Shown: positions 1 to 64,000 of the stretch, in pieces
Layout: the number at the start of each line of letters is the position of its first letter
Position numbering within the stretch: position 1 is the first letter of the stretch
Origin: a virus
DNA length: 64,000 bases
Virus record (IMG/VR): IMGVR_UViG_3300050120_000230
Coordinates: 150,325 to 214,324 of that record
Strand: one strand, 5' to 3'
Made by a program: the position numbers and the translations under genes
Notes under the pieces: generated by a model
Seen by the model: the letters and a program-made list of their open reading frames with translations, nothing else
What the model was told of the DNA's origin: nothing
The model's database searches: none

Positions 1-539
1 TTTGCGCGATAACTTATGATTTGAACATTACCCGGCACATATCCGATATTCGAATCGATTCTATCTAGTGAAGGTGCACTTTCTCGATCTTGATGCGTTG
101 GTTTGACCAAAATAGAAATGTTCAAAATTGGACATGTTTTGGGGATTGGTGGCAAATTGGTTAACGTCAAATCAAAATGCACGCCTGATTTTTTTTGCTC
201 TTTGCTTCGCAGCAGAGAGCATCTTCGCCAGCACCATCTTTGGTGTCACGATCAGTGCTGCAACTCTTTCCCGAGCACATTCACGATGGCATTCCACACA
301 ATTGTTGATCGAGGTGTATCTCACAGACACATGACCTCGTTTGCACGGAATGCCTGTGAAGAATAATTTCGACTTACTTTTCGTCGCTGCATCTCGATTT
401 GCTGGAAGAGATAGCACATCGAGATCAATGTGTTTCAGCTTCGACGGCCCGCGTTTCATATGCATATTTAGCGTGAATCTGCTTGACCAAACTTTCTAGG
501 GTGGTAAGTTGATTTTCCAGTCAATCGAGGAGAACATCT

Positions 540-974
540 ATGGGCGCGCGCACCACCACCACCCTCGGCGATTTCGGCCGCAGCATCCGCAACGAACCGG
601 CCTACGGCATCTACAAGCATCGTTTCTATCTCGCGAAGGACACCGTCCCCGCCGCCGAAGTGGAAGCGTGGCTTCGCAAGGCATATGTCGAGGCCCGCTC
701 CGGCCGCCTCTATCGCGTCGTGAAGTATCGTCACGCGGACGGCAATCACTACGTCGATTACATCTGGATGCAGAAGTGCACGGACAACGACGAGATGTTC
801 ATCAAGATGAACTGGGGCTTCGAGAAGCACAAAATCGCTCGCGGCGAACGCGTCGCCCGCCGGAAGCTGACCAAGGAACAGAAGTCCGAACTGGACGAAC
901 TGATCGCCTACCACCGTCGTCGGTTCTACGAGATCAACGACGAGGCTCTCGCCGCGAAGGAAGCGCAAGCCTAA
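540..974 (+). CDS. hypothetical protein; carries an internal copy of the FK[LM]xW family motif (DEMFIKMNWG)
   Basis: ORF with AGGAGA Shine-Dalgarno 7 nt upstream of the ATG; non-repetitive composition; motif shared with the paralog family. Confidence 0.5.
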   Translation: MGARTTTTLGDFGRSIRNEPAYGIYKHRFYLAKDTVPAAEVEAWLRKAYVEARSGRLYRVVKYRHADGNHYVDYIWMQKCTDNDEMFIKMNWGFEKHKIARGERVARRKLTKEQKSELDELIAYHRRRFYEINDEALAAKEAQA

Positions 975-1396
975 TGCGGCTCCAATGGCAATTCAACGAC
1001 GGCTTGGGGTGGCGCGGTGGCGCCACCCTTGAGTCGGTCACCGTCGCGGAAGTGGCTGAAGCTGCCAAGGAAGCCCACTGGAGCCGGTGGCCGAACGATC
1101 ATCTCCGTGTCATGAAGGAAATCGCCCCGCAGCAGTATCGCATGGTGTGGTGGCAAGACGGCCATGCGGCCGAAGAAAGGATGTCCGATGCCGGTATCTG
1201 ATGTCAGGGAAGCGCAAGATCAGATCAAGGCCGTCGTGGCGAAGCTGAAGAAATCGGCCGACGATTTCGAACCAGTGACGCTCGAACCCAACGAGGCGAT
1301 GTGGGCGTTCCGCATCATCACCGAAGGGTTTCCGGGGCTCGCCCCGAAGTGATCCTGAACGATGATGCCAGCCCCGAGGAAAAGCAAGCGGTCCTG

Positions 1397-2092
1397 ATGG
1401 ACATGTTTGCTCCCGAGCCACTCAACGAGGAACTCGTGCCGTTCCTCGCGCAAGGGCGGCTGGGCCAAGGCATCTATCATCCGCTGATCCACGACCCATT
1501 TTACCAAGAGGCAATGAACAAGCGGATCAACGCGATGTTCAAGCACAAGACTGAAGCGGTGGCGAAAGCTATCGAAGAGGGACGCTGGGCCTCAATGCTG
1601 TTTCTGCATGAGCGCCCCTATCGTCTCGAAGCGTTGGAGGAAATCCTCTACACGCACGAGATCGACGATCCCGAGATCGTCTGGCCGCTGATCGCCAGCG
1701 TGTGGACCGACAGCGAGAACATCAATCAGAACTTGGATCAGTGGCTCGAAGTGTGGGATTCCTCGATCCCGCGCCGGTTCGAACTGGTCATGGACGAAGA
1801 AGAACGCGCGGCGCTCGCCGCTCTTCCCGAGACCTTCGAAATCTATCGCGGCATGGGCGCCGAAGAGGCCGCCGATGGGATGTCGTGGACGACCGACAAG
1901 GTCAAGGCGACATGGTTCGCCCATCGGTTCTCCGGGCTCACCGAGCACATGCCCTATCTGGCTACGGCGACCGTAGCCAAAGCCAATGTGCTGGCCCACT
2001 TCCTCGGCCGCAACGAAAGCGAGATCGTCGTGTTGCCGGAGAACGTGGAAGGTATGGTGGTCAAGCGCCTTCGCAAAAAGGTGCGAAAGTGA
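1397..2092 (+). CDS. hypothetical protein
   Basis: long ORF; start set at the first in-frame ATG after the upstream ORF stop; ends in a GTGA overlap with the next gene. Confidence 0.45.
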   Translation: MDMFAPEPLNEELVPFLAQGRLGQGIYHPLIHDPFYQEAMNKRINAMFKHKTEAVAKAIEEGRWASMLFLHERPYRLEALEEILYTHEIDDPEIVWPLIASVWTDSENINQNLDQWLEVWDSSIPRRFELVMDEEERAALAALPETFEIYRGMGAEEAADGMSWTTDKVKATWFAHRFSGLTEHMPYLATATVAKANVLAHFLGRNESEIVVLPENVEGMVVKRLRKKVRK

Positions 2093-2403
2093 GTTTCGAT
2101 GAAGCCCGCCGTTTCCGCGACCAGCCAAGCCCGTCCTTGGAATTTTCCGCCTTGGATGTTTACAAGCGACGTACCGAGATCACCGACAGCATCGACGTGT
2201 GGTTCACCGATACGGGCCAATGGCGCTATCTTGCCATGCAAAACGGGAAAATCAGTGACGAAGTGCGCGAGTGGTGTGAAGCCAATTTCAAATCAGCATT
2301 CACCTTCAGCAAAATGACTGTCGCGGCTATCACAGCCGAGAACCTGCATCTTCACGTCACCTCAGATACAGACGCGCTCAATTTCATCATGCGGTGGTTC
2401 TAG
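2089..2403 (+). CDS. paralog-family protein with conserved C-terminal W-x3-N-[LF]-K...DAxxFK[LM]x[WF] module
   Basis: GTG start overlapping the upstream stop (GTGA); C-terminus ...REWCEANFKSAF...DTDALNFIMRWF matches the family consensus. Confidence 0.55.
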   Translation: MSFDEARRFRDQPSPSLEFSALDVYKRRTEITDSIDVWFTDTGQWRYLAMQNGKISDEVREWCEANFKSAFTFSKMTVAAITAENLHLHVTSDTDALNFIMRWF

Positions 2404-3167
2404 ACGATGGCGTGAACGAGGCGTTTGACCTCGTCAGTGGCGTGCAGAGGAACGTGATTATAGATCATCTCCGGCGGACCATCGTCCTCGACGCGAACGA
2501 TCCCCACGATCCGGGTAGACCCGTCGAAACCGACGACGTTCGGAATGCGAACGGAGTGCCGTGATTTCAGTTCCGGGTGTTCCATTCGAGAGAAAATTCG
2601 GACGAGCTTTTCTTTGGTATCTCCCCAAGTGAACTCGGCTTCTCCATCGACACCGAGTTTCATTTCAAGCCACGCCTCTGCGGCTTCGTGGATCAAACCT
2701 TCGGGAAGGTCACCGTGTTGATCTCCTGCGAGTTCGGAGAAACCAACCGCCAACCGCTCGACATAGTTTTCGAAACTTTCGTCGCCCGGATACATGTCTT
2801 CGATCTCGGGACTACGAAGCTGATAGCCATCGGCTTGCAGCATGGACTTCAACACATGGTCGAAGATGATGTCGATGGTGTCCTCGTCCGGCAAGGCTTT
2901 CTTCATATCGACTTCGATGACGATCAGCAAATAGTCAGCGATCTCGTGCGCGTTGAGATAGTCTCGCAACTGGATGGCATACCGAGACGCGTAGACGCCC
3001 TCTAGGCTGGCCCAACGCATGTCATCGTAGTTGCCGCCATTATGGTTCGGCACGAGCCCGTGGGCTTGAATAGAAACCAGATTCGTCAGACGCGTGACAT
3101 GCAGGTAGAATGACCGAACGTCCGTCAACTGCCTCTCGACCAAATTAATCCATTCGCGCATTCCCAT
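2400..3167 (-). CDS. hypothetical protein
   Basis: ORF 2400..3266 trimmed to Met34 (MGMREW...), which lies immediately after an ATAAATATG late-promoter-like element; upstream portion looks non-coding. Confidence 0.5.
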   Translation of the reverse strand: MGMREWINLVERQLTDVRSFYLHVTRLTNLVSIQAHGLVPNHNGGNYDDMRWASLEGVYASRYAIQLRDYLNAHEIADYLLIVIEVDMKKALPDEDTIDIIFDHVLKSMLQADGYQLRSPEIEDMYPGDESFENYVERLAVGFSELAGDQHGDLPEGLIHEAAEAWLEMKLGVDGEAEFTWGDTKEKLVRIFSRMEHPELKSRHSVRIPNVVGFDGSTRIVGIVRVEDDGPPEMIYNHVPLHATDEVKRLVHAIV

Positions 3168-3207
3168 ATTTATCGACGGCACATTTGGTTTGCGATAATT
3201 TGAAAAT

Positions 3208-3786
3208 GTGCACCATCCTTTCACTCTCGCGTCGGTCAAGAAGGGCTCCCTCAAACTTGAGGGCACCGGGCGCGTGTTTCCTATGCAGCTTCTTCCGGTC
3301 TTTGCGTCGGCAGAAGAAGCTCATCAGTGCATGGGGTTCCATTTTTCCATGTGGCTCGAAGCCAACCCCGACGTGACGGACTATCGCTTGGCGTTGGATA
3401 TGGAAGTTTGCGACTCGCCAATTACCGTGCATCGTCAAGCGCCGGTGTGGATTTTCTTCGGGAAACTGAAAGACAAAAATGCGTTCCAAAGATGGATTGC
3501 ACGTTACAGGGAGTGGTTCGGCGGAAACGATATCGACCGCGCCTATTTTCCAGTATTGCCGATCAGCGGCCGTCACACACTGACTTTTCTGACTATTCCT
3601 TCTGGGATGAAACTCGATCCTAGAATGATGGACATGACTTTCCCTGATGGCAGCGTCGAACGTTGGGCGTGGGTATTGAGTAATTGTCGCAACCCAGTCT
3701 ATGTGACCCCTAACGGGCTTGCATTCACGTCTGCGAAAGAAGCTCTCCATTTCAAACTGCGATGGTCCGAGGCCCAAAATGTCTGA
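3208..3786 (+). CDS. paralog-family protein (C-terminal ...RWAWVLSNCRN...AKEALHFKLRW)
   Basis: family C-terminal module present; N-terminal start uncertain. Confidence 0.5.
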   Translation: MHHPFTLASVKKGSLKLEGTGRVFPMQLLPVFASAEEAHQCMGFHFSMWLEANPDVTDYRLALDMEVCDSPITVHRQAPVWIFFGKLKDKNAFQRWIARYREWFGGNDIDRAYFPVLPISGRHTLTFLTIPSGMKLDPRMMDMTFPDGSVERWAWVLSNCRNPVYVTPNGLAFTSAKEALHFKLRWSEAQNV

Positions 3787-4207
3787 GAAACCCAACGACC
3801 CATGGACTACGGCAAGTGGCTCACGCATCAAAGCGTGGTTTGTGATGCGTCTCGATCTGCCTATGTCGCAGGGCAAGTTCGGTATCCAAATTGGGCACGG
3901 CACCGATTTCATTCACATGGTCGGCGCCCAGAATCCATTCTACGAAACGTGGCTTGATCCGCACGGCGGAAACCGCCGTAAGATTGCCCTACGCGCCAAG
4001 ACTCTCGCCGATCTCGAAGTCGTAAAATCTGAATGCGACAAGGCTGGCATGATTACGAAGCTCATCATGGATGCGGGTCTGACCGAGTTCGGCCAACCGA
4101 CCATCACCGGATTGGTGATTCTCCCGCACGATGACGGCACAATCCCGAGCGTTTTGAAGCGGGCTCAAGCATGGCGGCCGACCGATGGCACAGCCCCGAC
4201 CAGCTAA
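3779..4207 (+). CDS. Pth2-type peptidyl-tRNA hydrolase
   Basis: KAWFVMRLDLPMSQGKFGIQIGHG... resembles the PTH2 core (RTDLxMgkGKiaAQcsHA); size about 140 aa; start overlaps the upstream stop. Confidence 0.55.
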   Translation: MSEKPNDPWTTASGSRIKAWFVMRLDLPMSQGKFGIQIGHGTDFIHMVGAQNPFYETWLDPHGGNRRKIALRAKTLADLEVVKSECDKAGMITKLIMDAGLTEFGQPTITGLVILPHDDGTIPSVLKRAQAWRPTDGTAPTS

Positions 4208-4628
4208 CGGACCTCGCGGCTATACCGGTCCACCCGGCTGCGTTGGTCCACCGGGTGTCACACGTCCGTATGGCACCCATGTGACTTCCTTGCCGGGAGT
4301 CTCTCCGTATTTGATGGCCCAATTCAGAGATCAATTTTACCACATGCAACATCGCAAGGGACGTAACGACAATCGAATTTGGCTGCTTGTCAAACTCTTA
4401 AAATGGACAAAGGTCGATCTGCCCATCGAAACCATCAGTCTGGCCGGAGGCCAACGTGATTCTTCTACAGACATGGGTCTGGTGTTTGCCAATTGTGACA
4501 GGGGTGTCCAGAACATTAAAGATTGGTGCGATAGCCAGTGCCGAAAGCCGTGGCGTTATGAACCGTCCGGCACATTTCTTTTTCGTTCAATGAACGATGC
4601 AGCCATTTTCAAACTTAGGTGGTTCTGA
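4185..4628 (+). CDS. paralog-family protein (C-terminal ...IKDWCDSQCRKPWRY...NDAAIFKLRWF)
   Basis: family module at C-terminus. Confidence 0.5.
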   Translation: MAQPRPANGPRGYTGPPGCVGPPGVTRPYGTHVTSLPGVSPYLMAQFRDQFYHMQHRKGRNDNRIWLLVKLLKWTKVDLPIETISLAGGQRDSSTDMGLVFANCDRGVQNIKDWCDSQCRKPWRYEPSGTFLFRSMNDAAIFKLRWF

Positions 4629-4837
4629 TGCCCGAACCGGTCGTTGAATATTGCGTTGAGGAAGCTGACACTGACGGGAAGGGCACCGAGATCGGCTGGG
4701 GCGGGTGGAGCACTCACTCGACCGAAAAAGAGGCCGAAGACGCGATGTGGGCGATGCCCAAAACTGAAGGCCGCCTGCGCGTCGCTAGGGTGACCACTGA
4801 GACACTTTGTGTGCGAGACTGTCCCAGTGAGCGGTAA
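4619..4837 (+). CDS. small hypothetical protein
   Basis: short ORF coupled to upstream stop (TGATG). Confidence 0.3.
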   Translation: MVLMPEPVVEYCVEEADTDGKGTEIGWGGWSTHSTEKEAEDAMWAMPKTEGRLRVARVTTETLCVRDCPSER

Positions 4838-5144
4838 TTCTCCTGAGCCCCTCAGAGAGGCTCTGTGGGCCGTTTTGGAGGGCATCCATTGCCGGATACC
4901 CGACAATGATGGCGATGGCTCTGAAACATCTTTCGAGAACCTGCGCTGGATGGTGGATCGCTGCTTGTCCGACGAGACCATGCCGCTCGACAAGGTCAGT
5001 CGGTGGGTGGGCTTCATCCAAGGCGTTCTGGCAACCAAGGGCTTGCTCAGTGTCGCCGAAGAGCGAGATCGAACGAGGCCGATCTTTCACAAAGCCTATC
5101 GCGAAATGGGCATCACGCCCCCGGCAAGCACCAGCCGTGGTTGA
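4809..5144 (+). CDS. hypothetical protein
   Basis: GTG-initiated ORF with protein-like composition. Confidence 0.4.
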   Translation: MCETVPVSGNSPEPLREALWAVLEGIHCRIPDNDGDGSETSFENLRWMVDRCLSDETMPLDKVSRWVGFIQGVLATKGLLSVAEERDRTRPIFHKAYREMGITPPASTSRG

Positions 5145-5358
5145 AAGAGTCTCTGACGTATTTGATCGCGAGTGGCCCTATCAAATCACGTTCTATACTC
5201 CCATTCTGTCGGACGGATCGCTCTATGAGATCAAGAAATGGTGTGTCGATAATCTCAAGGGCGATTGGAGCTATTTCAGTCGCGGCAGTTTTTTCGAGGT
5301 GTTCGTCTTTGATGACCACACCGACGTGATTTTCTTCAAAATGAATTTCGAATGTTGA
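5137..5358 (+). CDS. paralog-family protein (..IKKWCVDNLKGDWSYF...HTDVIFFKMNF)
   Basis: ORF 4906..5358 has a junk-like N-terminus; an in-frame GTG at 5137 overlapping the upstream stop gives a 74-aa family member. Confidence 0.4.
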   Translation: MVERVSDVFDREWPYQITFYTPILSDGSLYEIKKWCVDNLKGDWSYFSRGSFFEVFVFDDHTDVIFFKMNFEC

Positions 5359-5606
5359 CCCGCGTCGTTCACTGCAAACGAGAGCCCTACGATGTCTACA
5401 TCGGGCGGGGATCGAAATGGGGCAACCCGTTCGTAATCGGCAAGGACGGAGATCGGCCAACCGTGATCGCAAAATATTGCGACTATATCGCCCAACGTCC
5501 CGACTTGCTGGCAGATGTCCATGAACTTCGTGGTAAGGTCATCGGCTGTTGGTGTGCCCCACAAGCGTGCCATGGCGATGTGCTCGCGGAACTGGCGGAT
5601 TCATGA
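5352..5606 (+). CDS. DUF4326-like small protein (GNPF...CWCAPxxCHGD motif)
   Basis: VYIGRGSKWGNPF and CWCAPQACHGDVL motifs typical of DUF4326-type phage proteins. Confidence 0.5.
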   Translation: MLTRVVHCKREPYDVYIGRGSKWGNPFVIGKDGDRPTVIAKYCDYIAQRPDLLADVHELRGKVIGCWCAPQACHGDVLAELADS

Positions 5607-5878
5607 AAGTCTTTGTTTCGGATTCTATCATCAGAGATGGCCGCGATTTCTATGACTGGCTACGTCAGTCAAATTGGCGACTCGTGACTTCGCATTCCAA
5701 AACGGACGGGAAAGGCAAAGATGTCGGTGCGAGCGTCTACGAAACAGATGAACTTTCGGACGGCGAAATTCTTCTTTTGAAATTGCAGTGGCCCATCATT
5801 GGCGCGGTTGCGAATGATGGTTCGGTGCGATGGTCATCGGACGATTTCAGGTGGCTGGTAAAAGCTGGCTACGACTAA
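5603..5878 (+). CDS. paralog-family protein (..FYDWLRQSNWRL...DGEILLLKLQWPI) with C-terminal extension
   Basis: ATGA overlap with upstream stop; family motif internal. Confidence 0.4.
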   Translation: MKVFVSDSIIRDGRDFYDWLRQSNWRLVTSHSKTDGKGKDVGASVYETDELSDGEILLLKLQWPIIGAVANDGSVRWSSDDFRWLVKAGYD

Positions 5879-5886
5879 ATAATTCC

Positions 5887-6234
5887 ATGGAAAACATGGG
5901 CAAGACGACGATTGATCTGGCTGACGACAAGCAGATGGTCATCTCGAAAGATTTCGATGAAGATTTGGGACACCCGGTCTACACGGCCACGGTGCAAGGG
6001 GAGCCTAGCCCGGTCGCAAAAATTGTCGAAAGTGATATCGATAACTGGCTGAGCAATCAAACGCTCGCCAAGTCGTTGCAAGCACACGGCCTTACGAACC
6101 AAGCGGTCAACAATGCTCTAGAAGGTCTGGCTAATTTCCACGCCAGCTTCAAGACCGACGAAAACACCACGTTCGATGTGAGCGTTGATCCCGTCCACGA
6201 ATCGGTGGGCGTCGGAGTGACGATCAAGTTCTAA
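5887..6234 (+). CDS. hypothetical protein
   Basis: ORF 5830..6234 trimmed to MENMGKTT...; TAAATAAT element upstream. Confidence 0.4.
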   Translation: MENMGKTTIDLADDKQMVISKDFDEDLGHPVYTATVQGEPSPVAKIVESDIDNWLSNQTLAKSLQAHGLTNQAVNNALEGLANFHASFKTDENTTFDVSVDPVHESVGVGVTIKF

Positions 6235-6521
6235 GGAACAAGTTTCTCGACCGTCCAGATGCCGAGTTCTTCGCCATATGGATCGACACCGATTTCGCCA
6301 CGACACAGCGATGTCCACGCCGTCCCAACCCATCCATTTTCGTATTCGGGCATCCCGGCGCCGCAGAGGCTCAACTGATAGCCGAGATGTTTTTCCAGAG
6401 CGTGGTCGAACGCTGCGGGATCATGCGTCGCATCGTCATCTTCGAACGTGAATTTCTGCTCGCCGTTCAAAAACACAACATACGTCGTCATCGCAAACCC
6501 CATCTCGTGCAACGAATACAT
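6231..6521 (-). CDS. hypothetical protein
   Basis: ORF 6231..6737 trimmed to Met73 (MYSLHEMGF...); the upstream 70 codons are Cys/Arg/Pro-rich and fall in the structured non-coding region. Confidence 0.4.
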   Translation of the reverse strand: MYSLHEMGFAMTTYVVFLNGEQKFTFEDDDATHDPAAFDHALEKHLGYQLSLCGAGMPEYENGWVGTAWTSLCRGEIGVDPYGEELGIWTVEKLVP

Positions 6522-7294
6522 ATCATCAACTGGTTTGGGTGGAAAGGCCGCGAGTGCACTCCGCACCGTTTCGGCAAATCCCGCTACGCATAGCGGGCAG
6601 ACTAGCGGCCGGTCCCAGCCTTTCCCCCAAACCAATTGAGTGGTGAGTGTCGGACGACACAGTCCTGTCGGTCTGCATCCAGATTCCCGAGTCGGGCATT
6701 GCTCCCGAATTCTCCGCGAGGGGGTTATGATACCCAAGCGGTGGTGCTGTTACCCTCGGCGACAACTCAGCGGCCATCCCTCCACCCGTCATCCCTCGAC
6801 CCGAAAGTTGCCGGGATGGCGAATTCGTGGCACCCACTTCGTTGCACAATCAACCCCGGTATGGACTGCCGGGATGTGCACTAAAGGAGGGGGCAAGGCG
6901 CCGCAAGCTGGTCCCCTCTTTTTCTACCGAACTTCAGATGTCCAATCCTACGTGCTCGGCGACAGTTCGAATATTCCGCTACTGGGGGTCCTTTTTCAGG
7001 AGGCAGTCTACCCCCTTACTAAAAGACCCTTTTCGCGAGGACATCCGCTCTCCCCGATCTGCGCTGCGGAGACTAACCCGCCCGCTCTGACCGAAGTGCG
7101 CTACGCCCAAAACCCTTCGTGTGGTTACAAGAACCCCCGGCTCAATACGCTTAGGCTCAGCCCGCATTGGGCCTGCCCCAGCAACCTTCCGGCGTTGAAA
7201 CCGGCGTTTACGCGTCTTCGCTTACCGCACCCCACCACGAGGTGTTTCGGCTAGAGATGGTGGCCCGGAGGCTCATGTAACCACACGCATACTG

Positions 7295-7394
7295 TGCGGG
7301 GACTAGGGCTCGAACCTAGTGTCTTCCCTACCTCACCGAGTGTGGCCACACCCTCGTATAGTAGGACTGCTCTAACCCGCTGAGCTACCCAACA
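7295..7394 (-). ncRNA. tRNA-like element with D-arm, T-arm (CTAGG-TTCGAGC-CCTAG) and a 29-nt palindromic insertion in place of the anticodon loop; acceptor strands do not pair
   Basis: GCTCAGCGGGTTAGAGC D-arm and canonical T-arm found by eye; inserted hairpin contains GTGTGGCCACAC. Confidence 0.4.
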
Positions 7395-7616
7395 AAACCT
7401 TTTCGGACTTACCGGTTCATCACCGCGCCGAGCGTGCCCCGAAGGGCGGAATTGGCACCACGAGGAAGACTTGCACTTCCATACCCTTGTCAACAGCAAG
7501 GCTCATCATATTCCCGCAGATCGTGGCCACGATCTCCGGCTTTTAGATCACCGTGGTATCTCGTGCCCTCTCGGGCATGTTCATGTTGGTAGCCGTTCCC
7601 CGCTAAGGGACAGTCT

Positions 7617-7673
7617 TATTCGTGGTGGGGATCGAACCCACGACCCAAGGCTCTACCGCTGAGCTACACGACC
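7617..7673 (-). ncRNA. anticodon-arm-less mini tRNA-like element (acceptor + D-arm + T-arm, 57 nt)
   Basis: GGTCGTG-TA-GCTCAGCGGTAGAGC-CTTGGGTC-GTGGG-TTCGATC-CCCAC-CACGAAT; only 8 nt between D and T arms. Confidence 0.4.
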
Positions 7674-8467
7674 TACACTACCACACTTTCACTCAGTTCG
7701 CGTGCACGCTCCCCGAGCTAAACCTAGATTGCGTGAACCTCTCAACGATAGAGCGGAAGGATCAGGCCGCTTCATTGCTTCCACGGCCCATACGATCCAA
7801 TCACCACGCAACCAAACCTTCGTGCCCATTCGGGCGAAATCTCCAACCACGCCCTCGCTCTAAGCGAACGACAACGGATCGGCGAGGTGTCATCGCTGTC
7901 TAGCCCACGATGGTCCCCTTCGGATCGCTCACGCTATATTTCAAGACGCAGCGCCGCAACTTTTTGCCCATTCAGGCGAATTGGTGGAGGGACTTCCCTC
8001 TCCAACGAAGCGGCTCGCGCGGGGCCATCTCCAAAGTCGGAGTGTGAAGTTGGGCCTACCCCCTAAGCAATGGCATTTCGGCCACTCAGGTTTATCCCAC
8101 TTTTCCAGCCTAGTCTCGGGTCTAGAAATCCCTACCTTCAGCTTCTCTCGACACTGAGGGCCAGACACTTCCTCCTGAACCCTCGCGAGGGTTAGAGAAT
8201 CTGCGCTGACACTTTTAGCTCGGAATGCTCACGCAATCCCGCCTCAGTAATTCGTGTTGCCTTCCCGAGATCAGAACGCTGGTAAACCGCCGGGCCAAAC
8301 CCTTTGGCTCTTCCAAGGACTTCTGGTTAGCTAATGCCGAACCAGCGCCCCGTTCTCAAGAACAACCTCAATCTACACCGCCCCCGAGAACGGTCAAGCA
8401 ATTTCTTTTGGTTGACCAAAAATCTTTTCGTGGGAGTATTCAATCTATAGTCAGCCGGGAGAACCAT

Positions 8468-8938
8468 GTGCAATACGAGACCCACATCTTCAGCAAGAAT
8501 GAGCCGTGGGCCACCGAATGGCACATCCTCTACTTGACAGCCGCCGACGCGGAGAAGGTGTTTCTCAGCACAAATGAATCCGTGAAAGGCTACCGTCGCA
8601 ACGGTGGCGAATGGGCGCGCGCCAGTCATGATAGCTATCGCTATCTCAGGCGTGAAGTTGATGAATGGGTCCGTGCCAATGCCGGACCCCAAGAAGGTGA
8701 AGTGTGGGAATGCGACCGCTACTACCACGCGGACGAGCCTCTCCCAGCATTGCCGCAACGCGCCGGTCGCCGAGCATGGCTGGATGCCTTCAAATGCTGG
8801 CCAGAAGTCTACGGAAACTACCATCATCACCAGTGGGCGGCCGGATCGCACCTCGACACCGAAAAGAAAGGGATCAGAGCTTTCATTCGGTTCAGAAGCG
8901 AGACGACCGCTGTGCTGTTCAGGACGCTGTTCCTGTAA
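8468..8938 (+). CDS. paralog-family protein (...HQWAAGSHLD...IRAFIRFRSETTAVLFRTLFL)
   Basis: ORF 8225..8938 trimmed to in-frame GTG preceded by GGGAGA; upstream part lies in the structured region. Confidence 0.45.
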   Translation: MQYETHIFSKNEPWATEWHILYLTAADAEKVFLSTNESVKGYRRNGGEWARASHDSYRYLRREVDEWVRANAGPQEGEVWECDRYYHADEPLPALPQRAGRRAWLDAFKCWPEVYGNYHHHQWAAGSHLDTEKKGIRAFIRFRSETTAVLFRTLFL

Positions 8939-8940
8939 AT

Positions 8941-9014
8941 TGGCAGGGGTGGAGAGAATCGAACTCTCGTCTTGGGTTTTGGAGACCCCTACTCTACCAT
9001 TGAGCTACACCCCT
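8941..9014 (-). tRNA. tRNA-Trp (anticodon CCA)
   Basis: manual cloverleaf: AGGGGTG/CACCCCT acceptor, loop CTCCAAA, T-arm GAGAG-TTCGATT-CTCTC, CCA encoded; A1-U72. Confidence 0.75.
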
Positions 9015-9094
9015 ATTAGATAACTTGGGATACCACCGGTTGCAAATCAGGATATATACGTAATACTTACGTATTTCCGGGGGCTATCACGACA

Positions 9095-9364
9095 ATGACT
9101 ACTCCATCTACGATCAACGGCGCCACTGTGACTATTGTCAGGATTGGCAAATCTCTCGTTTCCTTGCAGTCACAAAATCTCGTCACACAACCCGCAAGCG
9201 CCGGGCAGATGTCCTTCCAGATCAATTGCGATTCGAAGCTGCTGATCGCGAACTCGAAGATCACGATTTTCTCTTCGACGTTCGGTGCGAAGATCGACAA
9301 CGTCACCGTCCTCGCCGATCATTTCGGCGCGGGTAGTCACCAGATCACTGGCCACGTCATCTGA
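9095..9364 (+). CDS. small hypothetical protein
   Basis: 89-aa ORF between tRNA genes; weak RBS. Confidence 0.3.
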   Translation: MTTPSTINGATVTIVRIGKSLVSLQSQNLVTQPASAGQMSFQINCDSKLLIANSKITIFSSTFGAKIDNVTVLADHFGAGSHQITGHVI

Positions 9365-9368
9365 ATTG

Positions 9369-9458
9369 AGAATCAGGTGGGACTCGAACCCACGGGGACA
9401 AGCTTCGCTTGTTACGGGGGTAAAAACCCCGCCCTCTCGCCGCTGAGGTGACTGATCC
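9369..9458 (-). tRNA. atypical long tRNA-like gene (90 nt, long variable hairpin ACAAGC-GAA-GCTTGT, anticodon loop TTTTTAC reading TTT); identity uncertain
   Basis: acceptor GGATCAG/CTGATTC, T-arm GTGGG-TTCGAGT-CCCAC, anticodon stem CGGGG/CCCCG; three nt between acceptor and D stem. Confidence 0.45.
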
Positions 9459-9498
9459 ATTTATTGAACATTCGTAGAGATATCAATACTATTGGTTA

Positions 9499-10092
9499 AT
9501 GTTTTGTGAATTTTGTTCTGACTTGATTTCTTCTCGATATGGTTCTGGTCGTTTTTGTTCTTCCAAAAGTGCCAGAGGTTTCAGCACCAAAGCTAGGCGC
9601 GCAGAGATCAATTCCAAGGTCAGCAAGAAATTATCGAATAGACCGTCTGGTCGAACGCTCGATTGCGTGACCATTTCTTTTCTGGCTGACAAACGACGTG
9701 AAAAACTCATGGAACTGCCATGGGAATCAATTGGCCTATACGCCAAAAAATCTCGCGTTCTGGGTGAACAAAATCACCGGTGCAATGGATGCAACCTTGA
9801 TGAATGGCGGGGCCAGCCGTTGGTTTTGGAAATCGAACATAAAGATGGCAATAACCAAAACAACGCCCGAGAAAATCTCGAAGGCTTGTGTCCGAATTGC
9901 CATAGCCAAACGCCAACATGGCGTGGTCGTAACAAGGGTCGATCTAAATCAATCTCAGATCAAGAATTCATCGAACATCTGCAAGCTGCTAGCAGCATTC
10001 ATCGCGCGCTGTTGAGCTTAGGTCTCTCAGCGAAGGGAACGAATTATAACCGTGCGAGAACTCTCATCCAATCACATGGCATTTCTATGTGA
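9499..10092 (+). CDS. HNH endonuclease
   Basis: HNH signature ...CNGCNLDEW...EIEHKDGNNQNNARENLEGLCPNCH; stop abuts tRNA-Lys. Confidence 0.65.
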   Translation: MFCEFCSDLISSRYGSGRFCSSKSARGFSTKARRAEINSKVSKKLSNRPSGRTLDCVTISFLADKRREKLMELPWESIGLYAKKSRVLGEQNHRCNGCNLDEWRGQPLVLEIEHKDGNNQNNARENLEGLCPNCHSQTPTWRGRNKGRSKSISDQEFIEHLQAASSIHRALLSLGLSAKGTNYNRARTLIQSHGISM

Positions 10093-10168
10093 TGGTGAAC
10101 CCCCTCGGATTTGAACCGAGAATCTCCTCCTTAAAAGGGAGTTGCATTAACCGTTATGCTAGGGGTCC
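10093..10168 (-). tRNA. tRNA-Lys (anticodon TTT)
   Basis: GGACCCC acceptor, D GCAT/ATGC, loop CTTTTAA, T-arm CTCGG-TTCAAAT-CCGAG, CCA encoded. Confidence 0.75.
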
Positions 10169-10354
10169 GTTAGAAAGTAGCATTCAGAGGTGAATTCATC
10201 TCGGGATATTCTGTCGCGAGAACAGACCCTTCATATGTTCCCCAGCCAACGAAAGCCAGAACTAAAGCAATGATTGTGGTGCCGAGCGCGATTTTGAATG
10301 TCTTTTGCATAGCAACAATTTATCTCTCTGAGATGTTGCGATGCAATATATTTG

Positions 10355-10438
10355 AGGGCGCGGTGGGACTCGAACCCACGGTGTGCTTACGCAAAAAGAT
10401 TAAGAGTCTTCCCCCTTCGCCGCTCGGGACACGCGCCC
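10355..10438 (-). tRNA. atypical class-II-like tRNA (84 nt; Tyr/Ser-like D-loop GAGCGGCGAA, 15-nt variable arm) whose anticodon loop reads CTCTTAA (CTT); identity uncertain
   Basis: acceptor GGGCGCG/CGCGCCC, T-arm GTGGG-TTCGAGT-CCCAC; anticodon stem AAGA/TCTT. Confidence 0.45.
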
Positions 10439-10442
10439 ATGT

Positions 10443-10517
10443 TGGTGGATCGGGAGAGATTCGAACTCTCGACCTTGGGCTTAAGAGGCCCCTGCACTAC
10501 CGCTGTGCTACCAATCC
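10443..10517 (-). tRNA. tRNA-Lys (anticodon CTT)
   Basis: GGATTGG acceptor, loop CTCTTAA, T-arm GAGAG-TTCGAAT-CTCTC, CCA encoded. Confidence 0.7.
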
Positions 10518-10521
10518 ATTG

Positions 10522-10609
10522 TAGTCCTGCTTGGATTCGAACCAAGATCACGCCCCGATCTGGGACTACGGATTATAAATCCGACGCTCTGCCGTTGAGC
10601 TACAGGACC
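10522..10609 (-). tRNA. atypical long tRNA (88 nt, about 21-nt variable region) with anticodon loop TTTATAA (TAT); Ile-UAU-like or other, uncertain
   Basis: GGTCCTG acceptor, D GCTC-AACGGCA-GAGC, T-arm CTTGG-TTCGAAT-CCAAG. Confidence 0.45.
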
Positions 10610-10667
10610 AAAGGGTCTGCTGTAGCAGCGATATTCGTTTACTCATTTGGTCCTCCTCTTTTTGCTG

Positions 10668-10751
10668 TGCGCTCGGCTGGGCTCGAACCAGCAAGACCTT
10701 CCGGCCGCTCCGTTTTAAGTGGAGTGTGGCTACCAGTTTCACCACGAGCGC
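10668..10751 (-). tRNA. tRNA-Leu (anticodon TAA)
   Basis: class II: 3-bp D stem, loop CTTAAAA, 15-nt variable arm, T-arm GCTGG-TTCGAGC-CCAGC. Confidence 0.7.
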
Positions 10752-10756
10752 ATGAT

Positions 10757-10838
10757 TGGTGCCCCTCCTCGGATTCGAACCGAGATGCTTTCGCGCCAGA
10801 TTTTGAATCTGGTGTGTCTACCGTTCCACCAGAGGGGC
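10757..10838 (-). tRNA. tRNA-Leu (anticodon CAA)
   Basis: loop TTCAAAA, stem CCAGA/TCTGG, 11-nt variable arm (GCGAAAGC), CCA encoded. Confidence 0.75.
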
Positions 10839-10881
10839 ATAGAAACCTGAAGATCACATGGCGTGAACCTCAAGTCCATAT

Positions 10882-10963
10882 TGGTGCGGATGGAGGGAAT
10901 CGAACCCCCACGCTTTCGCAACAGATTCTAAATCTGCCGTGGCTACCGTTACACCACATCCGC
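10882..10963 (-). tRNA. tRNA-Leu (anticodon TAG)
   Basis: loop TTTAGAA, variable TGCGAAAGCGT, T-arm GGGGG-TTCGATT-CCCTC, CCA. Confidence 0.75.
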
Positions 10964-10971
10964 ATTGTAGT

Positions 10972-11058
10972 TGGTGCGAATAGCAGGACTCGAACCTGCA
11001 CGGCCTTTCGGCCACTGACTTCTGAAGCCAGCGCGTCTACCTATTCCGCCATACTCGC
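10972..11058 (-). tRNA. tRNA-Leu (anticodon CAG)
   Basis: D GCGG-AATAGGTAGA-CGCG as in bacterial Leu, loop TTCAGAA, 15-nt variable arm, CCA. Confidence 0.8.
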
Positions 11059-11066
11059 ATTGTATT

Positions 11067-11148
11067 TGGTGCCCAGAACAGGACTCGAACCTGCACGCCG
11101 AAGCAACATCCTCTCAGAATGCCGTGTCTACCGTTTCACCATCTGGGC
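11067..11148 (-). tRNA. tRNA-Leu (anticodon GAG)
   Basis: loop CTGAGAG, variable TGCTTCGGCGT, CCA. Confidence 0.75.
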
Positions 11149-11156
11149 ATTGTAGT

Positions 11157-11232
11157 TGGCACAACCGACTGGGCTCGAACCAGTGGCCTCATCCTTCGGA
11201 GGGATGCGCTCTTCCAACTGAGCTACGGCTGT
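11157..11232 (-). tRNA. tRNA-Arg (anticodon CCG)
   Basis: loop CTCCGAA, stem CATCC/GGATG, A1-U72, CCA. Confidence 0.7.
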
Positions 11233-11244
11233 AAATGATGTGCT

Positions 11245-11321
11245 TGGCAGAGACGACAGGGATCGAACCTGTGACCTCCTGATTCGTAGTCAGGCGCTCG
11301 TTCCGGCTGAGCTACGCCTCT
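11245..11321 (-). tRNA. tRNA-Arg (anticodon ACG)
   Basis: loop CTACGAA, stem CCTGA/TCAGG, T-arm ACAGG-TTCGATC-CCTGT, CCA. Confidence 0.75.
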
Positions 11322-11346
11322 GCAAAGCACATCATCGAAGTGTGTT

Positions 11347-11422
11347 TGGCTGGAACGGAGGGGATCGAACCCACGACCTTCAATTCCGCAAACTGACGCT
11401 CTTCCAACTGAGCTACGTCCCA
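11347..11422 (-). tRNA. tRNA-Arg (anticodon GCG)
   Basis: loop TTGCGGA, stem TCAGT/ATTGA, CCA; T-stem has one U-U mismatch. Confidence 0.65.
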
Positions 11423-11847
11423 GCAAAACACACTTTATCAACGCCCCCGACCCATGGAAAAGCCGGGGGCGCCTATTCATCAACCTCACCGGTGGCGACC
11501 GGCGAAGCCTTGGATTCAATTGTCAAAGATCGGTTAAGGTTGAAGGGAAGAAAGCGAACAAGAAAAAACCCCGGAGGCGGTGGCCCTCGGGGTTCGTGTA
11601 GCTCTGAAGATTTTGGGAAGGCTTTTAGCCGTTACTCCCACCATCACCATGCACACGACTCCCCGAGCCCGCCAACCACTTCAGTCGGAGGGTTTTCAGT
11701 CGGAGAGTGGCGAGGCGCCGGTTCATGGAAAGGTTCAGAGTCCTTGGTGTTGGGTTGCAAACGCAGCAGTTGCCACGTCGTTCAGATTTTATTTATCACC
11801 GATGTGCTGACCATCTGTCAACATTCTTTTTTGTGGTGAACCAAAAA

Positions 11848-12267
11848 TTATCTGATGGCGGCTTCCTTGCCGCCCATTTTGGTGTAGAGCCGCTCGGCCG
11901 TCGCCAAGCTCTCGCGTCGGCTGATGGGCTGATAAGCCCAGTTGCCTTTGTGGTCTTTACTGAACACAACGTAGTAGGGCGACGGCTTTCCATTCCGAGA
12001 CACATTTTCGGCGCGAGCCAGCGCATATCGCCCATCGCTCTTGAGAATAGTCCAGCTTGGGGTCGATTGCATCGTGCTTTCGACGAGGTTCATTAGGTCA
12101 CGCATTCTCATGACGGTATTTAGCGGCTGACCGATCATGACCACACGATCTTGAACAGCAGGCGATCTTCGTCTCGGCTGAAGCAGAAATAGGTCATCCA
12201 AATCGAATGTGATCCGATCAGAGGTGAATCTCTTTTTTTCCGGCGAGTGCAAGAGAAGGCGGCCCAA
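11848..12267 (-). CDS. hypothetical protein
   Basis: 139-aa ORF with protein-like composition. Confidence 0.4.
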   Translation of the reverse strand: MGRLLLHSPEKKRFTSDRITFDLDDLFLLQPRRRSPAVQDRVVMIGQPLNTVMRMRDLMNLVESTMQSTPSWTILKSDGRYALARAENVSRNGKPSPYYVVFSKDHKGNWAYQPISRRESLATAERLYTKMGGKEAAIR

Positions 12268-12590
12268 GGCCCGAAGGCCATCGTCGCCAACATGGGCATT
12301 TCATCCAAAAACCGTTCGTTTTGGAACGTCGGCGTGGCCCATCGATAGTTGAGTTTGTTGTCCCGCACGCATTCAAGCGCCGTTCTGAGATGAATGGGCG
12401 AAGAGTGTGAAACTTCGTAGTCGGTTCTGTTTTTCGCGTGCAGATCGATGTAACCGGAGGGGATCATGGAGAACTCTTGCTCTCCCCCGAAAGATTGTTG
12501 AACGACGCGCACCCAATTTCGTTTCCGCTTCATGAGGTGGGGTAGGCTTTGAGCAGTTCCTCGAACATGTAGCCGAAGCACGAATCCCAC
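12135..12590 (-). CDS. paralog-family protein (C-terminal ...SRDEDRLLFKIVWS); start uncertain
   Basis: family motif at C-terminus; overlaps neighbouring ORF so true start probably internal. Confidence 0.35.
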   Translation of the reverse strand: MGFVLRLHVRGTAQSLPHLMKRKRNWVRVVQQSFGGEQEFSMIPSGYIDLHAKNRTDYEVSHSSPIHLRTALECVRDNKLNYRWATPTFQNERFLDEMPMLATMAFGPWAAFSCTRRKKRDSPLIGSHSIWMTYFCFSRDEDRLLFKIVWS

Positions 12591-12952
12591 GTCTGACCAG
12601 ACGGGCCGACTTCGTTACGAAGAGCTTGTCGAACTGCTCTATCGGCTTCCCAGACGGCGATGTGTGCGAGCGCCTTGGCAAGCGTCGGTTCTTTGCAGGC
12701 GATGGCGATCTGCTCTTGCAAGGGCGTAATGGTCATGACTTCGTCAGCCATTGATGATCCTCTGGATTTCTTCAGGACTCTTATCCTGCCAAAAAGTCCC
12801 GGTCGGGTAGATATATTTTTTGAACATATCGGTAGCCCACGTCCCGCCGGGGTTCAGTAGGTCTTCGGACGTTGCGTTGATGACGCAGTCTGCTGTCGCC
12901 CAAGCTCTAGCCATTGCTTCTTCGTCGGCTGGATCGACGGCCGACACTTGGG

Positions 12953-13861
12953 TCACAGCATGTCAGCCGTGATTTCGAGGGGAAGAAGCTTGGCGATGTA
13001 AGCTTTCTCAAGCTCCAAGGCGACCTGTCCGTGTTCGGTCTTCAACCAACTCGCGGCGCGATGTGCGGCCGAAATGTAGTGTGACACGCCGGGGTCGGCC
13101 TTGGCCTGTTGTTCCAAAAACTCCGGGTCAAGGTGGATGCGTTTGTCGGTGACGATGTTCACGGCCACGCGGTGTAGGCGCTTATCGAAGGTAGTCGTCC
13201 GTTTGATCTTGGTGGCCACGTTTTTGTCGGTGATGTCCCTGACCATATAGGTCGGCGTCGTCAACTCGGCGTTGAAGCCATGCCCGGCGGGGCGGGCGTC
13301 TTTATCGAAGATCGTCTTCCAGACTTCGCCACGATGTTTCCATTCTGCGCTCGGAACGGAACCGGGTCGTTCGTTGTCGTGCCACCAGAAGTGTTTCACG
13401 AGGCCAAGCCGCATGAACTTGTTGATCCACTCGTTGTGTTCGCAGCGAATGATGCCGTAGACGGCGCCGTCATAGGGGATGATGGAAACTTCGAAGTCGA
13501 AATCGTAGTCGGGGTTTCGGTATCCGGTTTTCTTGATCTCGCGTTGTGAATCCATCATCTCTTGATAGACGCCGGACAGCACTCTGGTCGGCATGGGTTT
13601 TTCCCGTGCCAAGGCGTCGTCGATGTTTCTCTGACTGGTGTTCGCGTAGAGATCGAGAATCTTGGCGTGCGTGAGCGCCTTGAGAGTCTCGCGCCATTGG
13701 GCGAGCCCGCGTTCGATCTCGAATATGTTGGTGGTCGTGAACTTCACGCCCCGACCAATGTGCCAGCCCATCTGATTCCACGCCCGCTTGTGATCGCGCG
13801 ACCCTATAGGCCGTAATTTTTTCGTCAACCAGTTTGATCCGCATAAATATCGGACAGTCAT
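12953..13861 (-). CDS. hypothetical protein (302 aa)
   Basis: long ORF, non-repetitive composition. Confidence 0.5.
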   Translation of the reverse strand: MTVRYLCGSNWLTKKLRPIGSRDHKRAWNQMGWHIGRGVKFTTTNIFEIERGLAQWRETLKALTHAKILDLYANTSQRNIDDALAREKPMPTRVLSGVYQEMMDSQREIKKTGYRNPDYDFDFEVSIIPYDGAVYGIIRCEHNEWINKFMRLGLVKHFWWHDNERPGSVPSAEWKHRGEVWKTIFDKDARPAGHGFNAELTTPTYMVRDITDKNVATKIKRTTTFDKRLHRVAVNIVTDKRIHLDPEFLEQQAKADPGVSHYISAAHRAASWLKTEHGQVALELEKAYIAKLLPLEITADML

Positions 13862-13875
13862 TTGTCCGGTGAGTC

Positions 13876-14967
13876 ATGCCTCTTGTTAACAACGTCCGCA
13901 CTACACCCGGCTCGGACGTAAAATTCTTCGCGAACACGACGCCCGATGCAAACTCGGTTGCTAAGGTCGATGCTGTCCCGACTGTTGCTGGACCTCCGGG
14001 TCCGCAAGGTGTTGGCATTCGTTCTATTACGATTTCCGACAGCGATGACCTTCTTTTCACTCTAACTGACAACACCACTATTGACGCAGGTACTCTGCCG
14101 CCCGGTCCCACTGGTCCAACTGGACCTACTGGTGTCACTGGGCCGCCGGGTCCGATTGGTAATATCGGCCCACAGGGTATCAAGGGCGACAAAGGCGACA
14201 CGGGTGCAACCGGCACGGCTGGTATTCCGGGTGTTCAAGGTCCGAAGGGCGACAAAGGCGACACTGGTCTGACGGGTTCCGTTGGCCCGGAAGGCGATCA
14301 CGTCACCAACGCGGTCATCAACGGCTCGAATCACATCATCTTCACGCTGAGCGACAACAGCACTATCGACGCTGGTCTGTTGCCTCCCGGCCCGACCGGC
14401 AACGCAGGCCCCACGGGTCCGCAGGGTCCTCAAGGCGTGGACGTGGCGAACGCGACGATCAACGGTTCGAACCATCTCATCTTCACGCTGTCGAACTCGG
14501 CTGTTATCGATGCCGGTCCTTTGCCGCCCGGCCCCACGGGTGGCATTGGTCCGACTGGACCGGCTGGTCCCGCTGGTCCGCAAGGTAACGCTTCGACGGT
14601 GGCTGGCCCGGCCGGACCCGCAGGCCCGAACTTCGAAACGGTCGTCAATCTCAACACCGCCACCGGAACGGTCACGCTCGATCTTGGCTCGAACAGTTTC
14701 TACAATCTGACCCTCACCGGCAACGTCACCATCGCGTTCTCCAACACGGCGCTGACGACTCGTTCCTATACGGCCGTCGTTTCCATCAAACAGAATTCCA
14801 GCGGTGCGGGAACGTTCACGGTGACGTGGCCGGGAACCTGCAACACGCCGGGCAACGTCGTCTATTCGCAATCGACGGGTCTGGGCGCCACTGACCTCTA
14901 CACCGTGTTCACGATCAACGGCGGGGCGAGCTACTTCCTCAGCCAAATTGGGCAACTGTATTCCTAA
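13876..14967 (+). CDS. collagen-like triple-helix repeat protein, probable tail fibre / structural protein
   Basis: long G-X-Y runs (GPPGPQG..., GPTGPTGPTGVTGPPGPIGNIGPQGIKGDKGDTGATGTAGIPGVQGPKGDKGDTGLTG); preceded by GCATAAATATCGG late-promoter-like motif. Confidence 0.8.
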   Translation: MPLVNNVRTTPGSDVKFFANTTPDANSVAKVDAVPTVAGPPGPQGVGIRSITISDSDDLLFTLTDNTTIDAGTLPPGPTGPTGPTGVTGPPGPIGNIGPQGIKGDKGDTGATGTAGIPGVQGPKGDKGDTGLTGSVGPEGDHVTNAVINGSNHIIFTLSDNSTIDAGLLPPGPTGNAGPTGPQGPQGVDVANATINGSNHLIFTLSNSAVIDAGPLPPGPTGGIGPTGPAGPAGPQGNASTVAGPAGPAGPNFETVVNLNTATGTVTLDLGSNSFYNLTLTGNVTIAFSNTALTTRSYTAVVSIKQNSSGAGTFTVTWPGTCNTPGNVVYSQSTGLGATDLYTVFTINGGASYFLSQIGQLYS

Positions 14968-16214
14968 TGCTCTACCGCTATCTTCGCCCTCTGCCGGTCC
15001 TCGCTACGCCCATTGGTTCGGTGCCTCTACCGTTGACGATGGATCGCGGAGCTTTGAGCACTATTTGGAAAGACGTTCCTACGCCAATCGCTATGCGTTC
15101 GGCTGATGGCACGAAAGTCGTGTTTGGCTCGACAGTGTCGGGAGCCCCGCCGAAGAGCTACATCCAAGGCTACGATTTCACGAACGCTATGGGGACTGTC
15201 TTCTCTACGGCCGGGAACGGCGTGGGTATCCTGATGGACACGCCCGGTGTCACCAACTCAACTGGTTTCCAACCGACCATTCGAAACATCGGCATTAGCC
15301 CGGACGCGCATTACGCGATTGGTATCGCTTCGACGAACGGCAAGATCGGCACCGGCAGCATCGCGGAATACACTTCGATTCAGTATTTCAAGCTGACCAG
15401 TGGTCAATACACGCTTGTCTTCCAGCGTCCGTCTACCAAGAACAAGGACCGGAACCAACTTCTCAATTTCTACGATGCGACGAGCTACACGCAGAACTTG
15501 GAGTTCACGGACGGCACAACAAACGAGGCCCTGCAAAACCTCCTGTTGAGCGACACTGCCTCGCCGACTGTGGTCAATCAGTTCACGACGGCCCTATTCA
15601 TCAAGGTGCTCACCTCATTCACGGTCGGGGGCGATGTCGTTGTCGTCTACACGACCTTGCAGTCCGGCCCGCAGAACACGGCCATCCTATACGATGTCTA
15701 CCGGCCTGCCGCAGGCTCCGTCTTCACGGCTATCGTGCAAGGTGTTCAGTTCCCCGGCTACGACAACACCGTTTGCGCGGCATTGCCGCAGTTCGAAGCC
15801 ATGCCCGGCAACAAGGTCGCCATGTCGTTGACTTGCACGACCATCTCTTTGAACCCGAGCCTGTTCCTCTATCAGTATGATGGAGCCGGTGGTTTCACGG
15901 CTCTGCCCATCGACGTGCCGCTATCTGGTCCGGCACAAGGATCGACGTTCAACAATTACAACCAGAATACGGTCCAGATGTCTTATGGCGTCGGCGCCAG
16001 CAAAAACATTCTGGCGATCAACAATGCGAGTGGCCAATTCCTCTATCGCTACACGGGAACTGGTCTTCAAAAGGTCCCGCACGCTCAATTTTTGCCGAAT
16101 CCGGCAGTCGTGACATATATTTGTGCAGACTACCTCGGCAGGCTTTTTGTCTATTGTAACAACCAGTTCGGCGGCAGCACCGCGACCGGACAACTCTTCG
16201 ATCTCGGGGTCTAA
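14967..16214 (+). CDS. probable fibre/structural protein (415 aa)
   Basis: coupled to the collagen-like gene; Thr/Ser/Gly/Asn-rich beta-rich composition. Confidence 0.55.
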   Translation: MLYRYLRPLPVLATPIGSVPLPLTMDRGALSTIWKDVPTPIAMRSADGTKVVFGSTVSGAPPKSYIQGYDFTNAMGTVFSTAGNGVGILMDTPGVTNSTGFQPTIRNIGISPDAHYAIGIASTNGKIGTGSIAEYTSIQYFKLTSGQYTLVFQRPSTKNKDRNQLLNFYDATSYTQNLEFTDGTTNEALQNLLLSDTASPTVVNQFTTALFIKVLTSFTVGGDVVVVYTTLQSGPQNTAILYDVYRPAAGSVFTAIVQGVQFPGYDNTVCAALPQFEAMPGNKVAMSLTCTTISLNPSLFLYQYDGAGGFTALPIDVPLSGPAQGSTFNNYNQNTVQMSYGVGASKNILAINNASGQFLYRYTGTGLQKVPHAQFLPNPAVVTYICADYLGRLFVYCNNQFGGSTATGQLFDLGV

Positions 16215-16231
16215 CTTTTTTCGGAACATTT

Positions 16232-16270
16232 TTTATTGACGGGCTTTTGGTGCTCTGACATAAATAGGTT
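16232..16270 (+). promoter_or_regulatory. sigma70-like promoter (TTGACG-N17-CATAAAT)
   Basis: TTGACGggcttttggtgctctgaCATAAAT upstream of a small ORF. Confidence 0.35.
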
Positions 16271-16318
16271 TCACAAACGGGGTTCGCCCCGCCAATCGTT
16301 CTAGGAGACTGCTTTTCA

Positions 16319-16462
16319 ATGTCGCTCGTGGCCAACGCCATTTTCGCAACCATTACCACCGCGCCAATCGGCGTGGCGATGGCTGCTGGCGTTGTCGTGG
16401 CCGCCCCGATGTTCCAAAATCAGCCGGTTTTCCAACCCGTGACCGGAGGCCGTATGTCATAA
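16319..16462 (+). CDS. small hydrophobic peptide (47 aa)
   Basis: GGAGA RBS, hydrophobic ORF MSLVANAIFATITTAPIGVAMAAGVVVAAP..., followed by a hairpin + T-run. Confidence 0.4.
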   Translation: MSLVANAIFATITTAPIGVAMAAGVVVAAPMFQNQPVFQPVTGGRMS

Positions 16463-16490
16463 ACTGACCAAACTCAGTTTCAGACATGCG

Positions 16491-16528
16491 AAGCCTCCGA
16501 GGGGAAACCTCCGGGGGCTTTTTTAATG
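16491..16528 (+). terminator. rho-independent terminator
   Basis: GC hairpin (cctccgagg...cctccggggg) followed by TTTTTT. Confidence 0.5.
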
Positions 16529-16567
16529 CCCTGAAACCAAGCCAATACCACCGCACTGCGATTTTGT

Positions 16568-16642
16568 AGTCTCTTAGCTCAGCGGTAGAGCAGCGTCTTG
16601 ATAAGGCGAAGGTCACTGGTTCAATCCCAGTAGGGACTACCA
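16568..16642 (+). tRNA. tRNA-Ile (anticodon GAT)
   Basis: loop TTGATAA, T-arm ACTGG-TTCAATC-CCAGT, CCA; A1-U72. Confidence 0.75.
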
Positions 16643-16657
16643 AATCGCAGGACTTAC

Positions 16658-16732
16658 GGGCGAATAACTCAGCGGTAGAGTGCCTCTTTCACACGGAGGA
16701 AGCCGGGGGTTCGATCCCCTCTTCGCCCACCA
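16658..16732 (+). tRNA. tRNA-Val (anticodon CAC)
   Basis: GGGCGAA acceptor, loop TTCACAC, T-arm GGGGG-TTCGATC-CCCTC, CCA. Confidence 0.7.
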
Positions 16733-16836
16733 CTACTCGATGAGTGACGTAGCTCATCAAGGTCTTTGACATCGTTGATAGCGTGAAATAACGGCCGCTC
16801 CCGTGATCGGGGGCGGCCGACTAAGAAGAGTTTTGC

Positions 16837-16909
16837 TGAGGATTAGTTCAGTTGGTAGAACGCCACACTCTGAATGTGGATGTCCGAGGTTCGAGTCCTT
16901 GATCCTCAG
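16837..16909 (+). tRNA. tRNA-Gln (anticodon CTG)
   Basis: U1-A72 acceptor TGAGGAT/ATCCTCA, D GTTC/GAAC, loop CTCTGAA; no CCA encoded; flanked by inverted repeat gaagagttttgc/gcaaaactcttc. Confidence 0.7.
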
Positions 16910-16966
16910 CAAAACTCTTCTAGTTTTTTCACAAGCGTCCGTCGCAAGACGGCGCCTGTGAACTAA

Positions 16967-17051
16967 TGGGGAATGGTGTAATGGTAACATCCCTGACTTT
17001 GAATCAGGAGACGAGGAGTTTATGTAGGTTCGAGCCCTACTTCCCCAGCCA
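16967..17051 (+). tRNA. tRNA-Gln (anticodon TTG) with unusually long (15-nt) variable region
   Basis: TGGGGAA/TTCCCCA acceptor, loop CTTTGAA, T-arm GTAGG-TTCGAGC-CCTAC, CCA; variable AGACGAGGAGTTTAT. Confidence 0.55.
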
Positions 17052-17073
17052 TATTTTACGCGATGTGTTTTGG

Positions 17074-17151
17074 TGCGGGATGGTAGCAGTCTGGTAGCTC
17101 GTTAGCCTCATAAGCTAAAGGTCAGCGGTTCAAATCCGCTTCCCGCACCCA
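17074..17151 (+). tRNA. tRNA-Met (anticodon CAT; elongator-type or Ile2-lysidine)
   Basis: fMet-like body (AGTCTGGTA D-loop, CTCATAA loop, T-arm AGCGG-TTCAAAT-CCGCT) but U1-A72 paired; CCA encoded. Confidence 0.7.
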
Positions 17152-17171
17152 AACACATCGCGAACCTTTGA

Positions 17172-17249
17172 CGCGGGAAGGACAAGACAGTTAGTCACTA
17201 GCCTCATAAGCTAGACATCTGGCAGATGCGAGCACTGCTCCCGCACCCA
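17172..17249 (+). pseudogene. degenerate duplicate of the tRNA-Met gene (tRNA pseudogene)
   Basis: shares the TAGC-CTCATAA-GCTA anticodon arm and TCCCGCACCCAAAC 3-prime end with the upstream tRNA-Met but lacks D and T arms; C1xA72 mismatch. Confidence 0.5.
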
Positions 17250-17324
17250 AACTTGGCACGGTGATGAACCGGTAAGTCCACAGAGTTATTGACTTGGTGC
17301 TACGAAAATCCGTAGCTGCAAGGT

Positions 17325-17657
17325 ATGAATGATCCACCCAAATTCGTCCGAGCCAGCCGCGAATATCGAGAGCATCTCATCGCTTTCGTTCAGCGGGCAG
17401 TTTGGGCGAGAGGACAGCCGGGTTTCGAGTTCGATGTGATGGGACGAACGTTCCTGATCGCGACCGAGACTGACTACCTTCCGGGTTGGTCAGCCCGGCC
17501 TCTAACTCAACCGGACTTGATCTTCTTCAAAATGTTGTCGCGAGAACGCGATGACAACCACTGGGGCGCCTATTGGCGTCGCGGCAAGGGGATGAAGGTT
17601 TACGGAAACAGCACCGTATTCGAGCGGGACATGCTTTTCCTCAAGTTCGCAGAATAA
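17325..17657 (+). CDS. paralog-family protein (two copies of the motif: DLIFFKMLS and ERDMLFLKFAE)
   Basis: 110-aa ORF between tRNA arrays; family motif at C-terminus. Confidence 0.5.
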   Translation: MNDPPKFVRASREYREHLIAFVQRAVWARGQPGFEFDVMGRTFLIATETDYLPGWSARPLTQPDLIFFKMLSRERDDNHWGAYWRRGKGMKVYGNSTVFERDMLFLKFAE

Positions 17658-17822
17658 GCGAAATATCGTACAACACGAAAAGCGATAAATCGTGCAAGGA
17701 ATCATCGGGATCAGCGTCGGCAGTTCCTCCCCTCGGGGTGTGAAAACGGACCCCCGGTGACTTAGGCTAGAGGGTTGTAGGTGACCTGTATTTGACTGGG
17801 AACCTTCGTCCATGTGTTTTGT

Positions 17823-17899
17823 CAGGGTGTAGCTCAGTCTGGTAGAGTGGCGTCCTCGGATGGCGAGGGTCGCAGGTTCAAATCCTGCCACCCTGACCA
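17823..17899 (+). tRNA. tRNA-Pro (anticodon CGG)
   Basis: C1-G72 acceptor CAGGGTG/CACCCTG typical of Pro, loop CTCGGAT, CCA; flanked by inverted repeat catgtgtttt/aaacacatg. Confidence 0.7.
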
Positions 17900-18071
17900 A
17901 ACACATGGTTCACCAAATGGATGTGCTTTCCGAGAGGCATGTTGTGCATCGTCAAGAACAATCACCGTCCGTAGAGGGACGCCCGAGCGGGTTGCGGAGA
18001 TTGTAGGAGACGATGTGCCAAGCGCGCGAACGGCTGCAAATCGGCATGTCTCGCGGTAAGCACATCCATGA

Positions 18072-18147
18072 TGGATAGTAGCTCAGTTGGTAGAGCTTTC
18101 GGTTGTTACCCGAATGGTCGCAGGTTCGAGCCCTGCCTATCCAGCCA
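18072..18147 (+). tRNA. tRNA-Asn (anticodon GTT)
   Basis: loop TTGTTAC, stem TTCGG/CCGAA, T-arm GCAGG-TTCGAGC-CCTGC, CCA. Confidence 0.7.
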
Positions 18148-18166
18148 AAATGACCTTCGGGTCTGA

Positions 18167-18241
18167 TTGGACGTAGCACAATGGTAGTGCAACTCCCTGT
18201 TAAGGAGAAGGTTGTAGGTTCGAGTCCTACCGTCCGAGCCA
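18167..18241 (+). tRNA. tRNA-Asn (anticodon GTT), second copy
   Basis: loop CTGTTAA, D GCAC/GTGC, T-arm GTAGG-TTCGAGT-CCTAC, CCA. Confidence 0.65.
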
Positions 18242-18331
18242 TTTCTGGGTGGGCTGCAACCCCCAACTTCATCCATCGGGTGAAGAGGTGAGACGCACAA
18301 AGCGCGTCTCTGACAAAGCGCAGCACATCAT

Positions 18332-18407
18332 GGGGCCATAGCTCAGTTGGTAGAGCGATTCCTCGGCAGGGAATAGGTCGCCGGTTCGACTCCGGCTGGC
18401 TCCACCA
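18332..18407 (+). tRNA. tRNA-Ala (anticodon GGC)
   Basis: G3-U70 identity pair (GGGGCCA/TGGCTCC), loop TCGGCAG (C at position 33), CCA. Confidence 0.7.
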
Positions 18408-18605
18408 TTAAAGAAAGCCCCGCTGTTTCCAGCGAGGCTCCCTAGACCGAATCCACCACCGCACCGAAGCGCGGACATCAAAGGTGGACATCGTCACAAG
18501 GGATGTCAAGACCCGCTGTCCAAGGCTTGGACGGCACTCGCTGTCCAAGGCTTGGACAGCACTCCGCACGGTGATGAGCCGATAAGTCGGCAGATTTTGC
18601 CCACC

Positions 18606-18640
18606 AAAAAAGGCCCCGGCGAACCGGGGCCTTGATGGCA
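18606..18640 (-). terminator. rho-independent terminator for the minus-strand gene ending at 18661
   Basis: ggccccggcgaaccggggcc hairpin followed (minus strand) by TTTTTT. Confidence 0.6.
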
Positions 18641-18660
18641 CTGCACCGAAGTGCGGATGC

Positions 18661-18858
18661 TTAGGCGGTTTCGGCGTCCGAGCGGGTCGCGTATTCGGCC
18701 TTCAGGGATTCGAGGATCGACTGCTTGGCGGTGGCGTCGGTGACCGACGTTTCGCCGAGTTCGCGTTCGACCTTGGAAATGGCGTTCTTGATGTGCGGGG
18801 TTGCCATCTTCGACACCGGGGTTTCCGTGGTGCCGGACTTCCAGACTGCTTCAGCCAC
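18661..18858 (-). CDS. small hypothetical protein (65 aa)
   Basis: GTG start with AAGGAGG 7 nt upstream; terminator immediately downstream. Confidence 0.55.
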   Translation of the reverse strand: MAEAVWKSGTTETPVSKMATPHIKNAISKVERELGETSVTDATAKQSILESLKAEYATRSDAETA

Positions 18859-18980
18859 AAGGGCCTCCTTGGTAGGTGGGTGGGAGTGCTAACCGGTTTG
18901 GTTAACGAAAACCATATATCCACCCCTGCGGCGTCATGTCAACAGCACAAAATCGTGCACTGCTCGTTGAGGGAAAACAC

Positions 18981-19054
18981 GGGGTAATAGCTCAATGGTC
19001 GAGCACCGGCTTCGCAAGTCGGGGATCAGGGTTCGATTCCCTGTTACTCCACCA
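18981..19054 (+). tRNA. tRNA-Ala (anticodon CGC)
   Basis: G3-U70 (GGGGTAA/TTACTCC), loop TTCGCAA, T-arm CAGGG-TTCGATT-CCCTG, CCA. Confidence 0.7.
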
Positions 19055-19079
19055 AACATAAATAGTTTCAACTACATAT

Positions 19080-19155
19080 GCTGTCTTAGCTCAGTTGGTA
19101 GAGCGCCGTATTGGTAATGCGGAGGTGGTGGGTTCGATCCCCGCAGTCAGCACCA
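19080..19155 (+). tRNA. tRNA-Thr (anticodon GGT)
   Basis: loop TTGGTAA, stem CCGTA/TGCGG, CCA; one acceptor mismatch. Confidence 0.65.
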
Positions 19156-19158
19156 TTT

Positions 19159-19235
19159 CAGGGTATAGCGCAGCATGGTAGCGCGTCACGTCGGGAACGT
19201 GAAGGTCGCAGGTTCAAATCCTGCTATCCTGACCA
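19159..19235 (+). tRNA. tRNA-Pro (anticodon GGG)
   Basis: C1-G72 acceptor CAGGGTA/TATCCTG, loop TCGGGAA (C33), T-arm GCAGG-TTCAAAT-CCTGC, CCA. Confidence 0.65.
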
Positions 19236-19241
19236 ATTAGG

Positions 19242-19547
19242 TCAATCCATACAGAACGGATTGGCGATGTTCGTCAGCGGCACAGTGTCCAAGATGATCG
19301 GGTTTTTGAAGAACTCGGACGTAAATTGATGCGAACCATTCGGGTTCATATATCGACGAGTTGCGGCCGTTTGGGCTCCCTTGACGGTTTTGAATACGCC
19401 GCTGAACCACATGATTTTATCAGCATCGCGTGGTGAGGTAACGCCGTACTGCCAAACGGTCATACCTTTCGGGTGTTCGATCCCTCTGGCATAGAACTTC
19501 TGCTCAATGGGAGCGTCATTCTCCGTGATGATTTCTCTCATACGCAT
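19242..19547 (-). CDS. hypothetical protein
   Basis: ORF 19242..19658 trimmed to an internal Met because its 5-prime end would overlap tRNA-Pro(TGG). Confidence 0.35.
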   Translation of the reverse strand: MRMREIITENDAPIEQKFYARGIEHPKGMTVWQYGVTSPRDADKIMWFSGVFKTVKGAQTAATRRYMNPNGSHQFTSEFFKNPIILDTVPLTNIANPFCMD

Positions 19548-19580
19548 ATGAATATTTAGGCCGCATGGCCAAACAGACAT

Positions 19581-19657
19581 CGGGGTGTAGCTCAGCTTGA
19601 TAGAGCATCCGGTTTGGGACCGGAGGGTCGGAGGTTTGAGTCCTCTCGCCCCGACCA
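19581..19657 (+). tRNA. tRNA-Pro (anticodon TGG)
   Basis: C1-G72 acceptor CGGGGTG/CGCCCCG, loop TTTGGGA, T-loop TTTGAGT, CCA. Confidence 0.7.
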
Positions 19658-19686
19658 ATTCAGAGACCTTCCCAAAGGGTCTCTAC

Positions 19687-19763
19687 GGTAATGTAGCTCA
19701 GTCAGGTAGAGCAGCGGGCTCATAACTCGCGTGTCGCTGGTTCGATCCCAGCCATTACCACCA
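19687..19763 (+). tRNA. tRNA-Met or tRNA-Ile2 (anticodon CAT)
   Basis: GGTAATG/CATTACC acceptor, loop CTCATAA, T-arm GCTGG-TTCGATC-CCAGC, CCA. Confidence 0.7.
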
Positions 19764-19764
19764 C

Positions 19765-19839
19765 GGACGATTAACTCAGCGGTAGAGTGCCTCTATGACA
19801 TGGAGGAAGCCACTGGTTCGATCCCAGTATCGTCCACCA
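19765..19839 (+). tRNA. tRNA-Val (anticodon GAC)
   Basis: one nt after the preceding tRNA; loop ATGACAT, T-arm ACTGG-TTCGATC-CCAGT, CCA. Confidence 0.7.
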
Positions 19840-19901
19840 ATTTACTTGACGAAACGCCCGTCCATGAGATCATATGTTGATCTTGCAAAGGGAGGGCATC
19901 C

Positions 19902-20177
19902 ATGACGACTGTGAAACTCTCCGAAGCGGAACACAACGCTCTCTCACTTCTGGTTCGCTCGGGCGGCTCGATCCTCACGTCGGCCATTCCCGATAAGAAC
20001 GAGAAGGACGTGTTTGACAACGTCGAGGCAGGCATCAAGGTCTACGTGAAACTTGAGACCCGTGGTCTGGTTGTCGTGACCGAGGAAGAGCCGTTCGAAC
20101 TTGAAGACGGCACCGAGTTCCAGTTCACGAACGAAGTCTACATCACCGACGAAGGTCGGCACGCTATCAACCGCTAA
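19902..20177 (+). CDS. hypothetical protein (91 aa)
   Basis: strong RBS AAGGGAGGG; acidic, protein-like composition. Confidence 0.55.
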   Translation: MTTVKLSEAEHNALSLLVRSGGSILTSAIPDKNEKDVFDNVEAGIKVYVKLETRGLVVVTEEEPFELEDGTEFQFTNEVYITDEGRHAINR

Positions 20178-20240
20178 CAGGCCACATATGGCCTATTAGG
20201 CGCCGGAAACGGTTCTAATAGGCCAACTATGGCCTCTTAT

Positions 20241-20315
20241 GCTTGGGTAGCTCAGGGGTAGAGCAGTGGGCTGAAAATCCGCGTGTCGTTGGTTCGATTC
20301 CAACTCCAAGCACCA
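20241..20315 (+). tRNA. tRNA-Phe (anticodon GAA)
   Basis: loop CTGAAAA, D GCTC-AGGGGTA-GAGC, T-arm GTTGG-TTCGATT-CCAAC, CCA. Confidence 0.75.
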
Positions 20316-20485
20316 TTTTGGTTATTTTGACCGCAAGGTAGATCATACCGCCCGGCCAAAGCAAACCGCCCCACAAAACTTGGCACAGAAATGTGCACAA
20401 GTCGAAGTGGTTGGATTTGATCTCTATGACCTGAAGAAGGCCCCAGAAGATCAATCCAATCAAAGAGTAAACAATCCATGGGCTC

Positions 20486-21616
20486 ATGCCCATATTTAGA
20501 GAGGAACGGTCCCTTGGAGTTTCACGGCTAAGCCCAGAGCGCCTTAATCGGTATCTGGCACTGCAAGATTTGACCGACGCATCGTCGGGCGAACACGCAA
20601 TCAACCTCGTGCTGGACAAGCTGGTAACGGCAATTGAGCAATGGTCGGGCCTCAAGGCAGACATCGTTCGGTCCACTCCTATCGTTTCCGTTCGGGACAA
20701 CTACGACCGGCTCTACTATGAGCCGGACGCGGTCGCACGCTCTGCGCGCTATTCCCACTACGTTGACGATGAGCACATTCTTCGCACCCACACGACGGCG
20801 GCCATTCCCGGCCTGCTGACGGAGACCACGGCCGACCGGCTGATGGTTCTACCGGGTCTTGTCTATCGCCGCGATGTGATGGATCGGATGCATGTGGGAG
20901 AACCGCACCAAGTCGATCTCTGGGTCGCTAGGCGGTCAAGGCTCCGTCGTGATGATCTGTTGAAGATGATCGGCGCGGTTCTCAACGCGATCCTGCCCGG
21001 CTGCGAATACCGCTGCAACGAGACAATCCATCCATACACAGTAAATGGCTTGGAGGTCGAGGTTCGTGTGGACGACCGGTGGATAGAGGTGCTCGAATGT
21101 GGGGAAATCCATCCGTGGCTTTTGAACGACAACGGCTTGCCTAGTCAGGAGTGGTCGGGCTTGGCGATGGGGCTGGGCCTAGACCGCCTTGTAATGCTCC
21201 TGAAGGGCATGGACGACATTCGGCTGCTTCGCAGCACGGATGCTCGTATTGCCCGCCAGATGGCTTCCCTGAGCCCCTACGAGGCTGTTTCGAACCAACC
21301 TATGACCAAGCGGGATATGTCGCTCACGGTGAGTGATCCTGACATCGAATTGATCGGAGATCGCATCCGGGTGGCGCTCGGTGATCGGGCTGACTGGTTG
21401 GAAGAGATCGTGGTCGTTTCGGCATCGAGTTGGGATGAAGTCCCGGCCGTGGCGAGGGAGCGTCTTGGGATGGCGCCTGAGCACACGAACCTGTTGCTGC
21501 GGCTCATCATGCGCTCACCGTCCGAGAGCATTCCGAAAGAGATCGCCAACGAAATCTACGACATAGTCTATGGCGAGCTTCACGAAGGATCGGCGGGGTA
21601 TCAGCGTGTATCATAA
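20486..21616 (+). CDS. pheS: phenylalanyl-tRNA synthetase alpha-subunit (PheS)-like class II aaRS catalytic core
   Basis: motif 2 VLPGLVYRRDVMDRMHVGEPHQVDLWV (cf. [27 protein letters not shown]) and motif 3 SGLAMGLGLDRLVMLLKGMDDIRLL (cf. [25 protein letters not shown]); ILRTHTTAAIPGLL matches LLRTQTSGVQIRTM; lies directly after tRNA-Phe. Confidence 0.75.
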   Translation: MPIFREERSLGVSRLSPERLNRYLALQDLTDASSGEHAINLVLDKLVTAIEQWSGLKADIVRSTPIVSVRDNYDRLYYEPDAVARSARYSHYVDDEHILRTHTTAAIPGLLTETTADRLMVLPGLVYRRDVMDRMHVGEPHQVDLWVARRSRLRRDDLLKMIGAVLNAILPGCEYRCNETIHPYTVNGLEVEVRVDDRWIEVLECGEIHPWLLNDNGLPSQEWSGLAMGLGLDRLVMLLKGMDDIRLLRSTDARIARQMASLSPYEAVSNQPMTKRDMSLTVSDPDIELIGDRIRVALGDRADWLEEIVVVSASSWDEVPAVARERLGMAPEHTNLLLRLIMRSPSESIPKEIANEIYDIVYGELHEGSAGYQRVS

Positions 21617-21766
21617 ACAAGACGGGAAGGCCCTTAATGCATCGTTTATGATGCACTACGGTCGATTTCACAGTCTAGTGCATCAGTTTTGATGCATTAC
21701 GCAATTCGCCAAAAATGACGAGTTATGAACAAAAATAGCCCTAACTCGTCAAAATTGGCGAATTAT

Positions 21767-21841
21767 GTCGATGTAGCTTAGTGGCTAAAGCATCCGGTTG
21801 AAACCCGGAGATCGGCGGTTCGAACCCGCCCATCGGCACCA
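21767..21841 (+). tRNA. tRNA-Phe (anticodon GAA), second copy
   Basis: loop TTGAAAC, stem TCCGG/CCGGA, T-arm GGCGG-TTCGAAC-CCGCC, CCA. Confidence 0.65.
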
Positions 21842-21900
21842 TTATACTTGACCAATAGTCAGACTGCGGTAGATTGAACTTAAGCAGAAGGAGTCGACCC

Positions 21901-22176
21901 ATGACTGTGCGCGGAAAGTTCAATATAACCCTCGGTGGCGCCATGACGTTCTTGGGTCGTGCGGTAATCGTCGGCGTGGTCATTGCCTCGATAGGTCTCG
22001 TGGTCCATTTGGTCTCATCCGAGATGCATCTGGAACTTCAGAACCGCGAGGCGCGCGGCGTCATGGAAGGTCAGTGCTCGCAAATGAAGTGGTCGCTGGA
22101 CACGAACGCCTACAGCAAGGACAACATGCCGATCTACAAGCACGTCTACGCTGAAATCTGCAAGGACGTGAACTAA
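21901..22176 (+). CDS. small membrane protein
   Basis: GAAGGAG RBS before ATG at 21901; one strong TM helix (GGAMTFLGRAVIVGVVIASIGLVVHLV). Confidence 0.55.
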   Translation: MTVRGKFNITLGGAMTFLGRAVIVGVVIASIGLVVHLVSSEMHLELQNREARGVMEGQCSQMKWSLDTNAYSKDNMPIYKHVYAEICKDVN

Positions 22177-22427
22177 AGCCAGAACGTCTTGAAGAGGACG
22201 GCATCGCGTTCGTCCTCGAAGCCGATCACCGGCGACGAGACATAGGGTAGGGCGCCATCCGGGTTGTCCGAAAACACCTTCGTTTGCTCTTCCCACTCGC
22301 CTTTGACGTTGACGATCAGCCATTCACGGACGTGCGGCTGAACCCGGCCGCGACGGCATCGGTTGTTTCTCTCGTCCGTTTCGAAATTGTATTGCCCAGT
22401 CTCGGGCGTCAGTCTGAGCCAGATCAT
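22173..22427 (-). CDS. paralog-family protein (...VREWLIVNVKGEWEE...FEDERDAVLFKTFWL)
   Basis: 84-aa ORF; whole length resembles the 46201..46449 member. Confidence 0.55.
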   Translation of the reverse strand: MIWLRLTPETGQYNFETDERNNRCRRGRVQPHVREWLIVNVKGEWEEQTKVFSDNPDGALPYVSSPVIGFEDERDAVLFKTFWL

Positions 22428-22444
22428 CTGACATAAATATCGGT

Positions 22445-22759
22445 ATGCGAGATTGGATCAAGCTTTTTGAAGATCAAGACGATGATGCTCAGGCGCTCTA
22501 CGCTCGTGAGCATTACATCGAGCACATGATCGTGCACACTTGCGCTCAGGCTGGGATGGACTTGGTCTCTCAGCGGCCGATCCTCTACGATGAGCAGGAC
22601 AATCGCACCGCGACCATTCGTGTCGCCGACTCGGTGACGTTGGAGCAACTCGCCAAGATCACGCATCTTGGGTCTGGTTGGACGATCCTTGGCGCCCCCA
22701 ATGGGTACGGCGTGAGCGTCCAATTCATCGTCGATCCGAAGCTCGACCTAGGGAAATAA
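22445..22759 (+). CDS. hypothetical protein
   Basis: ATG directly after ACATAAATATCGGT late-promoter-like element. Confidence 0.5.
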   Translation: MRDWIKLFEDQDDDAQALYAREHYIEHMIVHTCAQAGMDLVSQRPILYDEQDNRTATIRVADSVTLEQLAKITHLGSGWTILGAPNGYGVSVQFIVDPKLDLGK

Positions 22760-22768
22760 CCGCAAGGG

Positions 22769-22977
22769 CTCAGCTACTATTCCTGAGAGTCACGCAACCG
22801 GTGTAGCTGGTGCGATACTGGTCGGATTATTAACGACTATCACTTCCTGTTTTGGTCGGAAGAACCATGGTTCTCAGCTATTGTTCCTGAGAGTCACGCA
22901 ACCCGTATAGTCGGTGCGATACTGGTCGGAATAGTAACAACCATCACTCCCTGTTTGGGTCGGGAGCACCAAGACCT
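22769..22977. repeat. tandem duplication of a ~104-bp intergenic unit (2 copies, about 85% identical)
   Basis: ctcagctactattcctgagagtcacgcaacc... repeated at 22769 and 22873. Confidence 0.7.
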
Positions 22978-23045
22978 TTTAATAGCCGATCTAGGTATGT
23001 AGGTCAAACAATTTCGTTGACCGAATTTCAAATCACCATGAAACT

Positions 23046-23495
23046 GTGCGGATGGAAGTTTGTCTCATTCGCCCCGACCATTTCGACGCCATGGATGACA
23101 TCCTGAATGGTAATGGGATGCCGCTCGCTCGTGCGTTCCCGCCGACCTATTTCGTGGCGCTGGATAGAGGGGAAGTCATCGGTGGTGGGGGATACGCCAA
23201 GATCAACCCAAGTACGGGCTGGCTGGCGTCTGTGGCCGTCGCCAAGCACCGCAAGCGCACCGGGGTGGGTTCGGCTGTCGTTGCCGCCAATCTACGCTAT
23301 GCGGCCGAACGTGGAATGGGGTCGATGTGGCTGGAAACGTATTTCTGGAACAGCCGGTTCTATGAGAGCCTTGGTTTCGAAGGCATCGCACCCGCCCTCG
23401 TCCCGGCTCGCATCAAGGAGTGGAGAACCAAGAAGCACTGCCGCTTCATGGCGAACACTCTATTGCCAGCGCATTTTGAAATGAAGCGCCTCTGA
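23046..23495 (+). CDS. GNAT-family N-acetyltransferase
   Basis: acetyl-CoA binding region VAKHRKRTGVGSAVVAANLRYAAERG and C-terminal YESLGFEGI. Confidence 0.6.
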   Translation: MRMEVCLIRPDHFDAMDDILNGNGMPLARAFPPTYFVALDRGEVIGGGGYAKINPSTGWLASVAVAKHRKRTGVGSAVVAANLRYAAERGMGSMWLETYFWNSRFYESLGFEGIAPALVPARIKEWRTKKHCRFMANTLLPAHFEMKRL

Positions 23496-24053
23496 TTCGT
23501 TCATGAATTTGAAGACTGCTTTGATCGGATCATCACCGCCGGGTCCGTAACGGCGATACGTCCACTTCGTATGCGGAGCATGGGCGATCAGCCAATCGCG
23601 AAGCTCCGGCGTCATGGTCCCAGTACCATTCGACAGTTCTTCGCGATCTTCGAGGATCACGACACAATCATTGTCGCCGAAGAAAGGATCAACCATGGTC
23701 ATCGGTCCTTCGAAGTAAATGTTGCGATGGGAAAAAGAGTTCACCAGCGCATACGTGTTATCTACTGCTTTATAGTGTTCGATTATGCGATGTGCAAGTT
23801 TTGAAATGTCGCTTTCATCCCAAAAACTGATCTCGACTTGCCCCGCCCTAGAAAAATCAACGTCGTAGGCTTTGCGATCCGTGTGACGTTTCAGAACATT
23901 GTCGTCGAGCCAATTGCGAACCTTGGCGTTCAAACAAAAGATGTGATGAGTTCGATCCTTATCATCGACTACCCACCGCCAATGCCCCAATTCTGCTTGA
24001 AGCTGATGTGTGAGTTCGAAGACATATCTATGTGGACGATGGCGTCGTCTCAT
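23460..24053 (-). CDS. paralog-family protein (...LRDWLIAHAPHTKWTY...NESEALHFKMRWQ)
   Basis: family module at C-terminus. Confidence 0.5.
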   Translation of the reverse strand: MRRRHRPHRYVFELTHQLQAELGHWRWVVDDKDRTHHIFCLNAKVRNWLDDNVLKRHTDRKAYDVDFSRAGQVEISFWDESDISKLAHRIIEHYKAVDNTYALVNSFSHRNIYFEGPMTMVDPFFGDNDCVVILEDREELSNGTGTMTPELRDWLIAHAPHTKWTYRRYGPGGDDPIKAVFKFMNESEALHFKMRWQ

Positions 24054-24391
24054 AGGAACATCAGTTTGAATAGCGCCGCGTCTTCCTGTCGGAAGAACTC
24101 GATAAACAGGTCTCGATTTGTCGTGTCTGCGTCGGACAACACCCCGTAGCGCGTTCTAAACGTCTCGGACGAGTGCGGTGCATTCCGGCTCTCTCGGCGC
24201 TCAGCCGGAACGTTGTCTTCGATCCAACGAAATGCTTTCTCGGCTCTGGGTTTGAACGTGTCATAGTTGCACCGAAGTCGGAAAACGTTTCCACTCTCGT
24301 GCGCTATGTCCGGCGGGGTGAACTCCATCAAAAGCGGAATGTACGGGCAGTAGTACCCGGCTATTTCTTCGTCTTCGATCTTGACTACCAT
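24050..24391 (-). CDS. paralog-family protein (...AFRWIEDNVPAE...QEDAALFKLMFL)
   Basis: ORF 24050..24640 trimmed to Met84 (MVVKIEDEE) adjacent to the stop of the upstream gene. Confidence 0.45.
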   Translation of the reverse strand: MVVKIEDEEIAGYYCPYIPLLMEFTPPDIAHESGNVFRLRCNYDTFKPRAEKAFRWIEDNVPAERRESRNAPHSSETFRTRYGVLSDADTTNRDLFIEFFRQEDAALFKLMFL

Positions 24392-25326
24392 GTCGTGTTC
24401 TTGTCGTCCGCGCCGCACGCCTTCAGCCATTGGAAGAGGGGCACACTGCCATCGTAGAGCATGTTGATATGGTCCGGCCGATAGTTCGCCAGCGAGATCG
24501 GGGGACCAACGCGGCCCGGTTCGGGCGAGATGAGATAGGTCCCGCACATTTGCGGCGGAAGATATTTGTGCAAGCTGATTTGCGACTGCGGACCATTGCC
24601 GCAGCCACCACCGATGTTCATGATGTCTGCGATATGCCACGCCATGGGTTTGCCGAACGGCAACCGCGTGGTTCGAATGTTTTCAAGAACGATCAGGTCT
24701 CGCGCCGTGATCGACATGTAACGCACACCGTGCATTCTTGCGACGATGCAGACGGAATCGAGCACGATGTTGTATTCGGTCTGCATCATGGCCCGATGCT
24801 CTTCCGAGTATTTGTCGATCAGCAATTGCATCAGGCCATCGGCGCGCTGCTCTCGCGAAAGCGAATCGTGCCATTTGGAAAAATCTTCACCTCTTTCGTC
24901 GATGCGATTCTTGGCGCCGACGAGACGGCCGATCTGAAAGTCCAAGGTCGTGGAAAGGTTGTGTGCGTCGCCGAGAGCATCATCCAGTTCTTCGAGGAAC
25001 ATGAAAAGTTTGGCGAGCGATTCACCGTTGGTCGCAAACAGTTCAAGGAACTGACGGTTGTGCGAACCTTTTTCGTGCCCCTCCGCATGAAGCAGGACGG
25101 TTTCTTTTCCGAAGTCCGCGCGGAAGGTGCGGGCCATTCGATCCATGCACCAAGGGAAGCCGTTCGTCCAACCGTAGAGCGGTCGGGGACTACCGTAGCG
25201 TTGGCGGTCATCCAGCCATTTGCTGATAATGTTCCACGATCCGTCCTCGCCCATCGCAAGTTTTTGCTGAAGGCTCAGGCGTTCGTTCAGTCCATATTCG
25301 TGGAGCTTTGTGAAGCCATCTCCCAC
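24385..25326 (-). CDS. hypothetical protein (313 aa)
   Basis: long ORF with protein-like composition. Confidence 0.5.
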   Translation of the reverse strand: MGDGFTKLHEYGLNERLSLQQKLAMGEDGSWNIISKWLDDRQRYGSPRPLYGWTNGFPWCMDRMARTFRADFGKETVLLHAEGHEKGSHNRQFLELFATNGESLAKLFMFLEELDDALGDAHNLSTTLDFQIGRLVGAKNRIDERGEDFSKWHDSLSREQRADGLMQLLIDKYSEEHRAMMQTEYNIVLDSVCIVARMHGVRYMSITARDLIVLENIRTTRLPFGKPMAWHIADIMNIGGGCGNGPQSQISLHKYLPPQMCGTYLISPEPGRVGPPISLANYRPDHINMLYDGSVPLFQWLKACGADDKNTTW

Positions 25327-25778
25327 GAATTGTCTCCTTCAGCGTTGCCGGTAATCAGGTCGGTGAAGAGCATGACCAGCGGGACGATATTCTGGTTGGA
25401 ACAGCCGACCACGAATTGATGGTCCGCATATTCTTTCCCCTTTCTGTCAGTATAAACTTTGGGGACGAAAGCCGCAATCAGGATGTCGTTCCCGAGTTTA
25501 ATCTCGACCCAGCGAGCAAACCGGATGACGGCGAATCCGTTGCCCTTGAGACGCACCGGGCAGGAACCTCGCTCCCATTGAATACCGCAAGAGGCGCCAC
25601 TACCCTGCAAGTTGGTAGATGAAGTGAGGTGCAACAGAAGTCGTGTCCAACTTCCGGCTCGCTGCGTCAACGCATCTACGGACGTAAAGAGACTTGTCTC
25701 TGCATCATCGAGCACGAACACTTCTGGTAGAAATTGCAAAGCCTCAACCACGCGAGGCGGCTTCTTGAAATCCAGCAT
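25287..25778 (-). CDS. hypothetical protein
   Basis: 163-aa ORF in minus-strand gene block. Confidence 0.4.
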   Translation of the reverse strand: MLDFKKPPRVVEALQFLPEVFVLDDAETSLFTSVDALTQRAGSWTRLLLHLTSSTNLQGSGASCGIQWERGSCPVRLKGNGFAVIRFARWVEIKLGNDILIAAFVPKVYTDRKGKEYADHQFVVGCSNQNIVPLVMLFTDLITGNAEGDNSWEMASQSSTNMD

Positions 25779-26042
25779 TTGAAATCTTCAAAATATATTG
25801 GACAACCTCCGGCGAAATAGTCGGAGGCGTAGATCAACGCGACTTGGTGTAGGTTCCGTCTCCGTGGCGCTCTACGAAACAGAGCCAGCGAACTTTGCCG
25901 TTCCGACAACGGCGAGGCATCCACGCAAATACGTGAAAGCCATAGCATTCAATCGGGCTGCGGATTTCATCATCACACCACGGCGTGCCGATCTTCACTC
26001 CGACCGAGTTGTGCTCATCGATGTCGAGCCAGATGAGGTCAC

Positions 26043-26459
26043 TCATATGGCTGTCTTCGCCAGCATTCGCAGAACGGCCGCGACGTGATCGGAAGACGCA
26101 CGACACTTGAACTCGCTCATTCCACCGAGCTTACTCGGATGACTGGCGAGCACCAACGTCTCTCCCTCGTTTCGAGTGAGCGAAAGGATCAACAATTTCC
26201 CGTGGGATCGAGATTGCTCGTTGCCGAATGTGAACACCGTGTGTCGCACGTCGGCGTGCGTGCCGCTGATGTCCCAGCCCATCCAATTGAGTCGGTCATC
26301 CTCGTCGGGAGTGTCCCGCATATGGATGACCAAATTGTCCATGAAGCCGTCCCAGAGGCGCGGGCCTTTTACGGAGACACGCTCATCGGTCAGGTCGATG
26401 GGAAGGCGTTCGACCGCCTCCATCGTCGTGTCCAGTTCGTCGAGCGTGAAAACTTTCAT
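26043..26459 (-). CDS. hypothetical protein
   Basis: 138-aa ORF. Confidence 0.45.
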   Translation of the reverse strand: MKVFTLDELDTTMEAVERLPIDLTDERVSVKGPRLWDGFMDNLVIHMRDTPDEDDRLNWMGWDISGTHADVRHTVFTFGNEQSRSHGKLLILSLTRNEGETLVLASHPSKLGGMSEFKCRASSDHVAAVLRMLAKTAI

Positions 26460-26497
26460 ATGGCCAGACTACACATCTCGAACTGGTTCACCAAATA

Positions 26498-26725
26498 TTA
26501 TGACCAGAACAGCTTGAAAAAGAGAGCGTCCTTTTCGAGCGCAAACATCACATCGGGTGGGGCGTCTTTGTTAGGACGAAAATACACCGGACCCATGAGA
26601 TTATCTCGACACCATGCAAGCAGTTCCGGTTTGAGGACAAACGCGTGCCCGCTGAAATATTCCACGCCTTGCTCTGGCACCACCACCGCCAGAGGATATT
26701 CGATATCGTTTTCCTTAAGAAACAT
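26498..26725 (-). CDS. paralog-family protein (...LLAWCRDNLMGPVYF...EKDALFFKLFWS)
   Basis: 75-aa ORF ending in the family module. Confidence 0.55.
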   Translation of the reverse strand: MFLKENDIEYPLAVVVPEQGVEYFSGHAFVLKPELLAWCRDNLMGPVYFRPNKDAPPDVMFALEKDALFFKLFWS

Positions 26726-27248
26726 GGCGGGCGAGGATGGGAGGACCGACGCGAGTGATGACCAACATAGTCACCAGAAGCCCGGCGGACATTAACAGGC
26801 ACGCAAGAGCAAGATGAGGGTGCCCGGCGCGAACCATCAGAATGTAGTAGACACCGGCCATGAAGACATGCGCGTAGCGTGTGCGATAGCGAAGCAGCAC
26901 TGATCGGACAGATCGATAGGCTTCGGCTTTCTTGGTCCCTTGCAATCGTCTGATGGCGAACGGGACCACGCCGAAAGCACAGATAATGTAGCCAAGACCG
27001 ATGACCGCGACGACGAGATGAAACCAACATTGGATCGTCACCGGCCATGCGATCCATTTCAGATGCCAGCGTGTTTCATTGGCGCCGCCGAGCAGCAAGA
27101 CCATCACGCCAATGCAGCCCCAGAAAAGATTCTGGACATGGGTCGCGCGATCTTTCTGCCGGGCTTCATCGAAACGTTCCCGCTGCATGTCTTCCGGCAT
27201 AATTTGCTTGAGGATGCCAGCGAGATGAATGATCGATGCCCGCCTCAT
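26715..27248 (-). CDS. integral membrane protein (about 4 TM helices)
   Basis: hydrophobic stretches VMVLLLGGANETRWHLKWIAWPVTIQCWFHLVVAVIGLGYIICAFGVVPFAI. Confidence 0.5.
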   Translation of the reverse strand: MRRASIIHLAGILKQIMPEDMQRERFDEARQKDRATHVQNLFWGCIGVMVLLLGGANETRWHLKWIAWPVTIQCWFHLVVAVIGLGYIICAFGVVPFAIRRLQGTKKAEAYRSVRSVLLRYRTRYAHVFMAGVYYILMVRAGHPHLALACLLMSAGLLVTMLVITRVGPPILARHVS

Positions 27249-27709
27249 GCCGGGACCAGTGCTTCAACGAGTTCACCGATGTGTCGAGCTTCATACGACG
27301 CGCACCGACACCGCGCCGCTCGCTCGCGGTCGTCCTGTTGCTCATACAATTCGACGCGAGCGCGTTGGGCGTGCATCCGTTCCTTCGCGAGATCGACGAT
27401 GATTGTCTTCAATTCGGCCGCCGTTTTGGCGCTGATCTTGGAGATCAATTCGACGATGGCGTCCGCCTCCAACGCGGCGCTCCATTCGGTCTCATAGGAG
27501 AACGTGCGGCCCTTGGCGAGGTATCGCAGGGCCTCAACCTCGCTCACGCGTTTTCGCTCGTTGGCGATGCCTAGGGCGGCCTCTTTGAGCCGTCGCATGT
27601 TCAAGGGTCGGCTGGTCGCCATCCGCGTGTTAGGGCCTCTGGTTATGCTGCCGCGTGGTGTATTGCTCGACCAGTTCGGCGACCATCGCATACAGAATGG
27701 GGTCACCAT
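27245..27709 (-). CDS. hypothetical protein
   Basis: 154-aa ORF, helical charged composition. Confidence 0.45.
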   Translation of the reverse strand: MVTPFCMRWSPNWSSNTPRGSITRGPNTRMATSRPLNMRRLKEAALGIANERKRVSEVEALRYLAKGRTFSYETEWSAALEADAIVELISKISAKTAAELKTIIVDLAKERMHAQRARVELYEQQDDRERAARCRCASYEARHIGELVEALVPA

Positions 27710-28316
27710 CCTTCAGCGCGGGCAGCAGATCGGCCTTCTCGCTCATCCACTTCCGAGCGAAGCCCGGATCATGTTCAATGATCGAGGGCGCGTTGGACAG
27801 GATGTCGGCCAGCTTGTCCGTTTTCACGTCGGCGTCTTGTTCGGCGGTGTGGACCAGATCGAGCGCCTTGCGTTCGGCACGATTGCCATCCCACGGCATA
27901 CTCACGTCGGTCAGACCAGACGTGATCCGTCGAACTTCCAGACCGAACCTGTGCCCATCCACCAAGCCGCCGAATTCTTCGATCAGGTCCAACGTGATAC
28001 CCTCGACCAGAATCAGTTTGGCTCCACTCTTCAGGAATTTCGCGGTATCTTTGACCCGAGTGCCGTGTTCGTCGGTGAAGTAGCGAGTATCTTCAACCAA
28101 ATCGTGGAACATCATCGCCACTTGCTGGGCGACAGTGATCTTCGACCCGCGTGGCAGCCATTGCAGGATCGCGACGCACTCAGCCGGGTGAACGATGTAG
28201 GGCTCGCCAGAATATTTCCGCATCTGACCCACCGCAGCGTGACCCGCCATAGCGAAGAAGTAAGCCTTCTCCACACGGTGGTCGCTCAGACTAGGGGTTT
28301 GGTTCCATTGGGTCAT
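27630..28316 (-). CDS. HD-domain phosphohydrolase
   Basis: HD motif region ...YIVHPAECVAIL...MMFHDLVEDT... Confidence 0.55.
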   Translation of the reverse strand: MTQWNQTPSLSDHRVEKAYFFAMAGHAAVGQMRKYSGEPYIVHPAECVAILQWLPRGSKITVAQQVAMMFHDLVEDTRYFTDEHGTRVKDTAKFLKSGAKLILVEGITLDLIEEFGGLVDGHRFGLEVRRITSGLTDVSMPWDGNRAERKALDLVHTAEQDADVKTDKLADILSNAPSIIEHDPGFARKWMSEKADLLPALKDGDPILYAMVAELVEQYTTRQHNQRP

Positions 28317-28346
28317 GTCCCAAATCTACCCTAAAAACGAGTTTGG

Positions 28347-28634
28347 TCAACGAAAATGGTCCCACTTCATGCGGAATAGCATCTCGGCGCCGGGGTTCGG
28401 AAATTCCAACTCGACCTTTGTCGGCCGCGTCATCCAGCCGCCTTTGTTTCCCCAGCCGTTATGCGACCGTGCTTTCTTTTCATGATAGCTAATTTTGGTG
28501 CCAGCGATATTGTTCTGCATCCATTTTGCGAACTCGGGTTCGAAATACGGATGGTTGATGCACTGCCATGTAGAAGGTGCTTGGAAAAATCTCTCATCGT
28601 AGAAATCGGAAAGGAAAAGCGTCAATGGTGCCAT
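28347..28634 (-). CDS. paralog-family protein (...FAKWMQNNIAGTKISY...GAEMLFRMKWDHFR)
   Basis: family module near C-terminus. Confidence 0.5.
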   Translation of the reverse strand: MAPLTLFLSDFYDERFFQAPSTWQCINHPYFEPEFAKWMQNNIAGTKISYHEKKARSHNGWGNKGGWMTRPTKVELEFPNPGAEMLFRMKWDHFR

Positions 28635-29190
28635 AGGAAATGATCCACGATGGCGAACACTACGACGACAACGAGCAAGATCGTCGAAAGGATACTTGGG
28701 GCTCCATCTTCTCCGCGAGGGCCGCGCTCACCCTGCTCGCCACGAGGGCCTGTCGCCCCGGTTGCACCCGGCGGTCCCGATATCATTTGACTCTCCGATT
28801 CGCGAAGTCACTGAACTCTTTCAAGCGACGTTCGACGGGTTCGGGATCACCGTTGGAGACCCTTATTAGGTCTTGATAGATCGATGGCGACGCCACGGCG
28901 TCAAATTCTTCGAACCACCTACGCCGCTTCGCAGCCCACCAGTATGGGTTTTCGCTTCGAGTATAGCCGTAGCGTGCAGCCTCCCCACCGTCGCGCGGCG
29001 TCAGCGTGATGATGCTGGGCATTCGGGGATTTCTTTGATCGTATCGAGATCAGGATAGGGCTTCATCACATGCGGATACATGTAATTGATCTGCTCGTGG
29101 ATTGGCAGAGCAATGAGCTTGTCCCAGAGCCGTTCAGCTTTTTGCCCACCTTTGTTCAACGTTTTGATGCGGCGCTGAACGAGAGATTTC

Positions 29191-29517
29191 TTAGACATAG
29201 AGCACCACGATCCGGCCGACGCTGGCGAACTGGTTGTAGTTCAATTCATGTTTCTCGCAAACGACTTCTCGCACACGTTTGCGTTTGGCCATGCCCTTCA
29301 ACACCAGCCGGGCCATAGCGAGACGATCTTCATCCCGCTCTGGCACCATGGCGTAGACAGCGGCCTTCCGAGGGATCACCCGAACGCGCCCGGCGTATGG
29401 GTTTTCTTCGCCATCCTTGTAGTAGTCAGGCACGTCCATGCGTGTGTGCTCGGCGTAGAGGGTCTCCACGCTCTCGACGGTCACGCCTTCCAGACCTGTT
29501 TGAATGATCGCGGTCAT
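29191..29517 (-). CDS. hypothetical protein
   Basis: 108-aa ORF in coupled minus-strand block. Confidence 0.4.
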   Translation of the reverse strand: MTAIIQTGLEGVTVESVETLYAEHTRMDVPDYYKDGEENPYAGRVRVIPRKAAVYAMVPERDEDRLAMARLVLKGMAKRKRVREVVCEKHELNYNQFASVGRIVVLYV

Positions 29518-29870
29518 TTGCCAGCCAATAGGTCCATGAACCCTATGAAACTGGCAGCATCAGCCTTGGCCTCTGCTTCGGTTCTCAACGGGGGATAGGG
29601 AACCTCACCGTCAATCACCTTGAAGTCCGTGCCTTCGCGAACTCCCGTCTTCAGGGTGCGGAAGTTCCACGCACCGGTCGCCTTGCCCAGTGAGAGGGAG
29701 GTATCGTCATCGGGATACGGTTCTTGACGCACAAGGCATTGGTCGCCCTTGCGAATCTTCATGAGACTCCCACGCCGCCATTCAACCTCAACGTCGATCA
29801 GCGAGATGACGCGAAGGTTTTGCTGAAGGTGAACAACGATGCCGTTGCTCATCGTCGTCGATGTCCACAT
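29514..29870 (-). CDS. hypothetical protein
   Basis: 118-aa ORF. Confidence 0.4.
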   Translation of the reverse strand: MWTSTTMSNGIVVHLQQNLRVISLIDVEVEWRRGSLMKIRKGDQCLVRQEPYPDDDTSLSLGKATGAWNFRTLKTGVREGTDFKVIDGEVPYPPLRTEAEAKADAASFIGFMDLLAGK

Positions 29871-29878
29871 GTCGTCCT

Positions 29879-30250
29879 CTACGAACAGTTCGAGATGATG
29901 TGCAGTTTCACCGGCGATGTTATCTGAAACCGTTCGAGCAGGATAGAGGACACTTCGGCGATTTCTTGAGTCAACCGCTCAACATCGAAGGCTTCGAAGA
30001 ACGTTGAACCGTCTGACCACTTGCCTTTGTCGCACGCGATTACCCGGCCGATATAGCGATAGTGGGCGCTGTCCATGTCAGTGAACGTCACCAGATCGCC
30101 GGGCTTTGGCTCGTAGATCACCAGATCGCCGTAGCGGTCGGACCAGTCGTCATAGGCGTGTTGGCCATTTTGCCCATCGGTCGGAAGTTTGCCCCACTGC
30201 GGACCAACGTCGGTTCCGATTAGAACATAGGTGTCAACGTTCGTGCCCAT
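29879..30250 (-). CDS. hypothetical protein
   Basis: 123-aa ORF. Confidence 0.4.
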   Translation of the reverse strand: MGTNVDTYVLIGTDVGPQWGKLPTDGQNGQHAYDDWSDRYGDLVIYEPKPGDLVTFTDMDSAHYRYIGRVIACDKGKWSDGSTFFEAFDVERLTQEIAEVSSILLERFQITSPVKLHIISNCS

Positions 30251-30253
30251 GTT

Positions 30254-30763
30254 CTAGCTCACGTAGTTGATGAGATGCAGACCGAAATTGGTGTCTGCGA
30301 TGCTGGGCGGGGGTTCGATTCCTTGCGCGACGAGATAAGCGAAAGCCGCTTTCTCCCATGTCGCGATTTCGGACTTCAGGTCCGTGGTCGGGATTGGATA
30401 AGAAGCGAAGCACTGGCGACCGTATCCGCCCGCCTCGCCGCCGTAACCGATGAAGATGCCATTGTTGCGGTGGGCATCGCCACGATTCCAGTCATAGTAG
30501 ACGGTCTCTGCGATGAACAACTTCTTGTTCGGGTTGGTTTTTTGGAAAGCTTCCACGAAACAATCGCGGGTGCCTTGCTCTTCGACGATTATTTCCACCT
30601 TCTTGCCACAGGCTGGACAGAAGGTGTTGTCCACCCGCTCGGGATGATCGCAGCTTGGCGTAGAGGTTGACGGCCACTTAATGTCGTTCGTCCAGAGTAG
30701 GACACCGATACCGCCATAGGCGCGTGTTGTGATGCTCATTTTGCATCCCATTCTTTTTTGCAC
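30254..30763 (-). CDS. hypothetical protein
   Basis: 169-aa ORF with Cys pairs (CDHP...CPACG). Confidence 0.4.
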   Translation of the reverse strand: MQKRMGCKMSITTRAYGGIGVLLWTNDIKWPSTSTPSCDHPERVDNTFCPACGKKVEIIVEEQGTRDCFVEAFQKTNPNKKLFIAETVYYDWNRGDAHRNNGIFIGYGGEAGGYGRQCFASYPIPTTDLKSEIATWEKAAFAYLVAQGIEPPPSIADTNFGLHLINYVS

Positions 30764-31089
30764 TCAGGGCACTCGCCCACGTCGAAGCGGGTTACGCCGT
30801 GAAAGCATCGCCAGAATTGACCGCTCGTGACCATGGTCCTGAACGGTGGTTCGTAGAAATTGCGTGGCCGCCCTTCGAACTCGATCTCGCGCATCACGAT
30901 GGTGCTGCATCGATTGACTTCGGCCGCCAGTTTGTGCGGTGTTGCCATGAAGACGGGCATGTCGCCCTCGTCGTCCCAACCACAAAAATAATGACCGGTT
31001 TTGCCACCCATCGTGCAGTTGCAGCGTTCGAGATCATCGCCCTCTGGCATGATCCCCGTCGCGGAGAGGAACATCGTCGCGGTAATCAC
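30736..31089 (-). CDS. hypothetical Cys-rich protein
   Basis: 117-aa ORF with CNC...C and GECPECKKEW motifs. Confidence 0.4.
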   Translation of the reverse strand: MITATMFLSATGIMPEGDDLERCNCTMGGKTGHYFCGWDDEGDMPVFMATPHKLAAEVNRCSTIVMREIEFEGRPRNFYEPPFRTMVTSGQFWRCFHGVTRFDVGECPECKKEWDAK

Positions 31090-31550
31090 AGGGCTTCCAG
31101 CGCAGCCTTGGCTTCGGAGATAGCGAGGTGCATGTCTTCGATATCTTGGAAAGACATCTGAGCGGCGCCATTGAGAGCTACGTGCACGTTGATCCCGGCG
31201 GTCGAGTCCCGAGCGGCGTAACGGTCGATCTCGTCTTGCGTCATCGGATATCGAAAATCTGCGGGAGTTTTTCCTCCGTAGGTTTTCGATATGGCGAGGT
31301 AGTGCTTGTAGTTGTAGCCTTTGCCCAAATTGACGATGATCGTCATCTGAGCGCCCGCTGTGCTCTTTCGAATCTCGACTTGCGGAAACCCGAGTTTCAC
31401 GCCGGTGAGTTTCGCCTTCCAGCGTTCCTCGTCATTCTTCGACATATTGGGAACGAAGCCACCCACGGGTCCACCATCAAACCCGTGAGCGTCTTTCCAT
31501 TCCTGAGTGGACTGCACCTTCTGCGGCTTGTCCCACATCAGGATGCCCAT
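31086..31550 (-). CDS. hypothetical protein
   Basis: 154-aa ORF. Confidence 0.45.
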   Translation of the reverse strand: MGILMWDKPQKVQSTQEWKDAHGFDGGPVGGFVPNMSKNDEERWKAKLTGVKLGFPQVEIRKSTAGAQMTIIVNLGKGYNYKHYLAISKTYGGKTPADFRYPMTQDEIDRYAARDSTAGINVHVALNGAAQMSFQDIEDMHLAISEAKAALEAL

Positions 31551-32395
31551 CAGTGTTTCCCCGTCGCGATGACGGCGGCAACCGGTTGTTCGGAATCCAC
31601 CACCGTGACGTTGGCCGTGCCGTTCTCGGCCGCCTTGGCGACCGCTTGGGCGCGCATGACCTTGGTGTAGTCGGTGACCGACCGATCCGAAGGAGCCTTC
31701 GTGCGAGCCGCATCCGCCTGCGCTTGCAGGGATGCGGTGACCAACTTCTCATTGGCATCCGCGATCTTTTCGGTGGGATACATGCCGCGCAATTGGACGA
31801 GACCGTAGCGAACGATTTTGTCCGACTGATCGCCAAAACCCTGAGCCTGATAGTAGGCAATGGTCTTCGCTTGAATGCGGTTCGTGATGGCTTTTTCGAC
31901 CGCGTCACGATCTCGGATCGAACCGTCCTTGAAGCCAAACCCAGCCATAGCGTCACGCACGGCAGAACGGACGATGGTGATCTCGCGGTCGGTGTAAGGT
32001 CCCGGCAGCCGAGACTTCACGTTCGTCAAATTACGCGGGTCGATGGCCCAACTGACGCTCACCGGCACTTCGATGCTGACGCCGTCGTTGGTGACAGACG
32101 TGATCGAAGTGTAGTCGGGATCGGCATTGGCGCCATCGGTCATGAAGTTCAGATCGCTGAACTCCATGGTGACTTTGTCGGCATGAGACAGCGGGACCAC
32201 GTAGTGGAGGCCGGGACCAATAATGTTCGGCTGAACGACACCGAATCGAGTGGTGAACGCCACCTCATGGCTCTTCACCGTCACCCACTGACCGGGGCCA
32301 ATCAGAGTAAGGAACGAAACGATGGCGATGATCCAGATTGCGATCACGCCAGCCTTACGCATCGCCTTGTAGGAGATGACAAATTCTTGGTCCAC
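31550..32395 (-). CDS. SPFH / band-7 (HflK/HflC/stomatin-like) membrane protein
   Basis: N-terminal TM helix followed by VKSHEVAFTTRFGVV...PGLHYVVP... SPFH-type core and Ala/Gln-rich coiled-coil tail. Confidence 0.65.
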   Translation of the reverse strand: MDQEFVISYKAMRKAGVIAIWIIAIVSFLTLIGPGQWVTVKSHEVAFTTRFGVVQPNIIGPGLHYVVPLSHADKVTMEFSDLNFMTDGANADPDYTSITSVTNDGVSIEVPVSVSWAIDPRNLTNVKSRLPGPYTDREITIVRSAVRDAMAGFGFKDGSIRDRDAVEKAITNRIQAKTIAYYQAQGFGDQSDKIVRYGLVQLRGMYPTEKIADANEKLVTASLQAQADAARTKAPSDRSVTDYTKVMRAQAVAKAAENGTANVTVVDSEQPVAAVIATGKH

Positions 32396-32445
32396 GGGTA
32401 GCCCCCAAAAGAGTGCCCTCGCCGAAGCGAGGGCTGACCGGTGCC

Positions 32446-33162
32446 TTACTTACGGACGCCGACGAATTGCAGCAGGAATTGGAACAGGTTGATGAAATCG
32501 AGGTAGAGGTTGAACGCTGACAGGTTGGCTCGAACGACCATATCGCCGCCATTCGCGTAATCGCTCTTCAGGCGTTGCGTATCGTAGGCGATGAAGCCTG
32601 AGAAAATCAGCACGCCGATGGCCGAGACGATGAAGTGCATACCGGGGATGAAGATCGAAGCGATCATCGCGACGATCAGCCCGAAGAGAGCCGCGAACAG
32701 GAATCCACCAATGGGTCCAAGATCGCGCTTCGTTGTGTAGCCCCACAGGCTCAACGCACCGAACATCGCCGACGTTATGACGAACGTCGAAGCCAGCGAC
32801 ATACCGGTGTAGATTTGGAACAACACGCCGCTGCTGATGCCGAACATCACGGAAGACGCGTAGAACAGGAAGGCGCTTCCCCCGCGTGTGGCCGTGTTCT
32901 TCAGCAGCCATCCCATGACGAGGATCAGCACGATGGGGCCGAAGCAGACGGCCATCCCGAGGATCGTGTAATCGATCTTGCCGTTAGGCAGCGTGTGGAA
33001 AAAGGCGTTGCCGAATGCGGTGTTGCCGGTCAACCACGCAAGGGCGGCCGTAATCAGCAATCCCACCGCAAGGCGATTGTAGACGCTGATGAGAAAGGCG
33101 CGAAGCCCGATGTCGTAGTCGGCGTCAGTGCGAACGCCGGAAACAGTTTGATCCAAGTCCAT
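32446..33162 (-). CDS. Bax-inhibitor-1 / YccA-family 7-TM protein
   Basis: seven hydrophobic helices; overall architecture and ...FIAYDTQRLK... region typical of BI-1/YccA. Confidence 0.65.
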   Translation of the reverse strand: MDLDQTVSGVRTDADYDIGLRAFLISVYNRLAVGLLITAALAWLTGNTAFGNAFFHTLPNGKIDYTILGMAVCFGPIVLILVMGWLLKNTATRGGSAFLFYASSVMFGISSGVLFQIYTGMSLASTFVITSAMFGALSLWGYTTKRDLGPIGGFLFAALFGLIVAMIASIFIPGMHFIVSAIGVLIFSGFIAYDTQRLKSDYANGGDMVVRANLSAFNLYLDFINLFQFLLQFVGVRK

Positions 33163-33171
33163 AGATTCCTC

Positions 33172-33456
33172 CTAGTTCCACCAGCCGAACCACAAACCCC
33201 AACCATCAATCGAGCCAAGCGGCGCGAGGAAGGCGAGGACGAACAGACGAATCCATTCGTGGTGCTGGAAGCAGTATACTAAGTGGTGAACATAGCCCAC
33301 GAGTGCGAGAATCCAAATAACAATCCACGCGATGCCCATTCCGGCAATGATACGCATCATGGTTTTTTCCTCAGCGGATTTTTTGAGTTCAGGAGACTGA
33401 ACGGGTTCAGCATGTTGCGTTCGCTCACCAGCTTTCCCTTTCCAGCAAAATTTCAA
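33172..33456 (-). CDS. small membrane protein
   Basis: 94-aa ORF with two TM helices and C-terminal WGLWFGWWN. Confidence 0.4.
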   Translation of the reverse strand: MKFCWKGKAGERTQHAEPVQSPELKKSAEEKTMMRIIAGMGIAWIVIWILALVGYVHHLVYCFQHHEWIRLFVLAFLAPLGSIDGWGLWFGWWN

Positions 33457-33877
33457 GTTTGGTCGCCGCGCCTCTCAACCGCACGAGCGTCGTCCGTCCT
33501 TCGATGCGTTCGCGCACCTCTTGGAGGATCGCTTCTAGTTCGGCCGCAAGATCGTCGCGGTGCAGGACTTTGTCGTCGGCTTCAGTCATCGGCTCCGTAT
33601 TTCCCGAACTCGGAGGCGGTCACGGTAAACGGTTCGCAGGCGGCCTCGATTTCCGCGATGAATGCCTCGGCGTGCTTCGAATCGACCATCATGATCCGAT
33701 GGAGCATGGTGCCCGAGCATTTCGGGAAATCGATCATCAGTGGGCCGGATTGAACCGAGCGCGTGGCAATCCCATCGTTGATGGCTTTCATCTCGATGTC
33801 GAAAATCGCTTCTCGTGCTGCGGATGGAAAAGCGAAATCCAGATAGCGATAGTCCCAGTTCTCGCGGAAGCGAATGC

Positions 33878-34099
33878 TCACAGACGGCCCTCGCGACGAT
33901 CAATGCTGCGTTGTTCTTCGACGGTCACGCAAACGAACTCCCGCTTGCTTGCATAGCCACACGAGCGAGACATGCAGAACCACACGTCCTTTTGTTTCTC
34001 GACATCAATCGAGCCGCATTCCGGGCAGGAATACCGGGCGGTCAGCTTACCATCGGTATAGACCTTGCCGTAGATGAGTGTGACTTCGGGCGCTTCCAT
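33878..34099 (-). CDS. zinc-ribbon protein
   Basis: CPECG...C...SRSCGYAS Cys4 arrangement. Confidence 0.4.
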   Translation of the reverse strand: MEAPEVTLIYGKVYTDGKLTARYSCPECGSIDVEKQKDVWFCMSRSCGYASKREFVCVTVEEQRSIDRREGRL

Positions 34100-34425
34100 C
34101 AGCAGTCACCGAGGTTGTCATCGGCGGTGAGCCACCCCTGCCGCCACCAACCCCGTTCGCCATCGCGATGATAGGGGTTGCGATCAAGGGCCACCGTCCC
34201 GGTCACTCGGGCTGCGAAGCCCTCGTCGCGGATACGTTGGACGATGCCGGGCTCGTTGCGAATGATGTTGGCGACGTAGCCGAGCAGCGGATCATGCGGC
34301 ATCGGTTCGGCGCCACGTTCCACCAGTTGGGCACTCATGCGACCTTCGGGATCGCCGCCCTCATTGCGCTTCATGACACGAAGACCTTCACGCGCCGTAG
34401 CGATGTCGTTTTCGACCCAACTCAT
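34099..34425 (-). CDS. hypothetical protein
   Basis: 108-aa ORF. Confidence 0.4.
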   Translation of the reverse strand: MSWVENDIATAREGLRVMKRNEGGDPEGRMSAQLVERGAEPMPHDPLLGYVANIIRNEPGIVQRIRDEGFAARVTGTVALDRNPYHRDGERGWWRQGWLTADDNLGDC

Positions 34426-34838
34426 GCCGCCACCTTCGGGATGACCTTGGAGACGTAGACCAAGTGGTCAACGAAGAACGCTTTCTCGACGGCGCCGCCG
34501 GGGACGCGGTTGAGAATGTCCCGGCCTTCGGCTTCGGTCGTTGCGGCTTTCACCAGCGGCCAGAAATGGGCGGCGATCTCGGCCGCTGCGATGGTCTCTT
34601 CCTCACGGGCAGCGACATAGCGCGCCACGATCTTGGCTTCGGTATCCTTGGGCGGCGTGGCGGCGCGAAGCGTCGCAGTGGCCCTCACCAGATCATTGAT
34701 CTCGGACTCTCCGGCCAGCCCGGCGCGGATCATCGCGACGACGTGTTCGAGGTTCGTGACCGCGTTTTCCATGGATGAAGTCATGTTGGTCCCTCCCTCA
34801 AGTGGCGGCCAGATTCGCAGGTTTTTGCGTTTCGTCAA
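34422..34838 (-). CDS. hypothetical protein
   Basis: start preceded by GAGGGAGGG RBS and TTGACG-N17 promoter-like element on minus strand. Confidence 0.5.
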   Translation of the reverse strand: MTKRKNLRIWPPLEGGTNMTSSMENAVTNLEHVVAMIRAGLAGESEINDLVRATATLRAATPPKDTEAKIVARYVAAREEETIAAAEIAAHFWPLVKAATTEAEGRDILNRVPGGAVEKAFFVDHLVYVSKVIPKVAA

Positions 34839-34907
34839 CGAAATTCTAAGCGCGGGACGGCAGAGCCGCCCACACGATCCCCGTGATGGTGAGAACGATT
34901 ATCAACA

Positions 34908-35486
34908 TCAATAGCCCTCCAACATGCCCGAGAACTTCAGGGCTTGGCCCATGGCGGAAACGCCGTAGACATCTTCGTATTCGCGAATGCGCGCGTCGAG
35001 ATCGTCTTCCTCGGCGGCCCACTTGGAGATGTCGGGGTCAAACCGGTCGCCGTCCACTTCATCTTCCTCGTCGTCGAGGAAGTCTTCCAGCGGCGGCACG
35101 TTGTCCATGAACGCCTTCATCGTGGCGTAGGAATATTCGCGCGGGCGGACGTTGTAGCGATCCTTGTAGAGATCGCTGTAGCTGTCGGCCATCCACGGAT
35201 CGACCAGATGGCCGGGGGCCTCGGCGCCGTAGGCGGCCAGTAGGGCGGGTTGAAGAACGGTCTTGTATTCGGCGGTGCGAGCAGTTTGCTCAGCATCCGA
35301 GCACCGAAAAAAGCCTTCGGTCAGTTCGGAGATGCGGTCCACAACGATGGAAAGTTCGTTCATCTTGCCCATGAAAGTATCTCCTGTGCCGTTGGCGTTT
35401 CGCCATTGATTAGAGTTTCGCACGGATATGAATCTGGTCAACCAAAATAAATTGACTTGGAGACCTCTCCTAACGCCTTCTGACAC
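34908..35486 (-). CDS. hypothetical acidic protein
   Basis: 192-aa ORF. Confidence 0.45.
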   Translation of the reverse strand: MSEGVRRGLQVNLFWLTRFISVRNSNQWRNANGTGDTFMGKMNELSIVVDRISELTEGFFRCSDAEQTARTAEYKTVLQPALLAAYGAEAPGHLVDPWMADSYSDLYKDRYNVRPREYSYATMKAFMDNVPPLEDFLDDEEDEVDGDRFDPDISKWAAEEDDLDARIREYEDVYGVSAMGQALKFSGMLEGY

Positions 35487-35488
35487 TC

Positions 35489-36175
35489 ATGTTCGTCGAA
35501 GACATCATCAACGATCTGGCTCACCGGATTGCCGCAGCAGATAAGGACCCCGTTGGGGCCGCTCTGCGCGAGGACCCGTGGACGCAAAAGTTCGTGGAAA
35601 GCCTGCAAGGCTCGGTGAAGTCTGGACGTGCTCTTTCGACAGAGCAAGGCCGAGTTTTCTTGAACGTGTTGCGGCGCCTGAAGCGCCAGTGCGGTGGCCC
35701 GGTAAGCGGCATGTCTGCCGAACTGCTCGATCAGTTTCTATTGGCGCCTCGCTTTCGAAACCCACCGTATCAATCCACGCCGGTGAAGAAAGAGGTTCGC
35801 TACCTCGGGGACAATAAGCTGGGATTTCGTTGCAAACGATCCGATGAGATCATGCACGACATCAAAGCCATGTCTAATCGTGGCCGCGATAGCACTTGGA
35901 AAGAACAACACCGCCCATACTTCAATCGGCAGCACAAGTTGTGGGTGATCTCCATCACCGCTGACACCTACCAAAGCGTGGTCAAACTGATCGGCAGTCA
36001 TGGCTTCGACGCTGACGACGCGGTGATCGAATATCTCGCATTGGCAGACAGCAGTCGAGGCCAAGCCAGCACCTTTGTTCTCGATGATACGACGGGCTCC
36101 ATTGTCGTCAACATCTGTGACAATCCTGTGCTCGAAAGCTGGGTCAAGCGCGTGATCTTTGGGGAAATCCTGTGA
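35489..36175 (+). CDS. hypothetical protein
   Basis: 228-aa ORF, first of a long plus-strand coupled gene block. Confidence 0.5.
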   Translation: MFVEDIINDLAHRIAAADKDPVGAALREDPWTQKFVESLQGSVKSGRALSTEQGRVFLNVLRRLKRQCGGPVSGMSAELLDQFLLAPRFRNPPYQSTPVKKEVRYLGDNKLGFRCKRSDEIMHDIKAMSNRGRDSTWKEQHRPYFNRQHKLWVISITADTYQSVVKLIGSHGFDADDAVIEYLALADSSRGQASTFVLDDTTGSIVVNICDNPVLESWVKRVIFGEIL

Positions 36176-36960
36176 ACCAAGATTTTCTCATCTCTGGTTC
36201 ACCGGGCATGGCACGCCGTCTTGTGCAATTGGCTTCCGTTTGCACAATCAATCTCGATCCTGCGGTCGTCGCTCTGGCTGGCACTGGCTTCCTGACTGAC
36301 GAAGATTTCGCGCCATATCCGAAGCTTTCGCTGACCGAACGCTCAGCCGTTCAGCGCATCATCGACTTCGAATTCCGTTGTGTGTTCCCGGCCCAAGGAA
36401 CAGTCGGTGGCATGGTGCTATTGGCGGCAGCGAAACTCGCCAAGATCGAACCGATCTTCGTGCTCACGCGCCGTGAACGCTACTGGCAATCCTTCGCCGA
36501 AGAGATGAAAATCCCGCCCGAGAATCTCGTGATGATGACGCGCATTGATCGTCGCAAAGGGCCGGACCCCGACCTGATCCGTGACCGTCGCCATGGTCTA
36601 TTGATCGTGGACGAGATGATGGACTCACTGGAATCCTCGATCCTCGCCATGGATTTCCAGAAGACGGTTATTCTCTCCAATCGACGACTCATCACCGATC
36701 TCACACAGGCGATCACCGTGCTCTCGCCGGACTCACCGACCGACCTTCTCACCAACATCAATCCGTATTTCAAGAAAGACTTGGCGGCGGCTGGCTTCAA
36801 GACGACACGCCGCGAAGATTTGGCGTTCATGCTGGGTGTCGTCACCGATCTCATGGTGTTCACCTCCGAGCCTGATCCCGAAGACATCGAGATCGACCCC
36901 GAACTGTTTGCCCGGTTGGAGCGCAATGTGGCGCTCGGCCACCTCCGTTTGGACGGCTGA
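36172..36960 (+). CDS. hypothetical protein
   Basis: 262-aa ORF overlapping upstream stop. Confidence 0.5.
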   Translation: MNQDFLISGSPGMARRLVQLASVCTINLDPAVVALAGTGFLTDEDFAPYPKLSLTERSAVQRIIDFEFRCVFPAQGTVGGMVLLAAAKLAKIEPIFVLTRRERYWQSFAEEMKIPPENLVMMTRIDRRKGPDPDLIRDRRHGLLIVDEMMDSLESSILAMDFQKTVILSNRRLITDLTQAITVLSPDSPTDLLTNINPYFKKDLAAAGFKTTRREDLAFMLGVVTDLMVFTSEPDPEDIEIDPELFARLERNVALGHLRLDG

Positions 36961-37100
36961 TCTTCATAAATAAGTATATGTAAAAGCTCGATATTTTCGA
37001 GCAAAGGTCTAGCTAGTATTTCTGACTAGACAGAAGATATTGCATTTCAAGTTCCTCAGCAATTACGCTGAGGCTATTCATTTTTACTGGTATATTTTAA

Positions 37101-38558
37101 GTGAAAACTGCTGTTCTCAAGATCAGCGACCAAGTCAACTGCAAGCTAGAGGGCCTAGAGCCTGAAGTTCGCCGCAAGATTTCGGACGCCTGCAAATATT
37201 TCGTGCCCTACGCTCGCCATATGCCCGCTTTCAAGCTCGGGCGGTGGGACGGGAAGATTGCGTTCGCGTCCATCGGCGGCAGCACGTTCATCAATATGCT
37301 TGATCGCATCCTGCCGTTGGTGATCGAAGCGGGTTACGACATTCAGGTTGATGATCGTCGTCCGAGCTACAGTTTTGAGTTCCCTGAGATCACGGAAGAC
37401 ATGCTGGCCGAAAAGGTCTGGCCGGAAGGTCACCCTATTGCTGGGCAGTCGATCATGCTGCGCGACTATCAGGTGCAGGCGATCAAGACCTATCTCGACA
37501 ACCTGCAATCCATTCAGTCGATCTCTACCGGCGCCGGTAAGACGCTGCTGACGGCCACGCTGTCGTCGCTGATTGAGCCCTACGGCCGCTCCATTGTCAT
37601 TGTGCCGAACAAGAGCCTCGTCGAGCAAACCGAGGAAGATTACCTGAACCTTGGCCTCGACGTGGGCGTGTTCTACGGCGACCGCAAGGAATGGGGCAAG
37701 ACCCACACCATCTGCACATGGCAGAGCCTCGGAGCGTTTTCCAAGAAGACCAAAGCAGGCGAAGCCGACATTCCGATTCACGACTTCCTTGACGGTGTGG
37801 TCTGCGTAATGGTGGATGAAGTGCACTCGGCCAAGGCTGACGTGCTGAAAGACCTGTTGACTGGGCCGATGGCTCACATCCCGATCCGGTGGGGCCTTAC
37901 CGGCACCATCCCGAAGGAAGACTTCGAATATATGTCGCTGGCGGTTTCGCTCGGCCCGGTGGTCGGTGAAATCAAGGCATCGGACCTGCAAGCGCAGGGT
38001 GTCCTTGCACAGTGTCAGGTTGAAGTGCTTCAACTTCAGGACGAGGGTGAGTTCGGGACCTACCCAGACGAATACGAGTTTCTCACGTCTGACAAGACGC
38101 GTCTCGATTACATCGCCGCCCAGTGCAAGAAATTTGCGCTCGAAGGCAACACCCTGATCCTCGTGGATCGTATCGAGTGCGGAAAATATCTGCGCGACGC
38201 AATTGGCGATGAAGCGGTGTTCGTCTCTGGCGAAGTGAAGACCAAAGATCGTCGCAAGGAATACAAGGAAGTCCAGACTTCCGAAGGCAAGATCATCATC
38301 GCCACTTATGGCGTTGCGGCGGTCGGTATCAACATCCCGCGCATCTTCAATCTCGTGCTGATCGAGGCTGGAAAGAGTTTTGTCCGCGTCATCCAATCCA
38401 TCGGCCGGGGCATCCGTAAGGCAGAGGACAAGGACTTCGTCCAAATCTACGACATCACGTCGTCGATGAAGTTCTCGGCACGTCACCTCACCAAGCGGAA
38501 GGGTTTCTACAAAGACGCCAACTATCCGTATCACGTCACGAAGGTGAACTACCGGTGA
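37101..38558 (+). CDS. uvsW: UvsW-like SF2 DNA helicase
   Basis: Walker A STGAGKTLL, DEVH box MVDEVHSA; C-terminal VSGEVKTKDRRKEYKEVQTSEGKIIIATYGVAAVGINIP...IQSIGRGIRK closely parallels T4 UvsW; N-terminal KLGRWDGKIAF parallels T4 RYGNWDGRIRL. Confidence 0.85.
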   Translation: MKTAVLKISDQVNCKLEGLEPEVRRKISDACKYFVPYARHMPAFKLGRWDGKIAFASIGGSTFINMLDRILPLVIEAGYDIQVDDRRPSYSFEFPEITEDMLAEKVWPEGHPIAGQSIMLRDYQVQAIKTYLDNLQSIQSISTGAGKTLLTATLSSLIEPYGRSIVIVPNKSLVEQTEEDYLNLGLDVGVFYGDRKEWGKTHTICTWQSLGAFSKKTKAGEADIPIHDFLDGVVCVMVDEVHSAKADVLKDLLTGPMAHIPIRWGLTGTIPKEDFEYMSLAVSLGPVVGEIKASDLQAQGVLAQCQVEVLQLQDEGEFGTYPDEYEFLTSDKTRLDYIAAQCKKFALEGNTLILVDRIECGKYLRDAIGDEAVFVSGEVKTKDRRKEYKEVQTSEGKIIIATYGVAAVGINIPRIFNLVLIEAGKSFVRVIQSIGRGIRKAEDKDFVQIYDITSSMKFSARHLTKRKGFYKDANYPYHVTKVNYR

Positions 38559-38977
38559 CCATTGATCTAAGCAAACTGGCTTTGAAACCCGGAAGCCCTC
38601 CCGTCCACTTGTGGCGTGATCCGAACCCAGTTCCTTTTCCAAGAAAAACAACGCCCGTGACTCGAAAGGCTCCGGCTTTCGTCATAAGCACAAAATCATA
38701 TTCCGACGATGATCTTGTGCGAGATGAGATGGGATTGAGGCAAGTATATGCATCCGCCGTGATTTTGGTTTTCGATCACGAAGGAAATGGCAAATACGTT
38801 TTTCGGTTCGTGAAAAACAGACATGCGTCCGATTTTGTAGAGACGGAGTATTACGAAAGACTTCGATCTACTATCACCGGAAATTTGACGTTTTATCCAA
38901 CCTCTGCGGAATACGAGTTTGGGTCCTTGGTAATGGACGTGGTTGCGTTCATTGACATGAGGGCAAAATATCCATGA
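38555..38977 (+). CDS. hypothetical protein
   Basis: coupled to uvsW stop. Confidence 0.45.
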   Translation: MTIDLSKLALKPGSPPVHLWRDPNPVPFPRKTTPVTRKAPAFVISTKSYSDDDLVRDEMGLRQVYASAVILVFDHEGNGKYVFRFVKNRHASDFVETEYYERLRSTITGNLTFYPTSAEYEFGSLVMDVVAFIDMRAKYP

Positions 38978-39354
38978 CCCGTGAAAACTCAGTCGAACGT
39001 CTGCTTGCCCGCGTAGATGAGATCGTGGACTTCACGCCGTATTTTCCGAACACGATTGTTGTCGTGCCGCACAGCGATTTTCGTGGAGTGGTGGCCAATG
39101 CGTTGATCGATGCATACACCAAAGCCGGGCAATATCTGAAGTGGGCCAGAATTGGCACCGTGGGCAACTACGATTTCTTGACCCAGATTTTCACCGTCTC
39201 CACGAATGCACTGCGCGGGCGGACGGTCGATACTCTCTACATGCCACCGCCGGATGGACTGACAAAAAATCAACTTCATCACTACAATGAGATGATGAAC
39301 TCCATGTATCCCGTCATATCGTCGATGCGCTTCTCAAGACTATACGTGTATTAA
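38974..39354 (+). CDS. hypothetical protein
   Basis: 126-aa ORF. Confidence 0.45.
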   Translation: MTRENSVERLLARVDEIVDFTPYFPNTIVVVPHSDFRGVVANALIDAYTKAGQYLKWARIGTVGNYDFLTQIFTVSTNALRGRTVDTLYMPPPDGLTKNQLHHYNEMMNSMYPVISSMRFSRLYVY

Positions 39355-39390
39355 ATTGCACCGGAGTCAACGACTTAGTATAGTCAACTC

Positions 39391-39930
39391 TTGTTCGGGC
39401 AATATTCCGCCCTTTCTAGGAGTAACATGAGAATCCTTCTTCCTGATAACATCTCCTTCAACATGGAAGAGGTGCCTAACCAAGTAGACGATCTTCGGTA
39501 TTGTGTCCTTGATTACTCAAACCAAGCCGATGTTGATTTCTACTTCATTCCGTTGATTTTCTTGGACCAGTTCCCTCGTCCGGCGGCCGATCTTCAGATT
39601 GGAAATTATCGAATCCAAATGCCACTCGATTGGTCGATCATCATCGCGGACAAACATCTTGGCGCCATGGAGATCGTGGAACTCAAGCACCTCAACGACC
39701 GTGACTTCGACGCTTTCGTGCTCAATCCGATCAATGGCTACATGCCGCAGTTCCTTGAGATCACGATACAAAACGTCTTTCCAGACGTGACGTGGAATAT
39801 CCCGAAGTTGAAGCGCGGCCACATTCTAGCTGTCCCACTGTCAGACACGCCGGGAGCACCCTGTGCTTTCTTCGTGAAAGACACCAACAAGTTGCCCGAT
39901 GGGCTCGACATCTCAAAGGTCTTCGCATGA
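39391..39930 (+). CDS. hypothetical protein
   Basis: 179-aa ORF with AGGAG RBS. Confidence 0.45.
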   Translation: MFGQYSALSRSNMRILLPDNISFNMEEVPNQVDDLRYCVLDYSNQADVDFYFIPLIFLDQFPRPAADLQIGNYRIQMPLDWSIIIADKHLGAMEIVELKHLNDRDFDAFVLNPINGYMPQFLEITIQNVFPDVTWNIPKLKRGHILAVPLSDTPGAPCAFFVKDTNKLPDGLDISKVFA

Positions 39931-40118
39931 CGAACTCTGACATCACCTTCCAACAGTGGCTTGCTGAAATCGACAAGCTTGCCGCCGCCGAAGGTTGCAC
40001 CACTCCCTACACTCAACAGACCGGTTACGAATGCTGGGCAGACGCTTACGCCGATGGTGTCAGCGCAGCCGAAGCATGGTCCGAAGAGAAGGCGTGCGGC
40101 GCCTACGACGTAGCTTAA
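39927..40118 (+). CDS. small hypothetical protein
   Basis: ATGA-coupled 63-aa ORF. Confidence 0.35.
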   Translation: MTNSDITFQQWLAEIDKLAAAEGCTTPYTQQTGYECWADAYADGVSAAEAWSEEKACGAYDVA

Positions 40119-40140
40119 CCTCCAACCCCGAAAGCAAGAC

Positions 40141-40629
40141 ATGACACGCACTGAACTCGAAACGCTCATCACCCAATACGAAAACCAAGTCGGTCGGGGC
40201 AAGATGGACAACGCGGCGCTGACACTCGCCGAAATCATCCGCAGTCTTGCGGATGTGATCCTCCCCCAAGAGGCCAAGCTGAACCCGCCGCCGTGCGCGC
40301 CGTGTGACGTGTCGATCCCGAACAATCCGGTCTTGATCGATCAGTTCAAGTCCACGATCAGCGTGGACGTGCCTGAAGCCGAACCTGTCGTTGAACCGGT
40401 GGTTGAGCCCGAACCTGTGATCGAACCGGTCATTGAAGCACCGGCCGAACCCGTTGTCGAAGTTGAGACAGTGATCGAAGCGCCGGTCGAAGAGACGGCT
40501 GACTCGACAGTCGATGCAGCGGACGAAGAGCCCACTGAAGAAGCGGCGGCTGAAGAGCCTGCCGCTGAGGTCACTGCCGAAGACGGCGTCGATCCCGCAC
40601 CCAAGACGCCGAAAAAGCCGAAAGCCTAA
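40141..40629 (+). CDS. Pro/Glu/Val-rich repeat protein
   Basis: periodic EPVVEPVVEPEPVIEPVIEAPAEPVVEVETVIEAPVEE tract followed by acidic tail and KTPKKPKA. Confidence 0.5.
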   Translation: MTRTELETLITQYENQVGRGKMDNAALTLAEIIRSLADVILPQEAKLNPPPCAPCDVSIPNNPVLIDQFKSTISVDVPEAEPVVEPVVEPEPVIEPVIEAPAEPVVEVETVIEAPVEETADSTVDAADEEPTEEAAAEEPAAEVTAEDGVDPAPKTPKKPKA

Positions 40630-40781
40630 CCCGGTTGGAAAACATCTCCCCGCGAGAAAGAATGATCCTCGCGGGGAGATGGAGCAACCAAACAGCGGGA
40701 GACTGTCGGAAAAATTGACACTGGCGTCTACCGGTATTTATGCTGATATGGTAAACGAGTTTCGATAAGGCGTATTTTCCC

Positions 40782-41312
40782 GTGGCAGCCCACAAGCTAG
40801 ACATCTTCGAAACGCTCGCAGCTATCGATAAGCGAGACGGGGAGTTCTACGCCCGCCTGCCTGAAGAAATGCAAAAAGGTTTCGCGCCACCGGTGGTGCT
40901 TCGCTGGGCAAGCGCCGCTGAAGGCCCGGCCGCCGAGCATTACATTTGGCTGGTCAACGACCGGGCCAATGTGAACTTCCACGACATTTGGGAACACCCC
41001 GAGCTTCAATATAAGCTCTTGGCCTCCTGCGGCTATGGCCGGGGTCAGCGCCACCAGTGGATTCCGATGGTCGGAAAAAATGCTAAATCCGATCAGGTGA
41101 GGGAGTTCCTCTGGCAGTTTTGGCCCGATGCGAACGCCATGGAATTGGACATCCTGTTCAAGCAATTCACTGACGAAACGTTTGAAGATTTTGTGCTGTC
41201 GAGCGGATGCGCGCCAGACGAAGCCAAGGAGATTTTGAAAGCATATGGGCGTCTCACAGGTAAGACCGCAGCTAAACCCAAAGGCAAAAAAGGCAAGTCC
41301 GCCATCGCCTGA
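40782..41312 (+). CDS. hypothetical protein
   Basis: 176-aa ORF. Confidence 0.45.
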   Translation: MAAHKLDIFETLAAIDKRDGEFYARLPEEMQKGFAPPVVLRWASAAEGPAAEHYIWLVNDRANVNFHDIWEHPELQYKLLASCGYGRGQRHQWIPMVGKNAKSDQVREFLWQFWPDANAMELDILFKQFTDETFEDFVLSSGCAPDEAKEILKAYGRLTGKTAAKPKGKKGKSAIA

Positions 41313-41982
41313 GTTTACCTGTGACTACTGTAAGAAGTCCTACGTGAATGAGAGGACGTTTCTCGTTCATATGTGCGAACCCAAGCGCCGTTGGCTCGAT
41401 CAAGACGCCAAGCATGTGAAGCTCGGGTTCTTCGTTTTCCAACGGTTCCACGAGGTGAACTACAAGGGTCGCCGAGAGAAGACATTCGACGATTTCATGC
41501 AGAGCCAATTCTACACATCGTTCACAAAATTTGGACGATATCTGCTGAACGTCAATGCCATCAATCCCAAGGGGTTCATCGACTTCCTAATCAGGACGGA
41601 AGTGAAGCTCAACAAGTGGGAAAGCCCTCTCGTCTACGAAACCTACGTGAGGGAGTTGAACAAGAAAGAAACGCCTGACGCGGCCATCGAGCGGAACTTC
41701 CTCTTGATGCAGCAGTGGGCGAATGACACCGGCGAACCTTGGACGGATTTCTTTCGCAAGATCGAACCGGCCTTGGCCACCAATTGGATCAGATCGGGCC
41801 GTATCAGCCCGTGGATTTTGTTCACTGCGTCGAGCGCGAAAGACCTGTTCGCTCGGCTGTCGGATGAGCAATTGGCTCTGGTCCAGAAAAACATCGATCC
41901 AGACTTTTGGAGCTTCAAGCTCGAAAAGGCCGGAGACGATGTGGGATTCATCCGCGAGCAGCTAGACGCAGCGGGTCTGTAA
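41245..41982 (+). CDS. hypothetical protein (start uncertain)
   Basis: 245-aa ORF overlapping the previous ORF by 68 nt; probably starts at a downstream Met. Confidence 0.4.
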   Translation: MGVSQVRPQLNPKAKKASPPSPEFTCDYCKKSYVNERTFLVHMCEPKRRWLDQDAKHVKLGFFVFQRFHEVNYKGRREKTFDDFMQSQFYTSFTKFGRYLLNVNAINPKGFIDFLIRTEVKLNKWESPLVYETYVRELNKKETPDAAIERNFLLMQQWANDTGEPWTDFFRKIEPALATNWIRSGRISPWILFTASSAKDLFARLSDEQLALVQKNIDPDFWSFKLEKAGDDVGFIREQLDAAGL

Positions 41983-41992
41983 GGGGACGACT

Positions 41993-42400
41993 TTGACACC
42001 GGAAGAGAAGGCCGCGCTGCTGGCCATGATGTATGAGCAGCCGGACGAAACCGAAAATACGGAAGACGGTCTGGACATTTTGAAGCGAGTGCGGCCGGAC
42101 GTGGATTACGATGATCCCAATCCTCCACCACTGGCGAGGCCGTTGACTGAGCCTCCCGGTGTCCGATTCGAAACGGATGGTCGATACGTCACATTGACGG
42201 TCGATGGTAAGAAGGTGAGCGTCGCCAGCGGGACCTATTGCAAGTCGCTCGAAAAGCGCATCGAGCAACAGGATCGATTGTTTCTGCAAATGAAATCGCA
42301 GGTTAAGGCAATGCGGCAATTGGTGAACCAGCACGTCGGTGAATTGAGCGACGTGTGGCGGGAACTGGATCGCAAGATCAACCTGCGTGATTTGCCATGA
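41993..42400 (+). CDS. hypothetical protein
   Basis: 135-aa ORF. Confidence 0.45.
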   Translation: MTPEEKAALLAMMYEQPDETENTEDGLDILKRVRPDVDYDDPNPPPLARPLTEPPGVRFETDGRYVTLTVDGKKVSVASGTYCKSLEKRIEQQDRLFLQMKSQVKAMRQLVNQHVGELSDVWRELDRKINLRDLP

Positions 42401-42861
42401 CCACGGTCATCTTGAACGATTTCGTTACGGATAGCCGAACGGCTATCCTGTTCAACTACCCGCAGGACTTCCAGCGGGTGAACACTTTTTGGGAGACGGA
42501 GGATCAGCTTCTCACCAACCTGCAAGGTAACGAAGCGTTCAAGGATCGAACGCGATGGTGTGATCTGTCGCCGACCCATTTTCGTTTCCTCATCATGTCG
42601 AACCTGAACAAGGTTTCGGCTCTGAACGACGACGAACGTGGCGACCCGAACAACATCATCATGGCCAGCCTGACGTTCCTGCTGACGGGCTTCATCAAGT
42701 GCCTTGAGACGCGGACGGAGAGCACGCTCGAACTCATGCGTATCAATCGTCTTGGCGATCATGAGGTGCTCTACGACTATGCCGGGAGCATCAACATGAG
42801 CCTCGAATCACTTCGCCCAAAATCCGGCCTTCGGGTCATCGTGGACAATACCGGGGCCTAA
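42397..42861 (+). CDS. hypothetical protein
   Basis: 154-aa ORF. Confidence 0.45.
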   Translation: MTTVILNDFVTDSRTAILFNYPQDFQRVNTFWETEDQLLTNLQGNEAFKDRTRWCDLSPTHFRFLIMSNLNKVSALNDDERGDPNNIIMASLTFLLTGFIKCLETRTESTLELMRINRLGDHEVLYDYAGSINMSLESLRPKSGLRVIVDNTGA

Positions 42862-43245
42862 ATGTCGATCAAAGATATGCCGATGGGTGGCAACGTTAAG
42901 ATTTTCACGATGACGAAAATCCCACCCAAGGTTGGCGTCCGCAGCCCCATGAATCGCGTGGGCAAGCCGTTCTACGACACGACGAAGGGCCACGACACGA
43001 TCACTGACATCACCAAAGAAATGTTCGAGAATTATTGGGGCGCCTCGATGCTTCGCAATGTGGGGTTCGAAGTTGTCCGAGTTTTTTCTATCCCGAATGG
43101 TGAGCGCGACAATCAAGAAACGATCATCAAGACCGTGAGAGCAGCGTGCAAAGGTAAGCTCGCTGCACTCGTGACCGATACCACCTTGAAAATCGCTCTC
43201 GAAAAAGAAGAGGACTCTGTCCTCCTGAAGATGTTCCTTGGATGA
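42862..43245 (+). CDS. hypothetical protein, weak family-like C-terminus (...EEDSVLLKMFLG)
   Basis: 127-aa ORF. Confidence 0.4.
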   Translation: MSIKDMPMGGNVKIFTMTKIPPKVGVRSPMNRVGKPFYDTTKGHDTITDITKEMFENYWGASMLRNVGFEVVRVFSIPNGERDNQETIIKTVRAACKGKLAALVTDTTLKIALEKEEDSVLLKMFLG

Positions 43246-43676
43246 CCTACGCCGTCAGCATCGCTGGCAACCAAGACAGCGTCCATTGGGATAGCATCAC
43301 CCGATGGGTCGAAGCCGTCGCTGGTCCACCCGGCGAACGCTGGTGTCTCTCCAACGACGACGAAGCCTCCATCTACATTTTCAAGCACCGAGCCCACGCC
43401 GAGCATTTCAAGCGAGTGTGGTCCTTCACGCCGCTGATTTTGGGTTACGAAGTGTGGGAAGAATTTTGCAATAGCCGTCTCAGCCGTGCAAGAGTGGATG
43501 ATTATTGGAGGCATCGAAAGTGGCTCCCGAAAGTGGTCTTGTTTTTCGACCGACCAAAGGCGGTAAGTTCGACATTCGGCGGACAGAGACATTTTTCGAT
43601 GCGGCATAAGTGTTGGTTCTTCGAAAACTACACCGATGCATGGCTATTCTGGATTGAGCATTACGAGGGCAAATAG
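43242..43676 (+). CDS. hypothetical protein, weak family-like motifs (IYIFKHRA..., DAWLFWIEHY)
   Basis: 144-aa ORF. Confidence 0.4.
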   Translation: MTYAVSIAGNQDSVHWDSITRWVEAVAGPPGERWCLSNDDEASIYIFKHRAHAEHFKRVWSFTPLILGYEVWEEFCNSRLSRARVDDYWRHRKWLPKVVLFFDRPKAVSSTFGGQRHFSMRHKCWFFENYTDAWLFWIEHYEGK

Positions 43677-44272
43677 TGCGCGTTACGACCGACATCGACA
43701 TCGATTTTGCCGACCGCGATATGGCGCTGGTTGGTCTGATGCATGTCGCCGCCAGCATGGAGCAGAAAGGTCAGCTTTCTCGTCACCCGACTGGGGTCTA
43801 CTTCCAGAACATCCCCACCGATCCGATCACGGGCTACTCGTCATTCAACTACGAGCAGGCGGCCGACAACGGCTATTTCAAGATCGACTTCCTCAACAAC
43901 TCGATCTACGGCGACGTGCGCGACGAAGAGCACCTCATTGCGTTGATGGCCGATCCCGACTGGGAAATGTTGGAGGTCGAAGAGATCGTGTCGATGCTCG
44001 CACACATCCACAACAGTTTCGGGTTGGTGAGCCAAATCCGACCCAAGAGCGTTGACGATCTGGCCGTTATCCTCGCGCTGATGCGGCCGGGCAAACGCCA
44101 CCTGATGAGTCGTTCACGCGAAGAAATCGCCGCCGAAATCTGGAAGACCGGACAAGATGGTTTCGTCTTCAAGCGTGCCCACGCGATTGCATATGCGGTT
44201 AGCATTGTCGTGCAACTCAATTTGCTTTGCGAAAAAACCGCCGCAGCAATCGATGAGGCTGCTGGCCAATGA
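43676..44272 (+). CDS. hypothetical protein
   Basis: 198-aa ORF. Confidence 0.45.
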   Translation: MRVTTDIDIDFADRDMALVGLMHVAASMEQKGQLSRHPTGVYFQNIPTDPITGYSSFNYEQAADNGYFKIDFLNNSIYGDVRDEEHLIALMADPDWEMLEVEEIVSMLAHIHNSFGLVSQIRPKSVDDLAVILALMRPGKRHLMSRSREEIAAEIWKTGQDGFVFKRAHAIAYAVSIVVQLNLLCEKTAAAIDEAAGQ

Positions 44273-44631
44273 ACACTTGCTACGTCGAGAATACCACTAG
44301 ACGCCCGATGACACTCTGTTATGACGTGATGAAGGGATGGCATCACCTCTACACAATGGAGATGATGAAACTCCAAAGTGGTGAACTCACACTCAACGCG
44401 GGGCGCTTTGCTTCGTTCGTCAGAGATGAGCAACCGCACACTGTCACTTTGCGCGTGGATGGCAATGGCGATCAAATGCAACGCCGTCTCGCGGAACTCA
44501 TCACATGGATCGCGGGCCAGCCGGGACTATGGTCTTTCACGTTGAACGCCGAAAGTGTCGGCCGCACGTCGATCACGTTTAGCTTCAATCACGTCACGAC
44601 CGCCGTGACGTTCAAACTGGTCTGGTTTTGA
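44269..44631 (+). CDS. paralog-family protein (...LITWIAGQPGLWSF...TTAVTFKLVWF)
   Basis: family module at C-terminus. Confidence 0.5.
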   Translation: MNTCYVENTTRRPMTLCYDVMKGWHHLYTMEMMKLQSGELTLNAGRFASFVRDEQPHTVTLRVDGNGDQMQRRLAELITWIAGQPGLWSFTLNAESVGRTSITFSFNHVTTAVTFKLVWF

Positions 44632-45350
44632 TGGGCAAAGTCATTCTCGTCCCCGCGATGTCGCGATTTGAAATCCCTGTCCCGGCCAATGGTGGCCAGT
44701 TCACCGGAATGTCGCACGTCTATCCAGTTCAGATGAACATGACATCGGGCTACAACGACGTGGTCGCTGGCGTGCAGTCGCATGTTCTGGCAGCGTCGGT
44801 GACGATTCAAGACCCGAAGACTGAATACCACTACCATGATCCAATGCTCAGCTATGCTGCGTTCTACAGCTTTTCAGGGTCTTCGGGCGGCACCAACATA
44901 ACCAGTCGAGCACTCGGCGGCGCCTCGCCGCTGATTCACCGGGTTGATGCGACCATGGTCCCGCGCATGTTCTGGGATCACACCGAAATTGAAGACATCG
45001 TCCACGAACGGTTCCATGGTCATTTGCTGGTTCAAATCAACAACCAGTCATCCGATTACCGTGAGCCATCGACTTGGAATTTCTGTGCGGCCGATGGTCG
45101 AGATAACGCGGCCTTGTCTGATATGTTGACCCGCCGCAAATCGAACAAGCTGGAATCGCACAAGGGACTGAGAACTGAGGTCGCCGCGTGGCTTCGAGCT
45201 AATGCGACCGACTACGATCTCTTCGATGCGGCCCATTTCGCCGAGCCGAATGACGAGGTTTACATTCGCAACGCGACCGAAGCGATCCACTTCAAAATGA
45301 AGTGGCACAAACAAGAGCCGGACCCCGAGGAAATCGAGGTTCCGTTCTAG
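44628..45350 (+). CDS. paralog-family protein (...VAAWLRANATDYDLF...ATEAIHFKMKW) with short C-terminal tail
   Basis: 240-aa ORF. Confidence 0.5.
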   Translation: MMGKVILVPAMSRFEIPVPANGGQFTGMSHVYPVQMNMTSGYNDVVAGVQSHVLAASVTIQDPKTEYHYHDPMLSYAAFYSFSGSSGGTNITSRALGGASPLIHRVDATMVPRMFWDHTEIEDIVHERFHGHLLVQINNQSSDYREPSTWNFCAADGRDNAALSDMLTRRKSNKLESHKGLRTEVAAWLRANATDYDLFDAAHFAEPNDEVYIRNATEAIHFKMKWHKQEPDPEEIEVPF

Positions 45351-45372
45351 CGATTTTGGTTGACCAAAATCA
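45351..45372. promoter_or_regulatory. best example of the recurrent dyad motif ATTTTGGTTGACCAAAAT (candidate operator/promoter element)
   Basis: near-perfect 18-bp dyad; related copies at about 8406, 11835, 16237, 17897, 18896, 26478, 28343, 34821, 35437, 47903, 50512, 56517. Confidence 0.4.
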
Positions 45373-45664
45373 TAATTGTGAGAAACTGATCCTTCAATCG
45401 CAGGAGGGATCGCATGGCCGTTTTCGCAGAGAAGATCGCGCGTCCCATCGGCCCGGCCGACATGGAATTCTACTATGGCGGCATTGTTTTACGGATGGCG
45501 CTGTTGCTTTCCGGCTACGACGACGCTGGATGGGTCGCTGCGAGCGTCAGGACGCGCATACGCTGGCTTAATCGTGCAGCACGGGCAACGTGCAGCCTTT
45601 TCAATGATTCGGCTGTAGCGGCTCGCCTGCCCCTTCTGGCGCGTAACCTTCAAGAGCGTTCGAA

Positions 45665-46204
45665 GTGATCGACTACGAAGACGGCATGGACGACGATGAT
45701 GTGCGGCAGGCCGAAGACGAACGCCTCCGAGTCATGCGCGCAAGGCAAGCCGAGGTGGATTTCTGCGAGACCCTCTGTGGGATCGCCCCGTCAGAAGTCA
45801 TGGGCCTGTTGGCCAAGATGATGCGGCAGGAGTTCTATCTCTTCCGCACGTCCACCGGCGGCAAGCGGGTTCGCAAATGGAAAGGCGAGCTTCTCGGCAT
45901 CAACGTCGAAGTGACCGAGGTGGATACCGGCAGTATGCCCCTCATGGGCTTTGATAACCGCATGTCGTCCGTGGACTACCACGTCGAAAACGTCGAGTGG
46001 GAGTTTCGAGTTTGCGTGGGCGGCTCCGACAGCTATGTTCGTGACGACGTTCCGCAAGGCAACGCGAAACTGGGTAAGCATCGCGTCAAGGTATCCTATC
46101 CGTGGTTCGAGGGCGATGAAGACACCTATCGCAGCGACATGTCGTTGATCCGACTCATGGGTCTGAACAACGATGACGAGGATTCGAAGGAAGTCATGAT
46201 TTGA
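45665..46204 (+). CDS. hypothetical protein
   Basis: 179-aa ORF. Confidence 0.45.
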   Translation: MIDYEDGMDDDDVRQAEDERLRVMRARQAEVDFCETLCGIAPSEVMGLLAKMMRQEFYLFRTSTGGKRVRKWKGELLGINVEVTEVDTGSMPLMGFDNRMSSVDYHVENVEWEFRVCVGGSDSYVRDDVPQGNAKLGKHRVKVSYPWFEGDEDTYRSDMSLIRLMGLNNDDEDSKEVMI

Positions 46205-46449
46205 AGCCGACTAAGCCGCTTCCGACACACGCAGTTCGCCTGAATCCAATCGACCACGGTTATGCTCTCCGATCCGTTGCCGCAAGCTGGCGAGGCGTTC
46301 GGTATGACATTCGACCGGAAATCAGAACTTGGATGAGGGCCAATTTCAAGCACTTCCGCTACGACCGCGTTCATCGACGGTATGGCGAAGTCATCATCCG
46401 TTTCGATGACCCCAGAGACGCGGTGCTGTTCAAGCTCTTCATGTCCTAA
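46201..46449 (+). CDS. paralog-family protein (...IRTWMRANFKHFRY...RDAVLFKLFMS)
   Basis: 82-aa minimal family member. Confidence 0.55.
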   Translation: MKPTKPLPTHAVRLNPIDHGYALRSVAASWRGVRYDIRPEIRTWMRANFKHFRYDRVHRRYGEVIIRFDDPRDAVLFKLFMS

Positions 46450-46456
46450 ATATGGG

Positions 46457-46861
46457 ATGCGCGCGCGAGAAATCTTCGAGGCCCCGGAACAACTGCGTCT
46501 CTCGATAGAGCGCACCAGCGACACTGCATGGCTCATCACGGCGACCATGGGAGATGAACTGGCGGGAACACTGAGCATTGCCCCATCCCGCTCTGGCTAC
46601 GGCCTGCCGGGCAGCTATTCTGTCATGAACGTCGGCGTGAACCCGCAATATCAGCGCAAGGGCATCGCCACGGCCATGTATGATTTCGCCTACAAGAAGG
46701 GTTTCGCGCCCTTGACGCCTGATCCGAAGCAATCGCCGGACGGGCAGGCATTCTGGGCGAGGGCATACGAGAAAAAGCTGAGACTCGGTAAACCGCGTCC
46801 GACCCATGAGTGGGGCAAACTTCGTGGTTTCCGCAAGCCTCGCAATGGGCCGCCGGAATGA
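46457..46861 (+). CDS. GNAT-family acetyltransferase
   Basis: QYQRKGIATAMYDFAY acetyl-CoA binding motif. Confidence 0.5.
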   Translation: MRAREIFEAPEQLRLSIERTSDTAWLITATMGDELAGTLSIAPSRSGYGLPGSYSVMNVGVNPQYQRKGIATAMYDFAYKKGFAPLTPDPKQSPDGQAFWARAYEKKLRLGKPRPTHEWGKLRGFRKPRNGPPE

Positions 46862-47904
46862 AGCTCTTCGAAGTCCACAAGCAGGGCCAGACGTTCTACG
46901 AGACGGATCACCGGTATCTCTACCACCTGACCGATCATCACGGGTTCGCTTACACCGTGGATCAAAACGCGTTGCGCGCAATGCGACAGGGCTACGTCAG
47001 CACGACGTATGATGCCAACAAGAACGGCGTTTTCGGTTACTCGCATTACGACTTCAAGTTCGTGCTCGACGGCAAGGCGCTCGTGTCAGAATACGGCGGT
47101 TTCAACTACGACCACCACATCATGGTCGGCGACGCAAAGAACATCGAGTCGTTGGATGAACGCGAGATCGGTATCGAGACGGGCGAGATTGAACCGTTCA
47201 GCCAATACCTTCTCGGCACCCAACTTCTGTTCCCGATTTTCAGTCAGAAATCTATCCAATGGCTGCTCTACGACAACAAGGAAATGTCGGGATGGGGCAC
47301 GAAGCGGACGCAGGCTCCGCGCACCATCGAGACGCTCTACAAGGTCATGGTCGAGTGGAAGAAACCGATCTGGGTCTACGACACCAAACCGCGCAAAATG
47401 AACGCCCACGAGATGCAATTCATCGAAGATGTCCTGAAGCTCCACAACGCCGGTGCGAACTTCGACGAGGGGATGCGAGAGCTTTCCGCGAAATACCCGA
47501 TCAAGGATCACTGGGACAAAGATTTGGATCGCCGGATGGTGGAACGCCGCCAGCAATCCGAGGTGATCTACAAGGCCCTGAACAAATATTATCAGGGGCG
47601 CCCATACCAGAAGGTGGACACGAGCGTCGTTCGCAATCTCATCACCAAAGCGATCAATGTGCTCGGGCTCGGGAACAACATCGAATCTGTTGTGCTTGGA
47701 GCAATTGAAGAGCAGGGCTTGTTCCACCAGATGATGGCCCCTGTGGATTGGGGAATTATCCTCAAGCCGCTCATGGATGGCGATGTCGAGGACGCTCTAG
47801 AGCATATCCAGTGGACCGGCCGTGAGAAGGCCAGCCACAAGCGTCGATATGATGCCGACCCGGAACAATTTGCCTATTCGAACCACGTTGGAACGCGTTT
47901 CTAA
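46858..47904 (+). CDS. hypothetical protein (348 aa)
   Basis: ATGA overlap with GNAT stop. Confidence 0.5.
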   Translation: MKLFEVHKQGQTFYETDHRYLYHLTDHHGFAYTVDQNALRAMRQGYVSTTYDANKNGVFGYSHYDFKFVLDGKALVSEYGGFNYDHHIMVGDAKNIESLDEREIGIETGEIEPFSQYLLGTQLLFPIFSQKSIQWLLYDNKEMSGWGTKRTQAPRTIETLYKVMVEWKKPIWVYDTKPRKMNAHEMQFIEDVLKLHNAGANFDEGMRELSAKYPIKDHWDKDLDRRMVERRQQSEVIYKALNKYYQGRPYQKVDTSVVRNLITKAINVLGLGNNIESVVLGAIEEQGLFHQMMAPVDWGIILKPLMDGDVEDALEHIQWTGREKASHKRRYDADPEQFAYSNHVGTRF

Positions 47905-48003
47905 TTTTTGGTTAACGAGATTTTGACTTCAGTGCGATACCTGCCTATTGTGCGGAGATCGGGCGGTGACGCCTGAATTTCACTGAAGGAAGACAAAAAA
48001 ACT

Positions 48004-48543
48004 ATGAAGCAATTTATTGCGACTTTGGCCGCTGTGGCGGCTTTCGCGGTTGCCGGTTCGGCTGCTGCGGCTTCTCCGGTTGCGGGCTATTACGTCCAAG
48101 GCTCCGGTGGTCAGAACTACCAATCCGACCGTGACAGCGGCACTGCCCTGTCCGCGTCGTTCGGCAAGGACTTCGGCAAGGTCCGGGTTGAAGGCGAATA
48201 CCTCGCGACTCGCGGCACCAACTCCGCGACGCTCGGCGACACTGCCGCCAACCTCGTGAACGCCAACGTGTTCTATCAGCCGATCACGTTCGCGAACATC
48301 ACCCCGTTCATCGGAGCGGGCGTCGGTTACGGCGAACTGTTCCGCAGCGGCGTGGTGGGTGACCAAAATGGCGTCGTGTTCAACGGCACCGTGGGCGTCT
48401 CCTATCCGATCAGCGGCAAGCTGAGCGCGGTTCTGCAATATCGTGAGTTCCTCGCGAACTCGATCCAGTTCCGCAAGGCTCCGGGCAACACCGACAACTA
48501 CAAGGCGTCGGTTGCCACCATGGGTCTGCGCTACACCTTCTAA
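48004..48543 (+). CDS. outer-membrane beta-barrel protein (Lom/Ail/OmpX-like)
   Basis: signal peptide MKQFIATLAAVAAFAVAGSAAAA, alternating beta-strand pattern, C-terminal aromatic ...GLRYTF. Confidence 0.6.
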   Translation: MKQFIATLAAVAAFAVAGSAAAASPVAGYYVQGSGGQNYQSDRDSGTALSASFGKDFGKVRVEGEYLATRGTNSATLGDTAANLVNANVFYQPITFANITPFIGAGVGYGELFRSGVVGDQNGVVFNGTVGVSYPISGKLSAVLQYREFLANSIQFRKAPGNTDNYKASVATMGLRYTF

Positions 48544-48570
48544 GGTTAACGCCCCATTGAAGTAGTTATG

Positions 48571-48602
48571 AGGGGCGGGGGCAAGTTCTCCCGCCCCTTT
48601 TT
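48571..48602 (+). terminator. rho-independent terminator
   Basis: aggggcggggg...cccgcccc hairpin followed by TTTTT. Confidence 0.55.
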
Positions 48603-48613
48603 CTTGACACGAC

Positions 48614-49831
48614 ATGGAACTCTTCTATGGTGTGTCGTATACAGTCTCGGAGGCTCACTTGCCAGAACCGCTCTTGTTCGGGATCATTTTGATCCCCGTC
48701 GCGATTTCGTTGTTCTGCAAGTATGCCTTGCGGTTCGAGATTTCGTGGCTCGAATTCGCCGCGCAACTGGTGATTGGTTTCTGCGTCTTCAGCCTGATTT
48801 GGGCTGTCGGTCGCTACTCGGCCGCCGGAGACACCGAAATCCTCAATGGCACGGTGCAGTCGAAGAACGCATGGCGTTTCTCCTGTCCGACCAACACCAG
48901 CAATCCGTGCCGCAACGGCTATTCCTGCCACTCGCACCAAGTCTGCTCGACCGTTGGTAGTGGCAAGGACGCCCATGAGTCGTGCCATGAAGAGCACGAT
49001 ACCTGCTACGAATACGACTGGGAGCAGAACTGGTATGTGAAGTCGAACGTGCCGACCGCTTCCGAGATCGAGATCAAGCGCGTGGACGCGCAGGGCGCCT
49101 ATATGCCGCCGCGCTACGACAAGGTTCAGGTCGGCGACCCGGTCTCCGGCACACATGCCTACAAGAACTGGGTGAAGGCTTCGGTCAACTCGCTCTTCAA
49201 GGAAGATGCGGGCAAGGACGAGACCTACAAGGCGCTGATGAAGCCCTATCCCATCGGCATCGTCGATTACTACAACATCGACCGGATCGTGACGCCCAAT
49301 TTCCCGCTCGCCAACAAGCAAGCTTGGAACTGGGAACTGTCCAAGATGCTGGGCAAGCTCGGCCCGAGCCGTCAGATGAACATGGTGGTGGTCATCGCCA
49401 ACAACGTTCCGCGCGACTACGCCTATGGCGTTCGTCGTAGCTGGCAGGGGTTCAAAAAGAACGACGCGATCATCGTGATCGGCCTGCAAAATGGCAAGGT
49501 GTCGTGGGGCGAAACGATGTCGTGGTCGAAAAACTCGATCTTCAACATCGAAATGCGTAATATGGTGACCGATCTGCAAGGGACGGACATCAATGCGGTG
49601 AACCCCGCGACGTTCTTCGCCAACGTTCAGACGATCTCCACCAAGGACTTCGTCCGCCGCCCGATGAAAGAATTCGAGTACCTCAAGGGGGACATCCCGC
49701 CGCCGGTTTGGTTGATCGTCCTCTCCGTCATTCTCGCCATCCTGTTTGGCGTGGGAACCAGCGTGCTTTTCAACAACGTCGATCTTGACGCCGCGATCTT
49801 CTCCGGCCGTCGCAACCAGAATTGGAGCTAA
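48614..49831 (+). CDS. membrane protein (N-terminal 2 TM + C-terminal TM, Cys-rich periplasmic region)
   Basis: 405-aa ORF. Confidence 0.5.
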   Translation: MELFYGVSYTVSEAHLPEPLLFGIILIPVAISLFCKYALRFEISWLEFAAQLVIGFCVFSLIWAVGRYSAAGDTEILNGTVQSKNAWRFSCPTNTSNPCRNGYSCHSHQVCSTVGSGKDAHESCHEEHDTCYEYDWEQNWYVKSNVPTASEIEIKRVDAQGAYMPPRYDKVQVGDPVSGTHAYKNWVKASVNSLFKEDAGKDETYKALMKPYPIGIVDYYNIDRIVTPNFPLANKQAWNWELSKMLGKLGPSRQMNMVVVIANNVPRDYAYGVRRSWQGFKKNDAIIVIGLQNGKVSWGETMSWSKNSIFNIEMRNMVTDLQGTDINAVNPATFFANVQTISTKDFVRRPMKEFEYLKGDIPPPVWLIVLSVILAILFGVGTSVLFNNVDLDAAIFSGRRNQNWS

Positions 49832-50460
49832 CTTTGTCCGACACCACCGCAACTCGTTCGGGGCCGAACGGCCTCATCATCGGCCTCTGCGTCGCCGCAG
49901 CCGTCGTGGCCGTGCTCTTCGTCATGCTGTTCAGCAGCTACACCGGCGCCGTCGCCTATGGTGCTCAGTCCGAGCAGCAGATCAACGCGACGTGGGAGAA
50001 CAACAAGCAAATCCTCGGGACCTACACGACCAAGATCGGCGAAATGGCCCAAGTCCCCGGCATGGCTCGCGGCGACCTTCAGAAGGTCATCCAGACCAGC
50101 ATGTCGGCGCGCTACGGCGAGGATGGGTCCAAGGCCACCGTGCAGTGGATTCACGAGAACTATCCGGGCTCCGTTGACCCCGCGCTTTATCGCAACATCC
50201 AGACCGCTATCGACGCGGGCCGTACCGACTTCTCGGAGAACCAGAAGCGCCTTCTGGACCAGAAGCGTGAATACCAGACCCACCTCGCCTACGTGGTGCA
50301 GGGGTTCTGGCTGCACGCCGCTGGCTATCCGAAGATGGACCTGAACAAGTTCAACGTGGTCACCTCGACTTCGGCCGAACACTCGTTCACCACCGGCGTC
50401 GATGACGGCGTGAAGCTGCCGAGTTCCGACCCGGCGCCTGCGGCTCCGGCCAGCAAGTAA
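49822..50460 (+). CDS. LemA-like single-pass membrane protein
   Basis: N-terminal TM then ...QINATWENNKQILGTYT... region resembling LemA; moderate. Confidence 0.4.
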   Translation: MELTLSDTTATRSGPNGLIIGLCVAAAVVAVLFVMLFSSYTGAVAYGAQSEQQINATWENNKQILGTYTTKIGEMAQVPGMARGDLQKVIQTSMSARYGEDGSKATVQWIHENYPGSVDPALYRNIQTAIDAGRTDFSENQKRLLDQKREYQTHLAYVVQGFWLHAAGYPKMDLNKFNVVTSTSAEHSFTTGVDDGVKLPSSDPAPAAPASK

Positions 50461-50476
50461 GCGTTCACCCATCGGC

Positions 50477-50510
50477 AATACTGGGAGAGGCGGGGCATGT
50501 CCCCGCCTTT
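50477..50510 (+). terminator. rho-independent terminator
   Basis: ggagaggcggggcatgtccccgcc hairpin followed by TTTTCTATTT. Confidence 0.5.
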
Positions 50511-50580
50511 TCTATTTGGTTGACGAGAATCACTTCTGGGGTAAACTGTAGGCATAAGGGAACAACCCGGAGGCACAACT

Positions 50581-51018
50581 ATGACCGAGCGCATGACTTT
50601 CACCACCGTCAATGGCTACAAGGCTTCCGCTGCGGATCAGGTCGATACCATCCGCAAGCTTCTCGAAGGCTTCGGCTCCATCGCCTACATGTCCGGCACG
50701 CGCGGCATCGAAATGAAGCTCGGCGCCGAAATCAACATGCGTCTGGCCATCCTTCACAATCTGTTCGCCCGCATGACGGTCGCTGACCAGATCGACGAAG
50801 AAGAACTCGAAGGGAAGGGCGCGCGCATCGACCGCCTCGACAAGCAAGGCCGCGAAGTTCTCCGCGAAGAACTGGCCTTCATCGCCGGGACCGTCAACGA
50901 CCCCTATCTCTACGCCTCGGAACCGGTCAACTACCAGCAGGCCGCCGTCATCAACCTCCACAAGGCCCGCGACATCCTCGCCTATCGTGTGGAACGCAAC
51001 ACGCGCGACCCGGCCTGA
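50581..51018 (+). CDS. hypothetical protein
   Basis: 145-aa ORF downstream of TTGACG-N17-TAAACT promoter-like element. Confidence 0.45.
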   Translation: MTERMTFTTVNGYKASAADQVDTIRKLLEGFGSIAYMSGTRGIEMKLGAEINMRLAILHNLFARMTVADQIDEEELEGKGARIDRLDKQGREVLREELAFIAGTVNDPYLYASEPVNYQQAAVINLHKARDILAYRVERNTRDPA

Positions 51019-51196
51019 TGCGTCGCGAAGTCGTAACCGTGGGGGCGCTTTTGCGTCGTGGCTTCCGGCGAATGCTGGACCAAGAGGGTGTTTCCTATTC
51101 GGAAGACAGGGGGTTCCTCGACAGCCAGTTCATCGTCAAGGGTGAACCCGAGGCGATGGCCCGCGTCGAAAAGCGCATCAAGGACACGCTCGGGAA

Positions 51197-51766
51197 ATGA
51201 AGGCCATTTCCAAAGCCATCAAACGCGTTGAGGTAAAGGCCACCATCGAACGCAAGTATGAGGTGGTTCTCACGAACAGCGAGAACCAGACCATTTGCGC
51301 GCTGCTGACCAATTCGCTCCGCGAGGCCCTCACCGAGGCAGCGGAGTGGGCCGACTTCTGTGGCATCGTTCTAACGCCGTATCGCGTCATGGGTAAGATC
51401 GTAGAGCCGGTCACCAAGGACACCTACAAGCAAACCACGCTCAAGACGTTCGCGCAGCTTCATGCGGAATATCGGACGAGCGGTGGCGAACTGAATTGGA
51501 ACAAGCTGATGCATTGGGAGTGGCAACGCTTCCGGGGCACCTACAAGGACAAGGAAGCCATGAAGTTGTGGCTCCTGCCGCATTTCATGGAGAGCAAGCC
51601 GCCGACGTTTGATGAGGCGGTGGCCCGTGCAGGGACCAAAGACTCCCCGGCCGTCGAATGGCTGAGCGCCAACGCCACGGGCTCGTGGATGCCTTCCAAG
51701 GGCGGCTATCGGTTCTCCGATGATCGAGATGCCGCTCTGTTCAAACTGTTTTTCGCTGGAAACTAG
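51197..51766 (+). CDS. paralog-family protein (...AVEWLSANATGSWMP...DDRDAALFKLFFAGN)
   Basis: 189-aa ORF. Confidence 0.5.
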   Translation: MKAISKAIKRVEVKATIERKYEVVLTNSENQTICALLTNSLREALTEAAEWADFCGIVLTPYRVMGKIVEPVTKDTYKQTTLKTFAQLHAEYRTSGGELNWNKLMHWEWQRFRGTYKDKEAMKLWLLPHFMESKPPTFDEAVARAGTKDSPAVEWLSANATGSWMPSKGGYRFSDDRDAALFKLFFAGN

Positions 51767-51775
51767 GAGGATCGC

Positions 51776-52165
51776 ATGTTCGAGATTCACGGCGAGGCCG
51801 ATTCGAAAGTTCTCTACGATCTGTGCACCGAGCTTGGCGCGGATTACCGCAAGACCGCCGTCGTGCCGCTGGCGAGCGACATTGACACACGCATCGCCGC
51901 CGCACTGGCCGTGCCTGTGGCGCCCTACGCCAACTCCTTGGAAGCGGCTTTCGCGTTGAGGGACATCGTTTTCCCGAACGTCGAATATCTGAACGTGGAT
52001 TTTCGCGAATATTTCTATGCGGATCACGGCATGTCCTATCATTGTGACGTGCGACATGAATACGGAGAAGGCTGCGGCCGGGGCTCCACCCGCGCCCGCG
52101 CGCTGGTGTGCGCTATCCTGATGCACGTCATCTATGCGTTGGATGAGCAACGGACTTCACGCTGA
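51776..52165 (+). CDS. hypothetical protein
   Basis: 129-aa ORF with GGAGGA RBS. Confidence 0.4.
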   Translation: MFEIHGEADSKVLYDLCTELGADYRKTAVVPLASDIDTRIAAALAVPVAPYANSLEAAFALRDIVFPNVEYLNVDFREYFYADHGMSYHCDVRHEYGEGCGRGSTRARALVCAILMHVIYALDEQRTSR

Positions 52166-52587
52166 TGTTCTACGAGAAGGCCCTGCGTGGCCTCTCCATC
52201 GATGAGATGCAAAAGCTCATCAACATCATCGTAGCCGAAGGTCAGCGAAGCCAACCCCTCCTGACCGACTACGGGAAGATTACCAACGACGTTGTGTGGC
52301 TGCATAGCATCATGGGTATCGCGTTGCAGTTCACCTACCACAAGGGCAACGTGAACGTGCCGTCGTTCCGTCTAGAGGGTTCAGAGTGGGCGATCACTTT
52401 CAAAGGGTCGCGAAGCTCATCGCTGATGCCGCGCTTTCACGATTACATCGAAATCAGGATCGGGCCTCTGGAACGTACCATGCGTCCGCCGCCCACCGCG
52501 ACTAAGTTTTTCGCGCACCAATTTCGGCGGCGTGGTAAACTGTCGGACTTCAAGCACGACCTGACTTTGCTGAGGCTGACCCTGTGA
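52165..52587 (+). CDS. hypothetical protein
   Basis: 140-aa ORF. Confidence 0.4.
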   Translation: MFYEKALRGLSIDEMQKLINIIVAEGQRSQPLLTDYGKITNDVVWLHSIMGIALQFTYHKGNVNVPSFRLEGSEWAITFKGSRSSSLMPRFHDYIEIRIGPLERTMRPPPTATKFFAHQFRRRGKLSDFKHDLTLLRLTL

Positions 52588-52883
52588 CCAGATATCGATT
52601 GAACATCGAAAGCGTAGCTCGTGTCGGCGGCTTCGTTGCGATGCTGTCTGTGTTTTTTATTTTGATGGGAACAACACCGGAAGATAGTGTGCCGCCGTGG
52701 TGGGCCATCGCTCCCATGATCGTGTTGTTTTTGATGAGCGTCATCTATCTCTCTGGCGGCAACGCAGGCATGAAGTATTTCGGAGACTGCCTCGCCAAGT
52801 TCTTCCTCATCAAGATCGAACCCGCCGATGAGATTTCCGAGATCGACGAGGATCGCTGCAAGGGCCGAGAGGTTCCAGATTGA
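52584..52883 (+). CDS. small membrane protein
   Basis: two TM helices. Confidence 0.4.
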   Translation: MTRYRLNIESVARVGGFVAMLSVFFILMGTTPEDSVPPWWAIAPMIVLFLMSVIYLSGGNAGMKYFGDCLAKFFLIKIEPADEISEIDEDRCKGREVPD

Positions 52884-53188
52884 AGCTCTTCCTCGACGAT
52901 GAACGGTTTCCTCCGAACGATGGTGCGTTCTGGATCATCGTCAGAGACGTGGGCGAAGCCGTGACGTTGATGGAGCAGACCGGCTGTCCGGGTTTCCTGT
53001 CGTTCGATCATGATCTCGGGAAGAACGTCCCCACGGGTTATGATCTGGCTCACTGGATGGTTGAGCGAGACATGGACCAAGATGGCAAGTTCATCCCCGC
53101 CAATTTTGAATACTACGTTCACAGTCAAAACCCACCGGGGGCCGCGAACATCAAGGCTTTGCTCGACAATTACTTGAAACAGCGGTAA
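52880..53188 (+). CDS. hypothetical protein with receiver-like acidic pocket (LFLDDER...SFDHDLG)
   Basis: 102-aa ORF. Confidence 0.4.
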   Translation: MKLFLDDERFPPNDGAFWIIVRDVGEAVTLMEQTGCPGFLSFDHDLGKNVPTGYDLAHWMVERDMDQDGKFIPANFEYYVHSQNPPGAANIKALLDNYLKQR

Positions 53189-53593
53189 ATAGGGTCTCCA
53201 CCAACGGAGAACCCCGATGAAACAGAAGCAGCCGCGCAAGGCGCGGAACATGGTGGCGAAGGCAATGCACGAGTGCAAGCTGTTCGCCCCGAAAGCCATC
53301 CCCTCCAAAAAGGGCAAGGGCACCATCTACAACCGTAAGAGCCGGAACGCCAAAGAGCCTTCCGGCTCTTATTATTTTGGACTACTGGTTCGCTCCGACA
53401 TATACTTTGGGCATGGCGTTTGCATTTAGAAACTTCGTGATTGCTATCGGTTGCTTGGGCGTTGTGCTCGGCTTCGGCGGCATGATCGTGGATTGTTTCT
53501 TCAATGCCGTCTGGCCGGTCACCGCAGTGGGGTTCTTGCTTTGGTGGATCGCTGGCGAAACGCTCTGCAAAATAGACGGAGACGAGGATTAAC

Positions 53594-53866
53594 ATGCCAT
53601 CCATGGAACTAGATGCATCTGACATTCAATTGCTGGCCAAGGCCAAGCAAGGCCCCGTATATCGCGGGCTGTTCGGCTGGCCGATCAACTCGATGATCGG
53701 CCCCATGCGAATCCAACACATGGTAGACTACGGCTACCTGCAATTCATTTACGACTGGGGTAAGGATCGCCCGGCCGTCCGCATCACGTCGCTGGGAGAC
53801 TGTCGCCTGCGAGAAGAGTTGGAGCGCGACGTGCAGATCGTTCGGGGCGTCGATATTCGCGTCTAA
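53594..53866 (+). CDS. hypothetical protein
   Basis: 90-aa ORF with GGAGA RBS. Confidence 0.4.
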   Translation: MPSMELDASDIQLLAKAKQGPVYRGLFGWPINSMIGPMRIQHMVDYGYLQFIYDWGKDRPAVRITSLGDCRLREELERDVQIVRGVDIRV

Positions 53867-54184
53867 GCGAAGAAAAATATTGCAGCCCAATCTCGTATAC
53901 CATATATTCAAATCTCGGGTCGGCCAAACGTGCACGTTCGGCTTTTCCGAGTTACGCCCGTCCAAGCGACCGCATGAGGACGTTAAACTAAAGGGTGGTG
54001 GCTTTTAGCCCGGTTGGGTCGAAACCGGCTCTTGTTTAGGGGACCAAGTTCAACATCCTCTGCGCTCGCTTGTGGCGCGATGGCGCTAGTCATCATTACA
54101 GGTCGGCCCCGCTCTGGGCCGCATTATGGGGTAAGCTACCCCTTGAAAGGCCCCGGCGTATGGCATCGCCGGGGCTTTGGCATG

Positions 54185-54433
54185 TCAGGGCGGATAATCC
54201 ACCCAGAACCCCAGTTTGAACATCACGCCGTGTTCCGCTTCCGTGAAGAACATGAACGTGTTGTTCCATTCGGCATCATAGCCACTGTGATCCGCCCAAC
54301 GCAGAGCGCGCCCAATTTCTTCGGTAGTCGCCCTTCGACAGAGTATGTCGAAAAATGCGACGCGAAACGGATACTTCTCCGCGAACTCGCCCGTCGCTTC
54401 AGCCGTCCAAGAGACTTTGTAGGACGGAATCAC
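54185..54433 (-). CDS. paralog-family protein (...ALRWADHSGYDAEWNNTFMFF...HGVMFKLGFW)
   Basis: ORF 54185..54571 trimmed to GTG overlapping the upstream stop (GTGA). Confidence 0.45.
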   Translation of the reverse strand: MIPSYKVSWTAEATGEFAEKYPFRVAFFDILCRRATTEEIGRALRWADHSGYDAEWNNTFMFFTEAEHGVMFKLGFWVDYPP

Positions 54434-54861
54434 GCGGCCAGTTCCAACAGATCGTCTTTCAGATCGTTCATGAACTGGTTGGCCAACCGCACGGCATGAT
54501 CGGAGTTGGCTTTCACGCCATCCGCCCAAACCTGCTGAAGCTTCGCATCGGTGAACACCTCGTCGGCACACGATGCATGTAGCGCGTCTCGGCGTTTCTG
54601 AATGATCGCGACGGCCTGCCGCACGTCGCTCATCGTAAACTGGCTGGTGGCGATTTTGCCGAACAGTTTTGCTTCCAAAGCGGCCGGGCCAAGTTCATCT
54701 CGGCGGCGAGACTGCGCTTCGTGCTTGGCGCCATGGCGATTACCTCCCACGAGGTTCCACGCGTTCGACAGGTGGCTCAGGCGAGCCCGGTCGGAACTGG
54801 ACAAGGTGATGACGGTTTCGATCTTCATGGCGGCCTCCTTCATTTCCAGTATACCCCACAT
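54430..54861 (-). CDS. hypothetical protein
   Basis: 143-aa helical ORF. Confidence 0.45.
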   Translation of the reverse strand: MWGILEMKEAAMKIETVITLSSSDRARLSHLSNAWNLVGGNRHGAKHEAQSRRRDELGPAALEAKLFGKIATSQFTMSDVRQAVAIIQKRRDALHASCADEVFTDAKLQQVWADGVKANSDHAVRLANQFMNDLKDDLLELAA

Positions 54862-54879
54862 TCTGGAAATGATGACCGC

Positions 54880-55212
54880 CTAGTAGGATTTTAATTTCGG
54901 AGGGTTTTCCATACCGGGCCAATGTGTCGGCTCCGGCATGGACTCGTCACTGAAGAACAGCCTGAACATCGCGCGGTCACGTTCGTCTCTAAAGGAGAAC
55001 GATCCGTAGCGATTGCTCCACACCATATGGCTCTTCAAGTTGCGGTCGCACCAGTCGAGCATCTCGTTCATTTTCACGCGACTGTAGGGCTGAGCCATCG
55101 ACATCTTGTCCGTCGATGTCCAATATTCACAGGCCGGATAGAGACCGAACTCAAGCGAACCTTTGCGCTGCTGAAGTTCGTTGATCGGTTCGAGATACCA
55201 GAACTTGGCCAT
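54880..55212 (-). CDS. paralog-family protein (...MLDWCDRNLKSHMVW...DERDRAMFRLFFS)
   Basis: 110-aa ORF. Confidence 0.5.
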   Translation of the reverse strand: MAKFWYLEPINELQQRKGSLEFGLYPACEYWTSTDKMSMAQPYSRVKMNEMLDWCDRNLKSHMVWSNRYGSFSFRDERDRAMFRLFFSDESMPEPTHWPGMENPPKLKSY

Positions 55213-55964
55213 CAGGCTGCTTCCGGCTGTCTGAAGTCGAACGTCAGCCTGAACTCGACCATGTCGGTCAGGTTCTCGAACATGAAGCGATACGGTTGTT
55301 TCGCCTTGGAGTCCTCAATCTCGTCTTCATCGGGAAGCCAGACGGTCCACCGCCCGCCGTGACGGGTCCTGCCCCAAATATCGCGCGCGACTTGCCCGGC
55401 CGTGGCATGGCCGACCAAGAATACGGCGGTGTGGAACTCGACACCCGCCTTGATGGCGTCCTTGAGATGATCTTCAGGGATGAAGCCCGAATGTGGGTCC
55501 GTCCAGAACGGCGTCTTGAAGTCGTTGAAAACTGGCGGCAGGCCGCTGTTGAAACGTATGATCCGAACAGTCTGCAAGCGGTTCCTCGTGCGTTTCTTCA
55601 AATCCACCATCGGATCATGCCCTTTGGCGATCAACGCTTTGTCTATCTGCCGGTCGCGAGAGATGTCATTGAACATACCGAACGCACTGTCGCGCATGGT
55701 CTTTTCCAAGACCATCGTCTTGATGTATCTCTTGATCTCCTGCTTTTGAGCATGGAGATTGTTGATGCCGGGCGAGCGCCCGTATTCCATCAGTTCCGCG
55801 ATCTCACGACCGCGAGTAGCCTTGCCTCTATACCATTCGAGGATTTCTTTGCGGTAAGGCATTAGGGGAACATCGAGACGGAAATGCCGTTCGCGGTCGC
55901 GATGTCCGCAGCATCTTTGAATTCGATTTTCTGCGACCAATACTCCCCACGATTGAACGACCAC
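55212..55964 (-). CDS. paralog-family-related protein (...LTDMVEFRLTFDF)
   Basis: 250-aa ORF. Confidence 0.45.
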   Translation of the reverse strand: MVVQSWGVLVAENRIQRCCGHRDRERHFRLDVPLMPYRKEILEWYRGKATRGREIAELMEYGRSPGINNLHAQKQEIKRYIKTMVLEKTMRDSAFGMFNDISRDRQIDKALIAKGHDPMVDLKKRTRNRLQTVRIIRFNSGLPPVFNDFKTPFWTDPHSGFIPEDHLKDAIKAGVEFHTAVFLVGHATAGQVARDIWGRTRHGGRWTVWLPDEDEIEDSKAKQPYRFMFENLTDMVEFRLTFDFRQPEAA

Positions 55965-56464
55965 CCCACGCGGTTCCAGATCGCTTCACAGACCTCGGAG
56001 TCGGTGATGCCGGGGAACTTGTCTTCGAGGGGCGCCAGCTTGTCACGGGCCACGACGTAGGCCACCGTGGCTCGGGCTTCATCGTCCAACGCGACGGTGA
56101 TGCCCTTGGCGGCACTCACGGCGTCTTTGACGATGGCGGCCACGGCCTTATCACCGGCGGGGCTACCGGCCGAGAAACGGGTGGCTGACGGCGCGCGGTA
56201 GACCGGCGCGGGCGCTTCCATCAATTCGGCGACCCGGCCCGGCAGGCGGTCGATGGTCGTGGTCATAAGCCCCGACACGTCGAACTGTCCGGTCCTGCCA
56301 TCAGGGAGAGTCCATTCGACGATGCCCTTCAGGCTGTAGGGCCGGATATATTCGATGGGGAACACGTCTTCGCCGATGGTGAAGGTGATCTTCTCGCCGT
56401 CTACGAGCAGGATGATGGGAATGACGGTTTGACCGATGACCGCTTGGGTCTTCCACTCTCGCAT
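55862..56464 (-). CDS. hypothetical protein
   Basis: 200-aa ORF; divergent promoter region upstream. Confidence 0.45.
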   Translation of the reverse strand: MREWKTQAVIGQTVIPIILLVDGEKITFTIGEDVFPIEYIRPYSLKGIVEWTLPDGRTGQFDVSGLMTTTIDRLPGRVAELMEAPAPVYRAPSATRFSAGSPAGDKAVAAIVKDAVSAAKGITVALDDEARATVAYVVARDKLAPLEDKFPGITDSEVCEAIWNRVGWSFNRGEYWSQKIEFKDAADIATANGISVSMFP

Positions 56465-56550
56465 TGTTTGCTCCTAGTTGGGCCGGACGTGCTTCAACGA
56501 TCAAGATACCATTCTTCCTATTTCCGTCAACGAAAACGCTAAATAGGTAT

Positions 56551-57141
56551 ATGCGTGCTTTTGAAGTCCTGTGTGAAGGTTATCGATACGTCGGCAATTG
56601 CACAGACCGATCTACGGCTCCCCATCTTCAAGACATGATGGACAAGGCTCGACAAATCACCTACCGAACTTTTGTAAAGGCCGTGGGGCTGGACAGCCTG
56701 CGCGGTATCTTTGCTGACTATTCGTGGGGTCATCATCGCGGTGACCTTCGCATGAAGAACGATCCCTACGTCACGTATTTCCGTAGTGTCTTCAACGGCG
56801 AGCAATGCTATTATGTCCGGCATTCGGGCATCGAATACATCTTCATCGACGACAAAGATGAGGTTGAGGACGCCGATGCACCGGCCGCCATGCCGGTCTC
56901 GGCCAACGACTGGTCGATCACGGGCGATGGCCAACTTCATCGCGGTTTGGGACGTGCTCCGACATTCTACGGCACGAAGACCCCCACCTCGTTGACGATC
57001 AACAGCACAGAGCAGCCGAGCAAGAATGCGTCGCTGACCATGATGCGGATGATTAAGCAGTCGAAACTTGAAACGGTGACCTTCGCGGACGACGAAGAGC
57101 CCGCCAAAGAGACCCTACGCTGGCTCAACCAGTTCGTCTGA
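56551..57141 (+). CDS. hypothetical protein
   Basis: ORF 56464..57141 trimmed to ATG following TAAATAGGTAT element. Confidence 0.45.
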   Translation: MRAFEVLCEGYRYVGNCTDRSTAPHLQDMMDKARQITYRTFVKAVGLDSLRGIFADYSWGHHRGDLRMKNDPYVTYFRSVFNGEQCYYVRHSGIEYIFIDDKDEVEDADAPAAMPVSANDWSITGDGQLHRGLGRAPTFYGTKTPTSLTINSTEQPSKNASLTMMRMIKQSKLETVTFADDEEPAKETLRWLNQFV

Positions 57142-57423
57142 GTCTTTCATCTTCTCGAAAATAAAGCTCGACAGGAGCCGTCCCTCAAAATTGGGGATGT
57201 GACGGTTCATCTCGGCTGTCGATTTTTGATGGATCGAGATTTCTTGAGTGCGCTGCATGTTCTTCAGCGCCGCAGTCTCGTTGCGATGACAGAACCACTT
57301 CAGGCTCAGTTTGTCGCCATCGGGGCGCCACTTGCCGAAATATTCCCAAATTTGCCCGTCAACTCTACCCCAGCCCCAAACGGTAGCGGTTTCGCGATCA
57401 TATAGATGAAAATGCCAGTCCAT
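57115..57423 (-). CDS. hypothetical protein
   Basis: 102-aa ORF. Confidence 0.4.
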   Translation of the reverse strand: MDWHFHLYDRETATVWGWGRVDGQIWEYFGKWRPDGDKLSLKWFCHRNETAALKNMQRTQEISIHQKSTAEMNRHIPNFEGRLLSSFIFEKMKDSDELVEPA

Positions 57424-57470
57424 TAGACTCCCCTTGCGGCAAAACTACAGCAAAGATTGTGCCAAGCAAG

Positions 57471-57914
57471 TTAGTCTGGACGGCGGACCAATGTCACCTG
57501 ACGCTTGCGAACCCGGCGAGCGATAGTTTCTTGGAGGCTGACACATGGGCCAGCTTGGAGATCGAAGTTCTTACGGTCGAAATGCTTCAGGTAGGGGCGG
57601 AACGGTTTGAAGCGATCCTTCAGGAAAATGTTGATAGGAATTTGGCGGTTGCTACCCCACCACCATTCGAGCCCGTAGTTGAGGAATTGACGACGCAGTT
57701 TCTCGTCAGGAATCGAATCCAGCACATACATCGAGAGAAGTTGGTTATCCGAGTTCTGAATGATCCCAAGGTAGGGTGTGTCCAACAGCACACCATAGCT
57801 CAAGAATGGGAACTTCGTCAGGATAAGGGCGATGCGCTCGTCTTCCATAAGACCAATACTGAAAGCTTTGTGGGGGTATTTATACTCGCACAAAACCACA
57901 ACCTTTCGTCTCAA
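57471..57914 (-). CDS. hypothetical protein
   Basis: 147-aa ORF. Confidence 0.4.
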   Translation of the reverse strand: MRRKVVVLCEYKYPHKAFSIGLMEDERIALILTKFPFLSYGVLLDTPYLGIIQNSDNQLLSMYVLDSIPDEKLRRQFLNYGLEWWWGSNRQIPINIFLKDRFKPFRPYLKHFDRKNFDLQAGPCVSLQETIARRVRKRQVTLVRRPD

Positions 57915-57925
57915 ATAAATATCGG

Positions 57926-58522
57926 ATGCGCTATCACGAGATCATCAGAGAAGACACCGCCGTAGACGGCTTGATGAGCTATTGGGACCTCGTGGATTAC
58001 TATGATTTGAAGGACGCTGCCGACAAACTACACGACGCATCGCTTCCATGGATTAATCGTAATGCGACTTCAGCAATCGCCCGGCTCGCCACCAACAAAA
58101 AGATGCGTCTGCTCTCAAAGTTGAAACTATTTTGCTCCCTAGAAGGTCCGCGCAGCTATAGCGACAAATGGACGACCCCCGAGGTGTTCGAGCACGTCTT
58201 GCACCAGCCCGTGACCATGTGGCGCGGCGGTGGTGGGGTCTACGATCCCAATTATGCCTACCCTCTGCCGTGGACGAGTTTCACGGTGAAGGAAGCCCGT
58301 TCGGAAACATTTTCGAAATATGACGGCACCCGCGCAACGCGAACTTTCAGGCTGCCACTCCGCGATCAATATTGGATAATCAAGCTGACGATTCCCCTCG
58401 ACAGCATTTTGCTTTATCTGCCCCACGGCTCGGATGAAGAAGTGATCGTCAGCACAGAGATCGCACGCGCCGCCGAACTCGTTACCCAGACCAATACCGG
58501 GATGGCCAATGAGGTATCGTGA
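57926..58522 (+). CDS. putative R-S-E-type ADP-ribosyltransferase-like protein
   Basis: TMWRGGGG (Arg), TSFT (Ser-Thr-Ser-like) and SDEEVIV (Glu-x-Glu-like) in the order expected for Alt/ModA-type ARTs; ATG directly after AAATAAATATCGG. Confidence 0.35.
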   Translation: MRYHEIIREDTAVDGLMSYWDLVDYYDLKDAADKLHDASLPWINRNATSAIARLATNKKMRLLSKLKLFCSLEGPRSYSDKWTTPEVFEHVLHQPVTMWRGGGGVYDPNYAYPLPWTSFTVKEARSETFSKYDGTRATRTFRLPLRDQYWIIKLTIPLDSILLYLPHGSDEEVIVSTEIARAAELVTQTNTGMANEVS

Positions 58523-59747
58523 ACTCGTTGAGAGCCGCTCGGCTCCGCTCTACCACATCATGGAGTTCAAGAAGGCGATCAGCGTTTTCGAAGCAGATAT
58601 GATGCCCGCCCGCTGGGAGCACTTGGTGCCGAAGATCGGCAAGCTGCTCGGGAACAGTTTCACCCGCAACAAAGAATTCAAGAACCGGCTCGTGCGGATC
58701 ACCGTTGACCAAGCCAGACTGGCACATACCCATCGCATCATCCCGGTCGATGGCGAACGCATTTTCATGCACACCACGAAGAGCGCCGAAGACCCGACAC
58801 CGGAGCGTGGTGAACTTTCTCTCGGCCGCCGAGGTGACCGCGATATGAACACCACACCACTCGCCGAAGAGTTCGTGGTCGGCGACATCAAGCAGCTTCA
58901 CCGGTTCATCACCAAGATTGAAATCGGCACACCCAATTTCTCGGTTATCTCCGGCGCCAACGCCATTCACTTGTTGGAAACCACACAGGCATATGCCGCA
59001 AAATACGGTATCGAACTGGTCGTTTCCCAGCGGTTCATCGACAACGTGGAAGAGATCAAGCAACGGTGGGCCGATGAGGCTGCCGAAGACGAACTTGATG
59101 AGATGGCGCCGACCGATCAAATGCGCTCGACCACGTTCTACCATGGCACTGGCGGGACTGTGAACGCCAAGGCTATCATGAAGCAGGGCCTCAAAGGGCG
59201 TGAGACGCAGGGCAAGAGTCACTTGGCCCCGGTCGCAGGTAAAGCCTATCTGTCGCAAGACCTACGCTATGCGATCATCTATGCGCTCGGTGGAGACTAT
59301 CTAGGCCATGCCACACCGAAGTTCGCCACCGAAAGCGGCGATCCGTATGGCTATCTGTTCGTGGTCAAGGGTGACAGCTTGGAGACGGCCCAGCCGGATG
59401 AAGACTCTGTCGGACAGTTCCTCTACGATTTCTATCACAAGTCCAAGGATGAGCAGATGGCTGATCCGCACGGCGTCTCAGTGGCGACTTTCATCGCCCA
59501 GTCTGTCACGGACGGCCAGCGCCGCGCCATTCGCGATGGAGAATACTCCTACTTTGCGGCCGGTGGGAAACGTGCTCTCAAGAAAATGCCAGATTGGATC
59601 AAAGAGTATCTGATAAAGCACGGCGCGCATGTTGCGGCGACTGGCAAGCTCATGCCGTCAGAAGTCTGGCGGATCGACCGTCGCAAATCGGACAAGCTGG
59701 CCAAGGATGGTTCCAATTTCTTCGAGATCGCCAAACGAGTGAAGTGA
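58509..59747 (+). CDS. hypothetical protein (412 aa)
   Basis: N-terminus MRYRELVE similar to the start of the preceding ORF. Confidence 0.45.
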   Translation: MRYRELVESRSAPLYHIMEFKKAISVFEADMMPARWEHLVPKIGKLLGNSFTRNKEFKNRLVRITVDQARLAHTHRIIPVDGERIFMHTTKSAEDPTPERGELSLGRRGDRDMNTTPLAEEFVVGDIKQLHRFITKIEIGTPNFSVISGANAIHLLETTQAYAAKYGIELVVSQRFIDNVEEIKQRWADEAAEDELDEMAPTDQMRSTTFYHGTGGTVNAKAIMKQGLKGRETQGKSHLAPVAGKAYLSQDLRYAIIYALGGDYLGHATPKFATESGDPYGYLFVVKGDSLETAQPDEDSVGQFLYDFYHKSKDEQMADPHGVSVATFIAQSVTDGQRRAIRDGEYSYFAAGGKRALKKMPDWIKEYLIKHGAHVAATGKLMPSEVWRIDRRKSDKLAKDGSNFFEIAKRVK

Positions 59748-60079
59748 CTTACATATCAGTCACAACGGCCTCTTATGACTGATATGTCAGTCAGCGAAAA
59801 AATAGTGCCGGTTGGTGTCCTGATCGTAGATGATGTAGACACCATCGGCTTCTAGAAACTCGCACTCATGGCCGTCGATTTCTTGCTCAATATGTTCGTC
59901 CGGTGGGACGTTGGCATAGAACTCGTTCTCGGTGATGTGCTCTGCCTGTTGATCCGCGTATTGGAAGTCTTCTTCCGTAGCCCACGGCAGTTCGGGAACA
60001 ATGCACCGTCCGGCATCGTCGAATGACGTAACGCACGTTCCAACGCAGTGATAGCCTTCTGCGATGATGACCGTCCTCA

Positions 60080-61864
60080 TTAGAGCATGGTCATCAGCTT
60101 ACGCCAGTTGTCCGTCAGACGCAGATCGAAGCACTGCTGGACAAGGCGGAAGTTGACCTGACGCTTGAGCTTGCCGGTCGTGTAGAGTTCGCGCAGATAG
60201 TCCATGACTTCCTGCTTCATTTCGTCGGTCAGACCGGGCGTCTTGATGTGTCCCTTGATCTTGTCGATGTAGTCCAACATGTCAGCCGACGAGAAGTTCA
60301 TGTTGATCGAGAAGGCGCGCGTCAGAATCGCGCTGTCCCACTCGGACTCATCCATGTTGGAAATGAAAATGATCCGGCCACGGAAGTCGATCTTGTTCGG
60401 AAGGTGACGTTCCAGATAGGCTTGTGTCTTCAGCAACAGGTTGTAGCTGTAGCGATACTTGCCGGTGCCGCCTTCGGCCTCGTCACCTTCCGGGGTTTCA
60501 TCGTCATCGGGGATGTCGTCGAAGTCATCTTCATTCTTGCTGTTGATGACGTAGCGTTCGAACGTTTCCAGATCGCCTTCTTCGGGCTTGCCGCGCAGGA
60601 TGCGGGAAATCTTCTCGACGTAGATGTCACGTTCTTTGGGTTCGAGAACGCCAGTGTTGATGGTGCCGCGAACGTCATATGAGATTTCGCGAACAGGATC
60701 GGTGTCAAGCGCGCCCTTGAGCATGTTGACGGCGTTCTTGTCGTCCACGACGCTGTCGCAGTCATCGAAGATGACCATGCCGTCGATCTGTTCGATCAGC
60801 GTGCGATAGAGGGCGACCGTGGTGATACGGCCCTTCTTGACGATGTAATTGACGCCGGGCTTCAGACCAAGTTCGTTGATCGTCTTCATGACGACGAACG
60901 TCTTACCCGATGACGGGGCGCCGGTGATGAGCAGGGACTTGATGAAGTTCGATTCGCCACCGGCGACCAGCTTCACCTTGTCGTGCAGCATGTCATATTG
61001 TTCATCCATGCTGTCGCCCTTGCCACCGGTGGTTTCAAGTTCACGACCCAACATGCGCTCAAGCTGAGCAGAATAGTCTTCGAGACCGGGGATGCGGAAC
61101 CACGCGCCCTTGGGTTTGCGGCCCATCAGATAGATTTTGCCCTGACCGGCAAGGCGGCGGACGGTCTTGGCCTTGGCCAGCGCCAAAGCATCTTGATAGG
61201 CCGGATCGACGGATGCGTCAGGCGCCTCGACCGGACCACCCATGGCTTTGCCAAGTTCGGTGTCGGTCTGATCGGGTTCACCAGCACCGTGACCGGAAAG
61301 GTTCCAGTGGTGGGCGTCCACTTTGTATTCGTTGCCCATGCGAACGTCGCCGGGAATTTGCACTTCGTTTTCGGCCGCCAGAGCCATCATCTGAGGCATC
61401 GTGATCTTGGACGCGCCAGCGTCGCCGAACTTGGCGACGGCCATACGCATGAACTCTTGGGCGTTCGAACGTCTCGCCATTTCATCGAGTTCGACGCTTT
61501 CGTTCACTTCGCCCTCTTTGCCAACGCTGGGATGATTGATCCATTCAGCGACTTGATCTGCCATTTGCAGGAAAGAACCTGTCACAGGAATATCCAGAAC
61601 ATAGTCCGGTTCACGGCTGATGTCGAACTGTTCCCAGACATAAATGCTGTCAACTCCAATGGCGCCAGTCGAACGCGACCAAGCAAGACCAATGGCCTTG
61701 GTAGAGTTGCCGAGAACGTAAACAACACCAAGATGATCTTCGCCAAGTTCGTAGACGCGCTTCGGACCACCGACGCGTTCAAGTTGACCCAGCTTGTTTT
61801 GCAGGATGTTAGCCACGCTAAGCGGGAGACGAGAACTGTCACCTTGGAATTCAACTAGACGCAT
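60080..61864 (-). CDS. AAA+/P-loop ATPase (594 aa)
   Basis: Walker A GAPSSGKTF, Walker B MVIFDDCD. Confidence 0.6.
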   Translation of the reverse strand: MRLVEFQGDSSRLPLSVANILQNKLGQLERVGGPKRVYELGEDHLGVVYVLGNSTKAIGLAWSRSTGAIGVDSIYVWEQFDISREPDYVLDIPVTGSFLQMADQVAEWINHPSVGKEGEVNESVELDEMARRSNAQEFMRMAVAKFGDAGASKITMPQMMALAAENEVQIPGDVRMGNEYKVDAHHWNLSGHGAGEPDQTDTELGKAMGGPVEAPDASVDPAYQDALALAKAKTVRRLAGQGKIYLMGRKPKGAWFRIPGLEDYSAQLERMLGRELETTGGKGDSMDEQYDMLHDKVKLVAGGESNFIKSLLITGAPSSGKTFVVMKTINELGLKPGVNYIVKKGRITTVALYRTLIEQIDGMVIFDDCDSVVDDKNAVNMLKGALDTDPVREISYDVRGTINTGVLEPKERDIYVEKISRILRGKPEEGDLETFERYVINSKNEDDFDDIPDDDETPEGDEAEGGTGKYRYSYNLLLKTQAYLERHLPNKIDFRGRIIFISNMDESEWDSAILTRAFSINMNFSSADMLDYIDKIKGHIKTPGLTDEMKQEVMDYLRELYTTGKLKRQVNFRLVQQCFDLRLTDNWRKLMTML

Positions 61865-62191
61865 GTTTTGCCCTTGACAGAAGTATAGATGGTGATATTT
61901 ATGTTAGATTGGAGGGATACAAACGTGTCCAGCTTCGAAAACTGCTCGCCGGAAGAAATCGCGGTCTTTGCGAAGATCGCCGATGGGGAACCTGTGGAAA
62001 AACAGGACCCCGAGATCGTTCAACGACTGTTAGAACGAAATCTTCTGACCCACATCACATCGACAGACCTGACGGTCCCAGCCATGGTCTGGAACCAGTG
62101 GAATCACTTCAAGGGATGACGTTCCAGAGGCGCTGCCCAAGGCCGCCTCCGTAGAAGTCTCTCAAGCCGTCTCCCTAGTCTAAATAAGGGC

Positions 62192-63952
62192 ATGACGGCC
62201 ACCATCAACGTTTTCAACATGCCTCAAGTCGTGACGTTGACTCTGGGTGGCGACACCGGAGCCACACTCATGAACTACCCGGTCAATAGGACTGACTTCA
62301 AGCTCGCCAAGGGCGTCACGACCGAGATCATGTTCTTCGTGAAGGACACGGATCGGCATCCGATTACTGTCTCCGGTCTGGCAAATGCTGGAATCGTTGG
62401 TCTGCGTTTGATTGTCACCGACATCGACGACAACGTTTTGCTACTTGGTAGCCAGAACTCGACCACGACGACGTACACCATTTCGCAGGGCGAGACGGTG
62501 ACGACATATTCGAACAGTGCGATGTTCACGTCGAACACGGTCACCATTTCCTCGACTTCCAATTCTTCTGGTTCGAACTCGATTGTCAGCAACACGACGA
62601 TGACCACGGTTTTGACCGTCTCTCCGGGCGCTGGTGATTACGTGGTCCCCGACTTCGTCAATGCCATTGTGGTTGAGACATGGGGTCCGGGCGGCGCGGG
62701 TGTGCTTTCTCCCGAAACTGGCGCCGGTGGCGGCGCCTACGCGCTCAAGAACTTCACGGTCACGTCCGGCGAAACGTTCCCGTTTTTCGTCGGCAATTCG
62801 TCTGCACCTGAAAAGGCGACGTTCTGGGGCAACTCGACTGACCACAACGCCGCGACTTTTGGTGCGTTCGGTGGTGCTTGGGTCGCGAACAATGTCACCG
62901 ACGTTTCAGCCCAACTCGGTTCCCCGTTCGGCGCTTACGACGTGGGCTACTACGGCGCCCCGCCGATCACCGGGCAACTGGACGGCCGCGCATCGGCGTG
63001 GTCGGGCGGCAACGCTTCTACCAATCCGGCTGGGGTCAATGTAAGCACAATCGAAGGCGGCGGCCAGAGTAACGGCGTTGTGGGCACCTCGCCCGGCGGC
63101 GGCGCCCCGGCATCTATCAGCAACAGCACGATGTATGGCGGCAATGGCCAGCTTCGCATCACGGAATACTACGATCAAGAGGCTATCGCGAACGCAATTG
63201 CGAACGCGCAGTCGAACTCCAATTCGATCTCGAACACCGTGACTTCCAATTCGAACGTGACGACCAATTCGGTGACGATCACGAACACCGTCACTACCTC
63301 GGTTACTTACTTCAGCAACGTCGTGACCCTCGACCCGAGCGTCTTGGTCCCGGCTCCGGGTATCGACCCCGCCAAGGGCGTTTGGATGCTTCGTCTAAAG
63401 GCCACCGACATCGTCGATTGGCCGCTGGGCTTCCTGCGTTACTCGGTGATTGCCGACCGGATCGGTGGAGATCAGGTGATGCTCTACACCGACCGTGGCT
63501 ACGGACCTTATAGTTCGCTGCTAGTGATCGATGGGCCGTTCCCGATGCCAAACGAAGCCACGAACGTTACGGCCAACAGTATGGTCATGCTCGGCCAAAG
63601 TCTACAGAGCGGCGCCTACGCGGGTCCTGCCCAAGTCCGCAATTTGAGTGGACTGTCGAGCGTTGTCTATCACATGGGTGGCGTTGGTGACGGGTTCACT
63701 GGCTCGGTTACAATTCAAGGTTCATTGGATAATTCCATTTCGCAAAACGACGCGGACTGGATGCCAGTGGAGATTACCGATTCCACCGGTCAAGGCACCA
63801 TTTCTGGCGGGACGATCACCTTCAATACCCCACCGACTCTAACGGATTTTAACGTTACTGTGCGTGGCAACTACATGTGGCTCCGTTTCATCGTCACTGA
63901 AATGACCATTGGCGCCAAAGCGTTCACCAGCCTTGACTTCCGAGCAGACTGA
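62192..63952 (+). CDS. Gly/Ser/Thr/Asn-rich structural protein, probable tail fibre or baseplate component
   Basis: 586-aa ORF with low-complexity NSxxSNT runs and Gly-rich segment (GPGGAGV...GGGAYA...GGGQSNGVVGTSPGGGAP). Confidence 0.5.
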   Translation: MTATINVFNMPQVVTLTLGGDTGATLMNYPVNRTDFKLAKGVTTEIMFFVKDTDRHPITVSGLANAGIVGLRLIVTDIDDNVLLLGSQNSTTTTYTISQGETVTTYSNSAMFTSNTVTISSTSNSSGSNSIVSNTTMTTVLTVSPGAGDYVVPDFVNAIVVETWGPGGAGVLSPETGAGGGAYALKNFTVTSGETFPFFVGNSSAPEKATFWGNSTDHNAATFGAFGGAWVANNVTDVSAQLGSPFGAYDVGYYGAPPITGQLDGRASAWSGGNASTNPAGVNVSTIEGGGQSNGVVGTSPGGGAPASISNSTMYGGNGQLRITEYYDQEAIANAIANAQSNSNSISNTVTSNSNVTTNSVTITNTVTTSVTYFSNVVTLDPSVLVPAPGIDPAKGVWMLRLKATDIVDWPLGFLRYSVIADRIGGDQVMLYTDRGYGPYSSLLVIDGPFPMPNEATNVTANSMVMLGQSLQSGAYAGPAQVRNLSGLSSVVYHMGGVGDGFTGSVTIQGSLDNSISQNDADWMPVEITDSTGQGTISGGTITFNTPPTLTDFNVTVRGNYMWLRFIVTEMTIGAKAFTSLDFRAD

Positions 63953-64000
63953 TGAGGCAATATATCGACATCGTTTCTGAAGAGAATTCGCAATTGGACG

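Follow-up and report, generated by a model that had tools for sequence, protein, structure and literature searches.

A 64-kb window, the whole stretch of DNA analyzed here, from a 415-kb uncultured phage contains 15 to 18 open reading frames (ORFs) with divergent copies of one small folded domain. They belong to a genuine domain family that is widespread, restricted to viruses, and still without a name. HMM and sequence comparisons with Pfam, PHROGs, NCBIfam, PADLOC, and PDB sequences gave no family match (hmmscan E<=0.01 for PHROG, NCBIfam, and PADLOC membership); the stray matches, to phrog_22424 (E 0.005) and to PADLOC E1-E2 (E 0.003), each occurred in one member. Foldseek comparison with BFVD returned solely uncharacterized proteins of uncultured phages, and no prior description was found in the literature on the motif and on phage multigene families. 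The suspicion of a first-pass annotation of this DNA, that the family has no name and is possibly undescribed, is borne out by these comparisons.

Members of the family in the window

Membership was regarded as firm when a window ORF was significantly matched by a profile built from sequences outside the window. With profiles trained solely on non-window sequences, 15 ORFs with 16 domain copies were recovered at E values of 3.8e-15 to 2.5e-3. In leave-one-out HMM searches with 13 seeds against 932 six-frame ORFs, every left-out seed was found again (E 5e-12 to 0.02), and reversed and shuffled ORFs used as decoys reached at most 8.2 bits. The presence of a homologous C-terminal module in these ORFs, as first noticed by eye, is thus far beyond chance. 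All-versus-all BLASTP restricted the similarity between paralogs to the last ~45 residues, which confirms that their N-terminal heads are mutually dissimilar.

On the plus strand, the first member is encoded at 2089..2403 (104 aa, JGI protein P0003, domain 2260-2397) and was matched at E 7.6e-9 by the external profile and at E 5e-7 in the leave-one-out search. It is followed by 3208..3786 (192 aa, domain 3658-3765 and 5 aa thereafter; E 8.7e-7, leave-one-out E 1e-5), whose long N-terminal extension has no Pfam or PHROG match, and by P0004 at 4314..4628 (104 aa by the JGI gene call, domain 4512-4622, E 2.3e-13), which has the full-length orthologs P0089, P0044, P0007, and P0019 in other metagenomes. 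The start at 4185 given earlier for this gene is that of the longest ORF; the collagen-like content of 4185-4628 precedes the JGI start and was discarded as probably untranslated. P0002 (5137..5358, 73 aa, domain 5227-5349, E 6e-10) is essentially the domain alone. The divergent member at 8468..8938 (156 aa, domain end 8771-8926, E 1.3e-4 to 2.5e-3 by profile) was the top non-seed match in all leave-one-out runs; an insertion of ~60 aa separates its W-helix (EVDEWVRAN) from the last strand and helix. Further plus-strand members are located at 44269..44631 (120 aa, domain 44494-44625, E 1.1e-4 and 5e-6 with two profiles), 44631..45350 within the ORF 44628-45350 (P0011, 239 aa with a large head, domain 45177-45305 and then 13 aa, E 1.8e-7; full-length ortholog P0030, E 2.5e-57), 46201..46449 (82 aa, domain 46318-46440, E 3.9e-12, ortholog P0017), and 51197..51766 (189 aa with a long head, domain 51650-51754, E 3.7e-8).

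The minus strand encodes a divergent member at 12135..12590 (151 aa, E 4.5e-4 and 6.9e-4 with two profiles), which matches well solely in its last strand and helix (YFCFSRDEDRLLFKIVWS), P0009 at 22173..22427 (84 aa, domain 22179-22331, E 9.8e-12), and the two-domain member P0008 at 23460..24053 (197 aa, copies 23802-23921 and 23466-23606, E 3.8e-15). Each half of P0008 matches a separate small protein of other metagenomes (P0018 and P0097). Also on this strand are P0006 at 24050..24391 (113 aa, domain 24056-24235, E 5.5e-6), in which a long loop joins the last two strands, P0001 at 26498..26725 (75 aa, domain 26504-26626, E 6.4e-11), and P0005 at 54880..55212 (110 aa, domain 54952-55065 and then 22 aa, E 1.9e-10; orthologs P0090, P0056, and P0122).

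Three minus-strand ORFs are probable divergent members, namely 28347..28634 (E 0.02, 11.3 bits), 54185..54433 (E 0.035, 10.5 bits), and 55212..55964 (250 aa, E 0.012-0.06 across profiles). These borderline ORFs scored 10.5-11.3 bits (E 0.02-0.035), slightly above the best decoy, and the motif stands at the C-terminal end of each or close to it. For 540-974, 5603-5878, and 17325-17657, no match was obtained at E<1, which leaves them unsupported as members. With 15 ORFs externally recovered, three borderline, and three without a match, the count is 15 firm and 3 probable ORFs; the first-pass annotation was right about a multicopy family, but its figure of at least 22 copies was too high.

Predicted fold and conserved positions

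The conserved ~45 residues read E-[IVM]-x-x-W-[CL]-x-[ED]-N-h-x-G ... [FIV]-x-F-x4-D-A-h-h-F-K-L-R-W. In the emission profile the key positions are W (99%), F (92%), W (90%), F (80%), and L (79%), and K and R of the last helix are likewise strongly conserved. Position 29 is unconstrained; it lies in the last strand, flanked by its two core residues. No positional conservation was seen upstream of W-4.

The AlphaFold2 model of P0009, based on an alignment of 88 sequences, had a pLDDT of 88.5 (95-97 in the helices) and a pTM of 0.76. It shows a compact two-layer alpha/beta fold in the order strand-strand-strand-helix-strand-strand-helix. The order of helix 1 (W..N), two strands, and the C-terminal helix (DA..FKLRW) was identical in the two models of window paralogs, P0001 (pLDDT 81) and P0009, and the final helix reached 92-97 in the models of window paralogs. 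The conserved part comprises the two helices and the last two strands, the sheet being completed by one to three poorly conserved upstream strands; the loop between the last two strands varies from a few to ~50 aa between paralogs. According to these models, the ~45-aa module is the conserved core of a compact domain of ~60-80 aa and not a linear tag. The earlier picture of a portable C-terminal domain fused to many heads therefore holds as far as a homologous domain is concerned, but not as a tag-like appendage on unrelated heads, since the module is predicted to lie inside a compact domain.

Two groups of folds were considered as near relatives, the ferredoxin-like small alpha/beta domains (ACT, RRM, KH) and the type III secretion chaperone/YbjN-like fold, which is dimeric, binds extended polypeptides, and has the order helix-strand-strand-strand-helix-strand-strand-helix. 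No member matched the RRM, KH, or ACT models of Pfam, even at E<=1. Judged by a Pfam match, RNP1 and RNP2 aromatics exposed on the sheet, and a fourth strand after helix 2, the family did not qualify as RRMs; judged by a Pfam match, the order strand-helix-strand-strand-helix-strand, and a ligand-binding turn after strand 1, it did not qualify as ACT domains.

Distribution, arrays, and genomic setting

Word-indexed protein searches had returned hardly anything but proteins of the window itself, suggesting a family private to this genome, but an exhaustive HMM search of 1.84 billion proteins overturned this view. It yielded 861 cluster representatives at E<=1e-3, mostly of 55-120 aa; five long profile matches were repeat-protein false positives (ankyrin, cadherin). 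Among the best 140 of the 861 representatives, the median length was 87 aa, leaving little beyond the domain itself, and 11 were tandem two-domain proteins. Most members outside the window stand alone, so the family is one of small proteins and the long window heads are extensions at their N-termini. To locate members in IMG/VR and in cellular genomes, a degenerate DNA pattern for [DE]DAxxFKLRW was used; in IMG/VR 47 of its 49 matches were true members, whereas in 185,579 cellular genomes the figure was about 5 of 23. The family is thus widespread in phages and virus-restricted, being rare in cellular genomes.

In tblastn searches of 50,697 GenBank phages, three single members gave no match; a query of 2,132 aa, made by joining 44 diverse domains, led to the Pseudomonas jumbo phage PA5oct and the Sinorhizobium jumbo phage Phosso (PV764938.1). 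The same domain, matching the HMM at E 1e-8 to 4e-12, is present in gp209, gp210 (YP_010679004.1), and gp237 of PA5oct and in Phosso genes 133-145, with at least eight copies within 5 kb in Phosso; both phages have it annotated as "hypothetical protein". In PA5oct only about three copies were present in the 90 kb examined. Like those of the window, these members are small and clustered, carry the domain C-terminally, and belong to T4-related jumbo phages. Unlike several window members, they have no long N-terminal extensions, and they were never characterized or named.

The 222 members found in 48 IMG/VR loci lie on a single strand in 46 of these loci, with a median stop-to-stop spacing of 319 bp and a maximum of 20 copies in 8.4 kb. 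Within the arrays, matches to T4-late (TATAAATA) and sigma-70-like motifs were very few. For 135 of 187 array members the best match was in another contig, and single window paralogs have full-length orthologs in other metagenomes. The paralogs are therefore old and individually kept, and the full-length orthologs in other phages indicate purifying selection on each copy. No fused known domain was revealed when the long heads, two subfamilies with conserved inserts, and the longest matches were scanned with Pfam.

The genomic setting of the members is accessory or replication-side: those of the window sit between gp32/RecA and DnaB modules, alongside 31 tRNAs, and in PA5oct and Phosso they adjoin MazG, GroES, and PhoH. 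The family proteins are probably not part of the virion: gp209, gp210, and gp237 of PA5oct lack the ESI-MS/MS note carried by 93 virion proteins (PMC7318152). The PA5oct members are also absent from the early terminal-repeat region, which is at odds with a classic immediate-early takeover role.

Possible functions

Judged from sequence periodicity and residue type, the conserved positions appear to be mainly hydrophobic-core or likely helix-capping residues, whereas the N-terminal strands, the position inside the last strand, the last-strand loop, the N-terminal extensions, and the net charge vary between paralogs. For this reason we consider it quite possible, though short of probable, that the domain is a constant scaffold with paralog-specific binding surfaces used for host takeover or anti-defense. 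The proteins would then be non-virion, intracellular accessory proteins, each with a different host (or phage) macromolecule as partner; the repertoire would expand by tandem duplication, and the huge phage of the window would have added N-terminal extensions and one gene fusion. The earlier proposal of a diversifying effector/anti-defense family or a common interaction domain remains the best reading. A more far-reaching version is rather doubtful, namely that a phage-wide, amplifiable binder scaffold neutralizes a different host defense or housekeeping protein with each paralog, the arrays of up to 20 copies forming a germline-encoded counter-defense repertoire exchanged among unrelated phages. 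If true, a new and very large anti-defense/host-takeover superfamily would be hidden among "hypothetical proteins". The conserved K and R of the last helix are left unexplained by a pure scaffold model.

No part of phage genomes is less well understood than the small accessory proteins, which have yielded many anti-defense and host-takeover factors. If the paralogs bind different targets, the arrays would represent a compact catalogue of what large phages must neutralize. The family can be recognized by a 43-position profile, has hundreds of representatives, is almost confined to viruses, and has repeatedly been amplified into arrays; the experimental characterization of one member, for which the cultured phages PA5oct and Phosso are suitable, would therefore provide an annotation for hundreds of cluster representatives at once and probably for many more proteins.

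A lineage-specific expansion of a small domain was described for Bacillus phage G, which has ~35 copies of a zinc ribbon (Iyer et al. 2021, PMC7824862). There, too, a large phage genome holds tens of copies of one small domain, for which a function has been proposed by inference. The present family differs in its fold, lacks metal ligands, and is not lineage-specific but common to many phage lineages, with orthologous subfamilies and usually tight tandem arrays. Large eukaryotic DNA viruses possess multigene host-range and immune-evasion families, which are likewise virus-restricted and tandem-amplified, have a conserved core and a variable surface, and lie in accessory regions; as neither folds nor hosts are related, the parallel is no more than an analogy.

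Two alternatives to a binding scaffold appear improbable to us. In the first, modeled on T4 RegA and on what has been proposed for the expanded zinc ribbons of phage G, the proteins would be nucleic-acid-binding regulators with a truncated RRM/KH/ACT-like ferredoxin-type fold whose paralogs bind different RNAs (mRNAs, tRNAs) or DNA sites. The conserved K and R, the translation genes of the window region (the 31 tRNAs, a PheRS-like ORF, and PTH2), and the stretch F-x-F-E-D-E-E-D-A, which resembles the strand-3/helix-2 junction of RRMs, are consistent with this idea. However, in addition to the unmatched Pfam models, the unconstrained position 29 is where RRMs have an exposed RNP1 aromatic residue, the fetched loci of most carrier phages have no tRNA-rich context, and the domain has a mean net charge of -1.15, with a pI below 6 in half of the small members (range of paralogs, 4.4-10.9).

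The second, similarly unlikely, is an oligomerization or adaptor module, in which the conserved helices would dimerize paralogs or dock onto a common phage or host machine, such as a phage-encoded Clp/FtsH/GroES proteostasis set, while the variable parts select clients. Hydrophobic residues on more than one face of the last helix (F39, L41, and W43 plus h37 and h38), as if packing outside the domain, point in this direction, as do the tandem two-domain proteins, including the fusion in the window, and the ClpX-, ClpS-, ClpA-, FtsH-, DnaJ-, and GroES-like genes among which the PA5oct members lie and the GroES and AAA-ATPase genes next to those of Phosso. Yet this neighborhood comes from two genomes only, whose 40-kb regions are full of unrelated genes, and no such proteostasis genes were found near members in the IMG/VR carriers or in the window.

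A C-terminal targeting, packaging, or degradation tag, one of the options raised initially, would be a short signal that routes cargo to the capsid or a protease or is cleaved, and we regard it as very unlikely. In 110 of 151 copies the module does end three or fewer residues from the C-terminus, and the window heads are dissimilar, but 41 of the 151 copies (27%) are internal or followed by more than three residues, most members are cargo-free (55-90 aa), and the predicted domain is well packed up to its confidently modeled final helix. Known phage capsid-targeting signals, such as those of T4 internal proteins, are short N-terminal peptides, and the three PA5oct members went undetected in virions. 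Selfish or neutral filler, i.e., small genes multiplying by tandem duplication without specific function or as a mobile cassette, would agree with the tandem arrays, their location in hyperplastic regions, and a GC3 that in the window is slightly below that of neighboring genes (0.635 versus 0.697) but deserves hardly any credence, given that no nuclease or recombinase domains are associated with family members, that individual paralogs have full-length orthologs elsewhere, and that core positions are kept at 80-99% across phages of 31-61% GC.

Membership of the family in the window

The first-pass annotation had proposed that at least 22 ORFs share a C-terminal module of ~45 residues, and the motif (W-x3-N ... 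D-A-x-x-F-K-L-R-W) was directly visible in the translations of the ORFs that it named. An HMM was built from 13 obvious window copies and tested leave-one-out among 932 six-frame ORFs. Each omitted copy was recovered with E values between 5e-12 and 0.02, and the next match in every run was the non-seed ORF 8219-8938. Iteration of the HMM added ORF 12135-12590 and a second, internal copy within ORF 23460-24053. Profiles trained solely on sequences from other metagenomes or from IMG/VR identified the same 15 window ORFs (E values of 3.8e-15 to 2.5e-3), confirming the significance of the motif matches. The window ORFs 28347, 54185, and 55212 scored 10.5 to 11.3 bits, the ceiling for reversed or shuffled ORFs being 8.2 bits. 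No family-profile score was obtained for ORFs 540-974, 5603-5878, and 17325-17657, which had also been listed as members. The window thus contains 15 firm and 3 probable members; the proposed homology held against external profiles and decoys, but the count of at least 22 was too high. In an all-against-all BLASTP comparison of the window members, similarity extended only across the last ~45 residues.

A match of the domain to a named family was absent from Pfam, PHROGs, NCBIfam, and PADLOC, and full-text literature searches found no prior description, in line with the suspicion that the family may be undescribed. We consider it very probable that it is a real, unnamed family. The window members had a GC3 of 0.635 compared to 0.697 in 80 other called genes, and a crude codon-usage gene caller rated them poorly.

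Distribution and evolutionary pattern

When 1.84 billion cluster representatives were searched exhaustively with an HMM, 861 proteins matched at E<=1e-3, a number that is slightly inflated because repeat proteins enter the list as false positives (five among the best 150 of the 861). These five, P0015, P0023, P0037, P0119, and P0126, were rejected as members; they are long proteins built of repeats (ankyrin, cadherin-like, and others) that entered the list through numerous partial matches to the first helix. The domain-containing proteins from outside the window among the best 150 of the 861 had a median length of 87 aa. In the best matches of this search, the domain ended at most 3 residues from the C terminus in 110 of 151 copies, and 11 of 140 proteins carried two copies.

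A degenerate DNA pattern for [DE]DAxxFKLRW matched 49 stretches in IMG/VR, 47 of which contained true members. Altogether, 222 members were found across 48 IMG/VR loci, with all members on a single strand in 46 of them and a median stop-to-stop spacing of 319 bp. The densest array (locus L021) held 20 copies in 8.4 kb, and others held 13, 12, and 10. The carrier contigs were 4 to 465 kb long, and the fetched loci had GC contents of 31 to 61%. Judged by eye, the neighbors of the arrays resemble T4-type replication genes, and one neighboring DNA polymerase showed 41 to 48% identity to the group of Phosso, Atu_ph07, and GAP32. The same pattern matched 23 stretches across 185,579 cellular genomes, of which only ~5 were true members, most of them located on contigs that came from MAGs or were small and of high coverage. 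In essence, this is a viral family.

Several window members have full-length orthologues in other metagenomes: P0030 for P0011 (44631-45350, plus strand; E value of 2.5e-57), P0090 for P0005 (54880-55212, minus strand), and P0089, P0044, P0007, and P0019 for P0004 (4314-4628, plus strand). For 135 of 187 array members, the best match lay in another contig and not in their own array. These paralogues are old, and each has been maintained individually. In P0008 (23460-24053, minus strand; 197 aa, two domain copies), each half matches a separate protein from other metagenomes (P0018 and P0097, of 93 and 82 aa), which suggests that this window ORF is a gene fusion. The pI of the members spans 4.4 to 10.9.

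Genomic setting and cultured carriers

The window is a section of a huge uncultured phage. Its proteins are found on a JGI contig of 415,409 bp as well as on Logan contigs from run SRR35930614, and a near DNA match to it was absent among 50,697 GenBank phages. It encodes 31 tRNA genes in two arrays (8941-11422, minus strand, and 16568-21841, plus strand), a helicase, a collagen triple-helix repeat protein (13876-14967, plus strand; PF01391, E value of 2.5e-12), and a PheRS-alpha-like ORF (20486-21616, plus strand; PF01409, E value of 1e-34), the last being flanked by two tRNA-Phe(gaa) genes (20241-20315 and 21767-21841). Several tRNAs are oversized, such as tRNA-Lys (9368-9458, 91 nt) and tRNA-Ile(tat) (10521-10609, 89 nt), pointing to introns or to arms of unusual form. 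An ORF with a Pfam match to peptidyl-tRNA hydrolase PTH2 (~3779-4207, plus strand; 13240-13668 in locus L079) is immediately flanked by a family member on each side, and a small ORF (52880-53188, plus strand) has a cREC_REC match. No family member lies in the 10 kb on either side of the window, where replication genes resembling gp32, RecA, and DnaB are found; the family thus occupies an accessory island of ~54 kb bordered by replication genes.

When a concatenate of 44 diverse family domains was used as a tblastn query, two groups of cultured phages were recovered, the Pseudomonas jumbo phage PA5oct group and the Sinorhizobium jumbo phage Phosso, in which all members are annotated as "hypothetical protein." An HMM scan identified gp210, gp209, and gp237 in PA5oct, surrounded by nucleotide-metabolism and Clp/FtsH/GroES-like genes. 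All three are located beyond the first 50 kb, a segment that takes in the early terminal-repeat region, and none carries a virion ESI-MS/MS note (PMC7318152). Phosso has at least 8 members within genes 133 to 145, adjoining MazG, GroES, AAA-ATPase, and PhoH genes. The neighborhoods in PA5oct (161689-201793) and Phosso (84621-108918) are alike, with MazG-like, DnaE/Pol III fragment, GroES-like, and PhoH-like genes; ClpX/ClpS/ClpA/FtsH/DnaJ-like genes are additionally present in PA5oct.

Predicted fold and proposed function

In the emission profile, a first block, E(68%)-[IVM]-x-x-W(99%)-[CL]-x-[ED]-N(53%)-h-x-G, is followed by a variable stretch and a second block, [FIV]-x-F(80%)-x4-D(66%)-A(66%)-h-h-F(92%)-K(53%)-L(79%)-R(54%)-W(90%). 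AlphaFold2 predicted compact domains for the window members P0001 (26498-26725, minus strand; pLDDT 81) and P0009 (22173-22427, minus strand; 88-sequence alignment, pLDDT 88.5, pTM 0.76). The P0009 model comprises strands 2-5, 13-18, and 21-29, helix 31-40, strands 45-52 and 62-70, and helix 73-83. The module described initially corresponds to helix 1 through helix 2 of this domain; the upstream strands are part of the predicted fold, yet lack positional conservation. On these models, the domain is a folded unit rather than a linear tag.

The family is folded, as predicted, has a conserved core, and is virus-restricted and amplified. Almost all conserved positions are either hydrophobic or probable helix caps. 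Variation falls in the N-terminal strands and extensions, in the charge, at the last-strand position that separates its two core residues, and in the loop joining the final two strands, which ranges from a few to ~50 aa. Such a signature suggests that a constant scaffold would display differing binding surfaces. Because they lie in accessory or replication-side regions and are absent from the virion proteome of PA5oct, the proteins would act as intracellular accessory proteins. On these grounds and the variable surfaces, we tentatively favor, without holding it to be probable, that the paralogues of this unnamed family would form a repertoire of host-takeover or anti-defense binders. That they are RNA- or DNA-binding regulators is unlikely, and an oligomerization or adaptor module, possibly tied to phage proteostasis genes, seems equally doubtful. 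A terminal tag for targeting, packaging, or degradation, as considered in the first-pass annotation, is highly improbable given the predicted folded unit, and we give hardly any credence to neutral filler.

Two subfamilies with conserved inserts, neither with a Pfam match, occur among the IMG/VR loci. In one (L019, L033, L050, and L004), the W-helix and the last strand are separated by "RFNSGDPMxTVxI"; the other (L013, L031, and L033) carries "NE[IL]GGGDYxF" together with a conserved head of ~80 aa ("YDPDY..RA...YYHGY"). The nearest precedent in kind for such a multicopy family comes from phage G, in which Iyer et al. (PMC7824862) noted a zinc-ribbon expansion of ~35 copies.

What the first reader, a model, noticed from the sequence alone, without database searches (positions are those of the whole stretch)
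3779..4207. Phage-encoded Pth2-type peptidyl-tRNA hydrolase
A Pth2-like protein (the archaeal/eukaryotic-type family, not bacterial Pth) in a phage with a huge tRNA complement and a PheS homolog points to an extended translation-maintenance toolkit. It could also be an anti-defence measure against host tRNA/peptidyl-tRNA-targeting toxins.
Basis: partly seen in the sequence, partly recalled or inferred. Interest (0 to 1): 0.55.

Follow-up and report, generated by a model that had tools for sequence, protein, structure and literature searches.

The report
Jumbo-phage Pth2 peptidyl-tRNA hydrolase gene
The gene is a real, conserved and probably active archaeal-type (Pth2) peptidyl-tRNA hydrolase carried by a very large T4-like phage next to its tRNA gene arrays, but enzymes of this kind are already well documented in jumbo phages, so it is an ordinary new member of a known class.

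Summary
Window 3779..4207 (+) is a 142-aa ORF with a GAGG ribosome-binding site. It matches Pfam PTH2 (E 6.9e-15, 55.7 bits against a cut-off of 23) and solved archaeal Pth2 enzymes. An AlphaFold model (pLDDT 86) superposes on every solved Pth2 (TM 0.82-0.86). The residues aligned with the S. solfataricus catalytic positions (K33, D98, T102) are invariant in 24 homologs, and dN/dS is 0.07-0.28. The gene sits in a conserved T4-like block (gp32, UvsX, ferritin, Pth2, DUF4326, tRNA array) on phage contigs of 200-570 kb. The window also holds 31 tRNA genes and a PheS-like gene.

Across IMG/VR, 41 of 80 Pth2 loci have a tRNA within 6 kb, against 5 of 49 cellular Pth2 loci. This supports a role in translation maintenance, through recycling of tRNA from dropped-off peptidyl-tRNA.

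Nothing supports the anti-defence idea: there are no PADLOC hits and the neighbours are uncharacterised.

Phage Pth2 is already described (RaK2 in 2013, the 2021 jumbo-phage survey, mycobacteriophage tRNA arrays, Atu_ph07-like phages) and is annotated in GenBank phages. Verdict: new member of a known kind, low interest. Side observations may be more interesting, notably tRNAs with long variable arms and Lys, Ile or Gln anticodons.

The parts
3779..4207 (+). Pth2-type peptidyl-tRNA hydrolase CDS (142 aa). The core Pth2 domain is residues ~17-127. K33, D98 and T102 align with S. solfataricus K18, D86 and T90. The clade has its own conserved N-terminal motif (DPW..GSR) and C-terminal tail (LKRAQAWRPTD).
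3769..3772 (+). GAGG Shine-Dalgarno-like motif 6 nt upstream of the ATG.
   Evidence: Read directly from the sequence
3208..3786 (+). Upstream ORF (192 aa, no family hit) whose stop overlaps the Pth2 start by 8 nt. It is conserved in the same position in L003, L006 and L060 but absent in L008 and L009, so it is not an obligatory partner.
4628..4837 (+). Small ORF (69 aa, no family hit). A homolog is fused in frame to the C-terminus of Pth2 in a related phage lineage (P0004, 213 aa; three independently assembled contigs).
5352..5606 (+). DUF4326 gene, conserved about 1.5 kb downstream of Pth2 in relatives. It marks the end of the syntenic block before the tRNA array.
7617..11422 (-). First tRNA array. 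ARAGORN finds 14 tRNAs (Trp, Lys x4, Ile, Leu x5, Arg x3) at 8941-11422. Rfam alone adds a 57-nt tRNA hit at 7617-7673. The nearest tRNA lies 3.4-4.7 kb from Pth2.
16568..21841 (+). Second tRNA array (17 tRNAs). It encloses the PheS-like gene (20486..21616), which is flanked by two tRNA-Phe(GAA) genes.

Best explanation
The gene encodes an active Pth2-family peptidyl-tRNA hydrolase of a very large T4-like phage, distantly related to Sinorhizobium phage Phosso and Agrobacterium phage Atu_ph07. During infection it probably cleaves the ester bond of peptidyl-tRNAs (N-blocked aminoacyl-tRNAs) that fall off ribosomes. This would return free tRNA, both host tRNA and the phage's own large set, to the translation pool and supplement the host's single Pth1.

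Shown here: family membership, fold, conservation of the residues that align with the archaeal active site, purifying selection, conserved synteny in a phage lineage, and association with tRNA arrays.

Inferred: the enzymatic activity itself, the in vivo substrate, and the benefit to the phage.
For: Identity:
- Pfam PTH2 E 6.9e-15, above the gathering score.
- Solved archaeal Pth2 enzymes are the top seven PDB hits.
- The AF2 model has pLDDT 86.3 and pTM 0.82, with four core strands and four helices. Its first 14 Foldseek PDB hits are all Pth2 or Bit1; target-normalised TM is 0.82-0.86 for 13 of them, and the outlier is an NMR model.
- The alignment to 1XTY places window K33, D98 and T102 on S. 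solfataricus K18, D86 and T90. All three are invariant in 24 homologs of 54-83% identity.
- dN/dS is 0.07-0.28 with near-saturated synonymous sites.

Phage context:
- The identical protein is on a 415-kb contig, and orthologs are on contigs of 202-570 kb.
- The gene order is conserved: gp32, UvsX/RecA, DUF4376, ferritin, Pth2, DUF4326, tRNA array.
- The window carries a UvsW-like helicase and PHROG proteins whose best matches are jumbo phages Phosso and Atu_ph07.

Link to tRNA:
- The window has 31 tRNAs and a PheS-like gene.
- 41 of 80 IMG/VR Pth2 loci have a tRNA within 6 kb, 31 of 80 have three or more, and 24 of 80 have one within 1 kb.
- The figures for cellular Pth2 loci are 5 of 49 and 0 of 49.

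Background:
- Archaeal and yeast Pth2 complement E. coli lacking Pth, and lambda growth is sensitive to host Pth activity (rap/bar). Both points are my own knowledge (Rosas-Sandoval 2002; Fromant 2003; Garcia-Villegas 1991, the last cited in PMC12542629).
Against: - No activity was measured for this or, to my knowledge, any phage Pth2.
- The NCBIfam archaeal Pth2 equivalog models match only below their cut-offs (58.7 against 126 bits, and 48 against 82). The protein is therefore a divergent subfamily rather than a close ortholog of the characterised enzymes.
- The host already has an essential Pth1, so the need for a second hydrolase is assumed, not shown.
- In this window the tRNA array nearest to Pth2 is on the opposite strand and 3.4-4.7 kb away, so the two are not co-transcribed.
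- The tRNA-proximity comparison sets viral against cellular loci. It does not compare Pth2 with a random phage gene, and it is not corrected for relatedness among the loci.
Confidence: 0.7

Rival explanations
1. Counter-defence enzyme. The phage Pth2 exists mainly to undo damage from host toxins that target tRNA. It could hydrolyse N-acetyl-aminoacyl-tRNAs made by GNAT toxins of the TacT/AtaT/ItaT type. It could also free peptidyl-tRNA fragments left on stalled ribosomes after anticodon-nuclease cleavage, which is the ribosome-rescue idea proposed for jumbo-phage PTH2 in PMC7824862.
For: - Bacterial Pth reverses TacT acetylation of aminoacyl-tRNA (PMC9241777), so the chemistry is plausible.
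- Phage tRNA sets are known to counter tRNA-targeting defences such as PARIS and retrons (PMC11559606), and Pth2 travels with tRNA arrays.
- The window holds duplicate tRNA-Lys genes with unusual shapes. tRNA-Lys is a common nuclease target (own knowledge).
Against: - Pth2 and its nine neighbours gave no PADLOC hit.
- The neighbours have no recognisable RNA-repair or anti-toxin function.
- No paper found here reports an anti-defence phenotype for a phage Pth2.
- The gene lies in a conserved replication/recombination-side block, not in a variable accessory island.
- This role would be an extra use of the same hydrolase activity, so it is not exclusive of the best explanation.
Confidence: 0.15
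2. Host take-over tool. Unlike bacterial Pth1, archaeal Pth2 accepts E. coli formyl-Met-tRNAfMet (own knowledge, Fromant et al. 2003). A phage Pth2 could therefore deacylate the host initiator, or other host tRNAs, to lower host translation while phage tRNAs take over.
For: - The window encodes two tRNA-Met(CAU) genes and a near-complete set of elongator tRNAs.
- The Pth2 is of the non-bacterial type, so it may escape the substrate rules of Pth1 (which shows no Pth1 match).
Against: - Purely speculative.
- Archaeal and yeast Pth2 complement E. coli pth mutants and do not kill the cells (own knowledge).
- Nothing in the sequence distinguishes host from phage tRNA recognition.
- Phage mRNAs need the same initiator tRNA.
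Confidence: 0.05
3. The ORF is a non-enzymatic or decaying Pth2-fold relic: a binding protein, or a gene on its way out.
For: The score is below the NCBIfam equivalog cut-offs. The family annotation in PHROGs is 'unknown function'.
Against: - The active-site-aligned K, D and T residues are invariant across 24 homologs.
- dN/dS is 0.07-0.28.
- The length is intact and the position is conserved in contigs from many samples.
- The Pth2 fold is predicted with confidence.
Confidence: 0.04

Closest known systems
Archaeal Pth2 (A. fulgidus AF2095, PDB 1RZW/3ERJ; S. solfataricus 1XTY; P. horikoshii 1WN2; M. jannaschii 2ZV3) and human PTRH2/Bit1 (1Q7S)
   Same: Same Pfam family (PF01981) and the same compact alpha/beta fold (TM 0.82-0.86, rmsd 1.9-2.8 A). 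The GK...H, DAG.T and basic W...G..K motifs are shared, including the residues aligned with Sso K18, D86 and T90.
   Different: - Identity is only 23-33%.
- The protein scores below the NCBIfam equivalog cut-offs.
- It has a conserved 17-residue N-terminal extension (DPW..GSR) and a conserved C-terminal tail (AWRPTD) that the archaeal enzymes lack.
- It has an invariant GNRRK where the archaeal enzymes have EGQKK.
- It is encoded by a phage of bacteria, whose host already has Pth1.
Phage PTH2 proteins: PHROG 1866; Klebsiella phage RaK2 ORF188; Sinorhizobium phages Phosso gp55 and the phiM12 group; mycobacteriophage 'peptidyl tRNA hydrolase' (Baka, Pound, Phabba; cluster C tRNA arrays)
   Same: - Same family, carried by large phages, and often beside tRNA genes (PMC3622015, PMC7824862, PMC5966550, PMC11242549).
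- Phosso is also among the nearest isolates by another window protein (37% identity). Its Pth2 likewise lies among tRNA genes.
   Different: - Identity to any isolate phage Pth2 is only 29-36%.
- The window protein belongs to a small, so far uncultured clade: 24 clusters at 90% identity, and 2 representatives at E<=1e-30 among 1.84 billion.
- That clade has its own synteny.
Bacterial Pth1 (PF01195, E. coli Pth)
   Same: Same presumed reaction (EC 3.1.1.29) and the same cellular problem: recycling tRNA from peptidyl-tRNA drop-off.
   Different: The fold and catalytic residues are unrelated (His20, Asp93 and Asn10 in E. coli; PMC4929431). The Pfam scan to E<=10 found no Pth1 match.

Membership tests
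PTH2 (Pfam PF01981) | Profile match above the curated gathering score over most of the domain | tested here: met
   55.7 bits against a cut-off of 23, E 6.9e-15, profile positions 2-110 of 115. A profile of 24 homologs hits seven solved Pth2 sequences at E 4e-19 to 1e-8.
PTH2 (Pfam PF01981) | Compact alpha/beta fold of four strands and four helices, as described for Pth2 in PMC11202043 | tested here: met
   The AF2 model has pLDDT 86.3, with elements E16-24, H31-47, H55-59, E68-73, H76-88, E93-98, E108-118 and H124-127. The top 14 Foldseek PDB hits are all Pth2 or Bit1, with TMt 0.82-0.86 for 13 of them. This is a predicted structure, not a solved one.
PTH2 (Pfam PF01981) | Active-site Lys, Asp and Thr (S. 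solfataricus K18, D86, T90; their roles are from my own knowledge of Fromant et al. 2005, a paper not held in the library) | tested here: met
   The alignment to 1XTY puts K33, D98 and T102 at those positions. All three are invariant in 24 homologs.
PTH2 (Pfam PF01981) | Hydrolysis of N-blocked aminoacyl-tRNA, or complementation of a pth mutant | not testable with these tools
   Needs an enzyme assay or a genetic complementation experiment.
Archaeal Pth2 equivalog (NCBIfam NF003314 / TIGR00283) | Score above the equivalog cut-off | tested here: not met
   58.7 bits against 126, and 48 bits against 82. The protein is homologous but outside the curated archaeal ortholog group.
Phage PTH2 group (PHROG 1866) | Profile match over the full length, encoded on a phage genome | tested here: met
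   E 2.7e-18 over profile positions 6-124 of 126. For phage context. 51 GenBank phage records and at least 105 IMG/VR stretches carry homologs.
Bacterial Pth1 (PF01195) | Profile match to the Pth1 family | tested here: not met
   The Pfam scan listed only PTH2, even at E<=10.
Known anti-phage defence or counter-defence proteins (PADLOC-DB) | Profile match to a defence-system component | tested here: not met
   No hit for Pth2 or nine neighbouring proteins at E<=0.01. PADLOC models defence proteins rather than anti-defence proteins, so this is weak negative evidence.

The most novel reading that the evidence does not exclude
Phage Pth2 genes and tRNA arrays may form one mobile counter-defence module. 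The tRNAs, including the long-variable-arm Lys, Ile and Gln variants seen here, would replace or evade host tRNAs hit by nucleases or acetylating toxins. Pth2, possibly with the small protein fused to it in one lineage, would clear the resulting blocked or broken peptidyl- and acetyl-aminoacyl-tRNAs that host Pth1 handles poorly.
Probability: 0.1. Interest if true: 0.6.

Novelty: new member of a known kind. Interest (0 to 1): 0.2.

Why it matters
As it stands, this adds one more lineage to the list of big phages that carry an archaeal-type peptidyl-tRNA hydrolase. The lineage is an uncultured clade of T4-like phages on contigs of 200-570 kb.

The modest added value is quantitative. About half of the viral Pth2 loci sampled sit within 6 kb of tRNA genes, against about a tenth of cellular ones. 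This strengthens the view that the enzyme is part of a phage translation package.

No phage Pth2 appears to have been tested biochemically or genetically. The open question is why a phage needs a second, non-bacterial hydrolase, and this locus does not make that question easier to test than isolates such as RaK2, Phosso or the mycobacteriophages already do.

Tried and rejected
- **Defence link.** A PADLOC scan of Pth2 and nine neighbours gave no hits.
- **Functions of neighbours.** Pfam and PHROG scans of flanking ORFs found only DUF4326 and PHROGs of unknown function.
- **GNAT as a tRNA-acetylating toxin partner.** The GNAT at 23046..23495 has no PDB match to TacT or AtaT. Its only hit is a weak one to puromycin N-acetyltransferase.
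- **Operon signals.** Promoter-like and terminator-like sites in 1-9000 are no more frequent than in shuffles.
- **Upstream ORF 3208..3786 as an obligatory partner.** It is conserved in some relatives but missing in L008 and L009, and only three database homologs were found, too few for a useful structure prediction.
- **Structure of the Pth2 fusion protein.** Alignment A2 placed the short proteins against the Pth2 domain rather than the tail, so I did not submit it.
- **Multi-repeat 'hits' P0028 and P0042.** P0028 is an Ig-like repeat protein matched through a short WLD-like motif, so it is spurious. P0042 has the same multi-stretch pattern but was not inspected.
- **Literature support for Pth2 catalytic residues and fMet-tRNA specificity.** The papers are not held. 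Those points rest on my own knowledge and are marked as such.
- **Close DNA relatives.** A megablast of the first 20 kb against GenBank phages matched only tRNA genes.

Full report
**The observation**

An ORF runs on the + strand from ATG 3779 to TAA 4205-4207 and encodes 142 aa. GAGG lies 6 nt upstream of the ATG. The start overlaps the TGA of the upstream ORF (3208..3786) by 8 nt, a typical arrangement for translational coupling. A codon-usage score trained on the window's long ORFs favours this frame over the overlapping ORFs on the minus strand. Gene callers at JGI and Logan produced the same 142-aa product.

**Identity**

Sequence evidence:
- The protein matches Pfam PTH2 (PF01981) with E 6.9e-15 and 55.7 bits against a gathering score of 23. 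The match covers positions 2-110 of the 115-position profile, and no other Pfam family appears even at E<=10.
- It matches PHROG 1866, annotated 'unknown function', at E 2.7e-18.
- The NCBIfam archaeal Pth2 equivalog models are hit only below their cut-offs: 58.7 against 126 bits, and 48 against 82. The protein is therefore a divergent homolog, not a close ortholog of the archaeal enzymes.
- Among solved structures the top seven hits are all Pth2 enzymes (A. fulgidus, P. horikoshii, T. acidophilum, S. solfataricus, M. jannaschii, one further entry, and human Bit1). The best is E 2.4e-14 with the single sequence and 4.2e-19 with a profile of 24 homologs.

Structure evidence:
- An AlphaFold2 model built on that alignment has mean pLDDT 86.3 and pTM 0.82.
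- It shows the four-strand, four-helix layout described for Pth2 (PMC11202043).
- Its 14 best Foldseek matches in the PDB are all Pth2 or Bit1. Target-normalised TM is 0.82-0.86 and rmsd 1.9-2.8 A for 13 of them; the exception is the NMR model of AF2095.

**Catalytic residues and selection**

Counting along the HMMER alignment to S. solfataricus Pth2 (1XTY), window K33, D98 and T102 fall on Sso K18, D86 and T90. I recall these as the residues identified by mutagenesis (Fromant et al. 2005). That paper is not in the held library, so the point rests on my own knowledge.

All three residues are invariant in 24 homologs of 54-83% identity, as are H40 and the DAGLTEF and GNRRK motifs.

Among five orthologs, synonymous sites are near saturation (pS 0.64-0.83) while pN is 0.18-0.34. 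This gives dN/dS of 0.07-0.28 where it can be computed. The gene is under purifying selection as a protein in this frame.

**Where it lives**

The identical protein is recorded on a 415,409-bp JGI contig. Orthologs of 56-72% identity are on contigs of 201,652, 322,753, 568,002 and 569,661 bp.

The surrounding gene order is conserved across these contigs:
1. gp32-like
2. UvsX/RecA
3. several unknown genes
4. DUF4376
5. ferritin, on the opposite strand
6. unknown genes
7. Pth2
8. small unknown genes
9. DUF4326
10. tRNA array

The window also holds a UvsW-like helicase, a virion-structural PHROG and a phrog_2087 protein. The best tblastn matches of that last protein in GenBank are Sinorhizobium phage Phosso (469 kb, 37%) and Agrobacterium phage Atu_ph07 (490 kb, 38%), followed by T4-like Aeromonas phages. 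Megablast of the first 20 kb finds only tRNA matches, so there is no close sequenced isolate. This is a T4-like jumbo or mega phage of an uncultured clade.

**Context with tRNA**

ARAGORN finds 31 tRNA genes in the window: 14 on the minus strand at 8941-11422 and 17 on the plus strand at 16568-21841. Rfam confirms 30 of them and adds a 57-nt hit at 7617-7673. A PheS-like class II core gene (20486..21616; PF01409 E 1.2e-34; best PDB hits are PheRS alpha chains) lies between two tRNA-Phe genes.

In every related locus a tRNA array begins about 2-5 kb downstream of Pth2.

I asked whether this pattern is general:
- Of 80 IMG/VR loci with a Pth2 homolog, 41 have at least one tRNA within 6 kb, 31 have three or more, and 24 have one within 1 kb. 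Several Pth2 genes are embedded in arrays of 18-39 tRNAs.
- Of 49 bacterial and archaeal genome loci with a Pth2 homolog, 5 have one tRNA within 6 kb and none has three.
- Fisher's exact test gives p = 1.4e-6 and 2.5e-8.

Two caveats apply. The loci are not phylogenetically independent, and the control is cellular Pth2 loci rather than random phage genes. The same linkage was noted earlier for cluster C mycobacteriophages (PMC5966550), and it is visible in Phosso.

**Mechanism**

The best-supported reading is the plain one. The protein is an active Pth2 that hydrolyses the ester bond of peptidyl-tRNA released prematurely from ribosomes. This frees tRNA for re-charging during the heavy translation load of a very large phage that brings its own tRNA pool.

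Shown here are membership, fold, active-site conservation, selection and the tRNA linkage. Inferred are the activity, the substrates and the benefit to the phage.

Support from established knowledge, which is my own unless cited:
- Archaeal and yeast Pth2 complement E. coli lacking Pth.
- Lambda growth depends on host Pth capacity (Garcia-Villegas 1991, cited in PMC12542629).

**Rival explanations**

- **Counter-defence.** The role would be removal of N-acetyl-aminoacyl-tRNA made by GNAT toxins, which bacterial Pth can do (PMC9241777). Alternatively it would be rescue after tRNA cleavage, as suggested for jumbo-phage PTH2 in PMC7824862. This is chemically plausible and not exclusive of the main reading. 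Nothing here supports it specifically. There are no PADLOC hits, no RNA-repair or antitoxin neighbours, and no published phenotype was found.
- **Host take-over through hydrolysis of fMet-tRNAfMet.** This is conceivable because archaeal Pth2 accepts that substrate (own knowledge), but it is pure speculation.
- **An inactive relic.** This is contradicted by the invariant active-site residues and the low dN/dS.

**Comparison with what is known**

Phage-encoded PTH2 is established:
- RaK2 ORF188 was annotated as Pth2 in 2013, with the same remark about its archaeal/eukaryotic affinity (PMC3622015).
- Atu_ph07-related Sinorhizobium jumbo phages are reported to encode peptidyl-tRNA hydrolases (PMC11242549).
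- 51 GenBank phage records give tblastn hits, many already labelled peptidyl-tRNA hydrolase.

The window protein is only 29-36% identical to any of these. It belongs to a small clade: 24 clusters at 90% identity, and two 50%-identity representatives at E<=1e-30 among 1.84 billion. It is a new member of a known kind.

**Side observations**

- In one related lineage the Pth2 is fused in frame to a homolog of the window's small ORF 4628..4837 (47% identity over 58 aa, E 1e-17). The same 213-aa ORF occurs in three independently assembled contigs.
- Several tRNAs of 85-91 nt fold as cloverleaves with a base-paired long variable arm yet carry Lys (UUU, CUU), Ile (UAU) or Gln (UUG) anticodons. Each lies in the same array as a normal-length tRNA-Lys or tRNA-Gln with the same anticodon (the UAU tRNA has no normal-length twin), and the long forms recur in relatives.
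- Small ORFs around Pth2 share a C-terminal '...F.F....DA..FKLRW' module.

**Verdict**

Novelty is low, and I score interest at 0.2.

Noticed in passing
window 9368-9458 (-), 10354-10438 (-), 10521-10609 (-), 16967-17051 (+); also L003 15778-15871, 16453-16539, 15292-15377 and L009 13568-13659, 16517-16785: These tRNAs are 85-94 nt long. They fold as cloverleaves with a base-paired long variable arm (class II shape) but carry Lys(UUU), Lys(CUU), Ile(UAU), Gln(UUG) or, in a relative, Trp(CCA) anticodons. The long Lys and Gln tRNAs each have a normal 74-76-nt twin with the same anticodon in the same array, adjacent for Lys(CUU) and Gln(UUG); the Ile(UAU) tRNA has no such twin. In bacteria long variable arms normally mark only Leu, Ser, Tyr and Sec tRNAs (own knowledge). 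These could therefore be identity-switched (allo-tRNA-like) tRNAs or nuclease-evading tRNAs. Rfam misses the 91-nt one at gathering score.
   Followed up: partly
window 4628-4837 (+); L140/L141/L142 6001-6642: The 69-aa ORF two genes downstream of Pth2 has a homolog fused in frame to the C-terminus of Pth2 (P0004, 213 aa). The fusion occurs in three independently assembled contigs of a related phage. This hints at a functional link. The small protein has no Pfam or PHROG hit.
   Followed up: partly
window 3208-3786, 4344-4628, 5137-5358, 540-974 (all +): Several small ORFs around Pth2 share a C-terminal module of about 40 aa ending in a motif like 'F.F....DA..FKLRW'. Pairwise blastp gives E 8e-5 to 5e-4 in a tiny database for three of them; ORF 540-974 was picked up only by a motif search. 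None has a Pfam hit. This may be a lineage-specific paralogous family.
   Followed up: partly
window 20241-21841 (+): A stand-alone PheS-like class II catalytic core (376 aa, PF01409 E 1.2e-34) is flanked on both sides by tRNA-Phe(GAA) genes. No PheT-like partner was looked for.
   Followed up: partly
window 23046-23495 (+): A GNAT acetyltransferase (PF00583 E 9.7e-14) lies 1.2 kb past the tRNA region. It is not TacT/AtaT-like by PDB sequence search; the only hit is a weak one to puromycin N-acetyltransferase.
   Followed up: partly
window 5271-5606: DUF4326 (5352..5606 +, E 5.5e-29; phrog_464) is conserved downstream of Pth2 in relatives. An automated minus-strand gene call at 5271..5573 on the Logan contig conflicts with it and is probably wrong.
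   Followed up: yes
window 31550-33162 (-): An adjacent pair of membrane proteins, SPFH/Band 7 (E 1.7e-15) and Bax inhibitor-1 (E 2.7e-48), sits in a phage genome.
   Followed up: no
window 7617-7673 (-): Rfam reports a 57-nt match to the full tRNA model (37.3 bits, gathering score 29) that ARAGORN does not report. It may be a truncated or armless tRNA-like element at the edge of the array.
   Followed up: no
window 9499-10092 (+): An ORF inside the minus-strand tRNA array has a weak HNH endonuclease hit (PF13392, E 0.0023, below cut-off). This recalls the HNH genes reported within mycobacteriophage tRNA arrays (PMC5966550).
   Followed up: no
window 13876-14967 (+): A protein with collagen triple-helix repeats (PF01391 E 2.5e-12), possibly a fibre or decoration protein.
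   Followed up: no
L140 11979-12642: In the relative that carries the Pth2 fusion, a large ORF with an ART-PolyVal (ADP-ribosyltransferase) domain lies 5 kb downstream.
   Followed up: no

Follow-up and report, generated by a model that had tools for sequence, protein, structure and literature searches.

Results

A gene-free locus beside a tRNA array

The window (the whole stretch of 64,000 nucleotides that was analysed) carries a conserved, structured, non-coding locus at 6540-8397 on the minus strand. The contig around it is phage-like, and a 415-kb contig from JGI is 99% identical to the window. Judged by the helicase (52-60% identity), Sinorhizobium phage Phosso and Agrobacterium phage Atu_ph07 are its closest relatives in culture. 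The locus lies within an island of translation-related genes comprising tRNA arrays, PTH2 and PheRS. A 14-gene tRNA array was found by ARAGORN at 8941-11422 on the minus strand; it also contains an HNH endonuclease gene. Between locus and array there is a gene for a protein of 156 aa (8468-8938, plus strand), which has no Pfam match and no PDB fold match and whose AlphaFold model is of low confidence (mean pLDDT 68). The initial annotation had placed a candidate giant non-coding RNA at 6740-8467, immediately before the tRNA array. The region is real and the array is nearby, but the conserved unit reaches further, and the 156-aa gene intervenes.

A syntenic, gene-free locus of 1.6-1.9 kb is present in six related huge-phage lineages (relatives are given below by L numbers). 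A small co-directional gene follows it in four of the six, while L004 and L029 have a downstream gene that runs convergently towards it; the downstream gene of the window has no homologue adjoining the locus in L002 or L004. The RNA was assigned to the minus strand by a GC skew of about -0.18 across 7000-8500, and minus-strand folds, taken per 200 nt from 6400 to 8400, are usually more stable by 10-20 kcal/mol.

No gene was predicted by the gene callers in 6492-8467. The longest ORF of the region has 204 aa (6640-7254, plus strand), and its ORFs have neither a Pfam match nor a positional counterpart in the relatives, nor is any frame conserved. When mismatches were sorted by position modulo 3, their distribution was flat in Modules A, C and F (chi-square p 0.32-0.86), while the same test on the flanking genes gave skewed distributions (p 0.002 and 3e-7). 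Indels in the locus are mostly not multiples of 3. The earlier statement that there is no credible ORF here is therefore upheld, and no coding gene was recovered through a frameshift either.

The predicted promoter (Table 1) would start transcription near 8363 on the minus strand. Both of its hexamers are kept in L002, L004, L007 and L008, and a variant form is present in L027 and L029. The inverted repeat TGGTTGACCA is found in the window and in L002, L004, L007, L008 and L029; since its plus-strand reading includes TTGACC, it may serve as an operator or supply the -35 element of a divergent promoter. The presence of one conserved promoter, together with a similar overall length everywhere, is compatible with one long primary transcript. 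In the leader region the relatives have different sequence, including modules with T-arms.

Table 1. Features of the non-coding locus in 5' to 3' order of the RNA (positions refer to the window).
Feature	Positions	Strand	Description
Inverted repeat TGGTTGACCA	8409-8418		upstream of the RNA promoter; conserved
Predicted sigma70-type promoter	8370-8397	-	TTGACC (8397-8392), N16, TAGATT (8375-8370); from a promoter scan
5' leader	8155-8362	-	lineage-specific; no similarity to other lineages
Module A	7960-8154	-	about 195 nt, 11 helices; 52 pairs, 10 compensatory
Window-specific insert	7823-7959	-	ends in a second copy of the Module A 3' end
Module B	7729-7822	-	hairpin with invariant loop UGGAAGCAAUGAAG
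Module C	7548-7726	-	5' hairpin, long-range helix with tRNA-like domain, inner hairpin, terminal GNRA hairpin; 39 pairs, 12 compensatory
Window-specific segment	7433-7547	-	no homologue in other lineages
Module X	7397-7432	-	portable, near-invariant stem-loop, CGGCGCGGUGAUGAACCGGUAAGUCCG, some 30 nt long
Module D	7288-7396	-	tRNA-like domain with long rod; 27 pairs, 8 compensatory, 4 lineages
Module E	7116-7288	-	multi-stem domain; 51 pairs, 18 compensatory, 5 lineages
Spacer between E and F	6966-7115	-	window-specific; no similarity to other lineages
Module F	6540-6965	-	about 420 nt; shared with L004, a small part with L002; 106 predicted pairs, 22 compensatory, two sequences only

Separately folding modules supported by covariation

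At least seven cassettes (A, B, C, X, D, E and F) make up the locus. They fold separately, and A, C, D, E and F are each a multi-helix domain supported by covariation. Module A is the only one present in all six full-length lineages; the contig of L007 ends early and holds its 5' end. A covariance model of this module (R1) scored 137-229 bits, with one copy per locus. Its 10 compensatory pairs compare with 3.8+-1.5 after shuffling, where none of 500 shuffles reached the observed number, and with 1-5 in slid controls. The UCUAGA loop (8121-8126) is borne by helices P1 and P2; these helices are near-invariant, so that their support comes from conservation and not from covariation. Single-sequence minimum-energy folds of Module A disagree across lineages. 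A further apical loop, CCCGCGCGA, contains CGCGCG at 8016-8021, and the module closes at its 3' end with a GCCU-GAAU-GGGC hairpin. The second copy of this 3' end, GUUGGAGA...UUCGCCCGAAUGGGCA, lies at 7823-7850. The two copies of a repeated motif that had been noticed earlier share a 16-nt core, TTCGCCYGAATGGGCA, which lies on the minus strand once at 7823-7838 and once at 7965-7980, where chance would give 0.08 matches. In L027, the homologue of Module B directly follows A's own 3' hairpin.

Module B is common to L027 and L028 at 83-87% identity; its loop also occurs in L029, with a stem that appears compensated when read by eye. In Module C, the 5' hairpin bears a palindromic apex, GCGUGCACGC (7700-7709), and a covarying long-range helix of 10 bp encloses the tRNA-like domain. 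Its 12 compensatory pairs exceed those of shuffled (3.7+-1.5; 0 of 500) and slid (0-2) controls. The window-specific segment that follows holds a perfect 18-nt palindrome, AGAUCGU-GGCC-ACGAUCU (7518-7535). Module X is 94-100% identical in L002, L027 and L028, with a variant in L004 and the core alone in L029; its neighbours vary by lineage and L002 has two copies. Module E is closed by a helix of 13 bp, GUGUGGUUACA / UGUAACCACAC, and contains a UNCG-type hairpin. Module F, 71.5% identical to L004 across 421 nt, includes the palindromes GGCGCC (6897-6902) and GAGUGCACUC (6552-6561).

The region had been described as dense in stable hairpins. Thermodynamically it is unexceptional, folding-energy z-scores in 200-nt windows being an unremarkable +0.9 to -2.4; what speaks for structure is the comparison between lineages. 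Module A is 84% identical across 186 nt between phages whose flanking 156-aa proteins are 61-65% identical. In a global alignment of the window with L004, identity is about 80% for A, about 79% for C and about 68% for the 156-aa gene.

Modules are reordered, gained and lost between lineages, a cassette shuffling that resembles that of the genes in the tRNA array. Because order and presence vary in this way, no single fixed fold of 1.7 kb is supported. In the consensus fold of the window and L004, 323 of 361 predicted pairs are local, with a span of at most 250 nt; the long-range helices between modules are few, predicted from two sequences and too weak to be used. What had been called a candidate giant non-coding RNA is protein-free and structured, with tRNA-like modules near a tRNA array and with conservation and covariation in six lineages, but a single giant RNA with one overall fold is not supported.

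Searches for further homologues in IMG/VR returned only one chance match to the Module X pattern, located within a protein-coding gene that four near-identical contigs share. A metagenome scan returned only the contig of L004, a genome scan gave 16 chance matches only, and blastn against the INPHARED phages found none. Around its PheRS homologue, the 635-kb phage LR745206 carries neither tRNAs nor Module A.

tRNA-like elements lacking the anticodon loop

The two tRNA-like elements that the initial annotation had seen on the minus strand were located in Modules C and D. The domain in C (7617-7673) scored 37.3 bits with the Rfam tRNA model (gathering threshold 29) and has its anticodon arm deleted; the element in D (7300-7390) scored 19.4 bits, below the gathering threshold, and has an insert of 35 nt. 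Both retain the acceptor, a D arm with GG in its loop and a T arm with the UUCGA T-loop motif, and neither forms a full cloverleaf. At default settings, ARAGORN calls neither of them.

In Module C, the acceptor stem covaries and the tRNA arms are conserved. The anticodon arm is absent in three lineages and is a hairpin with a loop of 3-4 nt in L002 and L004. In Module D, the acceptor is short and the anticodon arm is replaced by a long closed rod, whose tip is an invariant 12-nt palindrome, GTGTGGCCACAC / GUGUGGCCACAC (7340-7351); GTGTGGCCACAC is the palindrome pointed out previously. In every lineage, all T-arm-bearing elements of the locus are devoid of a 7-nt anticodon loop. No CCA is encoded after C or D, while most bona fide tRNAs of the phage encode it.

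Self-complementary apical loops

Several apical loops are self-complementary, and some keep this property while changing in sequence. The P2 loop of Module A is UCUAGA in the window, L004 and L028, and L007 matches as far as its contig reads. It is UGAUCA in L029, UGAUAUCA with a central AU insertion in L027, and UGAUCG closed by G.U wobble pairs in L002. The H1 loop of Module C is GUGCAC in the window, AUGCAU in L004 and L028 and AUCGAU/GAUCGAUC in L027; in L002 it has no palindrome. The loops CGCGCG and GGCC do not vary. The RNA of the window contains a single UCUAGA, whose sole Watson-Crick partner would thus be a second copy of the same RNA.

Taken one by one, the loops fall short of significance, since shuffles of a loop's own letters give a palindrome of equal length with P of 0.03-0.2 per loop, and the comparison covers six lineages of one clade, in which the loop variants are few and related. 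Region-wide, palindromic 6-mers are not enriched (19 observed versus 28 expected), and palindromes of at least 10 nt are (5 versus 1.8). A global enrichment was considered and dropped, as it was not significant for 4-, 6- or 8-mers. For OLE (GGCC, GAUC, AGCU) and GOLLD, covariation that preserves palindromes served as the argument for symmetric kissing loops, and both RNAs were solved as RNA-only homo-oligomers (PMC12286853).

Tests against known RNA families

Rfam 15 recognises only tRNA in the locus. The initial annotation had suggested a GOLLD/ROOL-type RNA. In location and size the locus resembles GOLLD, with a phage-like contig, a 14-tRNA array nearby and a conserved unit of about 1.8 kb. 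The proposed membership was not borne out: neither GOLLD (RF01998) nor ROOL (RF03087) gave a match at gathering or at E<=10 on the window and on sub-windows of 250-800 nt, the searches at E<=10 covering 6400-9100, 7930-8180 and 6500-7300. The two models found no match in L004, L028 and L029 at E<=1.

Group I and group II introns had no Rfam match in the locus. RNase P RNA had none at E<=10; a resemblance to it that was read by eye (GAAGCUGA and GAGGGAAGUCC) was discarded, the words not being conserved in the relatives. Where Module A of the window has the CR-I-like word GAGGGAAGUCC, the relatives have GAGGGAAGUGCC or GAGGGAUUGGCC. Concerning tmRNA, no Rfam match was displayed, the output suppressing up to three lower-scoring same-clan matches under tRNA whose family was not shown, and ARAGORN at default settings found none. 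A permuted tmRNA at 7294-7603, obtained with ARAGORN at the 80% threshold only, was rejected for its implausible tag (AGDRGHDLREYDEPCC) and lack of Rfam support. The same program's tRNA-Leu with an intron of 651 nt was also rejected; it has a mismatched acceptor stem, appears at the lowered threshold only and has no Rfam support. YrlA (RF02553) had no match inside the locus, and its sub-threshold matches in the relatives are ordinary tRNAs outside it.

Discussion

A conserved RNA locus and its possible assembly

The best reading of the locus is as a large phage RNA of a new class that occupies the niche of GOLLD and ROOL. We consider it a conserved non-coding RNA locus of a huge-phage clade whose modules would form a particle displaying tRNA mimics, a reading to which we give a probability of roughly 45%. 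Like GOLLD and ROOL, the locus would function as RNA. Transcribed on the minus strand under its own predicted promoter, the RNA would provide modules that most likely assemble, through symmetric kissing loops, into a higher-order and probably homo-oligomeric particle. Candidate kissing loops are found in A (UCUAGA and CGCGCG), C (GUGCAC) and D (GGCC). Assembled in this way, the RNA would present its tRNA mimics to factors that recognise the tRNA body and not the anticodon; possible partners are RNase P, RNase Z, the CCA-adding enzyme, T-loop modification enzymes and host nucleases or toxins. A single rigid particle made from the entire transcript is hard to reconcile with the variation of module order between lineages. 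The stronger proposal, that a new class of RNA assembles by itself, free of protein, via symmetric kissing loops into a particle of anticodon-less tRNA mimics, is possible but doubtful.

The most serious alternative is a polycistronic precursor, cut at the tRNA-like domains by RNase P together with RNase Z (or RNase E), from which separate small stable RNAs are released. The modules would then work singly, with no large particle, in parallel to the T4 tRNA cluster that yields RNAC and RNAD. These two are stable phage RNAs (PMC9697503). The shuffling, gain and loss of modules like cassettes would suit a precursor. So would the similar GCCC-GNRA/GAAU-GGGC hairpins at the ends of A, the window-specific insert and C, which might protect 3' ends, and the 7-bp acceptor stem plus T arm of C, a typical minihelix substrate of RNase P. 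However, the tRNA-like domain of C is locked in the covarying 10-bp helix of its own flanks, so that excision would leave these flanks paired and not released. The missing CCA after C and D departs from most phage tRNAs, and the consistent replacement of the anticodon loop and the persistent self-complementarity of the loops are left unexplained. For the locus as a whole we regard such processing as rather unlikely, while noting that the precursor and the particle are not mutually exclusive.

A decoy function is distinctly improbable. Here the mimics would soak up host factors that recognise the shape of tRNA, such as defence nucleases and toxins, and thereby shield the large set of tRNAs that the phage has. 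Phage tRNA sets are known to counter tRNA-cleaving defences, the locus lies in a tRNA and translation island, and every tRNA-like element in all lineages has kept the GG of the D-loop and the UUCGA T-loop while losing the anticodon loop. Yet it is precisely the missing anticodon loop that many known tRNA-directed defence nucleases read. Besides, most of the locus consists of A, E and F, which include its most conserved module (A) and are not tRNA-like, and no defence or anti-defence gene is linked to it.

That the locus is a divergent GOLLD or ROOL overlooked by the Rfam models is very improbable. The niche is the same (a large, ornate phage RNA beside tRNA arrays, with tRNA-like inserts), and GOLLD, too, has a variable and a conserved half. 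But the conserved half of GOLLD is the 3' one, of about 400 nt, after a variable 5' half, while the conserved part here is 195 nt near the 5' third, and neither RF01998 nor RF03087 matched the window, its sub-windows or three relatives.

Slightly less credible still, and already disfavoured, is the view of the locus as decaying tRNA pseudogenes or junk, or as the long 5' leader of the small downstream gene. In its favour are the tRNA-like remnants beside a tRNA array with an HNH endonuclease gene, and the small co-directional gene in four of the six lineages. Against it, nucleotide conservation is above that of the neighbouring genes, compensatory changes are above controls and loops are invariant across lineages; the convergent gene in L004 and L029, and the want of a homologue of the window's gene by the locus in L002 or L004, also count against it. 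Finally, a hidden protein gene that depends on a frameshift or on an alternative genetic code is effectively refuted: reassigning one stop codon does open up to 270 codons on the plus strand, but codon periodicity, a conserved frame and Pfam matches are absent, most indels are not multiples of three, no suppressor tRNA is found among 31 tRNAs, and the flanking genes read normally in table 11.

Comparison with known systems

If the modules of the locus assemble or bind tRNA-handling enzymes, as we propose, this would point to a role of such RNAs in infection, and a self-assembling particle would tie the GOLLD/ROOL phenomenon directly to recognition of the tRNA body. Three handles make this testable: the tRNA shapes lacking an anticodon loop, the small Module A (195 nt, in six lineages) and the self-complementarity of apical loops that is kept by compensatory change. 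Even otherwise, the locus contributes several structured RNA motifs that go unrecognised by Rfam 15.

For the candidate loops, a parallel is the dimerisation initiation site of HIV-1, where a 6-nt palindrome (GCGCGC or GUGCAC) within a 9-nt hairpin loop brings about homodimerisation by loop-loop kissing. The CCCGCGCGA loop of Module A is likewise a 9-nt loop with a 6-nt palindrome, and the apex of the 5' hairpin of Module C carries the same hexamer, GUGCAC; the context is unrelated and the analogy is one of mechanism only. As for the tRNA mimics, YrlA and the tRNA-like domain of tmRNA also imitate the body of acceptor, T-arm and D-arm without an anticodon loop. YrlA is circularly permuted relative to tRNA, its ends lying at the position of the anticodon stem, and in tmRNA the domain is split between the two ends of the molecule, whereas C and D are contiguous and in tRNA order.

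RNAC and RNAD are encoded in the tRNA cluster of T4 and matured with the tRNAs. They are two RNAs of about 120-140 nt each, while the present locus is more than 10 times larger and has its own predicted promoter. RNAC and RNAD are stable RNAs of a T4-like phage, are not tRNAs and still lack a known function (PMC9697503).

GOLLD and ROOL are both neighbours of phage tRNA islands, and tRNAs are in some cases embedded in GOLLD. The locus is like GOLLD in being large and ornate, in its place in phages or prophages by tRNA islands, in combining variable and conserved parts and in its tRNA-related inserts. It differs in that its core is a 195-nt module, the order of modules varies, the inserts are anticodon-less mimics and the GOLLD model gives no match. 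Oligomers of GOLLD have been solved, while oligomerisation of the present RNA is inferred from its candidate loops. With ROOL, which forms RNA-only cages through kissing loops and A-minor contacts, it shares the character of a large structured phage RNA near tRNAs; unlike ROOL, it has several separable domains over about 1.8 kb and no match to the model. If the transcript of about 1.8 kb is one molecule, it exceeds in length both ROOL, which averages about 580 nt, and the solved GOLLD (833 nt). These RNAs beside phage tRNA islands are abundant and form RNA-only cages, yet they are without known function, and the locus looks like an independent example, from huge phages, of the large RNAs of tRNA islands.

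A gene-free RNA locus conserved among huge phages

The locus is a conserved, promoter-equipped, non-coding region on the minus strand, built of covariation-supported cassettes that include tRNA mimics without an anticodon. In these huge phages it occupies an island of tRNA and translation genes and, as the initial annotation had noted, lies near a long tRNA array (14 genes, same strand as the RNA). The window, part of a 64.9-kb contig from a public read-set assembly, looks like phage DNA: it encodes 31 tRNAs, a PheRS-like and a collagen-repeat protein and a UvsW-type helicase. Judged by that helicase, the closest phages in culture are all jumbo phages, namely Sinorhizobium phage Phosso (59.6%), Agrobacterium phage Atu_ph07 and Pseudomonas phage PA5oct. 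Searches with the flanking 156-aa and 105-aa proteins, followed by contig comparison, gave five more lineages in which 1.65-2.5 kb at the syntenic position hold no genes: L002/L003 (570-kb contig, NCBI metagenome-assembled genome), L004/L005/L006, L027 (288-kb contig), L028 and L029/L030; L007 and L008 are partial sequences. To judge from contig sizes, the genomes of these relatives measure roughly 290-570 kb. No homologue of the locus was found in IMG/VR, GTDB species genomes or cultured phages, and the JGI metagenome set returned L004 only; within the data reached, the RNA family seems restricted to this huge-phage clade.

The absence of a credible ORF, claimed initially, was upheld: gene callers leave 6492-8467 empty, and no ORF of the locus is positionally conserved or has a Pfam match. 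Between lineages, nucleotide identity rises to 84-86% in parts of the gap, against only 50-65% identity for the flanking protein. When the window was compared with L004 or L029, mismatches in modules A, C and F were even over the three codon positions (p 0.32-0.86) and indels were mostly not multiples of three, while the two flanking genes showed an excess of third-position mismatches (p 0.002 and 3e-7) and 3-nt indels only. None of the 31 tRNAs is a suppressor pointing to recoding. A hidden protein-coding gene is unlikely, and so is junk or leader sequence.

Rfam 15 reported tRNA only, both in the window region (at gathering score and at E≤10, sub-windows of 250-2700 nt) and in three relatives (E≤1). 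Thus, GOLLD and ROOL, the large ornate phage RNAs named initially for comparison, found no match, and neither did RNase P RNA, tmRNA, group I/II introns or YrlA. RNase P RNA was also rejected on the RNase-P-like word in module A, which is not conserved. ARAGORN intron and permuted-tmRNA calls appeared at lowered thresholds only and are implausible, and divergent GOLLD/ROOL membership is unlikely.

Strand, promoter and neighbouring genes

GC skew is about -0.18 across 7000-8500, which makes the minus strand the G-rich one, and over 6400-8400 its folds usually surpass those of the plus strand in stability by 10-20 kcal/mol per 200 nt. Folding-energy z-scores against shuffles are ordinary (+0.9 to -2.4), so thermodynamics alone do not single out the region. 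A promoter scan predicted a sigma70-type promoter, TTGACC-N16-TAGATT, kept in the window, L002, L004, L007, L008 and L029, with a variant form in L027 and L029. The L029 variant (TTGACC with TATGTT as best -10 candidate, read by eye) is present although the locus there comes after five tRNA genes and a small ORF. The inverted repeat TGGTTGACCA upstream is kept in the window, L002, L004, L007, L008 and L029; its position in L027 falls outside the stretch read. TGGTTGACCA holds a plus-strand TTGACC and so could serve the 156-aa gene as the -35 of a divergent promoter, or act as an operator. Counted from the promoter, the unit is 1.6-1.9 kb long in all lineages. A search of the minus strand gave no intrinsic terminator.

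The 156-aa gene is divergent from the RNA in four lineages. Its product is rich in invariant Trp, Cys and His (WECDRYYH) and has no Pfam match, no fold match and a low-confidence AlphaFold model; JGI protein P0001 (237 aa) is a call of this gene that extends too far, across the promoter. In relatives, an ORF of 62-63 aa abuts or overlaps the start of this gene. The window lacks that ORF (at 8409-8467), so that the RNA promoter region abuts the 156-aa gene. Four tRNAs of 85-91 nt, called Lys(ttt), Lys(ctt), Ile(tat) and Gln(ttg), have long variable arms, and their copies in relatives give sub-threshold tRNA-Sec scores. In bacteria, such arms normally occur only in Leu, Ser and Tyr tRNAs. Two tRNA-Phe(gaa) genes enclose a PheRS-alpha-like gene with a class II tRNA-synthetase core; its best phage match is LR745206, an uncultured 635-kb phage (45% identity).

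Features of the locus and its surroundings (window positions unless a relative is named) and comparative support for the modules
Feature	Position	Strand	Sequences	Predicted pairs	Compensatory pairs
Module A	7960-8154	minus	6	52 (11 helices)	10
Module B	7729-7822	minus
Module C	7548-7726	minus	5	39	12
Module X	7397-7432	minus
Module D	7288-7396	minus	4	27	8
Module E	7116-7288	minus	5	51	18
Module F	6540-6965	minus	2	106	22
Module A first hairpin	8029-8146
tRNA-like element, module C	7617-7673	minus
tRNA-like element, module D	7300-7390	minus
Repeated motif	7823-7838; 7965-7980	minus
Palindrome	7340-7351
Window-only hairpin	7518-7535
Predicted promoter	8397-8370	minus
Inverted repeat	8409-8418
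156-aa gene	8468-8938	plus
62-63 aa ORF of relatives	L002 9813-10001; L004 9813-10004
tRNA array	8941-11422	minus
HNH_3-like ORF	9499-10092	plus
Long-variable-arm tRNAs	9368-9458; 10354-10438; 10521-10609; 16967-17051
PheRS-alpha-like gene	20486-21616 (region 20241-21841)
tRNA-Phe(gaa) genes	20241-20315; 21767-21841
5' leader module of relatives	L007 1-860; L027 13455-13600; L028 6150-6320

Shuffled cassettes and conserved structure

Pairwise comparison of six gaps delimited the cassettes, which are separated by window-specific stretches. Their order is A-B-C-X-D-E-F in the window, A-C-X-E-D in L002, A-B-X-C-E in L027 and A-X-B-C-E in L028. Module D is absent from L027 and L028; in L029, BLAST detects A and D only, the B loop and X core being visible by eye. 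Module A alone is common to the six lineages; covariance model R1 finds it exactly once in each locus, at 137-229 bits. At the 5' end, relatives carry a further leader module that includes two T-arm hairpins; the window lacks it. Both the palindrome GTGTGGCCACAC and the two copies of a repeated motif (TTCGCCYGAATGGGCA; 0.08 expected by chance) were present as initially described. Within the minus-strand tRNA array, a plus-strand ORF weakly matches HNH endonucleases (Pfam HNH_3, under cut-off) and is a candidate homing endonuclease that may contribute to cassette shuffling.

The conserved structure anticipated by the initial annotation is borne out by compensatory pairs in modules A, C, D, E and F, above controls for A and C, the modules that the shuffle and slid-partner controls cover. 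Shuffles gave 3.8±1.5 compensatory pairs for A (0/500 reach 10) and 3.7±1.5 for C (0/500 reach 12), and slid partners gave 1-5 and 0-2, respectively. Single-sequence minimum-energy folds of module A differ among lineages, so its consensus is based on comparison and not on energy. A consensus fold of the whole unit, built from two sequences (window, L004), is mostly local, with 323 of 361 pairs spanning ≤250 nt, and no convincing helix was found to join distant modules. The first hairpin of module A contains a 7x7 internal loop, GA-NNN-UA on both strands, whose central triplets change jointly among lineages without Watson-Crick pairing (AGG/GAC, GAG/GGG, CAA/CGA, CGA/CAA, GGG/GAG); the loop resembles a conserved non-canonical motif or a contact site.

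tRNA-like domains without an anticodon

The two partial tRNA-like elements seen initially on the minus strand belong to modules C and D. The element of module C (Rfam tRNA, 37.3 bits) lacks the anticodon arm and reads GGUCGYG-UA-GCUC-AGCGGUA-GAGC, then GUGGG-UUCGAUC-CCCAC-CRCGAAU. Its acceptor stem contains a covarying Y6-R67 pair, its D arm keeps GG and its T arm ends in a canonical T-loop. The anticodon-arm site is empty in three lineages and holds a hairpin with a 3-4 nt loop in two. The whole domain is enclosed by a 10-bp helix of its own 5' and 3' flanks, with compensatory changes in 5/10 pairs. The element of module D (19.4 bits, 35-nt insert) combines D and T arms with a short acceptor stem. 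In place of the anticodon arm it has a covarying stem of 6-7 bp, followed by a conserved internal loop and another stem with the invariant GUGUGGCCACAC as its cap. Additional T-arm elements of relatives likewise lack a 7-nt anticodon loop, and L002 and L007 have a near-complete cloverleaf, absent from the window, whose 'anticodon' loop is the 5-nt CACAA. No CCA follows C or D, whereas most true tRNAs of the phage encode it.

Self-complementary loops

The apical loop of the first hairpin of module A contains UCUAGA in the window, L004 and L028, and the truncated L007, which ends inside it, agrees as far as read. L029 has UGAUCA, L027 has UGAUAUCA, where a central AU insertion keeps the palindrome, and L002 has UGAUCG, self-complementary via G.U pairs. 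The apex of the 5' hairpin of module C bears GUGCAC in the window, AUGCAU in L004 and L028 and AUCGAU/GAUCGAUC in L027; L002 has no self-complementary loop there. The loops CCCGCGCGA of module A and GGCC at the apex of module D are invariant, and a window-only hairpin, AGAUCGU-GGCC-ACGAUCU, repeats the GGCC apex. Because UCUAGA occurs once in the RNA and the adjacent loop nucleotides are unable to pair, its natural partner would be the same loop of a second molecule. By this argument symmetric kissing loops were inferred in OLE (GGCC, GAUC, AGCU) and GOLLD, both RNA-only homo-oligomers by cryo-EM (PMC12286853). The loop variants are few and related, shuffling each loop's own letters gave P 0.03-0.2 singly, and 6-mer palindromes were not enriched over the whole region. 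As a sign of kissing-loop oligomers, the loops are suggestive only.

Possible function

We propose, with a probability of about 0.45, that the RNA itself is the functional product, as with GOLLD and ROOL. Self-complementary loops of separate molecules would pair, probably giving a homo-oligomer, and this would offer its tRNA-shaped domains to factors recognising the body of a tRNA. The main rival, rather unlikely and compatible with the oligomer reading, is that cleavage at the tRNA-like domains turns a precursor into several independent stable small RNAs, comparable to T4 RNAC and RNAD, which have no assigned function (PMC9697503). A tRNA decoy against host tRNA-directed factors is possible and considerably less probable.

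GOLLD and ROOL are also large ornate phage RNAs next to tRNA islands, and have no assigned function. ROOL averages about 580 nt and the solved GOLLD has 833 nt; if the unit is a single molecule, it would be longer than both. The family is absent from Rfam, while its general kind, large phage RNAs by tRNA islands, is already known. Unlike GOLLD and ROOL, the RNA described here has a cassette architecture, anticodon-less tRNA mimics, one of them locked inside a helix, and a small module common to every lineage.
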